The notes under the pieces: model-generated
What the model saw: the letters and a program-made list of their open reading frames with translations, nothing else
What the model was told of the DNA's origin: nothing
Database searches by the model: none
In this document: one piece after another, positions 1 through 64,000 of the stretch
Position numbering within the stretch: the first letter of the stretch is position 1
Layout: each line of letters opens with the position of its first letter
Translations under genes and position numbers: made by a program
Origin: Clostridia bacterium
GTDB lineage: Bacteria; Bacillota; Clostridia; Oscillospirales; CAG-272
DNA length: 64,000 nucleotides
Direction of reading: 5' to 3'
NCBI GenBank assembly: GCA_017504245.1
Contig: JAFVRQ010000009.1
Span: 2,224 to 66,223, forward strand

Positions 1-1416
1 TCAAAGGACGGAAAGACACTTATTCGATACCCTTCGGGCAAAGAGGGGGAGAGCTTCACAATTCCCGACGGAGTTGAAACGATTGCCTATAATGCTTTTT
101 ACAGAAGCTCAAATTTGAAGTTTGTGGAGCTTCCGAGCAGTGTTACTGCAATTGGGGAGGGCGCTTTCAGAGAGTGCTCATCCCTTGACAACGTGGTGAT
201 TCCCGATTCGGTTATTTCAATTGGTGATAATGCTTTTTCAAAATGCGATGGGCTTAAAAATATTACTCTCAGCAAAAATCTTGAAAGCATTGGAGCGCAG
301 GCGTTTTCGGATTGTATTGCTTTAAAATCAATCGTTTTGCCGGATTCTTTAAAGAATTTTGGCAAGGAGTTGTTTTTGGGCTGTTGGGAGCTTTGTGACG
401 TTACTTTGCCGAGCGGAATTGAGAAGATTCCTGAGGGAATGCTTTCTTGCTGCAATTCATTGACCTCTTTTGTTGTGCCCGACACGGTAAAGAGAATTGG
501 AATTGCTGCGTTTGACGGTGCGGGGCTTATAAAAATCGTGCTTCCCGAGGGGCTTGAGGTGATTTCTTGGCGCGCCTTTGAGGAATGCAAGCAGCTTAGA
601 GAAATTATTATACCAAAATCCGTTAATTTGATTGACGGCGAGGCATTTCAAGAATGCTCTTTGCTTGAGGCTGTGACCTTTCTTGGCGGTGACGCTCGTT
701 TGGGTGCCGGCGCTTTTGACGGGTGCGAGAAATTGAAAAGGGTTTATGCGCCGAGCGTGGAGGATTGGCTTTCTTTGTCGTTTGAAAATATGGGGTCAAA
801 TCCCTTGGAATTTGGTGGAAAGCTATATTTGAACGGTGAATTTGCGACGAATATTGAAATTCCCGAGGGTGTGACGGTTATTGGCTCTTATCAGTTTTCT
901 GGGTATTCATATCTTGAGAGTGTGAAGCTTCCCGAGGGGCTTGAAGTAATATCGAATTCTGCGTTTGAAAATTGCAAGAAAATAAAGGAAATTAATCTGC
1001 CTTCGACCTTGAAGGTGATTGACAATGCCGCATTTAACAAATGCTCTTTGCTTAAAAATTTGTATATTCCGTCATTGGAGTTTTATCTCGATTTGGACGG
1101 ATACGGCAGCGTTATGTCAAACGTGGAGAATTTGTATATCGACGGCGAGCGCGTGTCGGAGGTTATTTTCCCCGATGGCGTTGAAAGAATCCCCGATTTC
1201 GCGTTTTGTAATTGGGGCTTTCTTGAAGGTATTTACATTCCGTCAACGGTGAATAATATTGGTTATTACGGCTTGGCGGGCTGCGACTCGCTTGGTGAAA
1301 TTCGCTTTGGCGGCACTGTTGCCGAGTGGGAGGAGATCGTTAGGTGGTCTCATTATTGGAAGCAATCCTCGGATAAGTACACCGTCATTTGTGTGGACGG
1401 AGAAATAGAATACTAA
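1..1416 (+). CDS. BspA-type leucine-rich repeat (LRR_5) surface protein, 5'-truncated by the window edge
   Basis: Frame is open from base 1 (SKDGKTLIRYPSGK...). Many IPxSVxxIGxxAFxxCxxL repeats; C-terminal cap FGGTVAEW...YTVICVDG. Confidence 0.9.
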   Translation, partial: SKDGKTLIRYPSGKEGESFTIPDGVETIAYNAFYRSSNLKFVELPSSVTAIGEGAFRECSSLDNVVIPDSVISIGDNAFSKCDGLKNITLSKNLESIGAQAFSDCIALKSIVLPDSLKNFGKELFLGCWELCDVTLPSGIEKIPEGMLSCCNSLTSFVVPDTVKRIGIAAFDGAGLIKIVLPEGLEVISWRAFEECKQLREIIIPKSVNLIDGEAFQECSLLEAVTFLGGDARLGAGAFDGCEKLKRVYAPSVEDWLSLSFENMGSNPLEFGGKLYLNGEFATNIEIPEGVTVIGSYQFSGYSYLESVKLPEGLEVISNSAFENCKKIKEINLPSTLKVIDNAAFNKCSLLKNLYIPSLEFYLDLDGYGSVMSNVENLYIDGERVSEVIFPDGVERIPDFAFCNWGFLEGIYIPSTVNNIGYYGLAGCDSLGEIRFGGTVAEWEEIVRWSHYWKQSSDKYTVICVDGEIEY

Positions 1417-1611
1417 CAAAAATACACCACCCGTGATCGGGCTATTTCAAATCTGAAGGGGTTTTAGAAAAAATCGCTATTTAATGCCTTCCAAATTTGA
1501 TGGGGTTAATTATGAGATTTTCGAACTCGATACAGTTGAATGGCTTTCAAATCTGGTGGGGGTGGAATTAGTGTAATATACTAATACGCTCGAGAAAACA
1601 AATAAACTAAA

Positions 1612-1649
1612 AAGACACCTCATATCGAATATTCGATATGAGGTGTCTT
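1612..1649. terminator. Perfect 38-bp palindrome between convergent genes; probable bidirectional terminator
   Basis: aagacacctcatatcgaat/attcgatatgaggtgtctt. Confidence 0.7.
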
Positions 1650-1673
1650 ACTTATGAATACTGTTTTTCTGTT

Positions 1674-2429
1674 TTATATAAAATTAATGGGATTATTCTT
1701 GCAGTAAGCATAAAGGTTTAATCCGTTAATAGTTTTGGACTCCAAATAATTTGGTGTGTCCGCATTGATGAATCTGCTGGTCTTAGGATCATAATATCTC
1801 GTCATAAGGTAATACATCTTGAGATCCTTGTCCCAATAGTAGCCCCTATATCGCATCGGATTGCGCGCGCCAATGCCGTTAGTGTCGTATGTTACAGTAC
1901 AGTTGCCCCAAGCATCATAAACGTATTCCGCAAGCTTAGTAGCACCTTGATAGATAGCTGTAATATCTCCGAACAAATTCTTTCTATAGATGAATCTTTC
2001 GCCATTCTCTTCGTAGCCAACAATACCGTCGGAAGAATAGAGATAACGTCTTGTATAAGCGCCTTCCGTTTCCGTACGAAGTCTACCGTTGCTATCGTAA
2101 ATATAGCTCGAATCAACAATATCAATATGATTTACTCTTAACTTGGATTTTCTAATGCCGTTTGCATCGTATGTCATACGTGAAGTAGTCGAATCCTTTG
2201 TGAAACGAGTCAGAAGTCTGCCTCTGCTCCAAGCAAGCGTCGCGCCAAGATAGCTTGTGGGGTTGCCGCAAGTATCATAAACGATGCTCTGACCGTCAAA
2301 GTTAGTTAACTGGTCCTTCCAAGCGTTTGTGTATGTATAAGCATACGTTTTCGTCGGCTCACCTTCAATCACACCCTCAGTGTAAGCGTATTCATTTTTG
2401 GACACAATATTTCCACCTACATTATACAC
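1674..2429 (-). pseudogene. RHS/YD-repeat core fragment lacking the DPxG site and the toxin tip
   Basis: YD repeats plus YDAWGN...NPMRYRGYYWD...YYLMTRYYDP...RFINAD...NLYAYCKNNPINFI, followed immediately by a stop. Confidence 0.85.
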
Positions 2430-2445
2430 GAACGTATAAGTTTTG

Positions 2446-2637
2446 TCAAGGAATAATTAAGGCAGGTCTACAATTTGTATATTTTTTGTGTCTATTATAG
2501 TTAAATACAATAGAAAGTTCTAAACTACGCTTAATATCACTCAAAGAAAGCAACGGAAGTTCGTGAATATAGTTGGCATAGGGCAAATCGAGCTTTATCT
2601 GCCCCACATCGTATTTTTTAACATAATTATTTGACAT
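2446..2637 (-). pseudogene. Short ORF with strong RBS; probable N-terminal remnant of the same RHS gene
   Basis: AAGGAGG-N7-ATG start; abuts the RHS core fragment out of frame. Confidence 0.55.
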
Positions 2638-2790
2638 TTTTATTCCTCCTTTAAATTATATATTTTTATGTTTTTCTTGTGTTTGCACGACGATTGGGTT
2701 AAGAGTATATTATCCGTGCCAATAATTGCTCTTTTCTTAAACAATCAATTTAACCGCCCCCTTTGTGTAAAGTTATTATAACTCATAAAA

Positions 2791-2850
2791 ACCTGCCACA
2801 ATCTACCACAACCTGCCACAACCTGCCAAACTCTGCCAACTCTTGCCACT
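2791..2850. repeat. Six imperfect tandem 10-bp repeats (acctgccaca)
   Basis: acctgccaca atctaccaca acctgccaca acctgccaaa ctctgccaac tcttgccact. Confidence 0.9.
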
Positions 2851-2888
2851 TTTGAAAAATTATGCAAAAAATATTTTCAAAAAACCTA

Positions 2889-2917
2889 TTGACAAAAGGG
2901 AAAGTATGTGGTAAAAT
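2889..2917 (+). promoter_or_regulatory. sigmaA promoter of the infC operon
   Basis: TTGACA-17 bp-TAAAAT with extended TG. Confidence 0.8.
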
Positions 2918-2924
2918 ACATCAG

Positions 2925-3050
2925 TAATGAAGCAGAACACCCCGTTCTCACCCTGCCACATAGGTGCGCTTGTGTTGATATTTTTGATATATAGGCCATA
3001 ATGGGCTTTGTGTGTCGTACGGGAAAATTCTGCGTACGACTTTTATTTTT
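2925..3050 (+). ncRNA. L20 leader (autogenous regulatory RNA)
   Basis: AGCAGAACACCCGTTCTCACC motif and terminal gtcgtacg/cgtacgac-U tract hairpin upstream of infC-rpmI-rplT, where the Firmicutes L20 leader lies. Confidence 0.7.
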
Positions 3051-3064
3051 TTGGAGGTGTTACC

Positions 3065-3583
3065 ATAGCTAACGCAAAAGAAATGCTGATTAACGAGCAG
3101 ATCGACGCAAAGGAGATCAGAGTTATCGGCGCAGACGGAGAACAGCTTGGAATTATGAGCACGGAGCAGGCGCTCAGAATGGCATACAACGACGGTCTTG
3201 ACCTCGTTATGATGACGGGAAATGCAACTCCCCCCGTTTGCAAGATTATGAATTACGGAAAGTTCCGTTTTGAACGTGAGAAGAAGGAAAAGGAAGCTAA
3301 AAAGAAGCAACAGGTTGTTGAGCTTAAAGAAATTCAGCTTTCCTGCAGAATCGAAGCTCACGATTTTGAAACAAAATTAAAGCACGCTCACAAATTCTTG
3401 TCGAGCGGAAACAAGGTTCGCGTGGTTCTTCGCTTTAAGGGAAGAGAAATGTCACACCAGGATCTTGGCGCAGAAATTATGGAGAAATTCCGCGTTGCTT
3501 GTGAGGAGCTTGGAACTGTTGATAAAAAGCCCACGCTCGACGGCAGAATTCTCAGTATGGTAATTTCGCCAATCAAAAAGTAA
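3065..3583 (+). CDS. infC: Translation initiation factor IF-3 (ATA start)
   Basis: INEQI..EIRVIG, PPVCKIMNYGKF, FKGRE motifs; GGAGGT 6 nt before an in-frame ATA. Confidence 0.95.
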   Translation: MANAKEMLINEQIDAKEIRVIGADGEQLGIMSTEQALRMAYNDGLDLVMMTGNATPPVCKIMNYGKFRFEREKKEKEAKKKQQVVELKEIQLSCRIEAHDFETKLKHAHKFLSSGNKVRVVLRFKGREMSHQDLGAEIMEKFRVACEELGTVDKKPTLDGRILSMVISPIKK

Positions 3584-3665
3584 AGCAGTACACAATAGGT
3601 CCTTGACCTCAAAAATAAAAATTATGTTTCGGGAGACCGAAATAAATATCAAAGGAGATAAAACA

Positions 3666-3860
3666 ATGGGAAAAATCAAAACACATAAGGCTTCATCCAA
3701 GAGATTTTCTGTAACAGGTACAGGTAAGGTTAAGCTCAATCACTGCTTCCGCCGTCATAAGACAGGTAAGAAGACAGGAAAGGCACTTAGACAGGGTAGA
3801 GAAAATGCATACCTTAGCGACGCTATGGCCGCAAACTACAGAGCACTTATTCAGAAATAA
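3666..3860 (+). CDS. rpmI: 50S ribosomal protein L35
   Basis: MGKIKTHKASSKRFSVTGTGK; lies between infC and rplT. Confidence 0.95.
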   Translation: MGKIKTHKASSKRFSVTGTGKVKLNHCFRRHKTGKKTGKALRQGRENAYLSDAMAANYRALIQK

Positions 3861-3891
3861 TCTAAAGAGAATTTATTAGGAGGATAGAAAA

Positions 3892-4245
3892 ATGGCAAGA
3901 GTTAAAGGCGCGATGATGACGCGTAAGAGAAGAAATAAAGTACTTAAGGCAGCTAAGGGTTACTGGGGTGCAAAATCCAAGCACTTCAAGATGGCTAAGC
4001 AAGCCGTTATGAAGAGCGGTAACTACGCATTCGCAGGCAGAAAGCTTAAGAAGAGAGACTTCCGTTCTCTTTGGATCGCTCGTATCAATGCACAGGCAAA
4101 GGTAAACGGCATCAACTATTCACAGTTTATGCACGGTCTTAAAAAAGCTGGTATTGACCTTAACAGAAAGATGCTTGCAGAGCTTGCAGTTAACGATAAG
4201 GCAGCATTTGCAGCACTCGTTGAACAGGCAAAGGCAGCTCTTTAA
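3892..4245 (+). CDS. rplT: 50S ribosomal protein L20
   Basis: MARVKG...[15 protein letters not shown]...[11 protein letters not shown]. Confidence 0.98.
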
Positions 4246-4252
4246 TCAGATT

Positions 4253-4278
4253 AAAAAACCCGGTCTGCCGGGTTTTTT
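4253..4278 (+). terminator. Rho-independent terminator after rplT
   Basis: aaaaaacccgg-tctg-ccgggtttttt. Confidence 0.85.
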
Positions 4279-4425
4279 GTCATATTTATAGGTGCGGTTG
4301 TTGGCTCGATTTTGAGCCTAACTGCACCCAAAAACGCCTTTATGAGCGTTGAAAAGCTATGGAAAAGGTCGAAAAATTCAATGGCTTTTCAATTTTTATA
4401 ATTTATGAAAGGAGCATTTTTCGTT

Positions 4426-5238
4426 ATGGAATGGCAGTATATTTCATCAAAAAGCAATTCGCTTATTGTTAGAATTTCAAAGCTCAAGGATAAAAAATAC
4501 CGAAAAGCCGAGGGGCTCTTCCGCTTTGACGGAATTAAGCTCTTTTATGAGGCGGCAACCTCAGGCGCGCCTATTGAATACGTGCTTCTTTCTGAGAGCG
4601 CGCGTGAAAAATATCGCTATGAGGTGGAGAAAAAATGCGTCTGTGAGAAGCTATATATCCTTGCGGATGACGTTTTTTCAAGGCTCACCGAAGAGCAGGC
4701 TCCCGAGGGGATTGTTACGGTTTGCAAAAACCTTAACAATATCACCCTTGAAGCCGATACGGACGTGCTTGCAAAGTCACTTCTTGGGAAGCGCGTGCTT
4801 ATGCTTGAAAGCGTTCGCGACGTTGGAAATATGGGCACGATAATCAGAAGCGCAAGGGCTTTTGGAATTGATGCGCTTGTTATTAGCTCCGATTGTGCGG
4901 ATTTGTATAATCCCAAAACCGTAAGAGCGGCTATGGGGGCACTCTTTACGCAACGAATAGTTGCAGTTGAGTCGATTTCGTCTTTAGTGTTGGCAATGAG
5001 AGGAGAAGGTGCGCGGGTTTTTGCGGCGGCTCTTGAGCGTGGTGCCAAAAAGCTTGGAGAAATTGAGCTTAAAAAGGGAGATGCAATTCTTATCGGCAAC
5101 GAGGGTCACGGACTATCCGCAGAGGCGATTTCCTCTTGCGACGAATGTGTTTACATTCCTATGGAGGATGGCAGCGAGTCTTTAAACGCATCGATTGCCG
5201 CATCCGTTTGTATGTGGGAGCTTTATAAGACGAGATAA
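4426..5238 (+). CDS. TrmH/SpoU family RNA methyltransferase
   Basis: DVGNMGTIIRSA, IGNEGHG, IPM...ESLNASIA SPOUT motifs. Confidence 0.92.
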   Translation: MEWQYISSKSNSLIVRISKLKDKKYRKAEGLFRFDGIKLFYEAATSGAPIEYVLLSESAREKYRYEVEKKCVCEKLYILADDVFSRLTEEQAPEGIVTVCKNLNNITLEADTDVLAKSLLGKRVLMLESVRDVGNMGTIIRSARAFGIDALVISSDCADLYNPKTVRAAMGALFTQRIVAVESISSLVLAMRGEGARVFAAALERGAKKLGEIELKKGDAILIGNEGHGLSAEAISSCDECVYIPMEDGSESLNASIAASVCMWELYKTR

Positions 5239-5250
5239 AGGAATTAGTTT

Positions 5251-6618
5251 ATGGAAATCAGTTTGTTTAAAAAATCCGAGCAGGTTTATTGGATCTGGCT
5301 TGCCTTAAAATTGAATAATCAGAATTCGGTATTTCAGCGATTGCTCGATCTTTTTAACAATTCGCCATACGAAATCTATCGCGCGGACGAAAAGGCTTTG
5401 AATCGCGCGGAATTCCTATCCGAATTTCAAAGAAAATCACTTCTTGATAAGAACATAGACGAAGCAATTTCTATTAATAATTATTGTAAGTGGAATAGGA
5501 TCGGAGTGCTTAATTACTGTGACAGTATGTATCCCGATTCACTTAAGATAATGAAAAAACCGCCGATGATTCTTTATTATATTGGCAATTTACCCAATTT
5601 GAATAACAAGGTTTGCGTTTCGGTGGTTGGAACTCGAAAAATGACGGAATACGGAATGCGCTCCTGCTATAAATTGGCTTATGAGCTTGCATCCTCGGGC
5701 GCTGTAGTCATTAGCGGAATGGCGTTGGGTATTGACAGCATTGCGCACGTTGGCGCAATCGCGGCTCGCGGAACGACTGTTGCGGTGCTTGGTTGTGGAA
5801 TTGATGTTATTTATCCCAAGCAACACAGAACGCTTCGTAAATATATTTGTCAATACGGCGCGGTGATAACCGCTTATCATCCTTCCGAGCCCGCATATAA
5901 AAATCACTTTCCCGAAAGAAACGCTATCATAAGTGCGCTAAGTGAGGGAACACTTGTAGTTGAAGCGCCCAAAAACAGCGGCGCGCTTATAACTGCGGAT
6001 CGCGCGGCTGAGCAGTCGCGAACCGTTTATGCTCTCCCGGGAAGCATTGAGGAGCCGATGAGTGAGGGTCCGAACTTTCTGATAAAGAATGGCGCGGTTG
6101 CGATTACCGAGGCGCGTGATATTCTTGAGTATTATTTTGAAAATCATTCCAGACTCGTTGACCCCGTTAAGCTTCGTCAGGGTGAGCTCAGCTCCGATTT
6201 TGACAAGGATTTTCTTGACAAAATGGGGATTAATGCAGATTGTATAGGAAAGGGGCCAAAGGGTACGCCAAAGGCGTTGCTCGAAAAGCTCAATTATGAA
6301 TTGAGCAATAATGAGGAGCAGAACAGTGATTATTATTCCGCTCCGGCTATTAAAAAAATTAAATGCGAGGAGAGTATTGCTCCCGAGAAGGAAGAAAGAA
6401 TCGCAAAAGAGCCGACTCACGTTGATGAGAGCGTGCTTGGTACTCTTTCTGAAACTGAAAGAAAAATATTTAATGAGCTGCTTTGTGACAAGCCAACCTC
6501 GGTTGACGAGCTTGTCAAAGGCGGTTACCCCATCGGTACTGTGATGGCAACGCTTACCGTTCTTGAAATCAAAGGACTTATAAGCTCCTTGCCCGGTGGA
6601 TTGTATATCAGAAAATAA
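5251..6618 (+). CDS. dprA: DNA-processing protein DprA
   Basis: VVGTR, ISGMALGID, FPERNAIISAL, SGALITA; C-terminal winged helix; upstream of topA. Confidence 0.95.
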   Translation: MEISLFKKSEQVYWIWLALKLNNQNSVFQRLLDLFNNSPYEIYRADEKALNRAEFLSEFQRKSLLDKNIDEAISINNYCKWNRIGVLNYCDSMYPDSLKIMKKPPMILYYIGNLPNLNNKVCVSVVGTRKMTEYGMRSCYKLAYELASSGAVVISGMALGIDSIAHVGAIAARGTTVAVLGCGIDVIYPKQHRTLRKYICQYGAVITAYHPSEPAYKNHFPERNAIISALSEGTLVVEAPKNSGALITADRAAEQSRTVYALPGSIEEPMSEGPNFLIKNGAVAITEARDILEYYFENHSRLVDPVKLRQGELSSDFDKDFLDKMGINADCIGKGPKGTPKALLEKLNYELSNNEEQNSDYYSAPAIKKIKCEESIAPEKEERIAKEPTHVDESVLGTLSETERKIFNELLCDKPTSVDELVKGGYPIGTVMATLTVLEIKGLISSLPGGLYIRK

Positions 6619-6639
6619 TCGTTAGTGAAAGGAATAAAT

Positions 6640-8928
6640 ATGGCAAATCTCGTTATCGTGGAGTCACCTACAAAGGTAGGGGCTATAAAGAAATATCTTG
6701 GTTCAAACTATAAGGTTGTTGCATCCAAAGGACATTTGCGTGACCTTCCCAAAAGCACGCTCGGTGTTGATATTGAAAATGGATTTGAGCCACATTATAT
6801 AAATATCAGAGGTAAGGGAGACCTTATCAAGGAAATAAAAAAAGAGGCAAAGAATGCAAAAAAAGTATTCCTTGCAACCGACCCTGACCGTGAGGGTGAG
6901 GCGATTGCCTGGCATCTTGCAAACGTGCTTGGAATCCCGGTTGAAAAAACCTTGCGCGTAAGCTTTAATGAAATAACGCCAACGGTTGTAAAGGCATCTA
7001 TAAAAGAGCCAAGAAATATTGATATGAATCTTGTTAATGCACAGCAGACAAGACGCCTTTTTGACAGAATAGTGGGCTATAAGATCAGTCCTCTCCTTTG
7101 GAAAACCGTTAAGAGCGGTCTTTCTGCAGGACGAGTTCAGTCCGTTGCAACGAGAATTCTTGTAGAAAGAGAAAATGAAATTGCGGCGTTCGTGCCCGTT
7201 GAATATTGGACAATTGAAGCAGAGCTTCAAAATGCAGAGGGCAAAAACTTTACGGTTCGCTTCTTCGGTGATGAAAACGGCAAGGTTAAGCTTTCAAGCG
7301 AGAACGATGCTAACGCGGTGCTTAACGCAATCAACAAGGGTAAGTTTACGGTAAAATCAGTTAAGAGAGCGGATAAGCAGAAGCTTCCCGCACCTCCATT
7401 TATAACTTCAACGCTTCAGCAGGAGGCATCCTATAAGCTCGGCTTCCAATCCGCTCGCACTATGCGTGTGGCTCAGGAGCTTTACGAGGGTATTAACGTT
7501 GGCTCGGAATACGGCGGTGTTCAGGGTCTTATCACCTATATGAGAACCGACTCTCTCCGCATTTCCGATGATGCGCAGAGCGCGGCAAGGGAATTCATCG
7601 TTGAAAAATACGGTGAGGAATATGCTCCCAAAACACCAAGAAAATATAAGGCAGGCAAGGGCGCGCAGGACGCTCACGAGGCGATCAGACCCTCAAAGGT
7701 TGAGCTTACCCCCTCGCTTATCAAGAAGGCACTCACTCCCGATCAGTATAAGCTCTATAAATTGATTTGGGAAAGATTTGTTGCTTCTCAAATGCAATCC
7801 GCAAAGCTCAATACGGTTACTGCCGACTTTGTTAATAACGGATATATTTTCCGCGCAAGCGGATATACGGTTGCTTTCCCCGGCTATATGACGGTTTATG
7901 AGGCAACAGAGGAGGTTAAGGCGCACTCCGATGAGGTGGCGATCGTTAAGGATATTCGAATTCCCGCTCTTTCGGACGGTGAGGTTCTCAATATGCTCTC
8001 GGTTGCTCCCGAGCAGCACTATACGGAAGCGCCCCCGAGATATACCGAAGCATCCCTTATCAAATTCCTTGAGGAAAAGGGAATTGGCAGACCGAGTACC
8101 TACACCCCTATCATTACGACTATTCTTGCGAGAAATTACGTTCACAGAGAGGGCAAGGCGCTCGTTCCCACACAGCTTGGTATTCTTACCACGAAGCTTA
8201 TGGAGGAAAACTTTGCTGACGTGGTTGACTATAAATTTACTGCAAATATGGAAACAGACCTTGACAAGATTGAAGCGGGCGAGCTTGAATGCGTTGACGT
8301 TCTTGCGGATTTTTGGAAGGATTTCAAGGTTGATCTTGCGAAGGCAGAGGAAAAGATTGGCTCTGAGGATATAAAAATTCCCGTTGAGGAAACGGACATC
8401 ATCTGCGATAAATGTGGTGCAACGATGGTAGTTAGAATGGGTAAATTCGGCAAATTTGCCGCTTGTCCCAACTTCCCCAAGTGCAGAAATACAAAGCCAC
8501 TCACTCCCCCCGAGGAGCAAAGTGTTGAGGAGAATAAGGAATCAAAAAAGGAGATTATTGCAGATTTCAAATGTGAAAAATGCGGCTCTGATATGGTGCT
8601 TCGTTCGAGTAGATTCGGTTCATTCTATGCTTGCTCAAAATATCCCACCTGCAAGTTCATCAAGCCGATAACGAAGGAAATTGACGTTCCTTGTCCCAAG
8701 TGCGCGGGCAAGGTGCTTACGAAATACGGCAAGAAAAAGACCGTTTTCTATAGCTGCGAAAATTATCCAAAGTGCGATTTCTCAAGCTGGGATATGCCAA
8801 CGGCAGAAAGCTGTCCCGATTGCGGAAAGATGCTTTTCAGAAAGAAGGGCAAGGATCTTCTTATCTGTGCCGACAAGGATTGCGGATACAAGAGAGCCGT
8901 TGAGCCCATTAAGGAAAGTGAAGAATAA
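6640..8928 (+). CDS. topA: DNA topoisomerase I
   Basis: [31 protein letters not shown]; C-terminal C4 zinc ribbons. Confidence 0.98.
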
Positions 8929-10274
8929 TGAGTGAAAATAAATTTGTAAACGTATACGGAGCAGGTCTTGCGGGATGCGAGGCGGCTTGGCAGATAGCAG
9001 AGCGCGGTGTGTGTGTGAAGCTTTATGAGATGAAGCCGCATAAGTTTACTCCCGCCCACCATTCCGAGAGATTTGCGGAGCTCGTTTGCTCCAATTCCTT
9101 GCGCTCCGACAGTGTTATCAATGCGGTTGGACTTCTTAAAGAGGAGATGCGCCGTCTTGGTTCGCTTATTATGGAGGCGGCAGAGAACACCAAAGTTCCC
9201 GCGGGTTCGGCTCTTGCGGTAGATAGAGAGCTTTTCTCCTCGTTTATTACGGAAAAGATTAAAAATCATCCGCTTATAGAGGTTATTGAGGGTGAGGTTT
9301 CATCGGTTAATCCTGACGAGATTACCGTTATCGCAACAGGTCCTCTTACAAGCGATAAAATGGCGGAATACATTGAAAATGAGCTTGGCTGCTCGGGGCT
9401 TCACTTCTTTGATGCCGCGGCTCCTATAGTTGATTTTGCGAGCATTAATATGGATATTGCCTTCTTTGCTTCGCGCTATGATAAGGGCGATGCGGACTAT
9501 ATCAACTGCCCTATGACAAAGGAGCAATACGATGCCTTTTACACCGAGCTTATCGGCGCAAAGGAAGCGGAAATTAAGGAATTTGACCGCGAGGAGCAGA
9601 AGAAAAAGCTCCAGGTTTTTGAGGGCTGTATGCCCGTTGAGGTAATGGCAAAGCGCGGATATGATACGCTTTGTTATGGACCTCTAAAGCCCGTTGGACT
9701 TATTGACCCGAGAACGCAGAGGGAGTCCTTTGCGGTTGTTCAGCTTCGTAAGGAGAACAAGGAGGGAACGATGTATAATATCGTCGGCTTCCAGACCCAC
9801 CTTACGTTCCCCGAGCAGAGAAGGGTGTTCAGAATGATTCCCGGACTTGAAAACGCGGAGTTTTTGAGATACGGAATTATGCATAGAAATACCTATCTTA
9901 ATTCCCCCGGACTTCTCAAAAACGATTATTCAATGATTAAAAATCCCAACATCTTCTTCGCAGGTCAGATGACGGGCGTTGAGGGTTACATAGAGAGCGC
10001 CGGAAGCGGTCTTGTGGCAGGAATTAATGCAGCCGCAAGAGCGAAGGGGGAAGCGGGCGTTGAATTCCCCGAAACAACGATGATCGGTTCTATGGCAAAT
10101 TACGTTCAAAACGGCTCGATGGGTAAATTCGTGCCTATGAATGCGAATTTTGGCATTATAAAGCCCCTTGAATTCAGAGTTAAGGGCGGAAAGAATGCGA
10201 AGAATGAGGTTATCTCAAACCGCGCGCTTGAGACGATTGACAAGGTGATTGAAGAAATGAGAAAGGAGTGTTAA
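8928..10274 (+). CDS. trmFO: Folate/FAD-dependent tRNA (uracil-54)-methyltransferase
   Basis: [41 protein letters not shown]. Confidence 0.97.
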
Positions 10275-10277
10275 GCA

Positions 10278-10991
10278 ATGCAGAACTTGAATCTTTTTGA
10301 GCTTGAAGCAAAGCTCGGATATAAATTTAAGAATATTCAGTACTTGGAAACTGCGCTTACGCATTCCTCGTATTCAAATGAATTGAAGCTGAAGGGCAAA
10401 ATAGTTGAATGCAACGAGCGTCTTGAATTTCTTGGCGATAGCGTGCTTTCAATCATTGCCGCGAACTATCTTTTTAATAAGTATCCGCAATCTCCCGAGG
10501 GTGAATTAACACGTCGCCGCGCGGTGATAGTTTGCCGTGATGCGCTTTCATTATATGCAAAGAGCTTAAATCTCGGCGATTTCCTCTTCCTTGGAAACGG
10601 TGAGGAGAAGAACAACGCAAGAGAGCGCAAATCCTTGCTTGAAAATACGTTCGAAGCACTTATAGGGTCGATTTATCTTGATGGCGACCCCGATAGAATG
10701 GAAATAATCTTTAACCTCGTTCATCCCTTCTTTGAGGCGGAGCTTTTGGCTTGGGAGCAGGGAAAGGTGGTTAAGGATTATAAATCCGAGCTTCAGCAGA
10801 TGATTCAGCAATCGGGTGTTGACACGCTTTCTTATGCTATTGTAGGCTCAAGCGGACCTGACCACGAAAAGACCTTTGAGGTTGAGGCGCGCCTCAATTC
10901 CAACATCGTTGGCAGGGGAGTGGGTAAGACCAAGCGCGAGGCAGAGCAGAACGCGGCTAAGGAGGCGTTGGCTCTTTTTGGCGAGATATAA
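10278..10991 (+). CDS. rnc: Ribonuclease III
   Basis: NERLEFLGDSVL signature plus C-terminal dsRBD. Confidence 0.97.
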   Translation: MQNLNLFELEAKLGYKFKNIQYLETALTHSSYSNELKLKGKIVECNERLEFLGDSVLSIIAANYLFNKYPQSPEGELTRRRAVIVCRDALSLYAKSLNLGDFLFLGNGEEKNNARERKSLLENTFEALIGSIYLDGDPDRMEIIFNLVHPFFEAELLAWEQGKVVKDYKSELQQMIQQSGVDTLSYAIVGSSGPDHEKTFEVEARLNSNIVGRGVGKTKREAEQNAAKEALALFGEI

Positions 10992-11078
10992 TTGAATTTT
11001 CTGAGAATTGGAATCGCGTACCTTACCCGATTCCCTTTCTTGCTTTTTATAGAAACCGATAAAGGAGGGAAAAGTGCC

Positions 11079-12092
11079 GTGCGACACGTAAATATACCGA
11101 TTTTTATACCCCATATGGGTTGCCCGAATATGTGTGTGTTTTGTAATCAGCGTTCGATTTCGGGCAAGGTGAATTTTGATATTTCAAGGGTTGAAAACGA
11201 AATTGAGCAAGCTCTTTCGACTGCTAAAGATGATGATTTTATTGAAATTGCATTCTTTGGCGGATCGTTTACTGGCATTGACAGAAATTTGATGTGCGAG
11301 CTTCTTTCCCTTGCTCAAAAATTTATTGACGGGGGCAGGGCTTCGTCAATTCGACTTTCCACCCGACCCGATTATATTGACGGGGAAATTCTTGATATTC
11401 TGTCTAAGTTTTCTGTTGGTACTATTGAGCTTGGGCTTCAGAGTATGGACGACGGAGTTCTTCAAAAAACTAAGCGCGGACATACCTCAGAATGCGCTGA
11501 GCGGGCTTGCAAAATGATTAAGGAGCGCGGCTTTTCACTAATCGGACAGATGATGATCGGCTTGCCCGACTCCACAGTTCAAAAGGAGATTTACACTGCT
11601 CAAAGGATTTGTGAAATGGGTGCTGACGGGGCGCGGATTTATCCAACGGTTGTGTTTTATCAAACGGAGCTTTGCGATATGATGCAAAGCGGAGTTTACA
11701 CGCCGCTTTCAAACGAAGAAGCTGTTGAGAGAACGAAGGAGGCACTTAAGATTTTCGTCGAAAATGATGTGCCCTGCATTCGAGTTGGGCTTCAATCGAG
11801 CGAAAACCTTTCGGACGAAGCATACGTTGCCGGGGGAGCAAATCACTCTGCAATTGGCGAGATGGCTATGAGCGCGCTTTATCTTGACAAGATTTGCGCA
11901 GAGCTTGACAAAATCGACAAGGAAAAAATGCCACAAAATATAGATATTTTGTGCGCTCGTGGTGAAATTTCAAAAATTGTGGGTCAAAAACGCAAAAATA
12001 TTGAAAAAATTTGCCAAAAATATGCAATAAAGAGAGTAAAAGTTCTTGAAAAAAGCGAACTTTTGAGTTATAATATAATAATAGATTTTTAG
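11079..12092 (+). CDS. Radical SAM protein (Elp3/MiaB-like family commonly found between rnc and smc in Clostridia)
   Basis: CPNMCVFC (CxxxCxxC), FFGGSFT, LSTRPD; GTG start after AAGGAGG. Confidence 0.88.
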   Translation: MRHVNIPIFIPHMGCPNMCVFCNQRSISGKVNFDISRVENEIEQALSTAKDDDFIEIAFFGGSFTGIDRNLMCELLSLAQKFIDGGRASSIRLSTRPDYIDGEILDILSKFSVGTIELGLQSMDDGVLQKTKRGHTSECAERACKMIKERGFSLIGQMMIGLPDSTVQKEIYTAQRICEMGADGARIYPTVVFYQTELCDMMQSGVYTPLSNEEAVERTKEALKIFVENDVPCIRVGLQSSENLSDEAYVAGGANHSAIGEMAMSALYLDKICAELDKIDKEKMPQNIDILCARGEISKIVGQKRKNIEKICQKYAIKRVKVLEKSELLSYNIIIDF

Positions 12093-12128
12093 TTTTATTA
12101 TATATCCCGAAAAAAGGAGGATATTGCT

Positions 12129-15100
12129 TTGTATTTAAAGAGCCTTGAAATGCAGGGATTTAAATCATTCCCTGATAAAACCAAGCTGACGTTTGAGAAC
12201 GGCGCAACGGTTATAGTTGGTCCTAACGGAAGCGGAAAATCTAATATTTCCGATGCGATGCGCTGGGTGCTTGGTGAGATTTCATCAAAGAGCTTGCGCG
12301 GTAGCAAGATGGAGGACGTAATTTTTGGCGGTGCGGACTCAAGAAAGCCGATGGGCTTTGCAGAGGTTTCCGTTACCTTTGATAATACCGATTCCGAAAA
12401 CCGTCTTGATGCGCCCTATGATGAGGTCATCGTAACGAGAAGATATTACCGCTCGGGTGAAAGTGAATATTTTATAAACAAGAGGGCCGTGCGCCTTCGC
12501 GATATTTATGAGCTCTTTATGAACACGGGTATCGGACGTGAGGGCTATTCGATTATCGGTCAGGGGAAGATTGCGGAAATAATCTCACGCAAGAGTGAGG
12601 ACAGAAGAAGCATTTTCGAGGATGCATCGGGTATTGCTAAATTCCGCCACAAAAAGACCGAGAGCGAAAGAAAGCTCGCGCAGACAGAGGACAATATGAC
12701 CCGTATCAACGATATTTTCGTTGAGATAAGCGCGCAGGTCGGTCCTCTTGAAAAGGAAGCGGAAAAGGCGAAGAGAGCTATTGAGCTTCTTGAAACGAAG
12801 AAGAAGGTTGACGTTCAGCTTTGGTTCTTCGACACGGAAAAATACAGAAACGATATTGCAAGGGTTGAGGCACTTTATAAGCAATCCTCATTTGAGCTTG
12901 CAACGGCTGAAGAGGCGATTGCCAACTTTGAAGCGCAGAGAGATCATCTTATGGAGGTTTCTCAAAGCAATAGATATGAGTCTGAGCGATTGCTCAGTCA
13001 AATCCACGCGCAAACCGATGTTAATCATAAGCTTGAAAGCACGTACCGTGTGAATGAAAATGATGCTTTACATATTCAATCCTTGATTGACGCAACGGGT
13101 GAAACAAAGGCGCAGATTAATGCTTCTATCGAGGCAGAGAACAAGCAGATCGAAGAGCATCTTGCTAAAATTGAGCAGATTAAGGCAGAGGCAAAATTAA
13201 AATTCAAGGAGCACGATGATGCGGAGGACGAGATTGAACGTCTTGAAAAGGAAATCGCCGCTCTTGAAAAGGAAATTGCCATTGCCTTTGAGGATATGCG
13301 CTCGCTTGAGGCGGAGGAGATGCAGCTCAAGGTTCGTCTTTCCGTTGTTGAGAATGCAAAGAGCACCGATAACGATAAAAACGATACGCTCGTTGCAGAA
13401 ATGCAGGAATACGCCCGCATCGACGAGGAGCTTACGAAGAGTCAAAAGCAGCTTCAGCGCTCGGTTGACGAATATAATGCGGACATTGAAAAGAGCGACG
13501 CAAAAATTTCGGAGCTTGACTCTAATTTGCAAAGAATTCTTCAGCAGAAGGAAAGCATTGACGAGGAGCTTACTCAAAAGAAGCTTGCGTTACAGTCCAC
13601 AAGGCAGAGAATTGATACCTACAAGGCTATGGACGATCAGTTTGAGGGGTACAATAACAGCGTGCGCTTCGTTATGAAGTCATATAGCGAGGGCAAGCTT
13701 GTGGGTCCCGACGGAACGAGTGTTGGTAAGATACACGGTCCTATCTCGAAGTTGATTTCAGTTGACGAAAAATACGTTATTGCGGTTGAAACCTCGCTTG
13801 GCGCGTCAATTCAGAACATCGTTGTTGAGAATGAAAACGTGGCAAAGGCGGCTATGCTTTCTCTGAAGAAAAACGAACAGGGCAGAGCTACATTTATGCC
13901 CATTACGGCTATAAAAGCGCCCACTATCTCGCAGGAGATGAAGGATGCATCGGGCTTTAGGGGCTTTATCGCGTTTGCGGATGACCTTGTTAGCACCAAG
14001 AGTGAATATATGAACATCGTTTCGTATATGCTTGGCAGAATTGCGGTGTTTGACAATATCGACAATGCAACCGAAATGGCAAAGGCACTTAAATACCGCG
14101 TTCGCGCAATCACTCTTGACGGTCAGCAGATTAACGTTGGCGGCTCATTCACGGGTGGTTCGGTTAAGCACGGACAGAGCATTTTGTCACGCGCGGGCGA
14201 GATCAAAAGGCTTGAGGACGAGTGTAAGAAGCTTGGGGAGAGTGTTAACAAGCTTGCAGAGGTTCAAAAGGAGCTTGCGGCAGATATTGAAAAAATTGAC
14301 CGCGAGATTAAGGCACTTGAGGACAGAAAGAAGATTATCGCGCTTATGTCGGGCGGAGAAAACACGAAGCTTCAGCAGATAAACGCGAAGATTGATGCAA
14401 ACAAGACCCTTATGGATAAGCTCCGCGAGGATTACGATAACATCGTTAAGATGCGTGAGCGATATGAGGAGGATTTTGCAACACTTACTGAGCAGATTGC
14501 GGCGTACGATGAAAAGATTTCCGCGATTGCCGAGATCAGAAGCGACAAGGACGTTAAGAAGAATGAGCTTATCGACAAGAAGGACGAGCTTTCTGCTAAT
14601 TTGACGTCGATTTTCATTCGCATTAACGAGCTTCAAAAGGATATTGAAACCGAAAACCTCCTTATCGAAAAGAGCAAGGAGCATATTGAAGCGTTGAAAT
14701 CCGACATCTTGGGTCAGGATGAAAGGGTTAAGGAATACCGCGAGAATCTTGCTTCTCTTGAAAACGCAAGAAGGGAAAACCGCGAAAGATTTGCAGAGGG
14801 CGAAAAGGTACTTGCAGAGCTTAATGCGGAGCGCGCCCGTCTTGAAGAAAACGGCACGGAATATGAGAGAAGAATTAATGCAATCAATGCGAAAATCAAG
14901 GAAAAAACCTCATATAAGGACGACATTTTCAGAGAGAATTCCGTTAACGAGCACAAGCTTGAAAATCTTAAAAACGAATACGATAAGCTTTCAAGTAAGC
15001 TTTGGGACGATCACGAATTAACTCGCAATCAAGCGATGGAGCTTGGATACGAGCAGATTACTGCAGAGGAGCGCCCCGCACTTGCAAAGCTTCAAACCGA

Positions 15101-15761
15101 GTGCAAGAATAAGCTTCGTGCGATAGGTCACGTTGACCTTGACGCCGTGAATAAATACAAAGAGGTTAAGGAACGCTACGATTATATGGATAAGCAAATC
15201 CGCGACCTTAACGCATCAAAGGTTGAGCTTGAGAAGATCATTTCCCAGCTTGACAATGAGATGAAGACCTCGTTTATCGAATCGTTTAACAAAATTAATG
15301 AAAACTTCAACAGAGTGTTCGTTGAGCTTTTCGGCGGTGGATATGCTGAGCTTCAGCTTACCGATCCCGAGGACGTTCTTAACTGCGGCATTGAAATCAA
15401 AGCCGCACCTCCCGGAAAGATTATCAAAAATCTTATGCAGCTTTCGGGTGGTGAGCAGGCATTCATTGCTATTGCGCTCTTCTTTGCGGTGCTTCAGGTT
15501 AACCCCTCGCCATTCTGTATTCTTGACGAGATTGAGGCGGCACTTGACGAGGCGAACGTTTCAAGATTTTCAGAGTATATTAAAAAATATACGGGCGGAA
15601 CGCAGTTCATTCTTATCACGCACAGACGCGGTACTATGGAGAGCGCAAACCGTCTTTACGGCGTAACTATGCCCGAGCACGGTATTTCAAAGATACTTTC
15701 TTTGAACGTTGCAGATATAGCTAAGAAGAAGGAAGGAGATTGGAATGGCATTTTTGGATAA
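12129..15761 (+). CDS. smc: Chromosome segregation protein SMC
   Basis: GPNGSGKSN Walker A, coiled coils, hinge, LSGGE, LDEIEAALD. Confidence 0.98.
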   Translation: MYLKSLEMQGFKSFPDKTKLTFENGATVIVGPNGSGKSNISDAMRWVLGEISSKSLRGSKMEDVIFGGADSRKPMGFAEVSVTFDNTDSENRLDAPYDEVIVTRRYYRSGESEYFINKRAVRLRDIYELFMNTGIGREGYSIIGQGKIAEIISRKSEDRRSIFEDASGIAKFRHKKTESERKLAQTEDNMTRINDIFVEISAQVGPLEKEAEKAKRAIELLETKKKVDVQLWFFDTEKYRNDIARVEALYKQSSFELATAEEAIANFEAQRDHLMEVSQSNRYESERLLSQIHAQTDVNHKLESTYRVNENDALHIQSLIDATGETKAQINASIEAENKQIEEHLAKIEQIKAEAKLKFKEHDDAEDEIERLEKEIAALEKEIAIAFEDMRSLEAEEMQLKVRLSVVENAKSTDNDKNDTLVAEMQEYARIDEELTKSQKQLQRSVDEYNADIEKSDAKISELDSNLQRILQQKESIDEELTQKKLALQSTRQRIDTYKAMDDQFEGYNNSVRFVMKSYSEGKLVGPDGTSVGKIHGPISKLISVDEKYVIAVETSLGASIQNIVVENENVAKAAMLSLKKNEQGRATFMPITAIKAPTISQEMKDASGFRGFIAFADDLVSTKSEYMNIVSYMLGRIAVFDNIDNATEMAKALKYRVRAITLDGQQINVGGSFTGGSVKHGQSILSRAGEIKRLEDECKKLGESVNKLAEVQKELAADIEKIDREIKALEDRKKIIALMSGGENTKLQQINAKIDANKTLMDKLREDYDNIVKMRERYEEDFATLTEQIAAYDEKISAIAEIRSDKDVKKNELIDKKDELSANLTSIFIRINELQKDIETENLLIEKSKEHIEALKSDILGQDERVKEYRENLASLENARRENRERFAEGEKVLAELNAERARLEENGTEYERRINAINAKIKEKTSYKDDIFRENSVNEHKLENLKNEYDKLSSKLWDDHELTRNQAMELGYEQITAEERPALAKLQTECKNKLRAIGHVDLDAVNKYKEVKERYDYMDKQIRDLNASKVELEKIISQLDNEMKTSFIESFNKINENFNRVFVELFGGGYAELQLTDPEDVLNCGIEIKAAPPGKIIKNLMQLSGGEQAFIAIALFFAVLQVNPSPFCILDEIEAALDEANVSRFSEYIKKYTGGTQFILITHRRGTMESANRLYGVTMPEHGISKILSLNVADIAKKKEGDWNGIFG

Positions 15762-16650
15762 ATTAAAGGCAGGACTTCAAAAGACCAAGAAGGCGCTTTT
15801 TGCACCAATCGACCAGATGCTCAAATCATTTACAAAGGTCGATGAGGAGCTTCTTGAGGAGCTTGAGGAAATGCTCATCTGTGCAGACGTTGGCGCAGGT
15901 GCAACTGACGAAATAATTGAAAAGCTCCGCGATGATATCAAGGAGGAAAAAATAAAGGATGCTGACGAGGTTCGCGCGTTCCTTAAAAATACACTTAAAG
16001 AGATGATAGGTGAGGGAGGACCTCTCGTGCTTGACACAAAGCCCTCCGTTATCCTCGTTATAGGTGTTAACGGTGCGGGAAAAACCACCTCTATAGGTAA
16101 GATTTCAAATAAGCTCCGTCAGGACGGCAAAAAGGTCGTTGTTGCGGCGGCGGATACCTTCCGCGCGGCAGCTATTGATCAGCTTGCGGTTTGGTGTGAG
16201 AGAAGCGGAGTCGATCTCGTTAAGCAAAGCGAGGGAAGTGACCCTGCGGCAGTAGTTTACGATGCGATAAGCTATGCTAAAAACAAGGGCGCGGACGTTC
16301 TTATTGTCGATACTGCGGGACGTCTTCACAACAAGAAGAATCTTATGAACGAGCTTGAAAAAATAAACCGCGTTATTTCAAGAGAATTGCCGGGCGCATC
16401 TCGCGAAAACCTTTTGGTGCTTGATGCTACAACGGGACAGAACGCGGTGCTTCAGGCAAAGGAATTTAAGAATGCGGCTGATATCACGGGTCTTGTTCTT
16501 AACAAGCTTGACGGAACCGCAAAGGGCGGCATCGTGCTTTCAATCAAGCGTGAGCTTGGAATTCCCGTTAAGTTTATTGGTGTGGGCGAGAAGATCGACG
16601 ATATGCAGCCCTTTAACGCAGAGGAGTTTATTTCCGCACTTTTTGAATAA
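15745..16650 (+). CDS. ftsY: SRP receptor FtsY
   Basis: GVNGAGKTT, DTFRAAA, DTAGR, KLDGTAKGG. Confidence 0.98.
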   Translation: MAFLDKLKAGLQKTKKALFAPIDQMLKSFTKVDEELLEELEEMLICADVGAGATDEIIEKLRDDIKEEKIKDADEVRAFLKNTLKEMIGEGGPLVLDTKPSVILVIGVNGAGKTTSIGKISNKLRQDGKKVVVAAADTFRAAAIDQLAVWCERSGVDLVKQSEGSDPAAVVYDAISYAKNKGADVLIVDTAGRLHNKKNLMNELEKINRVISRELPGASRENLLVLDATTGQNAVLQAKEFKNAADITGLVLNKLDGTAKGGIVLSIKRELGIPVKFIGVGEKIDDMQPFNAEEFISALFE

Positions 16651-16661
16651 TTGGAGAAGTT

Positions 16662-17270
16662 ATGAAGATAGTTTTTGCATCGGGTAACAAGCATAAAATA
16701 GAAGAATTCGGCGCGATTTTGAAGAAATACATTCCACAAATCGAGGTTGTTTCTATGAAGGATGCCGGCATTTCCGATGATATTGTTGAGGATGGCGCAA
16801 CCTTTGAAGCAAATGCGATGATAAAGGCGAGAGCCGTGGCAAAATACGGATATATCGGTGTTGCGGACGATTCGGGTCTTACGGTTGATGCGCTTGGCGG
16901 CGCGCCGGGGATTTACTCGGCAAGATATGCGGGTGAGCACGGAAACGATAAGAAAAACAATCAAAAATTGCTTCTTGATATGAGGAGAATTGAAAATCGC
17001 GCGGGTGCTTTCGTTTGCACCATTGCGTGCGCATTCCCCGAAAATAGCCAATACAGTGATTTTTGCGTTCGCGGTGAATGTGAGGGAGTTATTCTTCACG
17101 CGGAAAAGGGTGAGGGTGGCTTTGGTTACGATCCCTTGTTCTTCGTTGAAAAATGCGGAAAGACCTATGCGGAGCTTTCTTCTGACGAAAAAAATGAAAT
17201 TAGTCATAGAGCTGTGGCAACTAAGCTTTTTGCAGAAAAATTTGTAAATGAGATTTCAGATAAGGAGTAA
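16662..17270 (+). CDS. rdgB: Non-canonical purine NTP pyrophosphatase (RdgB/HAM1)
   Basis: ADDSGL, PGIYSARY, GFGYDP, KNEISHR. Confidence 0.95.
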   Translation: MKIVFASGNKHKIEEFGAILKKYIPQIEVVSMKDAGISDDIVEDGATFEANAMIKARAVAKYGYIGVADDSGLTVDALGGAPGIYSARYAGEHGNDKKNNQKLLLDMRRIENRAGAFVCTIACAFPENSQYSDFCVRGECEGVILHAEKGEGGFGYDPLFFVEKCGKTYAELSSDEKNEISHRAVATKLFAEKFVNEISDKE

Positions 17271-17272
17271 AA

Positions 17273-17749
17273 ATGGGAAGATACTATACCTCATCGCTCT
17301 TTATCTTCAGTATTTTGGGCGGAGTGGTGACCTTTTTGCTCGTATCGGGTATGGCGGACGTGCCGACCTCGGTATTGTTTGCTTCGTTAACCACACTTGG
17401 AATCTCTCTTGTAATTCCTATGATGTTTGCGGCGTCCGATAAAAAATTCAAACCGCTGAGAAAAGAGATTACCGAGCCCATAGTTATCGACGAGAGAGTT
17501 AATTATCTCGTTGGTAAGGAGATTAAGCAGGGCTTTATGCTCACCACCAAAAACAGTATTTTTGTGCTTTCGACGGATGATGAGAAGCCCGTTAAATTTG
17601 AGATAAAGAAAAGCGATATTAAGAAAATTTCCGTAACCGACGACATTTATCTTAATATATTTCTTGATTATGATAAGTGTATTCGCGTCTTTGCTATGAA
17701 TTGTGAGGAGCTTTCAAAAAAGCTTAAAGCAGAGGGATTTGGAAAATAA
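17273..17749 (+). CDS. Hypothetical membrane protein (two N-terminal TM helices)
   Basis: RBS AAGGAG, operon-coupled, two hydrophobic segments. Confidence 0.7.
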   Translation: MGRYYTSSLFIFSILGGVVTFLLVSGMADVPTSVLFASLTTLGISLVIPMMFAASDKKFKPLRKEITEPIVIDERVNYLVGKEIKQGFMLTTKNSIFVLSTDDEKPVKFEIKKSDIKKISVTDDIYLNIFLDYDKCIRVFAMNCEELSKKLKAEGFGK

Positions 17750-17765
17750 GATTTGGAGAAAAAAT

Positions 17766-18053
17766 ATGTTGAATTCAAAACAAAGGGCTGTGCTTCGCTC
17801 TATGGCGGCGCAAATTCAGCCCATTATGCAGATCGGTAAGGGCGGTATTACCGAAAACCTTGTTAAAACCGTTTCTGATGCTCTTGAAGCGAGAGAGCTT
17901 ATTAAGCTTACCGTACTTGAAAACTGCGACTGGGGTATTCGCGACGTTGCAGAGGAGCTTGCAGAGGCGACCGACGCAGAGGTCGTTGCGGTGATAGGCA
18001 GAAAAGTGGTGCTTTACCGCGAGAGCGAAAATAAAAAGAGAATTGAGATTTGA
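17766..18053 (+). CDS. yhbY: YhbY family RNA-binding protein
   Basis: KQRAVLRS...QIGKGG...RELIK...VIGRKVVLYR. Confidence 0.95.
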   Translation: MLNSKQRAVLRSMAAQIQPIMQIGKGGITENLVKTVSDALEARELIKLTVLENCDWGIRDVAEELAEATDAEVVAVIGRKVVLYRESENKKRIEI

Positions 18054-18055
18054 TT

Positions 18056-18670
18056 ATGAACGAAGAAATTACCCGAATTGGTATTTATTGCGGAACGTTC
18101 GCGCCCATTCATAACGGTCACGTTAATGCCGCGAAGGCATTTATGGATCAAATGCAGCTTCACTATCTTTTCGTGATACCAACTGCGCTTTCCCCTTGGA
18201 AAATTCGTGACGAGGGTGATGATGCCGTTCACAGAATGAAGATGTGCGAGCTTGCTTTTGAGGGTGAGATTGGCGTGATAGTGAGCGATATGGAAATTGA
18301 AAAGGGCGGAACTGCCCACACGGTTGACACCTTGCGCGCGCTTTCAAGAGAGGACCGCAGATTATTCCTCTTGCTTGGCACGGATATGGCACTGAAGCTT
18401 GAAGGCTGGAACGAGCCCGAGGAAATTTTTAAGCTTTGCTATCCTACCTACGTTCGCCGTGAGAGTGACAAGCTTCTTGAAAAACAGATTATTGAAAAAA
18501 ATAATATTTATTTAAAAAAATACGGTAAAATCTGCCGAAGAATTATAACGAACGAGATCGAGCTTTCTTCCTCTGAAATTCGCCAGAGAGTAAGAGAGGG
18601 AAAGGATATTTCACATCTCGTTCCCCAAAAGGTTGCTGAATATATCAAAGAAAATAACCTTTATTTGTAA
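18056..18670 (+). CDS. nadD: Nicotinate-nucleotide adenylyltransferase
   Basis: GTFAPIHNGH, TVDTL, SSSEIR; yhbY-nadD-yqeK context. Confidence 0.9.
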   Translation: MNEEITRIGIYCGTFAPIHNGHVNAAKAFMDQMQLHYLFVIPTALSPWKIRDEGDDAVHRMKMCELAFEGEIGVIVSDMEIEKGGTAHTVDTLRALSREDRRLFLLLGTDMALKLEGWNEPEEIFKLCYPTYVRRESDKLLEKQIIEKNNIYLKKYGKICRRIITNEIELSSSEIRQRVREGKDISHLVPQKVAEYIKENNLYL

Positions 18671-18731
18671 TTTTTATTTTTCTTGACAAAATTTAGCCGA
18701 TAGTTTTCGGTGCATATAGAGTGAGGCAATT

Positions 18732-19361
18732 ATGAATAATAAATTTAGTGAAGAAATGCTTTTTTCCTTGCGAGAAAGCGTAAAAAATGAAATGGGAGAA
18801 AAAAGATATTTTCACACTCTTGAGGTGGAAAAAATGGCGGCGCGACTTGGGGAGATCTATGCTCCGAGTGAGATTTCTATGCTTCGTGCGGCTGCGCTTT
18901 TGCACGATATAACGAAGGAGCGCACAACGGAGGAGCATATCGCGATTTGCGAAAATGCGGGCGAGGTGGTTTCGCTTGGTGACAGAAGAGCACCCAAAAT
19001 GTTCCATTCGAGAACTGCGGCACTCGTTATTCCTGCGAAGTATCCCGAGTTTGCTACACCGGAAATTATAACTGCTGTTCGCTATCATACTACAGGCAGG
19101 GCGAATATGGCACTTGCCGAAAAGATTATTTATCTTGCGGACTATATTGATATGTCAAGAAAATACGGTGATTGCGTTGCGCTTCGCGATTTCTTTTTCG
19201 ATTTCGATTTTGAAAATGCGGACGAGAAGGGAAAAATCCGTCATCTCAACGATACCCTCATTATGTCCTATAACCTCACAATAAAAGGGCTTTTAGAGGA
19301 AAATAAGCACATAGCGGAAACTACCTTTGAAGCGAGAAATTATTTGATTTTGGAAGAATAA
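18732..19361 (+). CDS. yqeK: Ap4A hydrolase YqeK (HD domain)
   Basis: KRYFHT, AALLHD, RYHTTG, IYLADYI. Confidence 0.92.
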   Translation: MNNKFSEEMLFSLRESVKNEMGEKRYFHTLEVEKMAARLGEIYAPSEISMLRAAALLHDITKERTTEEHIAICENAGEVVSLGDRRAPKMFHSRTAALVIPAKYPEFATPEIITAVRYHTTGRANMALAEKIIYLADYIDMSRKYGDCVALRDFFFDFDFENADEKGKIRHLNDTLIMSYNLTIKGLLEENKHIAETTFEARNYLILEE

Positions 19362-19409
19362 TTTTTCGAATTGGACTTCTTTACATAAAAAACAAAAGAG
19401 AGGTCCAAT

Positions 19410-20429
19410 ATGAAAAATGTATTTAAAATTGATTTAAAGGTTGTTTTATTTATACTAACGGTTATGGTTTGCCTTGCGGTCGTTTTGTTTGCGCAGGGGA
19501 ACGCTCGGTCAAACGGTGACGTGACCGATACTGCCATTCGCACAAGCGAAGCGGAGGTTTGCAACTTTTTATTACTTGGCACGGATAAGGCGGCAGGGCT
19601 TTCCGATGTGATTATGCTCGTTTCAGTTAATTTGAGTAACGGCTCGATCAATTTTATGCAAATTCCGCGCGACACCTATTTTGAGTGTGGCTCTACCTAT
19701 AAAAAGCTTAACGGAGCACCCCAAACCCTCGGCAGCGTAAAAGCATTTGCAGAATCGCTCGGCGATGCAATGGGAATAAAAATAAACTATTATCTCTCGC
19801 TTGGGCTTGAAGCCGTTCAAAAAATGGTTGATTTTGTTTCCGGCATTGAGGTCGACGTTCCCTTTGATATGGACTATGAGGATAAATCTCAAAATCTTTC
19901 TATCCACCTAAAAGCAGGCAAACAAACTCTTGACGGCAAGAGCGCGGTGGAGTTTCTAAGATACCGCGCGGGCTATATCACGGGTGATCTTGGCAGAATT
20001 AACGCTCAAAAGCTCTTTATGAATGCCTTCGTGAAAAGAATCGGTGAGATGGGAAATCCACTTGCTTTATTCAATCTTTGCAGGTTGGTTTTGAGCAATT
20101 CCGAAACTAATATCAAGGAATCGGATATTTTTTCACTCTGCTTGAAATATGCAAGGGTTAAGGGCGGTTCCGTTTCCTATATGACTGCCCCGGGTGAAGC
20201 GTTGCAGGATGCGAACAGCGGTGCCTGGTATTATATTTTGTCGCATTCCTCTATGGCAGAGCTTGTTTGCGATAGATTTGGCGCGCGAGAGGACAAAAAA
20301 GATTTTGATAAAGCAAAAAGATTTGTTGACATAAACGAGAAATCGTTTTATGATATATATAATAAATTCTGCGAGGTGAAAATTTACTCCGCGGATGACG
20401 TTGAAAACAATGAAGTCAATATAAATTAG
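19410..20429 (+). CDS. LCP (LytR-CpsA-Psr) family protein
   Basis: N-terminal TM; FLLLGTD, SDVIML, IPRDT, GDLGRINAQ. Confidence 0.92.
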   Translation: MKNVFKIDLKVVLFILTVMVCLAVVLFAQGNARSNGDVTDTAIRTSEAEVCNFLLLGTDKAAGLSDVIMLVSVNLSNGSINFMQIPRDTYFECGSTYKKLNGAPQTLGSVKAFAESLGDAMGIKINYYLSLGLEAVQKMVDFVSGIEVDVPFDMDYEDKSQNLSIHLKAGKQTLDGKSAVEFLRYRAGYITGDLGRINAQKLFMNAFVKRIGEMGNPLALFNLCRLVLSNSETNIKESDIFSLCLKYARVKGGSVSYMTAPGEALQDANSGAWYYILSHSSMAELVCDRFGAREDKKDFDKAKRFVDINEKSFYDIYNKFCEVKIYSADDVENNEVNIN

Positions 20430-20439
20430 GAGAAACAGT

Positions 20440-20826
20440 ATGGAAGAAATGACAAATTTGAACGAAGAGATAGTATCTCTTGAAAATGCATCTCCCCTTG
20501 AGGTAGCGAAGGCAATCGAAACCTTTCTTGACAACAAAAAGGGAAGAGATATTAAGGTTCTTCACGTTGAGGACGTTACGAGCATCGCGGATTATTTCGT
20601 GGTTTGCACCGCAACGAGCAACACTCATGTTAAAGCACTTTCGGGCGAGGTTGAATATCAGCTTGAAAGACGTGGTGTGAATGCTTATCACATTGAGGGC
20701 AGGGACAACAACTCTTGGGTGGTTCTTGACTATTGCAACGTGCTTGTTCACATCTTTAACAGAGAAGCAAGAGATTTTTATAATCTTGACAAATTATACG
20801 AAAATACCACAGCAGTAGAGGAATAA
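20440..20826 (+). CDS. rsfS: Ribosome silencing factor
   Basis: DNKKGRDI, ADYFVVCT, WVVLDY, VHIF..EARDFYNLDKL. Confidence 0.96.
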   Translation: MEEMTNLNEEIVSLENASPLEVAKAIETFLDNKKGRDIKVLHVEDVTSIADYFVVCTATSNTHVKALSGEVEYQLERRGVNAYHIEGRDNNSWVVLDYCNVLVHIFNREARDFYNLDKLYENTTAVEE

Positions 20827-20829
20827 AAA

Positions 20830-23265
20830 ATGAAATACGAGCATTTATTAATTGAAAAGAAATGGCAGGAATATTGGCAGAAGAATCAAACGTTTAAAAC
20901 TGACGTTTGGGATTTTTCAAAGCCAAAATATTACGTTCTTGATATGTTTCCGTATCCTTCCGGAGTAGGACTTCACGCAGGTCACCCCGAGGGCTATACG
21001 GCAACTGATATTGTGTCAAGAATGAAGAGAATGCAGGGCTATAACGTGCTTCACCCTATGGGCTATGACTCATTCGGTCTCCCTGCGGAGCAGTATGCGG
21101 TTAGCACGGGTAATCACCCCAACGGCTTTACGCAGACGAATATCAAAACGTTCTCAAATCAGCTCCGTGAGCTTGGCTTTGACTATGACTGGGATAAGAT
21201 GATTGCGACAAGTGATCCAAGCTTCTATAAATGGACGCAGTGGATCTTCAAGCAGCTCTATCTTGATGGCTACGCGCAGTACATCGATATGCCCGTTAAC
21301 TGGTGCGAGGAGCTTGGAACGGTTCTTTCAAACGACGAGGTTATTGACGGCAAGAGTGAGCGCGGCGGCTATCCCGTAGTGCGCAAAAATATGAAGCAGT
21401 GGGTTATCAATCAGCCCGCGTTTGCTGAAAAGCTTCTTGAGGGACTTGACGAGATCGATTGGCCCGAATCCACAAAGCTTATGCAGAAGAACTGGATTGG
21501 CAAATCCACGGGTGTTGAGGTTAAATTCCAAATAGTTGGCGGCGGTGAATTTTCAATCTTCACAACCTGCATTGAAACGATTTACGGCATTACCTTTATG
21601 GTGCTTGCGCCCGACGGTGAGGTTGTTAAGCAGTTGATGCCGAGAATTCAGAATAAGGAAGAGGTTGAAGCATACATAGCGGAAACTCTCAAGAAAAACG
21701 ATATGGACCGCACTGAGCTCAATAAGACAAAGTCGGGTTGTGAGCTTAAGGGTGTTACTTGTATAAATCCCGTTAACGGCAAGGAAGCAAGAATGTTCAT
21801 TGGAGACTTCGTGCTTGCAAGCTACGGTACGGGCGCTGTTATGGCAGTTCCTTCACACGATCAGCGCGACTTTGAATATGCGCAGGCGCACGGAATCGAT
21901 ATGATTCAGGTTATCGACGGTGACGAGAAATTAGGTCACGTTGACGTGAGCGAGCACGCATTCGAAAAGGGAGATTATCTTGGTAAGGGCTATCGCCTCG
22001 TAAATTCCGAGGAATTTAGCGGTCTTACCGTTGAAGAAGCAAAGGAGGCAATCACCTCAAAGCTTGAAGCGATGGGTGTTGCAAAGAGAACTGTTAACTA
22101 CCACTTTAGAGAGTGGATATTTGCTCGTCAGAGATATTGGGGAGAGCCCGTTCCCGTTGTTCACGGTGAGGATGGAGCCGTTCACGTTCTTCCTGACGAG
22201 GAGCTTCCTTTGGTGCTTCCCGAGCTTGAAAACTACAAGGGCGTTGGTGGAAAAGCACCCCTTGAAAACGCAGAGGAATGGAAATATTACGATAAAAACG
22301 GTATTAAGGGCAAGAGAGAAACCTCAACGATGCCCGGTTCTGCAGGCTCGAGCTGGTATTTCCTTCGTTATATTGATCCTAAAAACGATAAGGCACTCGC
22401 AGATCCCGAGCTTTTGAAGCATTGGATGCCCGTTGACCTCTATATCGGCGGTCCTGAGCACGCGGTTGGTCACCTTATGTATTCAAGAATTTGGAACAGA
22501 TACCTTTACGATAAGGGAATTGCACCCACGAAGGAGCCCTTCAAGAAGCTCGTTCATCAGGGTATGATTCTCGGCTCTAACGGTATCAAGATGGGAAAGA
22601 GATTCCCCGAATTCGTTGTAAATCCCTCCGACGTTGTTCGTGAATACGGCGCAGATACGCTCCGTCTTTACGAAATGTTTATGGGTCCGCTTGAGGTATC
22701 AAAACCTTGGAGTGATCAGGGCGTTGAGGGCGCAAGACGTTTCTTAAACCGTGTTTGGGCGTTCTTTACGGAGGCAGAAAACGTAATTGATGCTGAAGTT
22801 CCCGCACTTGAAAAGATTTATCATAAGAGCGTTAAGAAGATTACCGAGGACTTTGAAAAGCTCGCGTTCAATACGGCTATTTCGCAGATGATGATTTTCG
22901 TTAACGCGGTTTATAAGGAAGGCAAGTGCCCAAGAGAATACGCAGAGGGACTTATTAAGATGCTTTCTTGCATTTGTCCTCACGTTTGCGAGGAAATGTG
23001 GAGCATTCTCGGTCATAACGATACCATTGCTTATGAAGCTTGGCCTACCTACGATGAAGCAAAGACGGCTGACGACTCTGTTGAGGTTGCAGTTCAGGTT
23101 AACGGTAAGCTTCGCGCAACCGTAATGCTTCCTATGAATTGCGACAAGGACGAGGCAATCGCTATTGCCAAAGCCGACGAAAAGGTACAAGCCGCAATCG
23201 AGGGCAAAACGATAGTTAAGGAAATCTCCGTTCCCAATAAAATTGTAAATATAGTTGTAAAATAA
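20830..23265 (+). CDS. leuS: Leucine--tRNA ligase
   Basis: DMFPYPSG.GLHAGH, GTGAVMAVP.HDQRD, YGADTLRLY, VQVNGKLR. Confidence 0.98.
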   Translation: MKYEHLLIEKKWQEYWQKNQTFKTDVWDFSKPKYYVLDMFPYPSGVGLHAGHPEGYTATDIVSRMKRMQGYNVLHPMGYDSFGLPAEQYAVSTGNHPNGFTQTNIKTFSNQLRELGFDYDWDKMIATSDPSFYKWTQWIFKQLYLDGYAQYIDMPVNWCEELGTVLSNDEVIDGKSERGGYPVVRKNMKQWVINQPAFAEKLLEGLDEIDWPESTKLMQKNWIGKSTGVEVKFQIVGGGEFSIFTTCIETIYGITFMVLAPDGEVVKQLMPRIQNKEEVEAYIAETLKKNDMDRTELNKTKSGCELKGVTCINPVNGKEARMFIGDFVLASYGTGAVMAVPSHDQRDFEYAQAHGIDMIQVIDGDEKLGHVDVSEHAFEKGDYLGKGYRLVNSEEFSGLTVEEAKEAITSKLEAMGVAKRTVNYHFREWIFARQRYWGEPVPVVHGEDGAVHVLPDEELPLVLPELENYKGVGGKAPLENAEEWKYYDKNGIKGKRETSTMPGSAGSSWYFLRYIDPKNDKALADPELLKHWMPVDLYIGGPEHAVGHLMYSRIWNRYLYDKGIAPTKEPFKKLVHQGMILGSNGIKMGKRFPEFVVNPSDVVREYGADTLRLYEMFMGPLEVSKPWSDQGVEGARRFLNRVWAFFTEAENVIDAEVPALEKIYHKSVKKITEDFEKLAFNTAISQMMIFVNAVYKEGKCPREYAEGLIKMLSCICPHVCEEMWSILGHNDTIAYEAWPTYDEAKTADDSVEVAVQVNGKLRATVMLPMNCDKDEAIAIAKADEKVQAAIEGKTIVKEISVPNKIVNIVVK

Positions 23266-23301
23266 TTACAATGCTTTTGAGTAAGTCGGAAGAATAAAAT
23301 A

Positions 23302-23330
23302 TTGACAATATTGCGGTTATATGCTATAAT
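23302..23330 (+). promoter_or_regulatory. Consensus sigmaA promoter inside the islet
   Basis: TTGACA-17 bp-TATAAT with extended TG. Confidence 0.75.
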
Positions 23331-23523
23331 CATAGCAGAATAATAATGGACACACAAAGTGCCCAACGCAAAAAACGCAGAGTCGGGCATAATGCCTAAC
23401 TTTGCGTTTTTGTCTATTTTGGAATATTTTTTTAAAAGGTTGAAGAATTTCTCGAAGAAAAAAGGTAATATATTATAAGGATATAAATCCTTAAACAAAT
23501 AAATTTCAGAAAGGGAAAACATT

Positions 23524-25716
23524 ATGAAAAAATTGATTTGTCTTTTGCTCGTTGTTGTTATGACGTGCACGGTACTTTCGGGGTGTGAGTGGAGCGATTT
23601 ATTTAATTGTATGATTATACCATCAACTACTACCGCTACAATTGACGAAATCGAATGGGAAGAAAAAATAATTTGGGACGGAGATGTTAATGCAAATTTT
23701 GTAATTGGAGAACTTTTGGTTATTATTGATAGAGCTATAAGTGTACCAAACAAAGTTTATGAACCGGAATTTTTTGTTGGAGTTGAAGTTGTAAAGATAA
23801 TAGATCAAAGTTCCCCAATAAAAGACTTTGAAAATATCCCGGAGGATTATAATCAAAGACTTTATATTGTTCTTGCAGAAACCTATGATACTAAGGAAAA
23901 GACATTAGAAGCCATGAGAATATTGGAGTCGGTTGAGGGCATAAAATCTGTTTCTCCCAATTTATTCCTTAATTGGGACACTACACCTAACGATATATTT
24001 TTTGATAATAGCATTGGAATTCACGATCAATGGTCATTAGAAAAGATATAGATCGAGAAGGTTTGGGATTTTAGTACGGGAACATCTGATCTTAAAGTCG
24101 CGGTTTTAGATAGGGGTGTTTCCTCTCATGAGGATTTGGATGATAATTATGATATTTCTAATGCTTGCGATTTTTATGACGCAACCTTGGAAGTTCCGTT
24201 TTTTTGCAAGATTGATGAAAGTGGACACGGTACTCATGTTGCCGGTATAATCGGCGCAAAAGGAAATAACAATTTAGGTGTTTGCGGTATAAATTGGGAT
24301 GTGTCTATTGTTCAAATGAGAGTTATAGGTGCAGAAACGATTTATTCATTCACTAATGCCCTTGAGTGGGCCATATCCGATGATATTGATATTATAAGTA
24401 TGTCAGCCAGTATTTATGAACCCATACCATATGCAGAAGATGCGATTAGAGATTATTGCAATCAAGGAGGGATATTTGTTTGTTCTACAGGTAACGACGA
24501 ACAGGATAACGATTCGTATGGTCAGTACAATTATCCTTCTTACTATGGTTCCAACCTATATGAAGATAAAATTGATAATATGATAAGTGTAGGTAGAGTT
24601 GATTGGAATGATAGCCGTCCCGATGATGCAAATTGGGGATTGGAGACGATAAATATTTACGCGCCGGGGCAATATATTTTGAGTACATTTCCAATAGATA
24701 TTTGTCTTGAGGGGAATTATGGCGTTGATACGGAAAGCGGTGATACATACTGGGCTTGTGAGTGCGAGTTTGAATACGATGAGCTTAGTGAAGATGAAGG
24801 GGAATGGGTTCATGTTTCCAATCACCATATAAATGGTTATCACTTTATGTCAGGTAGTTCAATGTCCACACCACATGTTTCTGGTGTAGCTGCGCTGTTA
24901 TTATCAGTCAATCCAAATCTAACTGCTACTCAAATAGAAAGCTGTATAATGAATGGAGCAGATACAATCACTATTACTACGGGCGATGGTGAGGATCAGT
25001 CCGTAAAACGTTTGAACGCTTGGGGCGCATTTAAGTATTTGATGGACAACTATCCCATATATGAGCGAAGCATAGGATATGATGATTGTACAGGTTCATA
25101 TTACGTTGATGCAGATGCACCGTATATGAAGGACAATACTATGATGATAAAATATAATATTCAAAATCCAGGCAGTTATACTTTTACCCTTTCTTCCAAT
25201 AGTCCTATAGAAGTGAAATTGTATAATAGCAATTTAGAGGAGATTGTTACTACACAAACGATAGTAAACAATGGTTGCGAAATTGAATTTACTTATACCT
25301 TGTCTACAAGTACATATTATATAAAAACCAACTATATAAACGATTCAGTAGAAGGCACTATAAATATTGAAATCGATTGTCCACCTCATACTCACGAATA
25401 CATCGGCTGGACGTATTACAGTCCAACTCAACATATTGAATGTTGTGAATGCGGTCAAAAAGGTACTCAAAAAGGTTCTCACATAGTACAGGAAGGAAGT
25501 GTAGTAAATTACAAGGGCATTTGTATGTATTGCCGAGCAACTGTATTTCTTTTGGACAATCATTTTCCAGATTTAATGAGTGTTACAAGATATAGCATAA
25601 ACGGCTCATATATTTTGCCTAACGGAATTATAGTGCTTGTTGATGAAGATATAGAAGCATACGAAAACGGCACGCTTGTGTTCTATGACAAGGATAATTT
25701 GCCACAGACACAGTAA
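23524..25716 (+). pseudogene. S8 (subtilisin-like) serine protease lipoprotein interrupted by one in-frame TAG at 24049-24051
   Basis: Lipobox VLSGC; frame continues across TAG (WSLEKI*IEKVWDF..VAVLDRG); GHGTHVAG and SGSSMSTPHVSG catalytic motifs. Confidence 0.85.
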
Positions 25717-25888
25717 TGGTATTTCAACATTTTAAAGCTTAATATTGGGTGTAACATCACATTGAAAATAAATTTCAAATATCGTTGTAAAATAATTAAA
25801 AAACCCCTTGACAAATGGGGAAATATAGTGTAAAATATAACAGTATATTGTTCGAGTAGCTCGAACCTTGAGGGGAGGGAAACAGAAA

Positions 25889-26065
25889 ATGGCAGAAGTA
25901 AGAGTTAAAGAAGGCGAATCTTTGGATAGTGCTCTTCGTCGCTTCAAGCGCCAGTGCGCTCGTTCCGGTATCCTCACTGAACTTCGTAAGAGAGAACACT
26001 ACGAAAAGCCCAGTGTTAAGCGCAAGAAGAAGTCAGAGGCTGCAAGAAAGCGCAAATACAAATAA
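25889..26065 (+). CDS. rpsU: 30S ribosomal protein S21
   Basis: [12 protein letters not shown]...[16 protein letters not shown]; TTGACA/TAAAAT promoter at 25808-25836. Confidence 0.98.
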
Positions 26066-26077
26066 TATTTGTTAATA

Positions 26078-26114
26078 ACAAAAATGGAGATGTGTTTTTC
26101 ACATCTCCTTTTGT
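26078..26114. terminator. Bidirectional terminator
   Basis: ggagatgtg/cacatctcc stem flanked by A and T tracts between convergent genes. Confidence 0.75.
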
Positions 26115-26117
26115 TTT

Positions 26118-26771
26118 TTATATACTTTTTACTTGTTCCATAAACGAAGAAACTGAATTGAAAAATTCCGTATCGTTAAAGCTTTTAAACCTTGGCGTAT
26201 CTGCCGTGCGGGAGGAATTTTTAGAAAAAGAGGGAATAAGCACATCGCAAATCGTACTTATTCTTGCAAGCTCGTTAGCAAGTGCCTTCTTTTGTGCGAG
26301 TGCTTTTTCTATTTCGAGAATAAATTCACTGTCAATGCGTGAAATTTCGTCCTCATATTTCTCGTTTTTGCCGAACGCCGCCTTATAGGGAAGGAAATCG
26401 GTATAATTTTTTGATATATCAATATGTATTTTTTCAATCTCTTTGATTTTTCCCGACACGGTGATTGCTTCGCGGTAAAGCTCTCTTTGAATATTTGAAA
26501 TATTATTTATTGCCCCATAATATTTGGGAATGATCTTATCGATTTCATTTTTACTCAGCTTCGCGGAGAAAAATGAATCGCTTTTTGCAAAATTCATTAG
26601 GGCTTCGCAACAAGCAACTATTTGGATTTTTGCGTTATTTATATTTTCATCGGAATAATTCTCAAATTCAATTTTGTCAACTTTAAATTCAAGCGTAACG
26701 GTATCTTGTTTCAAAAGCTCCAAATACTTTTTGTGCTGCGGCGGTGTTAATGAAAGTATAAGCGCGTCCAT
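26118..26771 (-). CDS. Hypothetical helical/coiled-coil protein
   Basis: 217-aa ORF with AAGGAG RBS; no recognised family. Confidence 0.65.
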   Translation of the reverse strand: MDALILSLTPPQHKKYLELLKQDTVTLEFKVDKIEFENYSDENINNAKIQIVACCEALMNFAKSDSFFSAKLSKNEIDKIIPKYYGAINNISNIQRELYREAITVSGKIKEIEKIHIDISKNYTDFLPYKAAFGKNEKYEDEISRIDSEFILEIEKALAQKKALANELARISTICDVLIPSFSKNSSRTADTPRFKSFNDTEFFNSVSSFMEQVKSI

Positions 26772-26852
26772 ATTCTTCTCCTTTCGTTTCTTTACTATAT
26801 ATTATAATAAAAAACCCGACCGTAGTCAAGGTCGAGTTTTTATTTGTAAACA

Positions 26853-27089
26853 TTATTTAATTTCAACGTTTACCTTTTTGCCGCAGTCTGCAGATGCTGC
26901 CTTTATCACAGATCTGATTGCCTTGGCAATTTTTCCGTTTTTGCCGATAACCATTCCCATATCCTCGGGTGCAACGTTGAGGGAGAGGGTAATGCTACGG
27001 TCATCTTCAGTAAGGATAACGGTAACCTCATCAGGATTGTCAACAATCGCGCGTGCGATGTCAGTCAAAATCTGCTTCAAATCCGTCAT
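26853..27089 (-). CDS. khpA: KH-domain RNA-binding protein KhpA
   Basis: DMGMVIGKNGKIAKAIR; downstream of rpsP. Confidence 0.95.
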   Translation of the reverse strand: MTDLKQILTDIARAIVDNPDEVTVILTEDDRSITLSLNVAPEDMGMVIGKNGKIAKAIRSVIKAASADCGKKVNVEIK

Positions 27090-27108
27090 CGTTATCTCCT
27101 GCCTTTAA

Positions 27109-27354
27109 TTAGTCAACGATGTTGCTTCTCTTAAGCAAGGATTTAACAGTGTCTGTGGGCTGAGCACCGTTAGCGAGCCACTTCTTTGCCTTGTCAGCAT
27201 CGATCTTGATTTCAGCGGGCTCTGTGATGGGGTTGTAGTAACCGATTTCCTCGATGAAACGACCGTCTCTGGGATAACGGCTGTCTGCTACAACAACACG
27301 GTAAAAGGGTGCTTTCTTCTGACCCATTCTTCTAAGTCTGATTTTTACTGCCAT
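27109..27354 (-). CDS. rpsP: 30S ribosomal protein S16
   Basis: [27 protein letters not shown]. Confidence 0.98.
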
Positions 27355-27419
27355 AATAATATTCCTCCAAGAATAAAATAAAATTATTTTTTTGTTTTTG
27401 TTATTATAAAAATCCCAAA

Positions 27420-28769
27420 TTAAAAGGGCATTTTCATTCCGCGTCTGCCAAATCCCATTTTCTTGAGCTTTTTGGGATCTGAGAATTGCTTCATCATCTT
27501 TTTCATTTGTTCAAACTGACGAAGAAGCTTGTTTACCTCCTCAACACTCGTTCCGCTTCCCTTAGCGATACGAATCTTGCGAGATGAGTTGATGATTTCG
27601 GGGCTAACGCGCTCTTCCATAGTCATAGAGCGAATTATTGCCTCCATATGCGCCATTGCCTTTTCATCCACCTTAACGTCCTTCAGCGCGCCCGCATTCA
27701 TACCGGGCATCATACTGAGCATCTGCTCAACGCCGCCCATATTACGAAGCTGCTGAAACTGCTCAAGGAAGTCGTCAAGTGTAAACTTTTGTTGGCGAAT
27801 TTTTTGTTCCAGCTCCGCGCTCTTCTTTTCGTCATACGCCTCCTGCGCCTTTTCGATAAGAGAGAGAACGTCGCCCATACCGAGAATTCTCGATGCCATT
27901 CTTTCGGGGTGGAAGGGCTCGATTGTGTCGAGCTTTTCGCCCGTACCGATAAACTTGATGGGCTTGCCCGTAACGTGCTTGATGGAAAGAGCCGCACCGC
28001 CTCTCGTATCACCGTCGAGCTTTGTGAGAACAACGCCCGTAATGTCGAGAAGCTCGTTAAAGGTCTCTGCAACGTTAACCGCGTCCTGACCGATCATCGC
28101 GTCAACCGTGAGAAGAATTTCCGTGGGTTTAACCTCTGCTTTGATGGATTTAAGCTCGTTCATAAGGGCTTCGTCGATATGCAAACGGCCTGCGGTATCA
28201 ATAAATACCATATCATAGCCCTTTTGCTTTGCATACGCAACGCCTTCCTTGGCGATGGTGACGGGGGAGACCTTATCACCCATTGTGAAAACGGGGATAT
28301 CGAGCTTTTCACCAACTATCTGCAACTGCTTGATAGCGGCGGGACGGTAAATGTCACAAGCAACCAAAAGCGGATGCTTGCCTTGTTTCTTATAAAGACC
28401 TGCGAGCTTGCCTGCGTGAGTGGTTTTACCTGCGCCCTGAAGACCGACCATCATAACGATGGTGGGGGGGGCGGAGGCAATAGTCAACTTTGACTGAGTG
28501 CCGCCCATAAGGTTTATAAGCTCTTCATTAACGATTTTAACAATTTGCTGCGCTGGAAGAAGGGATTCAAGAACCTCCTCACCAACTGCGCGCTCCGAAA
28601 CGGTATTAACAAAGCTTTTAACTACCTTGAAGTTTACGTCTGCCTCAAGAAGCGCAAGCTTTATTTCTCTCATTCCAACTTTAACATCTTCGGGGGTGAG
28701 CTTTCCTTTGTTTCTGAATTTTTTGAACGCATTATTCAGCTTGTCGCTGAGACTTTCAAACATTCCCAT
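27420..28769 (-). CDS. ffh: Signal recognition particle protein Ffh
   Basis: [24 protein letters not shown]; Met-rich M domain. Confidence 0.98.
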
Positions 28770-28789
28770 ATACAAACCTCCAAAATGTA

Positions 28790-29122
28790 TTATTTAATTA
28801 TTTTGGCAATCTCCTCAATTTCCTTTTGGATTTCGTGGGATAGCCCTTCGTTTTCTGCTATACGGAGCATATTGTCGGAGTGGAGCCGAAGCGCGCTCAT
28901 TTTTTGAGCAAGCCCTAACTTTTCCTCAAGGAAGAAGATTTCCTCCTCCGCCTTTTTGATAAGGTCGCGCACACCCTGGCGCGAAATTCCGATCTGCTCG
29001 GCAATTTCCGCTAAGGAGAGGTCCTCGTTATAATACATATCAAGAACTTCCTTTTTGCGCTCGGTCAAAACGTCGCCGTAAAAATCGAGCAGATATGCTT
29101 TTTTTAAGTCCTTTTCAAACAT
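28790..29122 (-). CDS. ylxM: YlxM family DNA-binding protein
   Basis: LLDFYG.VLT...YYNEDLSLAEIAE..GISRQGV; upstream of ffh. Confidence 0.93.
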   Translation of the reverse strand: MFEKDLKKAYLLDFYGDVLTERKKEVLDMYYNEDLSLAEIAEQIGISRQGVRDLIKKAEEEIFFLEEKLGLAQKMSALRLHSDNMLRIAENEGLSHEIQKEIEEIAKIIK

Positions 29123-29308
29123 AACTAACCTCAAAATATGTGTAAAGCAAAATACTTTACACATTATATCACAGAGATATTGACTTGTCAATAGCTTTTT
29201 TTAAACTTTTTTAAAAAATATTTACAAATAAATGTTAAATATCCATTGAAAAATTTTAAAAAATAGTGTAAAATATATTATCTATACATATTAAGTGAGA
29301 ATTTACGA

Positions 29309-30604
29309 ATGAAAGATATAAAATGTACGGCTAACGGCGGTCGTATAAGCGTTTACAAATATGGAACGGATCGCTTTAAGGGTGAGAGCATCACCGTTTA
29401 TCTTTGCTTGCCAACAAGCAGGGAAAAGAGCGTAGCGCGTTCGCTTCTTCTTTCGGTGCTAAAGCGAGGAACTGAAAAATACCCCTCGCAAAAGCAGATA
29501 AACGAGCGGCTTGACGAGCTTTATGCAACGCTTGTAAATTTGAAAAATCAAAAATTTGACGCAGCGCAGCTTTTAGGTGTTTCTGCTGACGTGATATATC
29601 CCGCATATACGGAAAACGGTGAGGACCTTTTACCCGATGCGCTTGAGGTTATCGGGCAAATGATTTACCACCCAAGCTTTGATGAGAGCACGGGAAGGTT
29701 TAGCAGGGAATATATCGAAAGCGAAAAGGAAAATTACAAAAGCATAATTCTTTCGCAGATAAACGAGCCGAGAACTTATGCGGCGATCAGATGCCGCGAG
29801 GAGATGTTTGCTTCGCTTAACGTTCTCGAAAAGCTCGACACAATGTGCGATAAAATTGATAACGTAACAGACGAGGAAATATATAATTGCTATCTTGAGC
29901 TTATCAATGAAGCGAGGATTTTGGTTTTCTACGTTGGAAGCAGAACCTCCGAGGAAATTTATGAGCTTATCGAAAAAACAGTAACTCTTGGTTGCGAAAG
30001 GCACGGCGCTATAGAAGAAGCAAAGCCGAAGCTTCTTTCAAATATTCAAGAGCCGAATGTGATAATCGAAAACTCCGATATATCGCAGGGGCGACTCGTT
30101 ATGGGATTAAATTGCGGTGTAACGTGGCAGGATGAGGATTATTACGCAATGCTTCTTTGTAACGAAATTCTTGGCGCATCCCCGATTTCAAAGCTGATGA
30201 TGAACGTGCGCGAGGCGATGTCGATGTGCTATGAGTGTTCGTCGGTTTACAATAGCGCGCGCGGTGCGATTTTTGTAACTACAGGCATTGACTCTGAAAA
30301 TTTTGAGCTTGCTAAAAATGCGATTTTTGCTCAAATTCAGGATATTCAAAAGGGAAAAATCAGCGAAACGGAGTTTTTAGCCGCTAAAAAATCGATTTTG
30401 AACGTTTATTCCGCCGTTGCGGATTCACCGAATGCCATTGAGAGATTTTATCTTGGCAGAATAGTGAACGGAATTGACACGGATATTCCCGAATTTATTG
30501 AGAAAATCAATGTATTGACTATTGAGCAGGTGGTTGAGGCGGCAAAGAAAATTACGCCTCATACAATCTACTTTTTGCGCGGAGAGGGGGAGAATGATGA
30601 ATAA
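29309..30604 (+). CDS. ymfF: M16 peptidase-like protein (YmfF-like, no HXXEH)
   Basis: LKRGT.KYPS, SKLMMNVRE..S.CY; paired with the YmfH-like gene. Confidence 0.8.
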   Translation: MKDIKCTANGGRISVYKYGTDRFKGESITVYLCLPTSREKSVARSLLLSVLKRGTEKYPSQKQINERLDELYATLVNLKNQKFDAAQLLGVSADVIYPAYTENGEDLLPDALEVIGQMIYHPSFDESTGRFSREYIESEKENYKSIILSQINEPRTYAAIRCREEMFASLNVLEKLDTMCDKIDNVTDEEIYNCYLELINEARILVFYVGSRTSEEIYELIEKTVTLGCERHGAIEEAKPKLLSNIQEPNVIIENSDISQGRLVMGLNCGVTWQDEDYYAMLLCNEILGASPISKLMMNVREAMSMCYECSSVYNSARGAIFVTTGIDSENFELAKNAIFAQIQDIQKGKISETEFLAAKKSILNVYSAVADSPNAIERFYLGRIVNGIDTDIPEFIEKINVLTIEQVVEAAKKITPHTIYFLRGEGENDE

Positions 30605-31877
30605 ATTTCAAACCTTTTCCGATGAAAAATTAAAGGAAAGATATTATTATTTAAGGCACGAAAGCGGACTTGATATCTTCGTTATTCCAAAGAAAATGAC
30701 GCTCAAAACCGCGCTTCTCGGGGTAAAATTCGGCTCGGTTTATGAGGAGGGGGCTTTGGTTGACGGTGAAATCAAGAATTTCCCCTCGGGAATTGCCCAT
30801 TTCCTTGAGCACAAGCTCTTTTCAAACGAAAACGGAGTTGACGCCATAGAAATTTTAGCCGAGCTTGGCGCGGACGGAAACGCATACACGTCAAACAATA
30901 AAACTGTTTATATGTTTTCCTGTACCGAAAACTTTGAAGATTCTCTTGCAGAGCTCATAAGGTTTGTATATAGCCCCTATTTTACAAAGAAAAACGTAAA
31001 CAGCGAACGGGGAATTATCGGGCAGGAGATTAAGATGTGTCTTGACAGCCCTTATGATGCGGTTTCTCAAAATCTTCTAATGGCACTGTTTGGAGATTGT
31101 AAGCTTTCAAACGATGTTCTCGGAACTGAAAAAAGCATAGCGAAAATTACCGATAGAACGCTTTATGAGTGTTACGAGAGCTTTTACAGATACTCAAATA
31201 TGGCACTTGTGGTCTGCGGTGATATTGACGAGAATTCTATTTTAAAAATCGTTGATGCTACCTTGCCAAAAAGGGAAGAACAGCATCCGCCGGCGCTTCC
31301 CCAAGCAAGCTATGAAAGTGCAGTTGCTTCGCCTTATATCGAGAGGATTATGCCCGTTAGTAATCCTATCTTTGAAATTGGTATCAAGGACGATTGCCCA
31401 AGCGACTCTCCGCGCGAAAGATTGAAGCGCGACGTTGCGATGACAATTCTTGACGAGATACTGTTTTCGCGTGCGGGCGAGCTTTACAACGAGCTTTTCG
31501 AGGGCGGATTTATCAACGAATCCTATTCATACGGCTATTCAATCACGCGAGACGTTGCGTTCCACTCAATTTACGGAGAGGGAGAAAATCCAACGCTCGT
31601 GCTTGAAAAAATCAAGAATTATATCAATAAAACAAAAGAAAAAGGACTCCGTGAGCGCGATTTTTTAAGGTGCAAGCGAGTTATGATGGCGGAATTTTTG
31701 CGTGATTTTGATTCCGTTGACGATATTGCAAACTCGTTGCTTAACATCTTTTTTGACGGAAGCAATATCTTTGAATACAGAAAAATCATTGAGGGCGTTA
31801 CGTTTTCGGACGTTTGTGCCTGCCTTGACAACTATTTTGATGATAAGCGCTTTGCGCTATCGGTTATAAAAAATTGA
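30594..31877 (+). CDS. ymfH: M16 zinc peptidase (YmfH-like)
   Basis: GIAHFLEHKLF, NAYTS, ERGIIGQEI. Confidence 0.88.
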   Translation: MMNKFQTFSDEKLKERYYYLRHESGLDIFVIPKKMTLKTALLGVKFGSVYEEGALVDGEIKNFPSGIAHFLEHKLFSNENGVDAIEILAELGADGNAYTSNNKTVYMFSCTENFEDSLAELIRFVYSPYFTKKNVNSERGIIGQEIKMCLDSPYDAVSQNLLMALFGDCKLSNDVLGTEKSIAKITDRTLYECYESFYRYSNMALVVCGDIDENSILKIVDATLPKREEQHPPALPQASYESAVASPYIERIMPVSNPIFEIGIKDDCPSDSPRERLKRDVAMTILDEILFSRAGELYNELFEGGFINESYSYGYSITRDVAFHSIYGEGENPTLVLEKIKNYINKTKEKGLRERDFLRCKRVMMAEFLRDFDSVDDIANSLLNIFFDGSNIFEYRKIIEGVTFSDVCACLDNYFDDKRFALSVIKN

Positions 31878-31908
31878 TTTTACTGATGTCAGTAGAATGG
31901 AGGAAATT

Positions 31909-32862
31909 ATGTTAAGAAATATTACGGTTGGTTTTCCCGGCTTGGGAATTGATAATGGAGAGGTAAACAGCGTTGCCTTTTCTATTGGTGAAAATTTTAG
32001 TGTTATGTGGTACGGTGTGGTTATCGCACTCGGTATGCTTATGGCAATTGCTTTTGCGTGCTACCGTTGTAAGCAGCACGGAATTAAGATGGACGATCTT
32101 ATTGATATTGCTATTTTTACTATTTTCTTTGGCGTTATCGGTGCGCGTCTTTATTACGTTGCCTTTAACCCCACGAATTTTAAAACTATAGGCGACGTGC
32201 TCAATCTTCGCTCCGGCGGACTTGCAATTTACGGCGGTATTATCGCGGGTGCTTTGACTATTGTTGTTGTGTGTCTTGTTAAAAAGATTAGCTGGCGTCA
32301 GCTTTTCGACTGCGCGGGCCCCGGTGTTATGCTTGCTCAGGCAATGGGACGTTGGGGTAACTTCTTTAACGGTGAGGCGTATGGCTCGATCGTTGAGGAG
32401 GGACATCCTCTTTACTTCTTGAGAATGGGTCTTATTTCACAGAATACCTATCTTGATTTTGGTACATCGCAGATGGTTTACGTTCATCCCTGCTTCCTTT
32501 ATGAATCGCTTTGGAACGTTCTTGGCTTTATTCTTATCAATCTTGTATATAAGAAGAAGAAATTTGACGGACAGAACGCGCTTTACTACATCGCTTGGTA
32601 CGGCTTTGGCAGAATGTTTATTGAGGGACTCAGAACCGACTCTCTTTATATCGGTCAAACGGGCATAAGAGTATCACAGCTTCTTGGCTTCTTGCTCTTT
32701 GCAGTTTCGACAGCGCTTCTCATTATGGGACTTATCTACGTTAAGAATCATCCCGATTCAAAGCTTGCGGCAGTTGGTGGAGTAGCACCTGTATCTGCAA
32801 ACGAAGAAGAGGAAGATGAGGAAGAATACGACGAAACCGAAGAAGATGGCGAAGATAATTGA
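31909..32862 (+). CDS. lgt: Prolipoprotein diacylglyceryl transferase
   Basis: [34 protein letters not shown]. Confidence 0.97.
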
Positions 32863-33688
32863 CGGAAAGGCGATTTCCTCTGAAATAAGAGAAGAAATTG
32901 CAGAAAAGGTTAGGGAATATAACGCAAAAACGGGGAAATTGCCCGGTCTTGCGGTTGTGATAGTTGGTGAAAATCCCGCCTCGCAGGTTTACGTTCGCAA
33001 TAAGAAAAAGGCGTGCGAGCAGATTGGATTTAATTCTTGGGTATATGAAATGCCCGAGGAAACTACGCAAGAAGAACTCAATGCTCTTATTGATAAGCTC
33101 AACGATGATAGTGCGGTTCACGGAATTTTGGTTCAGTTGCCTCTGCCAAAGCATCTTGACGAGGAGCAGGTGATCTTACGCATAAAGCCCGAAAAGGACG
33201 TTGATGCGTTCCATCCAGCGAACGTTGGAAGAATTACTATCGGCAATCCCAAGTTCTTGCCCTGCACACCTGCGGGTATTATGGAGCTTCTTCATCGCTC
33301 GAATATTGAAATCTCGGGCAAGGAATGTGTGGTTATCGGTCGCTCAAATATCGTTGGTAAGCCGATGGCGCTCCTTCTTCTTGCAGAGAATGGAACAGTT
33401 ACCGTTTGCCATAGCAAAACCCACGATTTGAAAGAGGTTTGCAAGCGCGCGGACATTCTTGTGGTTGCCATTGGTAAAGCGGATTTCGTTACTGCGGATA
33501 TGGTAAAAGAGGGCGCGGTTGTTATTGACGTCGGTATGAACAGAAATGCCGAGGGCAAGCTCACGGGCGACGTTGATTTCAAGTCCGTTAGTGAGGTCGC
33601 TTCTTATATCACACCCGTTCCCGGTGGTGTTGGACCTATGACTATTACTATGCTTTTGCAAAATACACTTCGCGCGGCGGAGGAATGA
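32846..33688 (+). CDS. folD: Methylenetetrahydrofolate dehydrogenase/cyclohydrolase
   Basis: [37 protein letters not shown]. Confidence 0.98.
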
Positions 33689-33689
33689 T

Positions 33690-34277
33690 ATGAAAATTAT
33701 TGATATTTCGCAAGAGGTACTCTCTTGTAAGGTTTATGAGGGCGATCCTGCCCCCAAAGCTAACAGAATAATCAATATGGAGGACGGAGGGGTTTATAAC
33801 CTCTCCGCGCTTTCTTTATGCGCACATAACGGCACGCACGTTGATGCACCGCTTCACTTTTTCAGTGACGGAAAAAGCATTGACGAAATGTCACTTGAGC
33901 ATTTTGTTGGCGAATGCTACGTTGCGGAGCATAGCGGTGACGTTAAGGTAGCCGATGCGGGTGAAATTCTTGAAAAAGCGAGAAAATCGGGCGCGGAAAA
34001 GCGCATATTGATAAAGGGCGAAGCCACAGTTACCGAAGAAGCTGCGCGCGTTTTTGCGGATGCGGGGATTTTGCTTCTCGGTAACGAAAGTCAAAGCGTG
34101 GGACCCGAAAACGCGCCAATGCAGGTGCATAAAATATTGCTTTCAAAGGATATTGCTTTACTTGAGGGAATTGTACTTGACAAAGTGAAAGAGGGAAGAT
34201 ATATTCTGAATTGCGCGCCCCTCAATGTCAAGGGCTTCGAGGGTTCACCGTGTAGAGCGATTTTGATTGGGGAATAA
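33690..34277 (+). CDS. Cyclase family (kynurenine formamidase-like) metal hydrolase
   Basis: HNGTHVDAPLHF, EGSPCRA. Confidence 0.9.
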   Translation: MKIIDISQEVLSCKVYEGDPAPKANRIINMEDGGVYNLSALSLCAHNGTHVDAPLHFFSDGKSIDEMSLEHFVGECYVAEHSGDVKVADAGEILEKARKSGAEKRILIKGEATVTEEAARVFADAGILLLGNESQSVGPENAPMQVHKILLSKDIALLEGIVLDKVKEGRYILNCAPLNVKGFEGSPCRAILIGE

Positions 34278-34301
34278 AGCACGAATTCGTGCGCCAGCCA
34301 A

Positions 34302-34497
34302 TTAATTGGGACTTAGCGGGGAGAAGATTGTTGAAGCAAATACCCTCTCCGTCAACCTTTGGTTGCCACCTCTCCCTGAGTGAGAGGCTTTGATTTGTAA
34401 GCGTTCGCTTGTAAAAAGGCTCGCCCTTGGGGAGAGCTCCGCGTTAGCGGTGAGAGGGGTATTAACATAAACTAACATCCCGATAAATCAAAATTTA
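34302..34497. mobile_element. 196-bp non-coding element with imperfect terminal inverted repeats enclosing a REP-like palindrome pair
   Basis: Left end ttaattgggacttagcgggg; right end reverse complement taaattttgatttatcggga; internal taccctctc...gagaggggta closure. Confidence 0.6.
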
Positions 34498-34520
34498 TAA
34501 CAAAAATTTTCAAAAACCTC

Positions 34521-34551
34521 TTGACAATTTCGGTCGGGGGGGAGGTATAAT
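34521..34551 (+). promoter_or_regulatory. sigmaA-type promoter with a G7 tract in a 19-bp spacer
   Basis: TTGACA atttcggtcGGGGGGGagg TATAAT. Confidence 0.7.
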
Positions 34552-34680
34552 CTTTTTAGAGATACTATGCCCAAATTGATATATTTATTAAAATTTTCAA
34601 ACTTTTTTGCAAAAATTATTACACTTTTTTAAAAAAATCTTGACTATATAAGTGAAGACATTTATGAAAGGAGAATTTTT

Positions 34681-35424
34681 ATGAAAAAAGTACTATTGTT
34701 GGCATTGGCATTGATTTTATCTCTAACCTGCCTTGCTTCGTGCAGTATGTCGCCTAAAATTTCACGGTTTATTCCCGATGAAAAAATAATATGTGTTGAG
34801 ATTCAAACTATGAATTATGAAACTGGAATAGAAGATATTACTGAAAAATATACCTTGACCGATGAACAAAGCGACGAAATAATATCGTTATTGAAAGAGA
34901 TAACCTATGTAAAAAGGTATAACTTGCTCAAAGAAAAGTGGACGCACTTTAATGATGTGAAATATATTTTTACGTTTGAAACTCAAAAAATAGCGTTAAG
35001 TGAAAATCATATTGTTATTTATGATGCTAACAATGTATTAACAAAGCACGTGGAGTTTAATTCTTCAACCTTTGCCGATTATTTTGAACGGATCAACGGT
35101 ATATTGTCTGATATCTATCCCGGATTGCCCGATATCAGCGAAGATCCGATGAAAGGCATTGAGATTTACTGTTGGCAGGACGGCGGTGAATGGAAATGCG
35201 GCGGCACGGTAGGAACGAACAGACAAAAGTTTGATGATGAAATACGCGCCTTGCAGGTTGTTACAATTCCTCAAATGAAAAGAATTCTCGAACAAAAAGG
35301 ACTTACCGATTGCTTCTGCGTCATACTCGTTGACCTTTCGGGCGACGAGGTTGTATATCTTGACGTCGAGGAAAATCTTACGCAAATTGCAACGCTTGAA
35401 TTGCAGTTAGGCAGATCAGAGTAA
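34681..35424 (+). CDS. Lipoprotein, unknown function
   Basis: MKK-hydrophobic-LASC lipobox; AAGGAG RBS. Confidence 0.85.
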   Translation: MKKVLLLALALILSLTCLASCSMSPKISRFIPDEKIICVEIQTMNYETGIEDITEKYTLTDEQSDEIISLLKEITYVKRYNLLKEKWTHFNDVKYIFTFETQKIALSENHIVIYDANNVLTKHVEFNSSTFADYFERINGILSDIYPGLPDISEDPMKGIEIYCWQDGGEWKCGGTVGTNRQKFDDEIRALQVVTIPQMKRILEQKGLTDCFCVILVDLSGDEVVYLDVEENLTQIATLELQLGRSE

Positions 35425-35439
35425 AAGGAGGCAACGCAA

Positions 35440-35847
35440 ATGAGAAAGTTATTAGCTTTATGCTTGACGGTTATATTATTAATATCCTTATTAACCTCTT
35501 GTAGCATCAACAAGTATAAACCCGTTGCCATAAAATATCAAAATTCCGATTTCGCAGCGTGTGCCGAAATCTTTTTGGTTAATCTGCTTAACAATAGTAA
35601 ATGGCATAATGACGTTGCAAAATGCGAGTGTGATTATACCATAATTATGAGAAATGATAGGGAGATTTTTTACCATAGCGAAAGCGGAACGTTTATAGAT
35701 TATGATTTTAATAAATCTTTGACGGTCAGTGAAGAGGATAGAGTTAAGCTTAACGATTGTTTTGTTAATGCTATTTGTGAAAGTGAAGTTCACTTTTTTG
35801 ATGAAAACCACAGATGTTCCGCTTGCGGATATGAATTATCAAAGTAA
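35440..35847 (+). CDS. Lipoprotein with C-terminal His/Cys motif
   Basis: LTSC lipobox; HFFDENHRCSACGY. Confidence 0.85.
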   Translation: MRKLLALCLTVILLISLLTSCSINKYKPVAIKYQNSDFAACAEIFLVNLLNNSKWHNDVAKCECDYTIIMRNDREIFYHSESGTFIDYDFNKSLTVSEEDRVKLNDCFVNAICESEVHFFDENHRCSACGYELSK

Positions 35848-35862
35848 AAGGAGGTAAATACA

Positions 35863-37038
35863 ATGAAAAAGTTAGCTTTATGTTTGACGGTTATTTTGTG
35901 CTTATGCTGCCTTGCATCTTGCAAGCTGCTCCATTCCACACTCAATATTGGAGAGCATACCTATGAGTATATCCAATATGAAACGGGTCACTTTAAGCAG
36001 TACACCTGCGGTTGTCCGTCACCCGATATTATGGGCTTGCACCTTGATACCGACGATAACGGCACTTGTGACGTTTGTGGGTATGCTATGAAAATTGGCG
36101 GTGCTTTTGAATTCGAGTACGTCGCAACTGAAGAAGGACATTGTGAGCACAAGGTGGGTTCTACCTGCGACGGAACTTGTATAAAAAGTCCTCACGAAGA
36201 TAATAATAACGATTTTCAGTGTGATTATTGTAAATATTTATTAGATACATCAGGGGTTGCCCAAATCGTGCTTGATTACGAGCAATCGTTAAGAGATGAG
36301 CTTGACAGATTACACGCAGAGCATCCCGAGTTTAATTATTACTATCATCCAGTGGATGATGTTTATTGTTATTTTGTTTTAGATAGTGAAGCATCTGCAG
36401 ATGCTATCATTGAAAAATACGATATGGAAAATTTTTTCGCAAGTGCTAACGTTTCTGCCTTGAATTCTTTAAAAATGGTTGGCGTTGCCTTTGATAGAGA
36501 TGAGTTTACTGAAGAAATCCACCAAAAGATTAAGCAGATAAGCGAGAATGAAGAACTTATTGAAAGCTTATCTATTGATATGTATAGCGATTGGCATCAA
36601 AGCTATATGCCAAGAATTGAGTATTATACTGATGATGCAAGTGTCTTAGAATATGAAAGGGCTCCGTATGTACTTGCTTTTGAAAACGCAAGGGATATTA
36701 TCATTAAAAGTAAGGCGGAGTACGATGCTTATCTCGACGAGTTATTAGAAACTGCAGAATCTGATTATCAAAAAGAGAAAATAAATTCCGCAAAAGACAT
36801 ATATGACGAGTCATTTTTTGAAGAAAATGCGTTGATATTGACACGAATGGTGGTTCGAGGCTCTGGTTCAATTCAGTTAACGGTGAATAATCTCTATATT
36901 TCGGATAATAAGATTTATGTAGTGATAAGAACCGATGAACCGACTTGGGGTACGTGCGATATGCAGTTTGCCTTTTTTGCCTTTGCGGTTGATAAATACG
37001 ATGTTGTTAACGTAAACGAGGTTATTACTTTAGAATAA
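35863..37038 (+). CDS. Lipoprotein with His/Cys-rich repeats
   Basis: LASC lipobox; HLDTDDNGTCDVCGY and HEDNNNDFQCDYCKY. Confidence 0.85.
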   Translation: MKKLALCLTVILCLCCLASCKLLHSTLNIGEHTYEYIQYETGHFKQYTCGCPSPDIMGLHLDTDDNGTCDVCGYAMKIGGAFEFEYVATEEGHCEHKVGSTCDGTCIKSPHEDNNNDFQCDYCKYLLDTSGVAQIVLDYEQSLRDELDRLHAEHPEFNYYYHPVDDVYCYFVLDSEASADAIIEKYDMENFFASANVSALNSLKMVGVAFDRDEFTEEIHQKIKQISENEELIESLSIDMYSDWHQSYMPRIEYYTDDASVLEYERAPYVLAFENARDIIIKSKAEYDAYLDELLETAESDYQKEKINSAKDIYDESFFEENALILTRMVVRGSGSIQLTVNNLYISDNKIYVVIRTDEPTWGTCDMQFAFFAFAVDKYDVVNVNEVITLE

Positions 37039-37053
37039 AGGGAGGATGACAGT

Positions 37054-38598
37054 ATGAAAAAACTATTGTTTTTGTTGCTTACCTTTGTTATTGTTCTTTC
37101 TTTAGCTTCGTGTGATTTAAGTTTGAAGCACGAACATATTCAAGATGAAAAATGGTCGTTTAACTCGGAAATACATTGGAAAGACGTAACTTGCACTTGG
37201 AATATGTGCAAATTTGATATTGTTACTTATGAACATATTGATGAAGATAATGACTTGTTTTGTGATGTTTGTGGATATGAAATGTCTATCAATACAGAAG
37301 CGTGTAATCATCAATGGGATGATGGCGTAGAAGTTGAAAGCGAAGTGGGCGGATACGTTATGGAATATACCTGTTCTCTATGCGGAAGCAAACGTAGAGA
37401 AACCATTACTATTCCACCCGAAGAAAACCACTTTTTACGTAATCAGGCGGGCTGTGAATGGCTTCGTAAAATAAGTGCTGAGGATATTGCGGAAGTCAAG
37501 ATAATAAATGAGTATGTTGGTGTTGCTCCGGGAAATCTTAAAAATATTGAAAGCTCTAAAAATGAAGCTATAATCGAAAGAATTTTTGAAGAATGTTATT
37601 TGTGTGAGGTTTTGTCAATTCCGGCAGATAAAGGTCAGCTTGACGGCGGTGGTGCGGTTACCGTAAAGTTCATCTTGAAGGACGGAACGGCAAAAAAGCT
37701 ATATATCAACAACGGAAATTACTGTGATTCCGAGGGTAACTACTTTGAGTTGCTTTACAGACCCCAATTTGAAGAAAACGATAAAACAAGAGAGTCTTAT
37801 GGATTTATAACCTACATAGGAACAGGAACGGTTTACGACGGTGACAATAATTTAGTTTGCGAGCTTTCCGTTGACGAGCTTGAATTTGAATATGACGTGG
37901 ATTTGGAGTTGCCGCCCGATCTTGAGCCATATAACTACGTGTTGAAAACGGAATTTGGCGACCTTCTGTTTATCACCCCCGACATATTTTATATGGAAAC
38001 GAAAGGGGCGTGTGTTCTCGTTGGCAAAAATCTTAACGAATTGATTGCTGATGCTACAGCTATCGAGTACTCCGTAACGATGAATGACGAGGAGTGGCTT
38101 TATGAGGATTTGCAATCTACATATAAATCAGGTGAGATGGTAAGTGTAAAAATCAAAATGGCACTTGATATGGGCTACTTGTTCCTTGTTAACGGTGAGA
38201 ATATAGCTACCTGCAGTGACGTTGACGGACTTTATTGGGTATTTACTTTCACAATGCCACAAAGCGACGTTGTGATTGATTTCAAAACCTACGACGGATT
38301 TTTGCCCGATGCAAATTATTCCGTTTTGATAGAAGAATATTGGATGAAGCACCTTGATGCGCCTTGGGTTTCCATTAGATTTTACTATGGAGAATTTGCA
38401 AGCGGTGCCATAGTTGCTATGATTGATGCAGGCGGCTATACCGATGTTGAGTGGGAGGAAGTAGTTGGAGGATATACCTTTGAATACAGTGACAGTAATA
38501 GAATAACCGTTCTTTATGAAGGTGAGTTTTATACCTTAGAGGAAGCGTATATGAATGGTTATCTTACAAATGACGATTTAGCGAAGATTGCTGAATAA
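37054..38598 (+). CDS. Multidomain lipoprotein with His/Cys-rich repeats
   Basis: LASC lipobox; HIDEDNDLFCDVCGY and HQWDDG...CSLCG. Confidence 0.85.
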   Translation: MKKLLFLLLTFVIVLSLASCDLSLKHEHIQDEKWSFNSEIHWKDVTCTWNMCKFDIVTYEHIDEDNDLFCDVCGYEMSINTEACNHQWDDGVEVESEVGGYVMEYTCSLCGSKRRETITIPPEENHFLRNQAGCEWLRKISAEDIAEVKIINEYVGVAPGNLKNIESSKNEAIIERIFEECYLCEVLSIPADKGQLDGGGAVTVKFILKDGTAKKLYINNGNYCDSEGNYFELLYRPQFEENDKTRESYGFITYIGTGTVYDGDNNLVCELSVDELEFEYDVDLELPPDLEPYNYVLKTEFGDLLFITPDIFYMETKGACVLVGKNLNELIADATAIEYSVTMNDEEWLYEDLQSTYKSGEMVSVKIKMALDMGYLFLVNGENIATCSDVDGLYWVFTFTMPQSDVVIDFKTYDGFLPDANYSVLIEEYWMKHLDAPWVSIRFYYGEFASGAIVAMIDAGGYTDVEWEEVVGGYTFEYSDSNRITVLYEGEFYTLEEAYMNGYLTNDDLAKIAE

Positions 38599-38616
38599 AT
38601 AATATTAAGAAAACAG

Positions 38617-38642
38617 AAAGCGAGCCGTGTGGCTCGCTTTTT
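38617..38642. terminator. Bidirectional terminator
   Basis: aaagcgagcc-gtgt-ggctcgcttt. Confidence 0.8.
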
Positions 38643-38646
38643 GCGT

Positions 38647-38820
38647 TTAGATTTGTTTATGAACCGATTTATATTCATCATAAAACTTATAATAGGGACA
38701 TTGCTTGCCCTTGCTCTGCGAGAAGCGAACGTATTCGTCCTCGTCAAGATTTATCGTGCAAACGTTGTCCTCGTATTCCTCATCGTAGTCAAAATATACA
38801 CAGCTTTCGCAAAGAGTCAT
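38647..38820 (-). CDS. Small Cys-containing protein (DUF6472-like)
   Basis: CESCVYFDYDEE...C..NLDEDE...CPYY..YDEYK.V.KQI; AAGGAG RBS. Confidence 0.75.
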   Translation of the reverse strand: MTLCESCVYFDYDEEYEDNVCTINLDEDEYVRFSQSKGKQCPYYKFYDEYKSVHKQI

Positions 38821-38896
38821 AGCAAAATCTCCTTTCATTTTGTTTGTGATGCTATTATAACATAAAAATTCGAAATGTGCAAGAATTATTTAAGGA

Positions 38897-39393
38897 TAAA
38901 TTGGGATTTAGCGGGGAGTTGGAAAAGTTAGTTTAAATTAGGATCGCCTACGCGGCGGGCGGTCACTTTTTTGAAAAAAAGTAACCAAAAAACTTTTATC
39001 GCTTGGTGTGTGCAGATTTGACGTAAATTTTCGATAATTTGTTTTTGAACAAATTATCGGTTTTGAAAGTCCAACACCGCCCTTATGTACAAGTACAACG
39101 GTCGGCATTGGACTTTCAAAACTACGAAAACCACTATTAACATAGTGATTTTCTAAAATTTACTTCGCTAAACTATAGCCGTTTGATAACGAAATGGCTT
39201 CGTTGGATAGTAGCAAATTGGATTTTTCGAGGTGCCTGCCAACACCGAGAAAAATCATTAGTGTCAACTCGTTGACACAATTTGCGCGGCTTTAATTTAT
39301 TCCCGCGTTTAAAAAGTTTTTGGTTCTTTTTTCAAAAAGAACGAAAAAATCCTAATTTCAACTGACTTTAACTCCCAGACAAATCCAAATTCG
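38897..39393. mobile_element. 497-bp non-coding, multi-branched palindromic element with ~45-bp imperfect terminal inverted repeats (MITE-like element or structured RNA)
   Basis: Left taaattgggatttagcggggagtt..aaaagttagtttaaattaggat pairs with right atcctaatttcaactgactttaactcccagacaaatccaaattcg; at least 8 internal stems. Confidence 0.7.
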
Positions 39394-39430
39394 ATTTTCC
39401 AACTTCCAAGCAAAAACTTCGCGCGATTTA

Positions 39431-39459
39431 TTGACATCGCGGTAAATGTATGATATAAT
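39431..39459 (+). promoter_or_regulatory. sigmaA promoter of metY-metA
   Basis: TTGACA-17 bp-TATAAT with extended TG. Confidence 0.8.
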
Positions 39460-39501
39460 TCAATGTTAGTAAATTATTTATTTATATAGAGAGGTATCAC
39501 A

Positions 39502-40776
39502 ATGAAAAACAAAAAGCTTGATACTATTTGCGTGCAGGGGGCGTATTCCCCCAAGAGCGGCGAGGCGCGAGTTTGCCCCGTTGTTAAAAGCACGACGTTT
39601 TATTACGAAAAGGCGCAGCCGATGGCAGACCTTTTCGACCTTAAATCTGACGGATATTTCTATTCAAGAATAGGCAATCCCACGGTGAACGCGTTTGAGG
39701 AAAAGCTCTTAATGCTCGACGGCGGCACGGGTGCTATTGCGTGCGCTTCGGGTATGAGTGCGACTATGCTTGCGGTTCTCAACGTTTGCAACGCGGGGGA
39801 TAACATCGTTTCAGCATCTGCGGTTTACGGCGGAACATACAATCTTTTCTCCGTAACGCTCAAAAAATACGGCATCGAAACGAGATTTTTCGACCCCGAT
39901 GACACGGCAGAGAACATAGAAAAGCTCATTGACGAGCATACGAAGGTTATTTTTGCGGAAACGGTTGCAAATCCCACCATCGTTGTGCTTGATTTCGATA
40001 AAATTGCAGGAATTGCAAAGAAGCACGGCATACTCTTTATGGTGGATAACACGCTCGTTACTCCCGTTTTGTGCAAGCCAAAGGATTTTGGCGCAAACGT
40101 GGTGCTTTATTCCTCGTCAAAGTATCTTGACGGCCACGCGGTAGCACTTGGCGGTGCAATTGTGGATTGCGGTAACTTTGATTTTGCTTCGAGCAACCGT
40201 TATCCCGAATTCAACACCCCCGACGATAGCTATCACGGACTTGTTTATTCCACCTTGGGCGAAAAGGCGTTTGGAACGAAATGCCGCGTTCAGATGATGC
40301 GCGACCTCGGTGCAATTATGAGTCCCGAAAACGCATTCCTCACAAATCTCGGTATGGAAACCCTCGCGCTTCGTATGGAAAGACATTCTTATAACGCCTC
40401 TCGCGTTGCTGAATTTCTTGCAAATCACGAGAAGGTTGAGTGGGTAAAATACGGCTCGCTTGAAAGCGACCCATATCACGCGCTCGCAAAGAAATATATG
40501 CCGGGCGGACAGGGTGGTATGCTCAGCTTTGGCGTTAAGGGTGGCTCTGATGCCGCAACCGTTGTTATGGAGGGAATGAAGATGATCGCCATCGTTACAC
40601 ACGTTGCCGACGTTCGCTCCTGCGTGCTTCATCCTGCGTCAACCACACACCGTCAGCTCTCAAAGGCAGACCTTGAAAATATCGGTATTGCCGATAATCT
40701 TATTCGTCTTTCGGTTGGTATTGAAAACGTTGACGATATAATTGCCGACCTTGATGGGGCGCTTTCACAAATTTAA
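39502..40776 (+). CDS. metY: O-acetylhomoserine aminocarboxypropyltransferase (sulfhydrylase)
   Basis: YSRIGNPT, ASGMSA, YGGTY, DNT, SSSKYL.GH (PLP lysine), HPASTTHRQL; adjacent to metA. Confidence 0.9.
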   Translation: MKNKKLDTICVQGAYSPKSGEARVCPVVKSTTFYYEKAQPMADLFDLKSDGYFYSRIGNPTVNAFEEKLLMLDGGTGAIACASGMSATMLAVLNVCNAGDNIVSASAVYGGTYNLFSVTLKKYGIETRFFDPDDTAENIEKLIDEHTKVIFAETVANPTIVVLDFDKIAGIAKKHGILFMVDNTLVTPVLCKPKDFGANVVLYSSSKYLDGHAVALGGAIVDCGNFDFASSNRYPEFNTPDDSYHGLVYSTLGEKAFGTKCRVQMMRDLGAIMSPENAFLTNLGMETLALRMERHSYNASRVAEFLANHEKVEWVKYGSLESDPYHALAKKYMPGGQGGMLSFGVKGGSDAATVVMEGMKMIAIVTHVADVRSCVLHPASTTHRQLSKADLENIGIADNLIRLSVGIENVDDIIADLDGALSQI

Positions 40777-40795
40777 TTGATAAAGGAAAATAAAA

Positions 40796-41707
40796 ATGCC
40801 TATTATTATTCCGCAGGATATGCCTGCATATTCAACGCTCGCAAGTGAAAATATATTCGTTATGAACGAAGCTCGCGCGCTTCGTCAGGATATTCGTCCC
40901 ATTGAGATAGCAATTCTCAATTTGATGCCAACGAAGGTTGAAACGGAAACCCAGCTTATCCGTATGCTTTCAAATTCGCCGCTTCAAATTAGAGTGACCC
41001 TGCTTGCAACAAAATCCTACGTTGGAACGCACGCGCCCGAAAATCATCTTGAAAAATTTTATAAGACCTTCTATGAGATCAAGGATAGACGCTTCGACGG
41101 TATGATTATCACGGGCGCGCCCGTTGAAACAATCCCCTTTGAAGAGGTTAAATATTGGGATGAGCTCACCGAAATTATGGATTTTGCACGCACAAACGTT
41201 CAAAGCACGATCTTTATTTGTTGGGGAGCGCAGGCGGCTTTGCATTACTATTACGGCTTGCAGAAAACTGAGCTTTCAAAAAAGGTTTTTGGAATTTTCC
41301 CGCACGAAAAGGTAATGCGCTACGATCCGCTTTTGAAGGGAACTGACAAGTATATTAATATTCCTCATTCGCGCCACACGGAGATAAGCGAAATGGAAAT
41401 TGCAAAGATTGATGACCTTGTAACTCTCGCAAGAAGCGACGAGGTTGGCGCGTCGATTTTACGCTCGCGCGACGGACGTCAGATTTACTTTATGGGACAC
41501 CTTGAATATAGCAAGGAAACCCTTAAAACCGAGTATTTGCGCGACGTTAATAAGGGACTCCCCATCGAGCCGCCAAAGAATTATTTCGTTGACGAAACGA
41601 TGACCGAGATTAATCCCAACTGGTATTCAACCACGTCTCTCATCTATTCAAACTGGCTTAATTACTACGTTTATCAGGTGACACCTTATAATATTTCACT
41701 TATATAA
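40796..41707 (+). CDS. metA: Homoserine O-acyltransferase, MetA family (acetyl-type GAPVE)
   Basis: LNLMP.K, TGAPVE, ICWGAQA, PHSR, GHLEY, NWLNYYVYQ.TPY. Confidence 0.95.
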   Translation: MPIIIPQDMPAYSTLASENIFVMNEARALRQDIRPIEIAILNLMPTKVETETQLIRMLSNSPLQIRVTLLATKSYVGTHAPENHLEKFYKTFYEIKDRRFDGMIITGAPVETIPFEEVKYWDELTEIMDFARTNVQSTIFICWGAQAALHYYYGLQKTELSKKVFGIFPHEKVMRYDPLLKGTDKYINIPHSRHTEISEMEIAKIDDLVTLARSDEVGASILRSRDGRQIYFMGHLEYSKETLKTEYLRDVNKGLPIEPPKNYFVDETMTEINPNWYSTTSLIYSNWLNYYVYQVTPYNISLI

Positions 41708-41711
41708 AATT

Positions 41712-41746
41712 TTCCCACAAGAGAGTCTCTCTTGTGGGATTTTTTT
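41712..41746 (+). terminator. Terminator after metA
   Basis: tcccacaagaga/tctcttgtggga followed by a T tract. Confidence 0.85.
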
Positions 41747-41820
41747 GCGTTTTTTACTTGAATTTTTCAATAAAATATGATATTATATATGTGTATGTAA
41801 ACTTTAGAGAGGAGAGGCAA

Positions 41821-42759
41821 ATGAAGGCGAAAATTTTGGCTGTTGTAGGGCCTACTGTGAGTGGCAAAAGTGCGCTTGCGATTGAGATTGCAAAGCGTTT
41901 TAACGGTGAAATTATCTGTTGCGATTCGATGCAGATTTACAAGCAAATGAATATCGGCACTGCAAAGCCCGATGGGGAAGAATTGAATTCTGCCGTTCAT
42001 CATCTTTTTGACTTTGCCGACCCTAAGGTGAGCTTCTCTTGCGCGGATTATATCCCCCTTGCAGAGAGGGTTGTTGAGGATATTTTATCACGCGGAAAAT
42101 TACCGATTTTCTGCGGTGGTACGGGGCTTTATCTCGATAGATTTCTTTCGGGCGCGGAGTTTGAAAGCACCGAGGTTGACGAGAATTTCAGACGAGAAAT
42201 GAATGCCTTTGCGCTTGAATTCGGCAACGAAGCATTACATCAAAAATTGCGCGAAATCGACCCAAAATCTGCCGATGAAATTCATCCAAACAATGTGAAA
42301 AGAGTTATTCGCGCGCTTGAAATTTACAAAACCTCGGGCAGAACGAAAAGCGAAATTGATCGGGAAAGCAAGGAATTTTCAAGCAAATACGATTGCCTTC
42401 AAATCGGCATAAAATATGAGGATAGAGAGCTTCTTTACGATAGAATTAATCTTCGCGTTGACAAAATGATGCAAGCGGGATTGATTGATGAAACTCGGAA
42501 ATTGCTTGAAGCGGGAGTTTTTGAAGCGAACGCAACCGCAGCCCAAGCAATCGGATATAAGGAGCTTTTGAGTTATTTTAACAACGAAAAAACCTTGATT
42601 TGTGCCGTTGAGGATTTAAAAATGGCAACAAGACGTTACGCAAAGCGTCAAATGACTTGGTTTTCCGCGCACGGAAACGTGAATTGGCTCGTAGCGGACA
42701 ACAAAAATATTGCCGAGCTCGTTTTTGAAGCGGAGCAAATTATCAAAGAATTTATTTAA
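41821..42759 (+). CDS. miaA: tRNA dimethylallyltransferase
   Basis: GPTVSGKS, DSMQIY, GGTGLY, AIGYKE, TRRYAKRQ.TWF. Confidence 0.97.
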   Translation: MKAKILAVVGPTVSGKSALAIEIAKRFNGEIICCDSMQIYKQMNIGTAKPDGEELNSAVHHLFDFADPKVSFSCADYIPLAERVVEDILSRGKLPIFCGGTGLYLDRFLSGAEFESTEVDENFRREMNAFALEFGNEALHQKLREIDPKSADEIHPNNVKRVIRALEIYKTSGRTKSEIDRESKEFSSKYDCLQIGIKYEDRELLYDRINLRVDKMMQAGLIDETRKLLEAGVFEANATAAQAIGYKELLSYFNNEKTLICAVEDLKMATRRYAKRQMTWFSAHGNVNWLVADNKNIAELVFEAEQIIKEFI

Positions 42760-42777
42760 GAAAAGGAGGGGGACGAT

Positions 42778-44058
42778 ATGGAAAAGAGCAACACTAAAAA
42801 ACTAAAATTTTCTTTGGCTTGGAAGGCGCTGACCCTTGTTATCCTCCTGCTTATTATTTATACCTGCTATCACGTATTTTTCGGACTTGCCGAAAGCATT
42901 AAAACCACCCCCGCAGGACTTGTTCAGCAAAGCAATTCGGTAATTCTTGAGGGTGTGATCTTCAGGGAAGAGGAGGTTGTTTCAACTCAAAATAAGGGTG
43001 ATATGCGCCCCTATTTTTCAAACGGTGAGCGAGTTTCCATTGACTCTGTGGTTGCCGCGGTTTATACCCAAAGCGGAAACGCAGAGGCGAACGAAAAAAT
43101 AGCCGAGCTTGAAGAAAAGCTTGAAATTATGAAGCTAAGCAACGTTAAGGGGCTTGTTTCGATAGCTAATATCGAAAAGGTAAACTCGGAAATTGAAAAG
43201 CTTTATACATCAATGATGCTCTCGCTTTCTCAGGGCGATAATTTGAAGGCAAAGGCAATCGAAAAAGAGCTTTTGATTGCTATGAATCAACTTAAAATCT
43301 ATAAGGGCGAGGTTGAAAATTACAATAGTGAAATTGCCGGGATAGAAGCCGAGCTTGACGTGTTATATAATTCCTTTGAGGGTGAAAAGGAGTATATTTG
43401 GGCGGATAACGGTGGCTACGTTTACTATTCTTGCGACGGATATGAGCAAGCATTGACGCCATCTGCTCTTGAGTCGCTTACCATTAATGGATTTAGTGAT
43501 ATTTTAAATCGCGTAAAGAGCGAGCCCGTTATCGATAGCAATTACAGATGTAAATTCGTTTATGGTAACGTTTGGCAAATGGCGACACTTTGCGATAATG
43601 AAATCGCTGCGCTTTTAGAGGTCGGTAAGGAATACGGCGTGACAATATTTGATATTAAGGAGCGAAATATTACCGTAACGCTTGAAATAATAGGGGAGAG
43701 CAACGGCGAGAAAACCTTGCTTGTATTCTCTTGCTCGACTATGCCCGAGGGGTTTGATTATACGAGGTATCAAAGCTTTAAGCTTGATATTTCGACCGTT
43801 GAGGGATATAGAGTGCCGATGGAAGCATTGCAAAGATTGGTTGACAAGGAAACGGGCGAGGAAAGGGTTGGAGTTTATATCCTTAACGCAAGCGTGGTTC
43901 AATTCCGTAGGGTTGAAATTATTGCCCGGAGTAATGGCTATTATATAGTTGCAAAGCTTGATAAATCAAACGAAAATTATCAGGAATACCTTAATTTAAA
44001 CGATATTATTATTCTTGATACCGACGGGATGTATGACGGCAAGACTTTGACGAGGTAG
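42778..44058 (+). CDS. Membrane-anchored HlyD-like/coiled-coil protein typically preceding yggS in Clostridia
   Basis: N-terminal TM, GVIFREE, GERV, helical hairpin; gene context. Confidence 0.65.
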   Translation: MEKSNTKKLKFSLAWKALTLVILLLIIYTCYHVFFGLAESIKTTPAGLVQQSNSVILEGVIFREEEVVSTQNKGDMRPYFSNGERVSIDSVVAAVYTQSGNAEANEKIAELEEKLEIMKLSNVKGLVSIANIEKVNSEIEKLYTSMMLSLSQGDNLKAKAIEKELLIAMNQLKIYKGEVENYNSEIAGIEAELDVLYNSFEGEKEYIWADNGGYVYYSCDGYEQALTPSALESLTINGFSDILNRVKSEPVIDSNYRCKFVYGNVWQMATLCDNEIAALLEVGKEYGVTIFDIKERNITVTLEIIGESNGEKTLLVFSCSTMPEGFDYTRYQSFKLDISTVEGYRVPMEALQRLVDKETGEERVGVYILNASVVQFRRVEIIARSNGYYIVAKLDKSNENYQEYLNLNDIIILDTDGMYDGKTLTR

Positions 44059-44063
44059 CAATA

Positions 44064-44759
44064 ATGGATTATTCATATATTGATCGGAATTATTGTGATA
44101 TTTGTGAGCGAATAGAGCTCGCAAAGAATAAATCGGGGCGCGTGGACGACGTTGATTTGCTCGTTGCGATTAAGAGCGCCTCGCTTGATGAAATTGAGTA
44201 TCTTGTGACACGCTACGGTGTTAAAACGGTTGGTGAAAATCGAGTTCAGCAGCTTCTTCAAAGATATGACTTTTTAAAGAATTTGGGAGTTGAAATTCAT
44301 TTTATCGGCGCGCTTCAGACCAATAAGGTGAAGTATATAATCGATAAGGTAGCTTTGATTCACTCGGTTGACAGAATTGAGCTTGCGCGCGAAATCGATA
44401 AGCAGGCGAAAAGGCACGGTATTGTGATGGACGTTCTGATTGAAATAAATTCGGGTAGGGAAGAAAGCAAAAGCGGTGTTGATCCGTCGTGCCTTGAGGA
44501 GTTTTGCCGCGAGATTTCCCGTTTTGAGAACATTAAGGTGCGCGGATTTATGACAATGGGCGCAAAAAGTGAAAAAAATAGCGAATATTTGAAATATTTT
44601 TGCGAAACTTATCAATTAGTGCTTGACATTTTGCACAAAAAAGTACATAATATAGATGTACCTATTTTTTCTATGGGAATGAGCGAAAGCTTTGAGCCGG
44701 CAATTGAGGCGGGCTCCACTATGGTGCGGATAGGAAAAGGAATGTTTATTAAAAAGTAA
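44064..44759 (+). CDS. yggS: PLP homeostasis protein YggS/YlmE
   Basis: GENRVQ, HFIGALQTNK, KSG, SMGMS, GSTMVRIG. Confidence 0.95.
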   Translation: MDYSYIDRNYCDICERIELAKNKSGRVDDVDLLVAIKSASLDEIEYLVTRYGVKTVGENRVQQLLQRYDFLKNLGVEIHFIGALQTNKVKYIIDKVALIHSVDRIELAREIDKQAKRHGIVMDVLIEINSGREESKSGVDPSCLEEFCREISRFENIKVRGFMTMGAKSEKNSEYLKYFCETYQLVLDILHKKVHNIDVPIFSMGMSESFEPAIEAGSTMVRIGKGMFIKK

Positions 44760-44784
44760 AATAAAAAGAAAGTGGAGAAAAGAA

Positions 44785-45228
44785 ATGAATAACTTTAAAT
44801 CCTTGTTTGGTAAGAAAGACAATAACGATTACGACAAATTCTATGATCGTGAGGACGACATCTACGAGGGCGATGACGATGATGTAACTCCTTACGGCGA
44901 CAACAAAGAGGGCTTGTCGGTTGGCGGTGGCGCTCCCGTATCTCTTAAGGTTGTTAAGCCCAAGAGCTATGCTGATGCTCCCGCAATTGCAGATCATCTT
45001 TCCGCCGGAAGCACAGTAGTACTTAACATCGAATCTCTTGATAGAACAAGTGCAATCCGTCTTATCGATTTCCTTATGGGTGCTGTTCACGTGCTCGGCG
45101 GCGATATGAAGAGTGTTACAAAGACAACTCTTGTATTTGCTCCCAGAAACGTTGGCGTAACTGACTTCGAAAACGTTGAGGAAGACGAACTCGAAGAAGA
45201 AGCTGACGCAGAAGATTACGAAGACTAA
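44785..45228 (+). CDS. sepF: Cell division protein SepF
   Basis: P.SY.DA..IADHL...VVLN.E...RLIDFL.G; after yggS. Confidence 0.93.
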   Translation: MNNFKSLFGKKDNNDYDKFYDREDDIYEGDDDDVTPYGDNKEGLSVGGGAPVSLKVVKPKSYADAPAIADHLSAGSTVVLNIESLDRTSAIRLIDFLMGAVHVLGGDMKSVTKTTLVFAPRNVGVTDFENVEEDELEEEADAEDYED

Positions 45229-45233
45229 TTTCA

Positions 45234-46043
45234 ATGAATATTTCTGTCCCTGAAAATAAGGATCTCAAGCTCTTTTATGCAAAGCTTGACGATCTTGAAA
45301 AGCGCGCTCTCGGTGGCGCGGTTTCGCACTCTGCTTTTTTGACTCCGAGTGAGGTTTATAAAGCAGAGAGGTATTTTGAGGCAAAAGGAAATAAAGATAA
45401 GATTTGCTTTTTTGGTGGTTATTTTGCCGCACAAAGAAAGCAAATCTTTCTTTTGCCCGAATATATCGTCGATTACGTTGACGGAAGCGATATTTTCGAG
45501 ATGATAGACGAGGATTTGAATGCGTCGATTTGCGCTTTGAAAATAAGCGGAAGCGGTTTTCGTGAGCTTACGCACAGGGATTATCTTGGAAGTATTTTGG
45601 CGCTTGGTCTTGAACGCGAGGTTTTAGGTGATATTTGTATTCTCGATAATCATTCTGCTATTGTTTTTTGCAACGCGGAGGTGTCGGATTTTATCATTTT
45701 TGAGCTTTCTGCAATTGGCAACGATAAGGTTAAGGTTGAGAAGGTAATCGTTGACAAAAATATGGCTTCAACCCAGAAATATCAAGGGTTTACGGACACG
45801 GTTGCCAGCGAGCGGCTTGACTGCGTTGTGGCGGCTATTTTCAATCTTTCAAGAGAAAAAGCGCAAAATCTTATCAAGGGTGGATTTGTGGATTTTAACT
45901 ATGAAACCGCAACCAAAATTGACGTAAAAGCAGAAGCAAATGACATAATCTCCGCGCGCGGATTTGGAAAATTCATCATCCGCGATCTTTCACAATCTAC
46001 AAAAAAGGGAAGATTGAGGTTATTTGCGGATAAATATATATAA
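45234..46043 (+). CDS. ylmH: YlmH family S4-domain RNA-binding protein
   Basis: FL.P, THRDYLGSILALG, S.RLDCVV, ISARG.GK. Confidence 0.92.
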   Translation: MNISVPENKDLKLFYAKLDDLEKRALGGAVSHSAFLTPSEVYKAERYFEAKGNKDKICFFGGYFAAQRKQIFLLPEYIVDYVDGSDIFEMIDEDLNASICALKISGSGFRELTHRDYLGSILALGLEREVLGDICILDNHSAIVFCNAEVSDFIIFELSAIGNDKVKVEKVIVDKNMASTQKYQGFTDTVASERLDCVVAAIFNLSREKAQNLIKGGFVDFNYETATKIDVKAEANDIISARGFGKFIIRDLSQSTKKGRLRLFADKYI

Positions 46044-46099
46044 AATATATATTGACAAAGTTTGTTTTTTGTGTTATATTTATCTTGGTAATATAGGTG

Positions 46100-46382
46100 G
46101 CTATGACGAAGACGGTGTTTTTTGAAGGGCTTTTAGAGAGTGCGCGGATGGTGAAAGCGCATAGCGAGTAGGGAAGCACAGATCACTTTTGAGCCGATTG
46201 CTGACTATAAACTCAGGCAATCCGTACCCCTGCGTTAAAGGGTTTGAGTGGCATTTTTGTTACAAAAGTGTTAAGGATTTATGAACAAATCTTAACAAAC
46301 TGTGAACTTTTAAAAATGCAAATTGAGTGGTACCACGGTAACTCCGTCTCAATGGTTTTTTGACCATTGGGGCGTTTTTTTA
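46100..46382 (+). ncRNA. T-box riboswitch with Ile (AUC) specifier
   Basis: AGAGAG and GGTGAAA stem-I motifs; ATC at 46182-46184; T-box AATTGAGTGGTACCACGG at 46321; terminator with T tract; upstream of ileS. Confidence 0.92.
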
Positions 46383-46410
46383 TAGTAATTTTTTTTAAAG
46401 GAGATATATT

Positions 46411-49206
46411 ATGGCAAAGGATTACACAAGTTCCTTAAATCTTCCAAGCACAAAATTTGAGATGAGAGCAAATCTTCCCACAAGAGAGCCCCTTATGCTC
46501 GAATATTGGAACAGCATCAACCTCTATAATCAGATGCAGGAGAGACGCGCGGGCAGACCCACGTTCGTGGTTCACGACGGCCCTCCATTCTCAAACGGAA
46601 ATATCCATATGGGTACTTCCTTGAACAAAATTTTGAAGGATTTTATCAACAAGTCAAAGGTGATGGAGGGTTACCTCGTACCGTTCACTCCCGGTTGGGA
46701 CAACCACGGTATGCCCATTGAGTCCGCTATCATCAAAAAGAATAAGATTGACAGAAAGAAGATGAGCATTTCCGATTTCCGCCGTCAATGTCACGCATTC
46801 GCCCAGGACTACGTTGACATTCAGATGGGTCAGTTCAAGCGTCTTGGCGTTGTTGCGGATTGGGAGCGCCCTTATCTTACAATGAACCCCGAATTTGAGG
46901 CGAGAGAGGTTCTCGTTTTCGGTGAGATGTTCAAGAAGGGTTACATCTACAAGGGTCTCAAGCCCGTTTATTGGTGCCCTAAGGACGAAACCGCTCTTGC
47001 AGAGGCGGAAATCGAATACAAGACGGACAAGTGTACCTCTATCTACGTTAAGTTCCGTGTGAACGATGATATGGGCAAGCTTGACGGCATTTGCGACAAG
47101 AATAACACGTATTTCATTATTTGGACAACTACAACCTGGACTCTTCCCGGTAACCTTGCTATCGCGCTCAATCCAGACGAGGATTACGTTGTTGCGAAGG
47201 CAGAGAACGGTGAGTGCTACATCGTAGCGGAGGCGCTTCTTCCCAAGACGATGGAGGAAGGACAGATTGAGAACTATGAGGTTCTTGCAAGGATGCCCGG
47301 TAGAGAATTTGAATATATGAAGGCACAGCATCCCTTCCTTGATAGAGAGAGTCTTGTTTGCGTGGCTGATTACGTTACTATGGACAGCGGTACGGGTTGC
47401 GTTCACACCGCTCCCGGCTTTGGTGCTGACGACTATCAGACCTGCCAGAGATACGGCATTGAAATCATCGTTCCCGTTGACGACCGCGGTTATCAGACGA
47501 AGGATGCGGGCAAGTTTGCAGGTCTTTACTATGAAGAATCCAACAAGGCAATTCTTGAAGATATGGTAGAAAGCGGCGCACTCTTTGCATCAAAGGAATT
47601 CGAGCACGAATATCCTCACTGCTGGAGATGTAAGAACCCCATTATCTTCCGCGCAACACCTCAGTGGTTCTGCTCGGTTGATGCATTTAAGGACGAAGCG
47701 GTAGCCGCTTGCAAGGGCGTTCAATGGCTTCCCGAATGGGGCGGTGACAGAATGGAGCAGATGATCAGAGAGAGAGCCGATTGGTGTATCTCACGTCAGC
47801 GTCATTGGGGTCTTCCCATTCCCGTATTCTACTGTGAGGATTGCGGCAAGCCAATTTGCACCGATGAAACTATTAAGAGAGTATCCGAGGTGTTTGGAGC
47901 AGAGGGCTCTAACGCTTGGTTTGACAAGGAAGCAAGTGAGCTTCTTCCCGATGGATTTGTTTGTCCTCACTGTGGAGGCGTTCACTTTACAAAAGAGCAC
48001 AACACTCTTGACGGTTGGTTTGACTCCGGCTCGTCACATTTCTGCGCTCCCGACCTCTATCGCGAAATCGGTGAAGCGGCAGACGTTTATCTTGAGGGTG
48101 CTGACCAGTACAGAGGTTGGTTCCAGTCATCACTTCTTACTGCGGTTGGCGCGGTTGGAAGCGGTGCGCCCTTTAAGACCGTTCTTACGCACGGTTGGGT
48201 AGTTGACGGAGAGGGCAAGGCGATGCACAAGTCCCTTGGTAACTCCATCGCTCCCGAGGAGATGGTTGGCAAATACGGCGCGGATCTCGTTCGTCTTTGG
48301 GTTGCTTCGAGTGACTATCGCGTTGACGTTCGCGTTTCCGACAACATCTTCAAGCAGCTTTCAGAAACATACAGAAAGATCAGAAACACGAGCCGTATCA
48401 TTCTTGCAAACCTTAACGATTTCAATCCCGATACGGATATGGTTGCTCTTGACGAGCTTTATGAGATCGACAAGTGGGCGCTCAGCCGTCTTAACAATCT
48501 TGCAAGGGTTATCCGCGAGGGCTACGATACTTATGAATTCCATACGGTTTACCATAGCGTTAACAACTTCTGCACGAACGATCTTTCAAAGCTCTATATT
48601 GACATCACAAAGGACAGAGTTTACGTTGAAAAGAGTGACAGCAAGGCAAGAAGAAGCGCGCAGACCGCTATGTACCTTATCATTTCCGGTATGACGCGTC
48701 TTATCGCTCCTATGCTTTCATTTACCGCAGAGGAGATTTGGCAGGCAATGCCTCACTCAAAGGATGACGTTAAGGATAGCGTATTCCTTAACCTTATGCC
48801 CGAATATTGTGAGGAGCTTACTTTTGGTGATATTAGTGAGCATTGGAACAAGCTCTTTACACTTCGTGACGACGTTATGAAGGCACTTGAATTGGCTCGT
48901 GCTTCAAAGCTTATCGGTAAGTCACTTGACGCGAAGGTTACTATCTATACAACTAACGAGGAACACAAGGCAGTTCTTGATAGCTTTGCAAACGATCTTG
49001 CGACCGTATTTATCGTTTCGCAGGCGAAGGTCGTTGCAGGTGAAGGAGTTGAGGGTGCATTCGCGGAAACCGAAAGCGGAATTGCAGTTCTCGTTGAAAA
49101 GGCGGACGGACACAAGTGCGACCGTTGCTGGACATATTCAACCGAGGGTGTTCACGATGAGGACGGCTTCCTTTGCGAAAGATGCCGCAAAATTCTTGAA
49201 GCATAA
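46411..49206 (+). CDS. ileS: Isoleucine--tRNA ligase (type 1, C-terminal zinc finger)
   Basis: HDGPP, PGWDNHGMPIE, WTTTTWTLP, WCISRQR.WG, DQYRGWF, KCDRCW...CERC. Confidence 0.98.
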   Translation: MAKDYTSSLNLPSTKFEMRANLPTREPLMLEYWNSINLYNQMQERRAGRPTFVVHDGPPFSNGNIHMGTSLNKILKDFINKSKVMEGYLVPFTPGWDNHGMPIESAIIKKNKIDRKKMSISDFRRQCHAFAQDYVDIQMGQFKRLGVVADWERPYLTMNPEFEAREVLVFGEMFKKGYIYKGLKPVYWCPKDETALAEAEIEYKTDKCTSIYVKFRVNDDMGKLDGICDKNNTYFIIWTTTTWTLPGNLAIALNPDEDYVVAKAENGECYIVAEALLPKTMEEGQIENYEVLARMPGREFEYMKAQHPFLDRESLVCVADYVTMDSGTGCVHTAPGFGADDYQTCQRYGIEIIVPVDDRGYQTKDAGKFAGLYYEESNKAILEDMVESGALFASKEFEHEYPHCWRCKNPIIFRATPQWFCSVDAFKDEAVAACKGVQWLPEWGGDRMEQMIRERADWCISRQRHWGLPIPVFYCEDCGKPICTDETIKRVSEVFGAEGSNAWFDKEASELLPDGFVCPHCGGVHFTKEHNTLDGWFDSGSSHFCAPDLYREIGEAADVYLEGADQYRGWFQSSLLTAVGAVGSGAPFKTVLTHGWVVDGEGKAMHKSLGNSIAPEEMVGKYGADLVRLWVASSDYRVDVRVSDNIFKQLSETYRKIRNTSRIILANLNDFNPDTDMVALDELYEIDKWALSRLNNLARVIREGYDTYEFHTVYHSVNNFCTNDLSKLYIDITKDRVYVEKSDSKARRSAQTAMYLIISGMTRLIAPMLSFTAEEIWQAMPHSKDDVKDSVFLNLMPEYCEELTFGDISEHWNKLFTLRDDVMKALELARASKLIGKSLDAKVTIYTTNEEHKAVLDSFANDLATVFIVSQAKVVAGEGVEGAFAETESGIAVLVEKADGHKCDRCWTYSTEGVHDEDGFLCERCRKILEA

Positions 49207-49217
49207 AGGAGATTATA

Positions 49218-49778
49218 ATGCTTATATGGCTTATGATAATGACCGGTGTCATATTTCTTGACCAGCTTACGAAATGGCTGACGGTTATTAATCTTGAATA
49301 TGGAGAAACATTTCCTCTTATCGAAAACGTTTTCCATTTTACCTACGTGAGAAACACGGGCGCGGCGTTCAGCATATTCAACCAACCCGACCAGCGTTGG
49401 ATCTTTATGAGTATTTCGAGCGTTGCCATAGTTGCTCTTTCGATTTATTTGTGGTTTAATCGCAAAAAGGGAGCACTTCTTTGCGTTGCGTTGAGCTTTA
49501 TCATCGGCGGCGGTATTGCCAATATGATTGATAGATGCTTGCTTAAATACGTTATTGATATGCTTGATTTTCGCCTTATAAACTTTGCGGTGTTTAACGT
49601 TGCAGATTCGTTTGTTTGCGTTGGCGTTGGATTGTTTGCCCTTGCCGTTCTTCGTGAAGAATTTTTGGAAATGAAGAAGGAAAAGGCGGCAAAGCTTGCG
49701 GCAGAAAACGTTGAGGAAGTATCGGAAGTGGCGGAGCAGAACGAAGATGAAGAAAACGGTACTGACCTTAATAATTGA
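49218..49778 (+). CDS. lspA: Lipoprotein signal peptidase
   Basis: DQLTK, NTGAAFS, GG.AN.IDR, VFNVAD. Confidence 0.97.
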   Translation: MLIWLMIMTGVIFLDQLTKWLTVINLEYGETFPLIENVFHFTYVRNTGAAFSIFNQPDQRWIFMSISSVAIVALSIYLWFNRKKGALLCVALSFIIGGGIANMIDRCLLKYVIDMLDFRLINFAVFNVADSFVCVGVGLFALAVLREEFLEMKKEKAAKLAAENVEEVSEVAEQNEDEENGTDLNN

Positions 49779-50694
49779 CGATATTGGACAGAGAATTGAC
49801 ACAGTTATTGCGGAGCGCGAGAAGATCTCGCGCTCTCAAGGTGCAAAGCTCGTTGAGTCGGGTGCTGTGCTTGTCAATTCAAAGGTTGTTGCCAAAAACT
49901 ACAAGATAAGAGAGAATGATATAATTGAGATCTTTCACCCCGAAGTGCAGGAGTGCGAGGTAGAGGCGCAGGATATTCCTATAGACATTGTTTATGAGGA
50001 TAATGATATTATCGTTGTGAACAAGAAATCGGGAATGGTTGTGCATCCCGCGGCGGGGAATCCCGACGGAACACTCGTTAATGCGCTTTTGTATCATTGC
50101 GGTGATTCGCTTTCGGGTGTTGGCGGTGTTGCGCGCCCCGGAATCGTTCATAGGATTGATAAGGACACGAGCGGTCTTTTGGTTGTTGCCAAAAATGACG
50201 AATCGCACATATCTCTTTCCGAGCAGCTTAAAACTCACTCGGTGAGCAGGGTTTATCACGCAATCGTTGTTGGTAATCTCAAGGAGCTTTCAGGTACGGT
50301 TGACGAGCCGATTGGACGTCATCCCGTTGACAGAAAGAAGATGGCGGTTATCAAGAACGAGGCGTACACTTCGCGCGAGGCGATAACTCATTACCGCGTG
50401 ATAAAGCGTTTTCACGGCTTTGATTACGTTCAATGCGTGCTTGAAACGGGCAGAACGCACCAGATTAGAGTGCATATGGCTTATCTTGGGCATCCGCTTC
50501 TCGGTGACGAGGTTTACGGCGGCAATAAAACGCGCTTTCAGGCGTTGCACAAGGACTGCATTAGCGGTCAATGTCTGCACGCGAAGGAATTGCATCTGAC
50601 TCACCCCAAAACCGAGGACAGAATGGCTTTTACTTCCGAGTTGCCCGATAATTTTAAAAGGGTGCTTGAGTTGATGGAGAAGACGTGTAGTTAG
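49747..50694 (+). CDS. RluA/RluD family pseudouridine synthase
   Basis: S4 domain, GMVVHP, HRIDKDTSG, ETGRTHQIRVH. Confidence 0.95.
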   Translation: MKKTVLTLIIDDIGQRIDTVIAEREKISRSQGAKLVESGAVLVNSKVVAKNYKIRENDIIEIFHPEVQECEVEAQDIPIDIVYEDNDIIVVNKKSGMVVHPAAGNPDGTLVNALLYHCGDSLSGVGGVARPGIVHRIDKDTSGLLVVAKNDESHISLSEQLKTHSVSRVYHAIVVGNLKELSGTVDEPIGRHPVDRKKMAVIKNEAYTSREAITHYRVIKRFHGFDYVQCVLETGRTHQIRVHMAYLGHPLLGDEVYGGNKTRFQALHKDCISGQCLHAKELHLTHPKTEDRMAFTSELPDNFKRVLELMEKTCS

Positions 50695-50700
50695 TGAAAT

Positions 50701-50758
50701 ATGATACCGTACAATAAAAAAATAGTTTCTAATGCGTGAACGTTAAGAAAAATATGAC
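50701..50758 (+). pseudogene. N-terminal remnant of a DUF559/Vsr-like endonuclease gene
   Basis: Reads MIPYNKKIVSNA*TLRK, then N-M-T after a frameshift; resembles the YN..L...AR.LRKNMT start of DUF559 proteins as recalled, not searched. Confidence 0.55.
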
Positions 50759-50868
50759 GCGTGGGGTAATTGTTCCATTGCGGCTTCAACAACAGATTAT
50801 GTCGTAGCTCATACAAATCTCATTAGATACCGTGGCTATTATTTTGACCAAGAAAGTGGTTGATACTT
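50750..50868 (+). pseudogene. RHS core fragment
   Basis: KYDAWGNCSIAASTTDYVVAHTNLIRYRGYYFDQESG*Y, homologous to the RHS core at 1674-2429. Confidence 0.8.
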
Positions 50869-50941
50869 AGTTTGATTGTGGGAAGTTTTGTTAATGCTAT
50901 TTCGCCCAAATAAAAACAACAATATTGATGGAGGAAATAAA

Positions 50942-51730
50942 ATGAAAAAGATTACATCAATTTTAATTTTAGTCATTATTATCAGTTTAACAGGTTGTAG
51001 TTCATTATCTGATGTTCTATCTGATGTCATTAATGATAGTCAAAGGGCTGTAGCAGTGGCTGAAGAATTTTGTATTGCTTTGTCTGAAGATATGGAAAAA
51101 GCTAAAGAATATTTACATCCAGATTCTACTCCAAGTAAAGATGAACTACAGGCATTCATTGAAGAGATTGAACATGTAAATAACATTAGTTTCTCTGACG
51201 GCGTTGCAATTATGGGTTGCGATCATATCAACTCAAATTCTTCTGACGTTACATTATCTAAAGTGAAGTATGCCTTTCCCTTTGAAATTGTTGTTGGTAA
51301 TACAATTATAGAATTGTATTTTACAGTAACAAAAAATGACAACGTTTTTGCTATTTCTGATTTTTATCAAACCAATGTTTTGGAAAATAATGATAAATCA
51401 GAAAAACACGTAAAAGATTTTTGTAATGCATTAGCCACAAGCAATGAAGAAGCCCAAAAATATATCCATCCGAATTCACGACTTATAGGTGAAAAATTTG
51501 ATAGTTTCGTTGCTAAATTGGAAGAATTTAACGGAATTGATTTTTCTTCTGGTATTGAAATAAAAGAATGTAAAATTGTTTCATACACCCAACTTGCGTT
51601 ATTGAATGGCGGAGATGAATATGAGTATAGGTGTCAACTTGATGTTGCCGGCAAAACTGTAAAAATGTTCTTTATTGTTTCTGATAATGATGAGGGATAT
51701 GGGATTTATAGTTTTGGAGTAATTGAGTAG
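50942..51730 (+). CDS. Lipoprotein with an internally duplicated ~100-aa domain
   Basis: LTGC lipobox; FC.AL...EKAKEYLHPDS...ISFSDG versus FC.AL...EEAQKYIHPNS...IDFSSG. Confidence 0.85.
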   Translation: MKKITSILILVIIISLTGCSSLSDVLSDVINDSQRAVAVAEEFCIALSEDMEKAKEYLHPDSTPSKDELQAFIEEIEHVNNISFSDGVAIMGCDHINSNSSDVTLSKVKYAFPFEIVVGNTIIELYFTVTKNDNVFAISDFYQTNVLENNDKSEKHVKDFCNALATSNEEAQKYIHPNSRLIGEKFDSFVAKLEEFNGIDFSSGIEIKECKIVSYTQLALLNGGDEYEYRCQLDVAGKTVKMFFIVSDNDEGYGIYSFGVIE

Positions 51731-51754
51731 CAATGCGTGGTATCTTTGTATAAC

Positions 51755-51792
51755 TAAAAAACGGCTCTCGAAATTTTTCGAGAGCCGTTTTT
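51755..51792. terminator. Bidirectional terminator
   Basis: aaaaacggctctcga/tcgagagccgttttt. Confidence 0.85.
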
Positions 51793-51799
51793 ATTAGTT

Positions 51800-53458
51800 T
51801 TATTTTATTTCAATAATGGACTCATTCCACATATCGGGTGCTTCGTAGCCGAGGAGGTTAACCATTGTGGCGGCTACGTTTGCAAGGCCGAACTGTCCGT
51901 TATCTTCCTTTACCGTGTAATTTTCAGAGTAGAAATTATCGTAGATGATGCAGGGAACGGGATTAAGTGTATGGCTTGTTTTGGATTTGAAGCTGCCGTC
52001 CTTTTCTGCTTTTGGCTGCTTTGTCTTCTTATCCATTTCATACATTTCGTCTGCGTTTCCGTGGTCTGCTGTAATAAGCGCAACGCCGTGGAGCTTATCA
52101 ACAACGTCGATAATTCTCTTGAGCTGAAGGTCGAGCGCTTCCATTGAGCAACGGGTTGCCTGAAGGTTGCCTGTGTGACCAACCATATCACCGTTGGGGA
52201 AGTTTACGCGAAGGTATGCGTATTTTCCGCTTTCAAGACATTCGATGAGCTTATCAGTGATTTCTGCGCACTTCATCCAAGGTCTTTGCTCGAAGGGAAC
52301 AACGTCGGAGGGAATTTCGATATAGGTTTCAAGCTCTTCGGAGAATTTGCCACTCTTGTTTCCGTTCCAAAAGTAAGTTACGTGGCCGTATTTCTGCGTT
52401 TCGGAGATTGCGAGCTGGCTTACGCCTGCGTCTGTGAGGTATTCGCCGAGAGTGTTTGTGATTTCGGGGGGATTTACGAGATATTTTGAGGGGATATGGA
52501 GGTCGCCGTCGTATTCGAGCATACCTGCGTAAACTACGCTTGGCACACGAACTCTATCGAATTTATCGAATTCTGCGCCGCCCTCGAACGCCTTTGAAAT
52601 CTCGATTGAACGGTCACCGCGGAAGTTATAGAAGATAACGCTATCGCCATCGTTGATCGTACCAACGGGCTCGCCGTTTTCTGCGATAACGAAGGGGGGG
52701 AGATCCTGGTCGATAACCTTATATTCCTCGCGATAGGTCTCTACTGCCTTTGCTGCGCAGCAGAACTGTCTGCCCTCACCGAGAACGTGCGTCTTCCAGC
52801 CGAGGTCAACCATTGCCCAGTTTGCTTCGTATCTATCCATTGTGATTTTCATTCTGCCTCCGCCGCTTGCGATGCGCGCGTCAAAGCCCTCACCGTTAAG
52901 AGAAGCGAGGAAATCCTCGAAGGGAAGAATGTATTCAAGAGCAGACGTTTCGCCAACGTCACGTCCGTCGATAAGGATGTGAATTCTAACCTTGCTTACG
53001 CCCTCAACCTTTGCCTGCTCAAGCATTGCTTTAAGGTGGTCGATGTGGGAGTGAACGTTACCGTCGGAGAAAAGTCCGATGAAGTGGAGGGTAGAACCAT
53101 TTGACTTTACATTTGAAATAAGCTCGCACCAGGTGTTTGAAGTGAACATTTTTTTGCTTTCAATAGAATTTGAAACGAGCTTTGCGCCCTGAGCGAAAAC
53201 CTGACCTGAGCCAAGCGCATTGTGTCCAACCTCGGAGTTACCCATATCGTCATCGGAGGGAAGTCCTACTGCCGTTCCGTGCGCCTTGAGGGAAACCATA
53301 GGGTATTTTGCCATAAGCATATCGAGTGTGGGAGTATAAGCGCCCGCAACTGCGTTTGAAATTGTGTCGGGAGCAAGACCTACACCGTCCATAACTACTG
53401 TGAGCACGGGACCCTTTACTCCTTCAAAATTGTTAAGTTTATTGAGAGTTTTGTTCAT
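51800..53458 (-). CDS. gpmI: 2,3-bisphosphoglycerate-independent phosphoglycerate mutase
   Basis: MDG.G, MGNSEVGH, SDGNVHSH, DGRD, NFRGDR, ETQKYGHVT, DMVGHTG, TADHGNA. Confidence 0.97.
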   Translation of the reverse strand: MNKTLNKLNNFEGVKGPVLTVVMDGVGLAPDTISNAVAGAYTPTLDMLMAKYPMVSLKAHGTAVGLPSDDDMGNSEVGHNALGSGQVFAQGAKLVSNSIESKKMFTSNTWCELISNVKSNGSTLHFIGLFSDGNVHSHIDHLKAMLEQAKVEGVSKVRIHILIDGRDVGETSALEYILPFEDFLASLNGEGFDARIASGGGRMKITMDRYEANWAMVDLGWKTHVLGEGRQFCCAAKAVETYREEYKVIDQDLPPFVIAENGEPVGTINDGDSVIFYNFRGDRSIEISKAFEGGAEFDKFDRVRVPSVVYAGMLEYDGDLHIPSKYLVNPPEITNTLGEYLTDAGVSQLAISETQKYGHVTYFWNGNKSGKFSEELETYIEIPSDVVPFEQRPWMKCAEITDKLIECLESGKYAYLRVNFPNGDMVGHTGNLQATRCSMEALDLQLKRIIDVVDKLHGVALITADHGNADEMYEMDKKTKQPKAEKDGSFKSKTSHTLNPVPCIIYDNFYSENYTVKEDNGQFGLANVAATMVNLLGYEAPDMWNESIIEIK

Positions 53459-53634
53459 TTAGAACCTCCAAAATAAATTATATTTTTTCACTACCCTTTA
53501 GTATAACTTTTTTTGATGATTTTTGCAATAGTTTTTGAGAAAAAATAAAATAATATTTTCACAAACTTGACTTTTTGCGTTTTGTGGTGTATAATAATCC
53601 AGTTGAAATTATCTTTTCGAAAGGAAGTATATAT

Positions 53635-54468
53635 ATGTCAGAGTGTACGCACAACTGTTCGAGTTGTTCACATAGCTGCTCGACGAAGTCGAAGCAGGAT
53701 TTTTTAGAGCCGATTAATGCAAAATCGAAAATCAAGCACGTTATCGGTGTCGTTAGCGGAAAGGGTGGCGTTGGCAAGTCGATGGTGACTTCAACTCTTG
53801 CCGTTTTGATGCAGAGAGCGGGCTACAGGGTTGGTATTCTTGATGCCGATATTACGGGTCCTTCAATTCCGAAGGCGTTTGGAGTTTACGGTGACGTTGA
53901 GGGTGACGATAGCGGTATGATTCCGCCCGAAAGCTCTACGGGAATTAAGATTATGAGCGTTAATCTCCTTTTGCCCGATGCGACGGCTCCCGTGGTTTGG
54001 AGAGGTCCCGTTATTGCGGGCACCGTTAAGCAATTCTGGTCGGGCACGGTTTGGGGTGATCTTGACTACCTTTTCGTTGACTGTCCTCCCGGAACGGGTG
54101 ACGTTCCGCTCACGGTTTTCCAAAGTATTCCGCTTGATGGGATAGTTATCGTTTCATCTCCGCAGGAGCTTGTTTCGATGATAGTTGAAAAGGCGGCTAA
54201 TATGGCGAAGATGATGGGCGTTGACGTTATTGGACTTGTTGAAAATATGAGCTACGTTAAATGTCCCGATTGCGACAAGATCATCAAAATTTTCGGTGAG
54301 AGTCATATTGAGGAAATCGCGCAGAAGTTCGGTTATCCGCTTCTTGCAAAGATGCCCATTGATCCCGCACTTGCTTCGCTTGTTGACGCGGGTAGGATTG
54401 AGGATATGAACGCAAACTATCTTGATGGTGCGGTTGAGATTCTTAAAACGGTTAAAAATATAAAGTGA
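53635..54468 (+). CDS. Mrp/NBP35 Fe-S cluster carrier ATPase
   Basis: N-terminal Cys cluster, SGKGGVGKS, DADITGPS, PPGTGD, ENMS..CPDC. Confidence 0.95.
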   Translation: MSECTHNCSSCSHSCSTKSKQDFLEPINAKSKIKHVIGVVSGKGGVGKSMVTSTLAVLMQRAGYRVGILDADITGPSIPKAFGVYGDVEGDDSGMIPPESSTGIKIMSVNLLLPDATAPVVWRGPVIAGTVKQFWSGTVWGDLDYLFVDCPPGTGDVPLTVFQSIPLDGIVIVSSPQELVSMIVEKAANMAKMMGVDVIGLVENMSYVKCPDCDKIIKIFGESHIEEIAQKFGYPLLAKMPIDPALASLVDAGRIEDMNANYLDGAVEILKTVKNIK

Positions 54469-54482
54469 TTCAGGGAAACAAA

Positions 54483-55127
54483 ATGGTTAAGTTAATTATA
54501 GTCAGACACGGAAACAGTATTGGTAATTTTAAGAGAATTTTCATCGGTCAGACGGACTGGGGGCTCTCGGAGGTAGGAGAGGAGCAGGTTAGACGATTGA
54601 CCGAATATTTGAAGGATTTTCATATTGATGAGATCTATTCGAGTGACCTTTGCAGAGCGTATAACACGGTGCTTCCGACGGCTCAGCGACTCGGACTTGA
54701 AATTCACAAAAGGGAAGGCCTGCGCGAAATTTACGCGGGTGAATGGGAGCAGAAGACATTTGTTGAGCTTGCCGAAGATTTTCCCGAAACATATTGGACG
54801 TTCCAAAACGATATTGGAAACGCGCAGCCCGACGGGGGAGAGAAGATTTCCGACGTTTTTGCGAGAATTAAGAAGGCGATTGAGGATATTCTTGCGGAGA
54901 ACGAGGGTAAAACCGTGCTTATCGGCACGCACGCGACGGTTATTCGCGTTATGAATTGCCTTTGGCACGACGATACGCTTGAAAATTTGCAAAAGTACGA
55001 TTGGGTGTCTAATGCGGCGGTTTGCCATATTGAATATGAAAATGGCAAGTATAACGTTGTTGAATACGGTCACGATGCGCATCTTGAGGGAATTATTACT
55101 CACGTTGGGGTTAAAAAACAAGATTAA
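54483..55127 (+). CDS. Histidine phosphatase family protein
   Basis: VRHG, SSDL.RA, LREI..G.WE, GGE, TH. Confidence 0.93.
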   Translation: MVKLIIVRHGNSIGNFKRIFIGQTDWGLSEVGEEQVRRLTEYLKDFHIDEIYSSDLCRAYNTVLPTAQRLGLEIHKREGLREIYAGEWEQKTFVELAEDFPETYWTFQNDIGNAQPDGGEKISDVFARIKKAIEDILAENEGKTVLIGTHATVIRVMNCLWHDDTLENLQKYDWVSNAAVCHIEYENGKYNVVEYGHDAHLEGIITHVGVKKQD

Positions 55128-55286
55128 TATTGAAAAATGTCGGTTTTTCGTTGTGCAGGTTGCACAAAATTTATGAAAAGCCGATATTTTTTATATAAAC
55201 TATTTACAAATAACGATAAATGTGATATAATCAAATCAGAAAGAGGTGGCTCTTTCATTGAAATAAAACTCGAAAGGAATGATTTG

Positions 55287-55814
55287 ATGAAGATTACTAT
55301 TGTTGGCAGACAGATGAACGTTTGGGATTCAACCAAGGAAATGGCTGAAAAGAAACTCGCAAAGCTGGACAAATATTTTGGTTCAGAGGCCTCCGCAACA
55401 GTAACGTTCAGTTGCAAGCGCGAGCGTGACAGCGTTGAAATCACGATTCGCGGTGCTAACACAATCTTTCGCGCTGAGGTTGAGGATACCAGCTTCCAGA
55501 ACGCTATGGATCGCTGCGTAGAGGTTATTGACCGCCAGATCAGAAAGAACAAAACTCGTCTTGAAAAAAGACTTAAAGAGGGCGAATTCACCTTTCCTGA
55601 TTTTGACGAGGGTCTTGATGAGGATCCCGAATTTATCGTTAGAACAAAGGAGTTTGAGCTCTTCCCGATGAGCGTTGAAGAAGCAATTATGCAGATGAAT
55701 TTGCTTGGACATCAGTTCTTCGTTTTCTTCAATGACGAGATCGACAACGTTTCCGTTGTTTACACAAGAAAAGACGGAAGCTACGGACTTATTAACCCTG
55801 TGATTTATAAATAG
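55287..55814 (+). CDS. hpf: Ribosome hibernation promoting factor (long HPF/RaiA)
   Basis: KKL.KLDKYF, RQIRKNKTRL, PMSVEEAI.QM.LLGH.F. Confidence 0.95.
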   Translation: MKITIVGRQMNVWDSTKEMAEKKLAKLDKYFGSEASATVTFSCKRERDSVEITIRGANTIFRAEVEDTSFQNAMDRCVEVIDRQIRKNKTRLEKRLKEGEFTFPDFDEGLDEDPEFIVRTKEFELFPMSVEEAIMQMNLLGHQFFVFFNDEIDNVSVVYTRKDGSYGLINPVIYK

Positions 55815-55820
55815 TGTTAA

Positions 55821-55853
55821 CCACCCCCACCGCGCAGGCGGTGGGGGATTTTT
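55821..55853 (+). terminator. Terminator after hpf
   Basis: cccccaccgc/gcggtggggg followed by a T tract. Confidence 0.85.
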
Positions 55854-55931
55854 GTAGTTGACAAAAATAGGAAATGGTGATAGAATGTAGACAGAAGTGC
55901 CGACGGGCTGAAACGGGAAAGAGAAATACCT

Positions 55932-57287
55932 ATGAAAAATTTATTGATTAGTATTATTGCTTGTGCTATTGCTCTTGTGGCAATAGTTGTGGCATTTGTG
56001 GTTGCCGGAGATGATGGAACAAATGGAATTGATGGTATAAACGGTAAAGATGGATTAACACCTACCATAGAAATTAGTGATGACGGGTATTGGATTATTA
56101 ATGGTATAAAAACCGAATATATTGCTATTGGTAAAGATGGTAGTGATGGTCAAGATGGAACTAACGGCGTTGATGGTGAAACTCCTACTATCGAAATTAG
56201 TGACGATGGATATTGGATTATCAATGGTGAAAAAACTAACGTTTTGGCAAACAATGACGAAAATCCCCAGGGACTTGATTTTTGGTTGAGAGATGACGGT
56301 TGTTATGCCGTATCTGTAGGAAAAGCTAAGTATTTGAGTCATATTGAAATTCCGTCAACATATTTAGGTAGACCTGTAGTGGAAATTGAAGACGAAGGAT
56401 TTGCGAATTGTACTGCCCTTATAAGTGTTAAGATACCCGATTCTGTTACAAACATTGGTTTTGGTGCATTCTATGGTTGCTATTCACTTCTAAGTATAAC
56501 TATTCCCAAATCGATTATCAGTATTGAATATGAAGCATTTGAAGAATGTATTTCACTTTTCGAAGTTTGCAATAAGTCCTCATTGGATATAGTTGCGGGA
56601 ACTGTGCCCGGAGGCGGTATGGAGTTGGTTTTTCACGGAAAAGTGGGCCTTTATGCAAAACATATTATTAGCGATGAATCGCAAACTGCACTTAAGACTG
56701 TGAATGACTGTATATTCTTTGATAACGGAGTTGATGCTTATCTTATGAAATACATTGGTAAGGGTGGTGCGATTGAACTTCCTACGCTAGAAGGAAAAGA
56801 ATATGAGATTTTTGAAAATGCATTTCGTGAAAATGCTAATGTAACTAACGTGATAATTCCGGATTGTGTAACAAAAATAGGTAGATCTGCTTTTGAGGAT
56901 TGCACCTCACTTGAAAGTGTAATAATTGGAAACTCCGTCAAAGAGATTGGTACGTCTGCTTTCTATAACTGTGAAGCTCTTGAAAGTGTGATTATTGGTA
57001 ACAGTGTAAATGCTATTTATGGTGGTGTATTTCAAAATTGCGAATCGCTCACAAAAATAAATATTCCCGATAGCGTGACTACTATGGGGGGATATGTATT
57101 TTCAAATTGTCATTCGTTACGCAAAATTGTAATACCGGATTCTGTTAAAACATTGCTTGGGTCTGCATTCGAAAATTGCGGCAGTGATCTTACCGTTTAT
57201 TGTGAAGCATCATCAATGCCACAGGGCTGGTATTTCCCGTTCGATAAATCTAGCTGTTCGGTTGTTTGGGGCTATAAGGGTGAATGA
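55932..57287 (+). CDS. Membrane-anchored BspA-type LRR protein with collagen-like G-x-D linkers
   Basis: N-terminal TM; two TPTIEISDDGYWIING repeats with GxD/GxN triplets; LRR_5 repeats; C-cap TVYCEA...VVWGY. Confidence 0.9.
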   Translation: MKNLLISIIACAIALVAIVVAFVVAGDDGTNGIDGINGKDGLTPTIEISDDGYWIINGIKTEYIAIGKDGSDGQDGTNGVDGETPTIEISDDGYWIINGEKTNVLANNDENPQGLDFWLRDDGCYAVSVGKAKYLSHIEIPSTYLGRPVVEIEDEGFANCTALISVKIPDSVTNIGFGAFYGCYSLLSITIPKSIISIEYEAFEECISLFEVCNKSSLDIVAGTVPGGGMELVFHGKVGLYAKHIISDESQTALKTVNDCIFFDNGVDAYLMKYIGKGGAIELPTLEGKEYEIFENAFRENANVTNVIIPDCVTKIGRSAFEDCTSLESVIIGNSVKEIGTSAFYNCEALESVIIGNSVNAIYGGVFQNCESLTKINIPDSVTTMGGYVFSNCHSLRKIVIPDSVKTLLGSAFENCGSDLTVYCEASSMPQGWYFPFDKSSCSVVWGYKGE

Positions 57288-57335
57288 ATAATGATACATT
57301 TAGGAACGCTCGGGTGGGCGCTCCTTTTGTTATGG

Positions 57336-57620
57336 AATTTCTGTGCTGTGCGGGTGGGGAAAAGACCTTGGGTTGATAAGAAAAGTCAAAGAGTTCGACG
57401 CGAAAAAAACTGTCCCGCGAGCCCCCGCCCACTCCCCGACACTTTGTGTCTTCACTCGAAAATATAGTCGTCTCGGGTGTATGCTGAAGCATACGCCCGA
57501 TACTCCTTATTTTCTCCCTTCTCATCCTTCCTTTTTCCGCCACAGGCGGCGGTCGGATTCGAAGCCTCTCGCCCCCAGAGGGTTATAAGAGTGGTGCGTA
57601 AAGGGGAAGCATAGAGAATT
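57336..57620. repeat. GC-rich multi-hairpin intergenic element
   Basis: Closing stem aatttctgtgct/agcatagagaatt; hairpins tcgggtgtatgct/agcatacgcccga, ccgcc/ggcgg, cctct/agagg. Confidence 0.5.
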
Positions 57621-57914
57621 TTAGTATTTATTGGGTAATTTAAAAGGTTAGTTTAGATTTGGAACAGGTCGTCGGGGATGCCGATTCCTACGGTGTTTGC
57701 GGTTATTTTATTGAAAGATAATAGACATATAGCGAATAAAAAATAAGATGTCATCCTGAGCGGTAGCGAAGTTTTGCGAGGGAGCACCGTCGAGCTGAGC
57801 AAAACCAATTGTGCCTTTAGGTACAATTGGGATCTATTAAGGAATTTTATGTACCATTTTTAACATAAAGTCACTTTTTATTCGTTTGCTCGATTTAAAA
57901 CAAATCAAAATTTG
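57617..57914. mobile_element. Degenerate third copy of the TIR-bounded element, carrying two REP-like palindromes
   Basis: aaaggttagtttagatttggaac resembles aaaagttagtttaaattaggatc (38923); right end caaatcaaaatttg; GTAG-type REP at 57667-57691; TGTCATCCTGAGC...GATCT at 57749-57835. Confidence 0.45.
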
Positions 57915-58032
57915 ACAGGGTGGATGTGATGGGGAGAATGAAAATTTAAATCAAAAAATCTTTTAAAGTCATTGACTACGTTTTAGGGTTATGATATAAT
58001 AATAAAGTTAGCTTACGAAAGGGGGAAGGAAA

Positions 58033-59436
58033 ATGGACAGGTACAAGAAGTTATTATCGAACACGTTGATACTGACTATTGGGACGTTTGCGTCGAAGCT
58101 ATTGGTTTATTTTTTGATGCCTCTTTACACGGCGATTTTATCGACGGAGCAATACGGAACAGCGGATTTGATTACGAATGCGGCGAATTTGCTTATTCCG
58201 TTTTGTTGCATTGGTATTACGCACGGTGTTTTCCGTTTTGCTGCAGACGAGGACGAGAGCAACAAGGTCATTCTTTCGTCGGGTGTTAGTGTACTCCTTA
58301 TTTCGAGCGCGGTTTTCCTTTTGGTGTCGCCGTTGATTTCGTTTATTCCGTATTTTGAAAGCTACGCGTGGCTTATTGCGTTTTACGTCATAAGCTCCAA
58401 TTTTCACACGGTTGCAAAGGAATACATCAGGGCAAAGGGAAGAATGAAGCTTTATGCCGTTCAGAGTATTTTAGGTACTGCTTTGGTTATCGCTTTTAAT
58501 CTTTTGTTTCTTATTCCGATGAAGCTCGGAGTTGTCGGTTACGTGCTTTCAGTTGCGGTTGCGGATGCGGTTGGAACGGTATTTTTGATTATTTACGCGA
58601 AGCTTTATAAGGATTTCTCATTTAAAATTGTTTCTAAAATCAAGATAAGGGAGATGCTCAAATACAGTCTTCCGATGATGCCCACGACGGTTATCTGGTG
58701 GATTACCAACGTTTCGGACAGGTTTATCGTTACTGCGATTTGCGGAAGCGGTGAGAACGGGCTTTACTCGGCGGCTTACAAAATTCCGACGATTATTGCT
58801 CTCGTTGCGGGCGTTTTCAACGAGGCGTGGCAGCTTTCTGCAATTTCCGAGTCGAAGGACGGGGAAGAGGTTGGCAATTTCTTCTCTGAGGTTTTTGAGA
58901 GGTATCAGGCGATTTTGTTTTTGGGCTGCTCGGTGCTTATTCCGTTCACTCCTCTTGCGACGAGGATATTGCTTGACGAGTCTTATTTCAGTGCGTGGAG
59001 CTTTATGCCCGTGCTTTTGGTGGCGACGGTTTTCTCCTCGCTCGTTACGTTCATCGGTACTATTTACACGGTTAAAAAGAGAACTACGATGTCGCTCATC
59101 ACAGCGGCATTCGGGGCGGGGCTCAACATTGTGTTAAACCTTTTGATGATACCCTCGATGGGTGCGCAGGGAGCGGGAATTGCAACGGCTATCAGCTATT
59201 TTGCGGTTTTCGTGCTTCGCGCGATTCATTCAAAGAGGTTTATGCCGTTTAATCTGAAGGCGTGGAAGGTGTCACTCAACACCTTGATCGTTATCGTGCA
59301 GATTATATTTATGATTTGCGGCTTGCCCTTTAATATTTTGGTGCAGGTTTTGATGGTTGGATTGATAGGATTAATCAACGGAAGGTCGCTTGTTTCGGCT
59401 TTTATGAAAATATTGAAAAAAATATTGAAAAAATAG
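58033..59436 (+). CDS. Polysaccharide flippase (Wzx/MOP family)
   Basis: About 12 TM segments; PLYT..LS.E.YG, YSLP..P....WWI...SDRF, GLYSAAYKIP. Confidence 0.9.
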   Translation: MDRYKKLLSNTLILTIGTFASKLLVYFLMPLYTAILSTEQYGTADLITNAANLLIPFCCIGITHGVFRFAADEDESNKVILSSGVSVLLISSAVFLLVSPLISFIPYFESYAWLIAFYVISSNFHTVAKEYIRAKGRMKLYAVQSILGTALVIAFNLLFLIPMKLGVVGYVLSVAVADAVGTVFLIIYAKLYKDFSFKIVSKIKIREMLKYSLPMMPTTVIWWITNVSDRFIVTAICGSGENGLYSAAYKIPTIIALVAGVFNEAWQLSAISESKDGEEVGNFFSEVFERYQAILFLGCSVLIPFTPLATRILLDESYFSAWSFMPVLLVATVFSSLVTFIGTIYTVKKRTTMSLITAAFGAGLNIVLNLLMIPSMGAQGAGIATAISYFAVFVLRAIHSKRFMPFNLKAWKVSLNTLIVIVQIIFMICGLPFNILVQVLMVGLIGLINGRSLVSAFMKILKKILKK

Positions 59437-59510
59437 AAAAAAACTCTTGCAATTTGGAAAAAGATGTGCTATAATACACAATGTATGTGTATGTCACATA
59501 GAATTATCAA

Positions 59511-59546
59511 GGAATAGTCCGCTGCGACGCTCTGCATGAATATTCC
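59511..59546 (+). ncRNA. L19 leader
   Basis: ggaata-gtCCGCTgc...gcATGAA-tattcc hairpin directly upstream of rplS. Confidence 0.7.
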
Positions 59547-59569
59547 GATTTTTAAGGAGGGCCACTAAA

Positions 59570-59911
59570 ATGGATTTGATCAAGGCTTTTACAAACGAGC
59601 AGCTTAAGAAGGAACTCCCCGTGGTTAACGTTGGTGACACAGTTCGCGTTCACAACAAGATCAAAGAGGGAACACGTGAAAGAATTCAGCTTTTCGAGGG
59701 TACTGTTATCGCTAAGCACGGCGGCGGTATCTCTGAAACATTCACAGTCAGAAGAGTAGCATACGGTGTTGGTGTTGAAAAGACATTCCCCATCCACTCT
59801 CCCAACGTTGAAAAGGTTGAAACAATCAGACACGGTAAGGTTAGACGTGCTAAGCTCTACTATCTTCGTGATAGAGTTGGTAAGGCGTCTAAGGTTAAGG
59901 AAAGAATCTAA
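59570..59911 (+). CDS. rplS: 50S ribosomal protein L19
   Basis: [31 protein letters not shown]. Confidence 0.98.
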
Positions 59912-59925
59912 TTTAAACTTAACAA

Positions 59926-59960
59926 AAAAGACAGAGCATCGAAGGGTGCTCTGTTTTTTT
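59926..59960 (+). terminator. Terminator after rplS
   Basis: acagagcatc/ggtgctctgt followed by a T tract. Confidence 0.8.
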
Positions 59961-59971
59961 ATTCAAAACAC

Positions 59972-60022
59972 TTGAAAAAGTCAAAAAAATGCGGTATAAT
60001 GGGAAATGCAACCTAAGGTTGC
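59972..60022 (+). promoter_or_regulatory. sigmaA promoter with downstream palindromic operator
   Basis: TTGAAA-17 bp-TATAAT (59972-60000); GCAACC-taa-GGTTGC (60008-60022). Confidence 0.6.
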
Positions 60023-60107
60023 GCATTTGAAAACTAAAATGTATGGTCAAATTTTGACTTTTTTGATATACTTGAGCCGTAAAATAAAAACAAAGGAGAC
60101 CCCATAT

Positions 60108-60947
60108 ATGACCCTTGAAACTGCTAACAGATTATATGAATTGAGAAAAAAGCACAATCTTTCACAGGAGGAGCTTGCCGAGAAGCTTGGTGTATCGCGT
60201 CAGGCGGTATCTAAATGGGAGAGGAGCGAGGCGAGTCCCGATACGGATAATTTGATTGCTCTTGCGAAGATTTACGATCTATCTCTTGACGAGCTTATTT
60301 ACGGTGAAAAGGAAGAGAAGAAGAAAGAAAAGGCAGAGGAAAAAACCGAAGAAAATGCGAACGAGCCCACGAACGAAAAGAGCGAAAATGACAATGAGGA
60401 GCTTTTTGTAAATATAGACGATGGTAAGGATAAGGTTAAGATAGGTCCTAAGGGAATTCTCGTTGAGGACGAGGACGGTGAAAAGGTCAAAATAAGCTGG
60501 AGCGGTATCAAAATTGAAACGTCGAAAAAAGATGATGACGACGATGATGACGATGAGCTTTATGAAACCGTTTATTCAAGTAATGGGAAGACAAAAAAGG
60601 GAGATAATGTTCGAATTAAGGTGAAACGACCTACAAGATTTTGGCTTGAGGTTCCGTATCCCATTATTTGTGCTGTTGCATATTTGATTTTTGGATGCTA
60701 CAATATTTGTGGTGGATGGGCATTATCTTGGGTGATATTTATCACAATCCCGATTTATTACACTTTGGTTGAGGCGATTTACATGAGGAGCTTTGCTTAC
60801 TTTGCTTATCCTGTGTTCTGCGCATTTGTGTATCTTGTGTGCGGTTTATATTTCGGAAATTGGCATCCTTCTTGGATAATTTTTGTTACTGTTCCCGTAT
60901 ACTATCCGATTGCGGATGCGCTTGATAAGGAAATTAGAAGAAAATAA
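60108..60947 (+). CDS. XRE-family HTH regulator with acidic linker and C-terminal membrane domain
   Basis: LSQEELAEKLGVSRQAVSKWE; four short TM segments with repeated YP...W..F..IP.YY. Confidence 0.9.
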   Translation: MTLETANRLYELRKKHNLSQEELAEKLGVSRQAVSKWERSEASPDTDNLIALAKIYDLSLDELIYGEKEEKKKEKAEEKTEENANEPTNEKSENDNEELFVNIDDGKDKVKIGPKGILVEDEDGEKVKISWSGIKIETSKKDDDDDDDDELYETVYSSNGKTKKGDNVRIKVKRPTRFWLEVPYPIICAVAYLIFGCYNICGGWALSWVIFITIPIYYTLVEAIYMRSFAYFAYPVFCAFVYLVCGLYFGNWHPSWIIFVTVPVYYPIADALDKEIRRK

Positions 60948-60981
60948 CACAATAGTTTAATGAACCTGAATGCTTTTTGTT

Positions 60982-61012
60982 AAAAAGCACCGAAAATCCT
61001 CGGTGCTTTTTG
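60982..61012 (+). terminator. Terminator
   Basis: aaaaagcaccga/tcggtgcttttt. Confidence 0.8.
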
Positions 61013-61126
61013 TTAATTATACCATTACGAATTCTTAATATTTTAATTGACTTTTGCGGGGTAAAATGTTATAATATTGGGTGGGAAATATTCTACATTT
61101 CTTTATTATACGAAAGGAGAAGTATT

Positions 61127-62623
61127 TTGAACAATACCAAGAATAACTTTGGTTTTACACACAAAAGCGGAATTCTTATGCCCGTGAGCTCGTTGCCCGC
61201 AAAATACGGCATCGGTGACTTCGGCAAATGCGCTTTTGATTTCGTGGATTTTTTGAGTGAGACGAAGCAGACCTGCTGGCAGGTTTTGCCCCTTAATCCC
61301 ACCTCATACGGCGACAGCCCTTATCAGTCTCCTGCGGCTTGCGCGGGTAATCCTTATTTTATTGCTCCCGAGCTTCTTTTTGAGCAGGGCTTACTTACTA
61401 AGGACGAGCTTGATTCCTATGAGCACGAGCAGGGAAAGATTGACTACGGCTTCCTTTTCAATACTCGCTACGATATGCTTCGCAAGGCCTTTGCAAGATT
61501 TACTCCCGATTCGGAGTATGATGCGTTCTGCGAAAAGACGGCGGCTTGGCTTGAGGATTACGCGCTCTTTATGGCTTTGAAGGTTCATTACAACTATTGC
61601 CAGTGGACTTTATGGAGTGACGAGCACAAGAATATTGCTTCTGCACGTCAGCACAAGGGCGAATTCGAGGCGGAAATGAATTTCTGGAAATGGGTTCAGT
61701 TTGAATTTATGAAGGAATGGAAATCCGTTGTTGAATACGCGCACTCAAAAGGTATCACAATAATAGGGGATATGCCCATTTACGTTGCGCACGACAGTGT
61801 TGACGTTTGGTCCGCTCCCGAGCAGTTCTTGCTTGATAAGAATTACAATCCCACTATCGTGGCAGGTTGTCCTCCCGACGGATTCTCTGTTGACGGTCAG
61901 CTTTGGGGTAATCCAATTTACAATTATGACCTTATGAAGGAGCAGGATTACGCTTGGTGGGTAAAACGCGCCAAAGCTAATTTTGACCTTTACGATATTA
62001 TCCGTATCGACCACTTCCGCGGATTTGCAAGCTATTACGCTATTCCCGCTGATCACGATACGGCAAGATACGGCACCTGGGAGATAGGTCCTCGCCTTCC
62101 TTTGTTTGAGGCGATCGACAAGGCGTTGCCCGAGTCAAAGATTATTGCTGAGGATTTGGGACTTATCACGGACGACGTTACCGAGCTTCTTGAGCAGACG
62201 GGCTTCCCCGGAATGAAGATGCTCCACTTCGCATTCTATGACGAGGAGAGCGAATATCTTCCGAGAAATTATCCCGATGCAAACTGCATCGTGTATTCCG
62301 CTTCCCACGACAGCGACTGCACGGCTACCTGGTATGAAAACCTTGTGGGCGAGGCGCTTGACAGATTCAGATTGGAATGCCCGAGAAGATTGGATCAAAA
62401 TCCCATTGAGGCACTCATTGAGTTCGCTATGACGAGCCCTGCAAACCTTGCAATGGTTCCTCTTATGGACTATCTTGAGCTTCCCAACAGCGAGGGAAGA
62501 ATCAATACTCCCGCAGTTGCCGAGGGCAACTGGGCTTGGAGAGCTAAGCCCGATTATGCGAGTGACGCACTCAAGGCGAAAATCCTTGACGTTACCGTTA
62601 GAACGGGGCGCGAAAGCAAATAA
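61127..62623 (+). CDS. malQ: 4-alpha-glucanotransferase (GH77)
   Basis: SGILMP.SSLP, WQVLPLNP, GDMPIYV, GQLWGNP, RIDHFRG, IAEDLG; TTG start after AAGGAG. Confidence 0.96.
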   Translation: MNNTKNNFGFTHKSGILMPVSSLPAKYGIGDFGKCAFDFVDFLSETKQTCWQVLPLNPTSYGDSPYQSPAACAGNPYFIAPELLFEQGLLTKDELDSYEHEQGKIDYGFLFNTRYDMLRKAFARFTPDSEYDAFCEKTAAWLEDYALFMALKVHYNYCQWTLWSDEHKNIASARQHKGEFEAEMNFWKWVQFEFMKEWKSVVEYAHSKGITIIGDMPIYVAHDSVDVWSAPEQFLLDKNYNPTIVAGCPPDGFSVDGQLWGNPIYNYDLMKEQDYAWWVKRAKANFDLYDIIRIDHFRGFASYYAIPADHDTARYGTWEIGPRLPLFEAIDKALPESKIIAEDLGLITDDVTELLEQTGFPGMKMLHFAFYDEESEYLPRNYPDANCIVYSASHDSDCTATWYENLVGEALDRFRLECPRRLDQNPIEALIEFAMTSPANLAMVPLMDYLELPNSEGRINTPAVAEGNWAWRAKPDYASDALKAKILDVTVRTGRESK

Positions 62624-62668
62624 CGGTTAATAACAAAATTTTATATAATTATACGAAAGGAATTTGTT

Positions 62669-64000
62669 ATGAAAACATTATTAACAAAACATTTGTCCCT
62701 TGCATTGCTGATTTGTATGTTGTTCAGCGTGCTTGGTACAGCTTGTACAGTAGGCGGTGGAACCGATACTCCCGTTACCGGCGAGGACGTTACTTTGCCT
62801 GCTGTTGACCAAACGGATACCTCCGGAAACGTAGATAACGGCGGTATTATGGGTACATATCAGCCACCCGAGGGTGAATATGATATTGAAACTCCCGAGG
62901 GCTACAATAAGGTTACCTTCTATTGGGTAAACAATATGTTCTCCTCTTGGGCTGATTACGAGACCTGTGACATTTGGATCTGGTACGATGACGTTGACGG
63001 TAAGGGTTATTTGATGGAACAGTGCGAATACGGCGCTAAGGTTGTTATCAACGTGCCCGAAACTGTTACAGAGGTTGGCTTTATCGTTCGTAAGGACTGC
63101 TCTGAGCCCGGTGGATCAAGCTGGGGTACAGCTTCCAAGGACGGCGGCGATGACCGTTTCGCTATTATTACGGGAAAAGAAACATACATTTTCCTTAAAA
63201 ACGGTGACACAAATCAATACGCAAGTGATGATGGAGTAAATTTAGTGCAGATTAAGAAGTTTAACGTGGCAGGTATCAAGGACTTCCACACAATCAAGTA
63301 CAATATCAATCCTGCTAAGAAATTGGAAAAATATACGCAGGTTAGTGTTTGGGACGGCGACAAGAAGCTCACCGTTACAAGAGTAAACACTATGGGTAAA
63401 TCTACAACAGCGGGTATGATTACCGTTGCTGAAAAGCTTGAGCTTAACAAGATTTACACGGTTAAGATTGAAGGATTTGAGCCCATCAACGCAGTTCCTA
63501 TGGAAATCTTCGACACAGATGAGTTCAAGAATTTGTATAACTACGACGGCAACGATCTCGGCGCTATTATCAACGGCGACAGCACAACCTTTAAGGTTTG
63601 GGCTCCCACCGCTGCTAAGGTAGTTCTTGACCTTTATAAGAAGGGTAATGAGGTTGACGCGGATGAGAATCCCATCCCCGGCTCTGCTACCGATGCTTAC
63701 GAGCGCATCGAAATGACACTCGGTGATAAGGGTGTTTGGTCCGCAACCGTTGAGGGTGCGGGACACGGCACTTACTACACATACACCGTTACAACCGCAG
63801 CAGGTACTGAAACTGCTACTGACCCCTACGGCAAGGCAGCGGGTCTTAACGGTAACAGATCAATGGTTGTTGATCTTGATCAGACCAATCCTTTGAATTG
63901 GACTGACGATAATTTTGACCCCACATTCGGCGGTACGGTTAACTTCGACAACTACTCAGACGCATTCATCTGGGAGGTACACATCCGTGACTTCTCCAAT
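62669..64000 (+). CDS. pulA: Lipoprotein type I pullulanase (CBM41-like, CBM48, start of GH13), 3'-truncated; absent from the ORF track
   Basis: Manual translation: MKTLL...LGTAC lipobox, IWIW, GFIVR, YDGNDLGA, FKVWAPTA, DPYGKA.G.NG.RS, IWEVHIRDFS. Confidence 0.88.
   Translation, partial: MKTLLTKHLSLALLICMLFSVLGTACTVGGGTDTPVTGEDVTLPAVDQTDTSGNVDNGGIMGTYQPPEGEYDIETPEGYNKVTFYWVNNMFSSWADYETCDIWIWYDDVDGKGYLMEQCEYGAKVVINVPETVTEVGFIVRKDCSEPGGSSWGTASKDGGDDRFAIITGKETYIFLKNGDTNQYASDDGVNLVQIKKFNVAGIKDFHTIKYNINPAKKLEKYTQVSVWDGDKKLTVTRVNTMGKSTTAGMITVAEKLELNKIYTVKIEGFEPINAVPMEIFDTDEFKNLYNYDGNDLGAIINGDSTTFKVWAPTAAKVVLDLYKKGNEVDADENPIPGSATDAYERIEMTLGDKGVWSATVEGAGHGTYYTYTVTTAAGTETATDPYGKAAGLNGNRSMVVDLDQTNPLNWTDDNFDPTFGGTVNFDNYSDAFIWEVHIRDFSN

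Follow-up and report, generated by a model that had tools for sequence, protein, structure and literature searches.

Two different conserved ends frame a high-copy family of mosaic intergenic repeats in a Clostridia genome

Three intergenic elements in a 64,000-nucleotide stretch of a Clostridia genome (the whole stretch that was analysed, here called the window) raise the question of what kind of DNA they are and how they came to lie beside accessory genes. A preliminary description saw them as sharing one terminal inverted repeat around unrelated interiors, and proposed that this repeat might be a recombination site that moves cassettes in an integron-like or MITE-like manner. In the reading that we prefer, to which we give a probability of roughly 0.55, the three elements belong to a high-copy, non-coding, non-autonomous family of mosaic repeats that is MITE- or BIME-like, has two different ends, and would be moved by an end-recognising enzyme that leaves no duplication.

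A search of the whole 1.56-Mb assembly with the end motif AAATTKKGATTTAKCGGG returned 223 matches with up to 3 mismatches, including 68 exact matches and 77 with one mismatch. Three shuffles of the assembly in 1-kb blocks gave 4–8 matches each, all but one at 3 mismatches, and the reversed pattern gave 0 matches in each of the 23 genomes of the genus. The motif is thus well above background. However, what had been taken for a single shared end is two distinct types within one unit, T (TTC|AAATTTTGATTTRTCGGGGAG) and G ((G)AT|AAATTGKGATTTAKCGGGGAG), which differ systematically in the outermost 3 nt and in the dyad centre (TTTG versus TGGG), mainly in the 2 central bases. Typing of 221 ends gave 107 T ends and 97 with a GG/GT loop, and a looser definition of the G class gave 107 of each; TTC adjoins the T ends in 87–96% of cases. 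The constant ends are AT-rich dyads of 12–18 nt plus CGGGGAG, and those of one unit are inverted over at least 21 nt, forming true inverted repeats over 20–50 nt. The terminal dyad has only 4–7 bp, is AT-rich, and displays no clear covariation; neither type carries a GTAG tag. At the gathering threshold Rfam assigned no family to the elements, the only match being a T-box at 46094–46354, and at E values up to 5 (34200–39500) it returned chance-level matches only. We also found no printed match to the end sequence in the published literature, in keeping with the earlier impression that this is not a named element.

Element 1 (34303–34496, 194 nt) lies on the minus strand, where strand denotes the T-to-G direction. 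Its left end is G-type with outermost base 34303 and about 3 mismatches, and its right end is an exact T-type with outermost base 34496. Its interior belongs to the 'CCCTCTCC...GAGAGGG' hairpin class, which recurs at the orthologous site in genome G020 and at other loci and is flipped within the frame at C61:11653-11848. Element 2 (38898–39392, minus strand, 495 nt) is a member of the commonest mosaic family, of about 500 nt; its left end is an exact G type, and its right end, with the flank ATC, is a degenerate T-like sequence that has 3 mismatches. It has 36 matches in its own genome, the full-length copies being 82–92% identical, and in four metagenome runs the contig depth summed over it is about 100-fold the depth of its flanks. 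Element 3 (57617–57913), to which no strand is assigned, is degenerate: on the left a 1-nt insertion interrupts a T-like end (57617–57660), and on the right only the outer 14 nt of a T end are intact, AAATCAAAATTT plus 2 nt (57902–57913). A pairing script blind to the earlier finding recovered the first two elements at 34303–34496 and 38898–39392. For the third, the degenerate ends first noticed are present, but the script missed the pair at 57617–57913.

Relaxed pairing of ends across the assembly yielded 77 complete units of 63–828 nt, of which 62 join a T end to a G end, 1 joins two T ends and none joins two G ends, with one untyped end in the other 14; under strict pairing the T+G units were 24 of 27. 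Ninety-nine of the 169 unpaired ends reach a contig end within 700 nt, and the motif is interrupted at about half of all contig ends in this assembly, in which we count about 110 or more units per 1.5 Mb. A crude ORF covers more than half of the unit in 5 of the 77, and 7 of the 223 ends fall inside crude ORFs, though these make up 83% of the assembly. T and G ends together face gene ends 106 times and gene starts 101 times, with no orientation rule relative to genes, and many units lie between convergent gene pairs. Read from T to G, units point opposite to the majority of local genes in 68 cases and the same way in 43 (p = 0.02), a mild bias in which the halves of one unit on two contigs were possibly counted twice. 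Some units sit between promoter-like sequence and the ribosome-binding site of a gene, and several are positioned so that transcription of a leader or of an operon would run through them. Once the conserved terminal bases were allowed for, no direct repeat of 2–7 nt was found in 66 oriented units at 14 x 15 boundary offsets, and so the lack of a target-site duplication remarked on in the window extends to the family.

Inverted ends of 20–50 nt, small size, high copy number and intergenic position would also be expected if the units were classical MITEs derived from a DDE-type insertion sequence absent from the assemblies; since these break at repeats, a multicopy insertion sequence could be lost. 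We nevertheless consider this origin highly doubtful. Target duplication is absent at every tested offset, and the outermost 3 nt and dyad centre differ between the two ends. A DDE_Tnp_1 search gave no match, the only DDE element found (an IS3-family element on contig C102) has unrelated TG... ends, and in other MAGs none of 113 loci with ends (80 of them with 2-kb flanks) has a transposase inward of an end. The units thus have the terminal inverted repeats, small size, non-coding content and many copies of MITEs, whereas neither a target-site duplication nor a full-length insertion sequence with the same ends was found, the absence of the latter not being proven because the assemblies are fragmented.

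The ends are the sole constant part of the family and are most likely, for that reason, the recognition sites of a trans-acting protein. The interiors are not unrelated, as they had appeared, but are mosaics of modules common to other copies. There are many diverged copies of whole T-to-G units, and among the copies of about 500 nt the 82–92% similarity ends at the two unit ends; what is copied is the whole unit. Relative to the T-to-G frame, 239 of 446 related interior pairs have the same orientation and 198 are flipped, the flips being seen only between different loci in data in which public-run contigs drop minor variants. The modules include GTAG-tagged REP/REPIN hairpins and AT-rich hairpins. 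GTAG followed by a GC hairpin occurs at 87 sites, about 70 of them (by reading of the list) of GTAGGG type, and 28 of the 87 lie within 450 nt inward of an end, which bears out the REP-like hairpins reported between the ends.

That both interior orientations occur within the frame recalls RecV-like invertons, in which a master invertase would flip the segment between inverted ends and so switch neighbouring surface-protein genes. Units between promoter-like sequence and a ribosome-binding site fit such a switch, as do the lipoprotein, LRR and polysaccharide-flippase genes that adjoin units in the window. Against it stand the number of units, about 110 or more per 1.5 Mb, the gene ends faced as often as starts (106 versus 101), the many units between convergent genes, the dyad centre that differs between the two ends of a unit, and the failure to find a small invertase gene in the genome. 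No strand-changing joint occurs among the 15 joints listed of 19 in metagenome contigs, which show such joints poorly. We regard inversion switching as quite improbable.

The motif occurs in 19 of the 23 genomes of the genus, with 7–164 matches in relatives that carry it and 0–164 copies among related species; two genomes (G003 and G022) have a few ends, and the four motif-free genomes are also the most diverged (67–78% DNA identity). An order-wide sample of 300 other genomes gave single matches in 6. Five further MAGs have 45–165 matches, one with a shifted pair of end types. Ends are kept across species and in MAGs of differing G+C content, whereas interiors are not. An orthologous intergenic site may be empty in one species and filled in another, so that the comparison of filled and empty alleles called for at the outset reveals presence/absence differences between species. 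At filled orthologous sites the ends and junctions are the same and the interiors differ, the changing interior within constant ends that had been proposed, and 8 paralogous leaders likewise share junctions around different interiors. At the cleanest empty/filled site, AAATT is common to the target and the G end at both junctions. The empty sites of G014 and G002 lack TTC, which is therefore not the target. The insertion point is not placed to the base, since the compared species are 70–90% identical, and metagenome contigs, which cannot show minor variants, contained no empty allele.

Persistent frames with differing interiors at orthologous sites could also arise if the ends were crossover sites of a trans-acting site-specific recombinase, with paired crossovers swapping the interior between frames as in recombinase-mediated cassette exchange. 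T would recombine only with T and G only with G because of their dyad centres, TTTG and TGGG. The strict pairing (62 T+G against 1 T+T and 0 G+G), the confinement of the end difference mainly to 2 central bases, a second lineage that keeps two types with shifted centres, and the AAATT shared at the cleanest site are all compatible with this. However, cassette exchange leaves an interior facing the same way within its frame, yet 198 of the 446 related pairs are flipped; new units occur at sites where relatives have no frame; and no candidate recombinase tracks the ends. A 4-nt centre with 4–7-bp arms is, to our knowledge, also shorter than the site of any known tyrosine recombinase. We therefore judge cassette exchange unlikely.

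The array of four lipoprotein genes (34681–38598, plus strand; lipoboxes LASC, LTSC, LASC and LASC) had been viewed as a possible cassette bounded by the ends, but it lies outside the repeat family and forms a variable island, with a conserved cyclase-like gene on one side and a Cys/Met PLP-enzyme gene on the other. In relatives this island ranges from about 0.3 kb to 5.2 kb and holds 0–4 lipoprotein genes, with or without ends: G002 has three lipoprotein genes and no end, G014 has neither, and G015 and G008 have one lipoprotein gene each and differing end layouts. We reject the array as a cassette of these ends. The small DUF6472 gene (38647–38838, minus strand) that adjoins the G end of element 2 is a conserved neighbour rather than part of the element, being present in G014 and G004, both of which lack element 2. 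The integron-like interpretation, with attC-type cassettes, is likewise abandoned: the window's contig has no integrase, none lies beside an array, the sites are not uniformly oriented, and the ends are inverted pairs around non-coding DNA, while lipoprotein genes occur without ends in G002.

What might move the units was sought in the proteins of the genome and its relatives. Pfam matches genome-wide were rve on C102, Phage_integrase on C84 and C18, and Resolvase on C94 and C89, with no recombinase match on C99, the window's contig, in line with the first reading of the window. The recombinases of this genome comprise one Xer-like and one phage-like tyrosine enzyme and two large serine enzymes. 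The phage-like enzyme is patchy (9 of 22 relatives) and absent from end-rich G008, and the two serine enzymes have no ends nearby. A gene flanked by T and G ends, which the preliminary description had suggested looking for, was found neither in this genome (75% complete) nor in the 113 loci, and no TnpA or TnpB gene was found between T and G ends. A Y1 protein is present, matching NF047646 at E = 6e-17, below the 80-bit cut-off, and PF01797 at 21.5 bits (cut-off 23). RAYT-like Y1 genes occur in 17 of 22 relatives and are missing from 3 of the 4 motif-free genomes, a correlation that is weak evidence because presence and absence track phylogeny. With this query they are lacking in 2 of the 5 other end-rich MAGs and in G003 and G022, and G021 has broken-looking copies and no ends. 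T and G ends flank the gene at none of 12 RAYT-like loci (L010–L021), though a unit or end lies beside it at L012, L021 and L017; instead, within the ORF these genes carry their own GTAG REP as an inverted pair.

Several known families offer comparisons. Correia elements (NEMIS/CREE) of Neisseria are non-coding intergenic units of 100–150 nt with inverted ends, present in hundreds of copies and often co-transcribed with their neighbours, and we know of no transposase for them. They share with our units the inverted ends, the position between genes and the lack of a known transposase, but they have a TA duplication and one conserved interior, whereas the units here have no duplication, two end types and mosaic interiors over 63–828 nt. 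Elements of the IS200/IS605 family and their miniature derivatives (PATEs) likewise lack target duplication and have left and right ends that differ; a short conserved sequence abutting one end (here TTC) and the mild strand bias are further likenesses. The unit ends, however, are true inverted repeats, no TnpA or TnpB gene lies between them, and no conserved target was found at the empty site, TTC being absent in G014 and G002. RecV-type switches of Clostridioides difficile and pdif dif-module cassettes of Acinetobacter plasmids have short inverted sites around a flipped or exchanged segment. Here too segments are flipped or exchanged, and some units lie in 5' leaders, but the units are far more numerous, follow no rule of orientation relative to genes and have two sites that differ in centre, and no matching recombinase was found.

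In architecture the units resemble BIMEs, which in E. coli combine Y and Z types of REP. The units here have that composition, an extragenic mosaic of inverted end variants with variable linkers and no duplication. BIMEs and REP-REPIN systems with RAYT (TnpA-REP) Y1 transposases are described for Enterobacteria and Pseudomonas (PMC3733652, PMC5581495). There, as here, inverted copies of two slightly different end motifs enclose variable modules in intergenic mosaics of high copy number and lineage-specific sequence, with no target duplication, and GTAG REPs and RAYT-like genes occur in the same genomes as our units. The difference is that BIMEs are built of GTAG-tagged, GC-rich palindromes and our ends are AT-rich dyads plus CGGGGAG, the GTAG REPs being passengers inside units or lying elsewhere in the genome. 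The ends themselves are neither REPs or REPINs (GTAG- or CGTC-tagged palindromes of 20–40 nt), having no tag and a 4–7-bp AT dyad, nor repeats flanking a cognate RAYT at L010–L021. In TIRtrons, or TIRYTs, a Y1 transposase gene lies between long terminal inverted repeats, which occur as repeat families as well and in some cases share the G-rich motif GGGGWSAS (Di Nocera et al. 2013, PMC3733652). The resemblance lies in inverted-repeat families unrelated to GTAG REPs in genomes with RAYT-like genes and in the GGGGAG after our dyad, although neither GGGGAGTT nor GGGGAGAA is an exact fit to GGGGWSAS. A Y1 gene between the terminal inverted repeats was looked for and not found.

It is also conceivable that the units are not mobile as such but were spread by duplication and recombination. 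Their ends would then serve the host as binding sites or RNA stems, for instance in mRNA processing, in termination or in nucleoid structure. The conservation of ends but not interiors across species and G+C contents and the placement of several units in leaders or between operon genes speak for a function. The lack of an Rfam family, of covariation in the terminal dyad and of an orientation rule relative to genes makes it decidedly unlikely, and orthologous presence/absence with 0–164 copies among related species fits a selfish element better.

A frame, once at a site, persists across species while its interior is replaced or inverted. In the mobile-repeat reading that we prefer, copies would recombine through the ends that they share and through inner inverted repeats, and interiors would turn over in this way. 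The mover would most plausibly be a single-strand Y1 HUH enzyme of the IS200, RAYT or TIRYT type, of which the genus has several genes. Against this, the hairpins that Y1 enzymes are known to use are GC-rich, unlike the AT-rich dyad of 4–7 bp seen here. A broader and rather speculative idea, which we think unlikely to be correct, is that an undescribed recombination system docks at T and G ends as two kinds of site that are incompatible with each other. It would set up a permanent intergenic frame, inside which hairpin cassettes, including REPINs of several RAYT paralogues, are exchanged and inverted, with ends and enzyme co-evolving, as the shifted pair AAATTTGGATTT / AAATTGGGGTTT of genome G326 suggests. 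If true, cassette exchange would have a genome-wide, non-coding counterpart in uncultured gut Clostridia.

By our reading the units belong to a known kind of bacterial intergenic repeat, MITE/BIME-like, and what is new is a mosaic family with two different fixed ends. The pattern, two ends constant across species and an interior replaced or turned, is unlike that of ordinary miniature transposons. About half of this genome's contig ends fall within units, which accounts for the fragmentation of MAGs from this ruminant-gut group into a hundred or more pieces; the units also provide a dense marker set for strain typing. An enzyme that reads the ends, if one can be found, would be a new DNA tool with end specificity and an instance in which repeat ends and the enzyme that moves them have co-evolved. 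Because several units sit in leaders or between operon genes, they probably shape the expression of nearby lipoprotein and other surface genes.

The three intergenic elements of the preliminary description were found in place when the sequence was inspected, at 34303-34496 (element 1), 38898-39392 (element 2) and 57617-57913 (element 3) of the window. The left end of element 1 is AATTAATTGGGACTTAGCGGGGAG, and its right end, read inward, is TATAAATTTTGATTTATCGGGATG; element 2 combines the left end GATAAATTGGGATTTAGCGGGGAG with a weaker right end (ATCGAATTTGGATTTGTCTGGGAG, inward), and element 3 is degenerate on both sides. Elements 1 and 2 enclose four lipoprotein genes (lipoboxes LASC/LTSC) and a small DUF6472 gene. 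A Pfam search of the window genes matched the four lipoproteins to no family and assigned their neighbors as cyclase-like, a Cys/Met PLP enzyme, a BspA-type LRR protein and a polysaccharide flippase. No Rfam family matches the elements. REP-like GC hairpins lie beside element 3 (57400-57600) and within it (57740-57820); among them is a repeat type, 'gtcatcctgagcg...', with kin copies inside other units of the same assembly, e.g., C25:6133-6360 and C73:33978-34210 (C numbers denote its contigs). Elsewhere in the window, a T-box leader (RF00230, 100.2 bits) at 46094-46354 (+) lies upstream of a 931-aa ORF (46411-49206).

The own genome of the window (1,556,205 bases in 102 contigs, 75% complete, 42% G+C) contains 223 matches to the end core AAATT[GT][GT]GATTTA[GT]CGGG at three mismatches or fewer, 68 of them exact, 77 with one mismatch, 48 with two and 30 with three. 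Three shuffled controls gave 5, 8 and 5 matches, all except one at three mismatches. Crude ORFs of at least 110 aa make up 83% of the assembly and contain 7 of the 223 ends. For 169 ends there is no strict partner, and 99 of them face the edge of their contig at a distance below 700 nt; the fragmentation of the assembly is therefore due to the end-bearing repeat. The contigs of four public gut-metagenome DNA runs terminate at unit borders as well, and none of them bridges an empty allele. Summed contig depth in these runs is ~565-1640 for element 2 vs 5-16 for its flanks, a figure that pools every organism sampled and does not measure copy number.

Based on an alignment of 221 ends with their flanks, two types can be distinguished. 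The T type (107 ends, loop TT) has the consensus ttc/AAATTTTGATTTATCGGGGAGTTA, where the slash separates flank from end, and its TTC flank is conserved at 96, 93 and 87%; the G type (97 ends, loop GG or GT) has the consensus at/AAATTGGGATTTAnCGGGnAGTT, with a GAT flank conserved at 59, 65 and 73%. Conservation peaks in the first 21 nt and fades inward. Strict pairs consist of one T-end and one G-end in 24 of 27 cases. A relaxed partner search yielded 77 complete units of 63-828 nt (median 394), which total 29.7 kb or 1.9% of the assembly and comprise 62 T+G, 8 G+other, 6 T+other and 1 T+T pairings, with no G+G. Neighboring genes impose no orientation rule on the ends, since gene starts are faced by 55 T-ends and 46 G-ends and gene ends by 50 and 56, respectively. 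The T-to-G direction of units relative to the local gene majority (68 against, 43 along, 78 ambiguous; p = 0.02) shows a mild strand bias, possibly inflated by unit halves split over two contigs.

Flanking direct repeats of 2-7 nt were absent from the 66 oriented units at every boundary offset tested, and the sole excess at their boundaries stems from the conserved terminal bases. One possible reading of the G-end is a 7-4-7 dyad, GATAAAT TGGG ATTTATC. Covariation between the flank and the dyad is weak, however (C with G 7, C with T 3, A with T 38, A with G 32), and gives no support to a conserved terminal hairpin longer than 4 bp. We take the likeness of the terminal dyad to CodY, Fur, Zur, hix and dif sites to be a loose one.

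The preliminary description regarded the interiors as unrelated, which has to be amended: parts recur among copies, and segments 96-276, 133-276, 230-310 and 293-453 of a 511-nt query around element 2 occur separately in many relatives. An alignment of ten copies reveals a layered inverted symmetry, running from the end through GTTAGTTTAAATTAGGA, an AT-rich hairpin and CCAAAAACTTTT to variable hairpin blocks. Full-length copies of one ~500-nt family are 82-92% identical, and their similarity halts at the T and G termini; the copied entity is therefore the entire T-to-G unit. Many interiors also carry classic GTAG-tagged REPs. The genome has 87 sites at which GTAG is combined with a GC hairpin, in about ten sequence families and mostly of the form GTAGGGG-hairpin-CCGY, and 28 of these sites are located inward of a T-end or G-end at no more than 450 nt from it. 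When all T-to-G oriented units were compared, related interiors had the same orientation in 239 pairs and were flipped in 198, with 9 ambiguous. In one verified flip, a 300-nt block (87% identity) adjoins the T-end in one unit and the G-end in another.

Gain, loss and turnover of units were followed at orthologous sites. Identity between the species compared is 70-90%, which does not allow base-level placement of the insertion point. (i) At C51:15654-16077, the relative G014 (G numbers denote other genomes) is empty and reads ...CCTCCCCC AT AAATTTAAGGA..., and the own genome, G002 and G018 are filled, with the common junctions AC/AAATTGGG... and ...CAAAATTTGAAAATC/AAATTTAAGGA around three different interiors. 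TTC is missing from the empty site and is thus part of the unit, not of the target; AAATT is common to the target and the G-end. (ii) At C76:47038-47529, the own genome and G020 are filled, sharing the left flank and T-end around differing interiors, and G002 is empty. (iii) At C76:49077-49390, four species are filled, and the positions of the G-end and T-end are kept around four different interiors. (iv) At C76:58061-58450, the own genome is filled, G002 is filled by another unit, and G008, G020 and G018 are empty, a pattern that fits two independent insertions in one spacer. Within the own genome, eight G-ends (C29:404, C50:6004, C55:38535, C72:62, C8:3897, C82:384, C93:4871 and C95:13697) abut a common, conserved lipoprotein-gene leader of ~70 nt (...cttgactatagtagtgtagg), with at least five different interiors beyond. 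In all eight paralogues the unit is placed between leader and gene; the leader also lies upstream of the first lipoprotein gene in the window (compare 34600-34660).

The stretch between the cyclase-like and Cys/Met PLP-enzyme genes (window 34290-39480; L135-L146 among loci from relatives) is a hypervariable lipoprotein island, in which species of the genus have 0, 1, 2, 3 or 4 lipoprotein genes. The conserved flanks of this island, which holds elements 1 and 2, neighbor each other in relatives, with 0.3 to 5.2 kb between them. G014 has neither a lipoprotein gene nor an end there, and G002 has three lipoprotein genes and no end. At the spot of element 1, G020 has the same unit and G018 another one; G008 retains a T-end beside the matching promoter region, with an interior that is different again.

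Such replacement and flipping of interiors would most simply be explained by recombination between copies via the shared ends and the inverted layers inside the units. A dedicated site-specific system of exchange or inversion may also act on the ends. The preliminary description had proposed that the ends may be recombination sites for a trans-acting recombinase that moves cassettes. This reading is supported in part: its emphasis on the ends was well placed, and the interiors do change, but the lipoprotein genes do not form a cassette, and a matching recombinase was not found. Of the Phage_integrase matches in the own genome, one is Xer-like and the other, phage-like, is patchy and missing from the end-rich G008; the Resolvase matches, two large serine recombinases, are on contigs without any end.

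Transposase profile searches of the own genome gave no match to Cas12f1-like_TNB (TnpB), DDE_Tnp_1 or PDDEXK_2 (Rpn), and none to Y2_Tnp, for which the control also matched nowhere. The single rve match belongs to an IS3-family element (orfA/orfB, 95.8 bits; C102:3900-5016, cut by the contig end) whose left end starts TGTGAAGTTACC, unrelated to the T-ends and G-ends. No transposase-like gene lies inward of unpaired ends: the own-genome ORFs there are ordinary genes, and for loci of other MAGs this holds among the matches listed. The sole long end pair in the genome, C74:6813-9235 (2423 nt), consists of the G-ends of two separate units around an Mre11/SbcD-like gene. C12 and C87, considered as a multicopy element, are one stretch assembled twice (C12:1057-3322 vs C87:1-2266, 99.96% identity), and the three ORFs of the overlap match no Pfam family.

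One intact RAYT-like Y1 gene, at C100:7513-8085 (-), is present in the own genome together with two decayed copies. It matches NF047646 with E = 6e-17 (61.8 bits vs a cut-off of 80) and PF01797 with 21.5 vs 23. RAYT-like matches occur in 17 of 22 relatives, at up to 7 per genome, and by this query in 3 of 5 other end-rich MAGs. None were found in G007, G011 and G016, which have no ends, or in G003 and G022, which have few; G021 has no ends, yet has RAYT-like matches, with stops. No T-ends or G-ends flank the RAYT-like gene in any of 12 loci (L010-L021), and a search for the arrangement that defines TIRtrons, in which the repeats enclose a Y1 gene, did not find it. As a first guess, the mover would be a single-strand, RAYT/TIRYT-like enzyme, because the units show no duplication, have ends of two types and occur in the company of Y1 HUH genes.

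Several of the RAYT-like ORFs themselves (C100:7513-8085, which is L010 1501-2073, and those of L011, L012, L014 and L018) contain an inverted pair of GTAG-tagged REPs. The arms are 24-31 nt long, lie 133-149 nt apart and flank the HUH motif; their sequence varies between paralogues, with a complementarity of 92-100%, and further copies of the arm from the own gene form a small REP family in the genome. No such intra-ORF pair was found in the available text of PMC3733652 or PMC5581495.

At one mismatch or fewer, the end motif is present in 19 of the 23 genomes of the genus, with 161 matches in the own genome and 7-164 in relatives, and the reversed motif gave no match in any of the 23. The same search did not find it in G007, G011, G016 and G021 (83-97% complete). 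Six of 300 sampled other genomes of the order (30 families) have one match apiece. When 185,579 species representatives were scanned for exact matches, at least 113 stretches with an end were returned. Among the matches listed, most sources are ruminant-gut MAGs (uncultured Clostridia, Eubacteriales and Oscillospiraceae), identical ends adjoin very unlike interiors, and the smallest unit is 66 nt (locus L075). Several end-bearing loci of other MAGs have 46-59% G+C and nil or weak DNA similarity to the own genome. Five of these MAGs have 45-165 end matches each, with 0 in the control. One of the five, of higher G+C (G326, via L094), has the end types AAATTTGGATTT and AAATTGGGGTTT in place of AAATTTTGATTT and AAATTGGGATTT, a sequence difference suggesting that the two ends may change together as a lineage diverges. 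In plasmid and phage collections the only matches were short and of low complexity, and viral contigs gave three exact end matches, at most one of them genuine.

In the literature, four 12-mers taken from the ends turned up only as unrelated primers or in unrelated text, and none of the papers listed for miniature inverted-repeat transposable elements with Clostridia and rumen was relevant. There are resemblances to Correia elements, IS200/IS605 miniatures, RecV switches and dif modules. In the available text of PMC3733652 and PMC5581495, the closest described kinds are BIMEs/REPINs with their RAYTs and the TIR families of 'TIRtrons'. By comparison with these, we file the family as MITE/BIME-like intergenic repeats, a variation on described kinds. 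Taken together, the observations fit a selfish, non-autonomous repeat whose two differing ends are the putative recognised part. This repeat is lineage-restricted, is gained and lost in spacers and is copied whole, without duplication; its ends seem to drift in pairs, and its frame outlasts the content of its interior.
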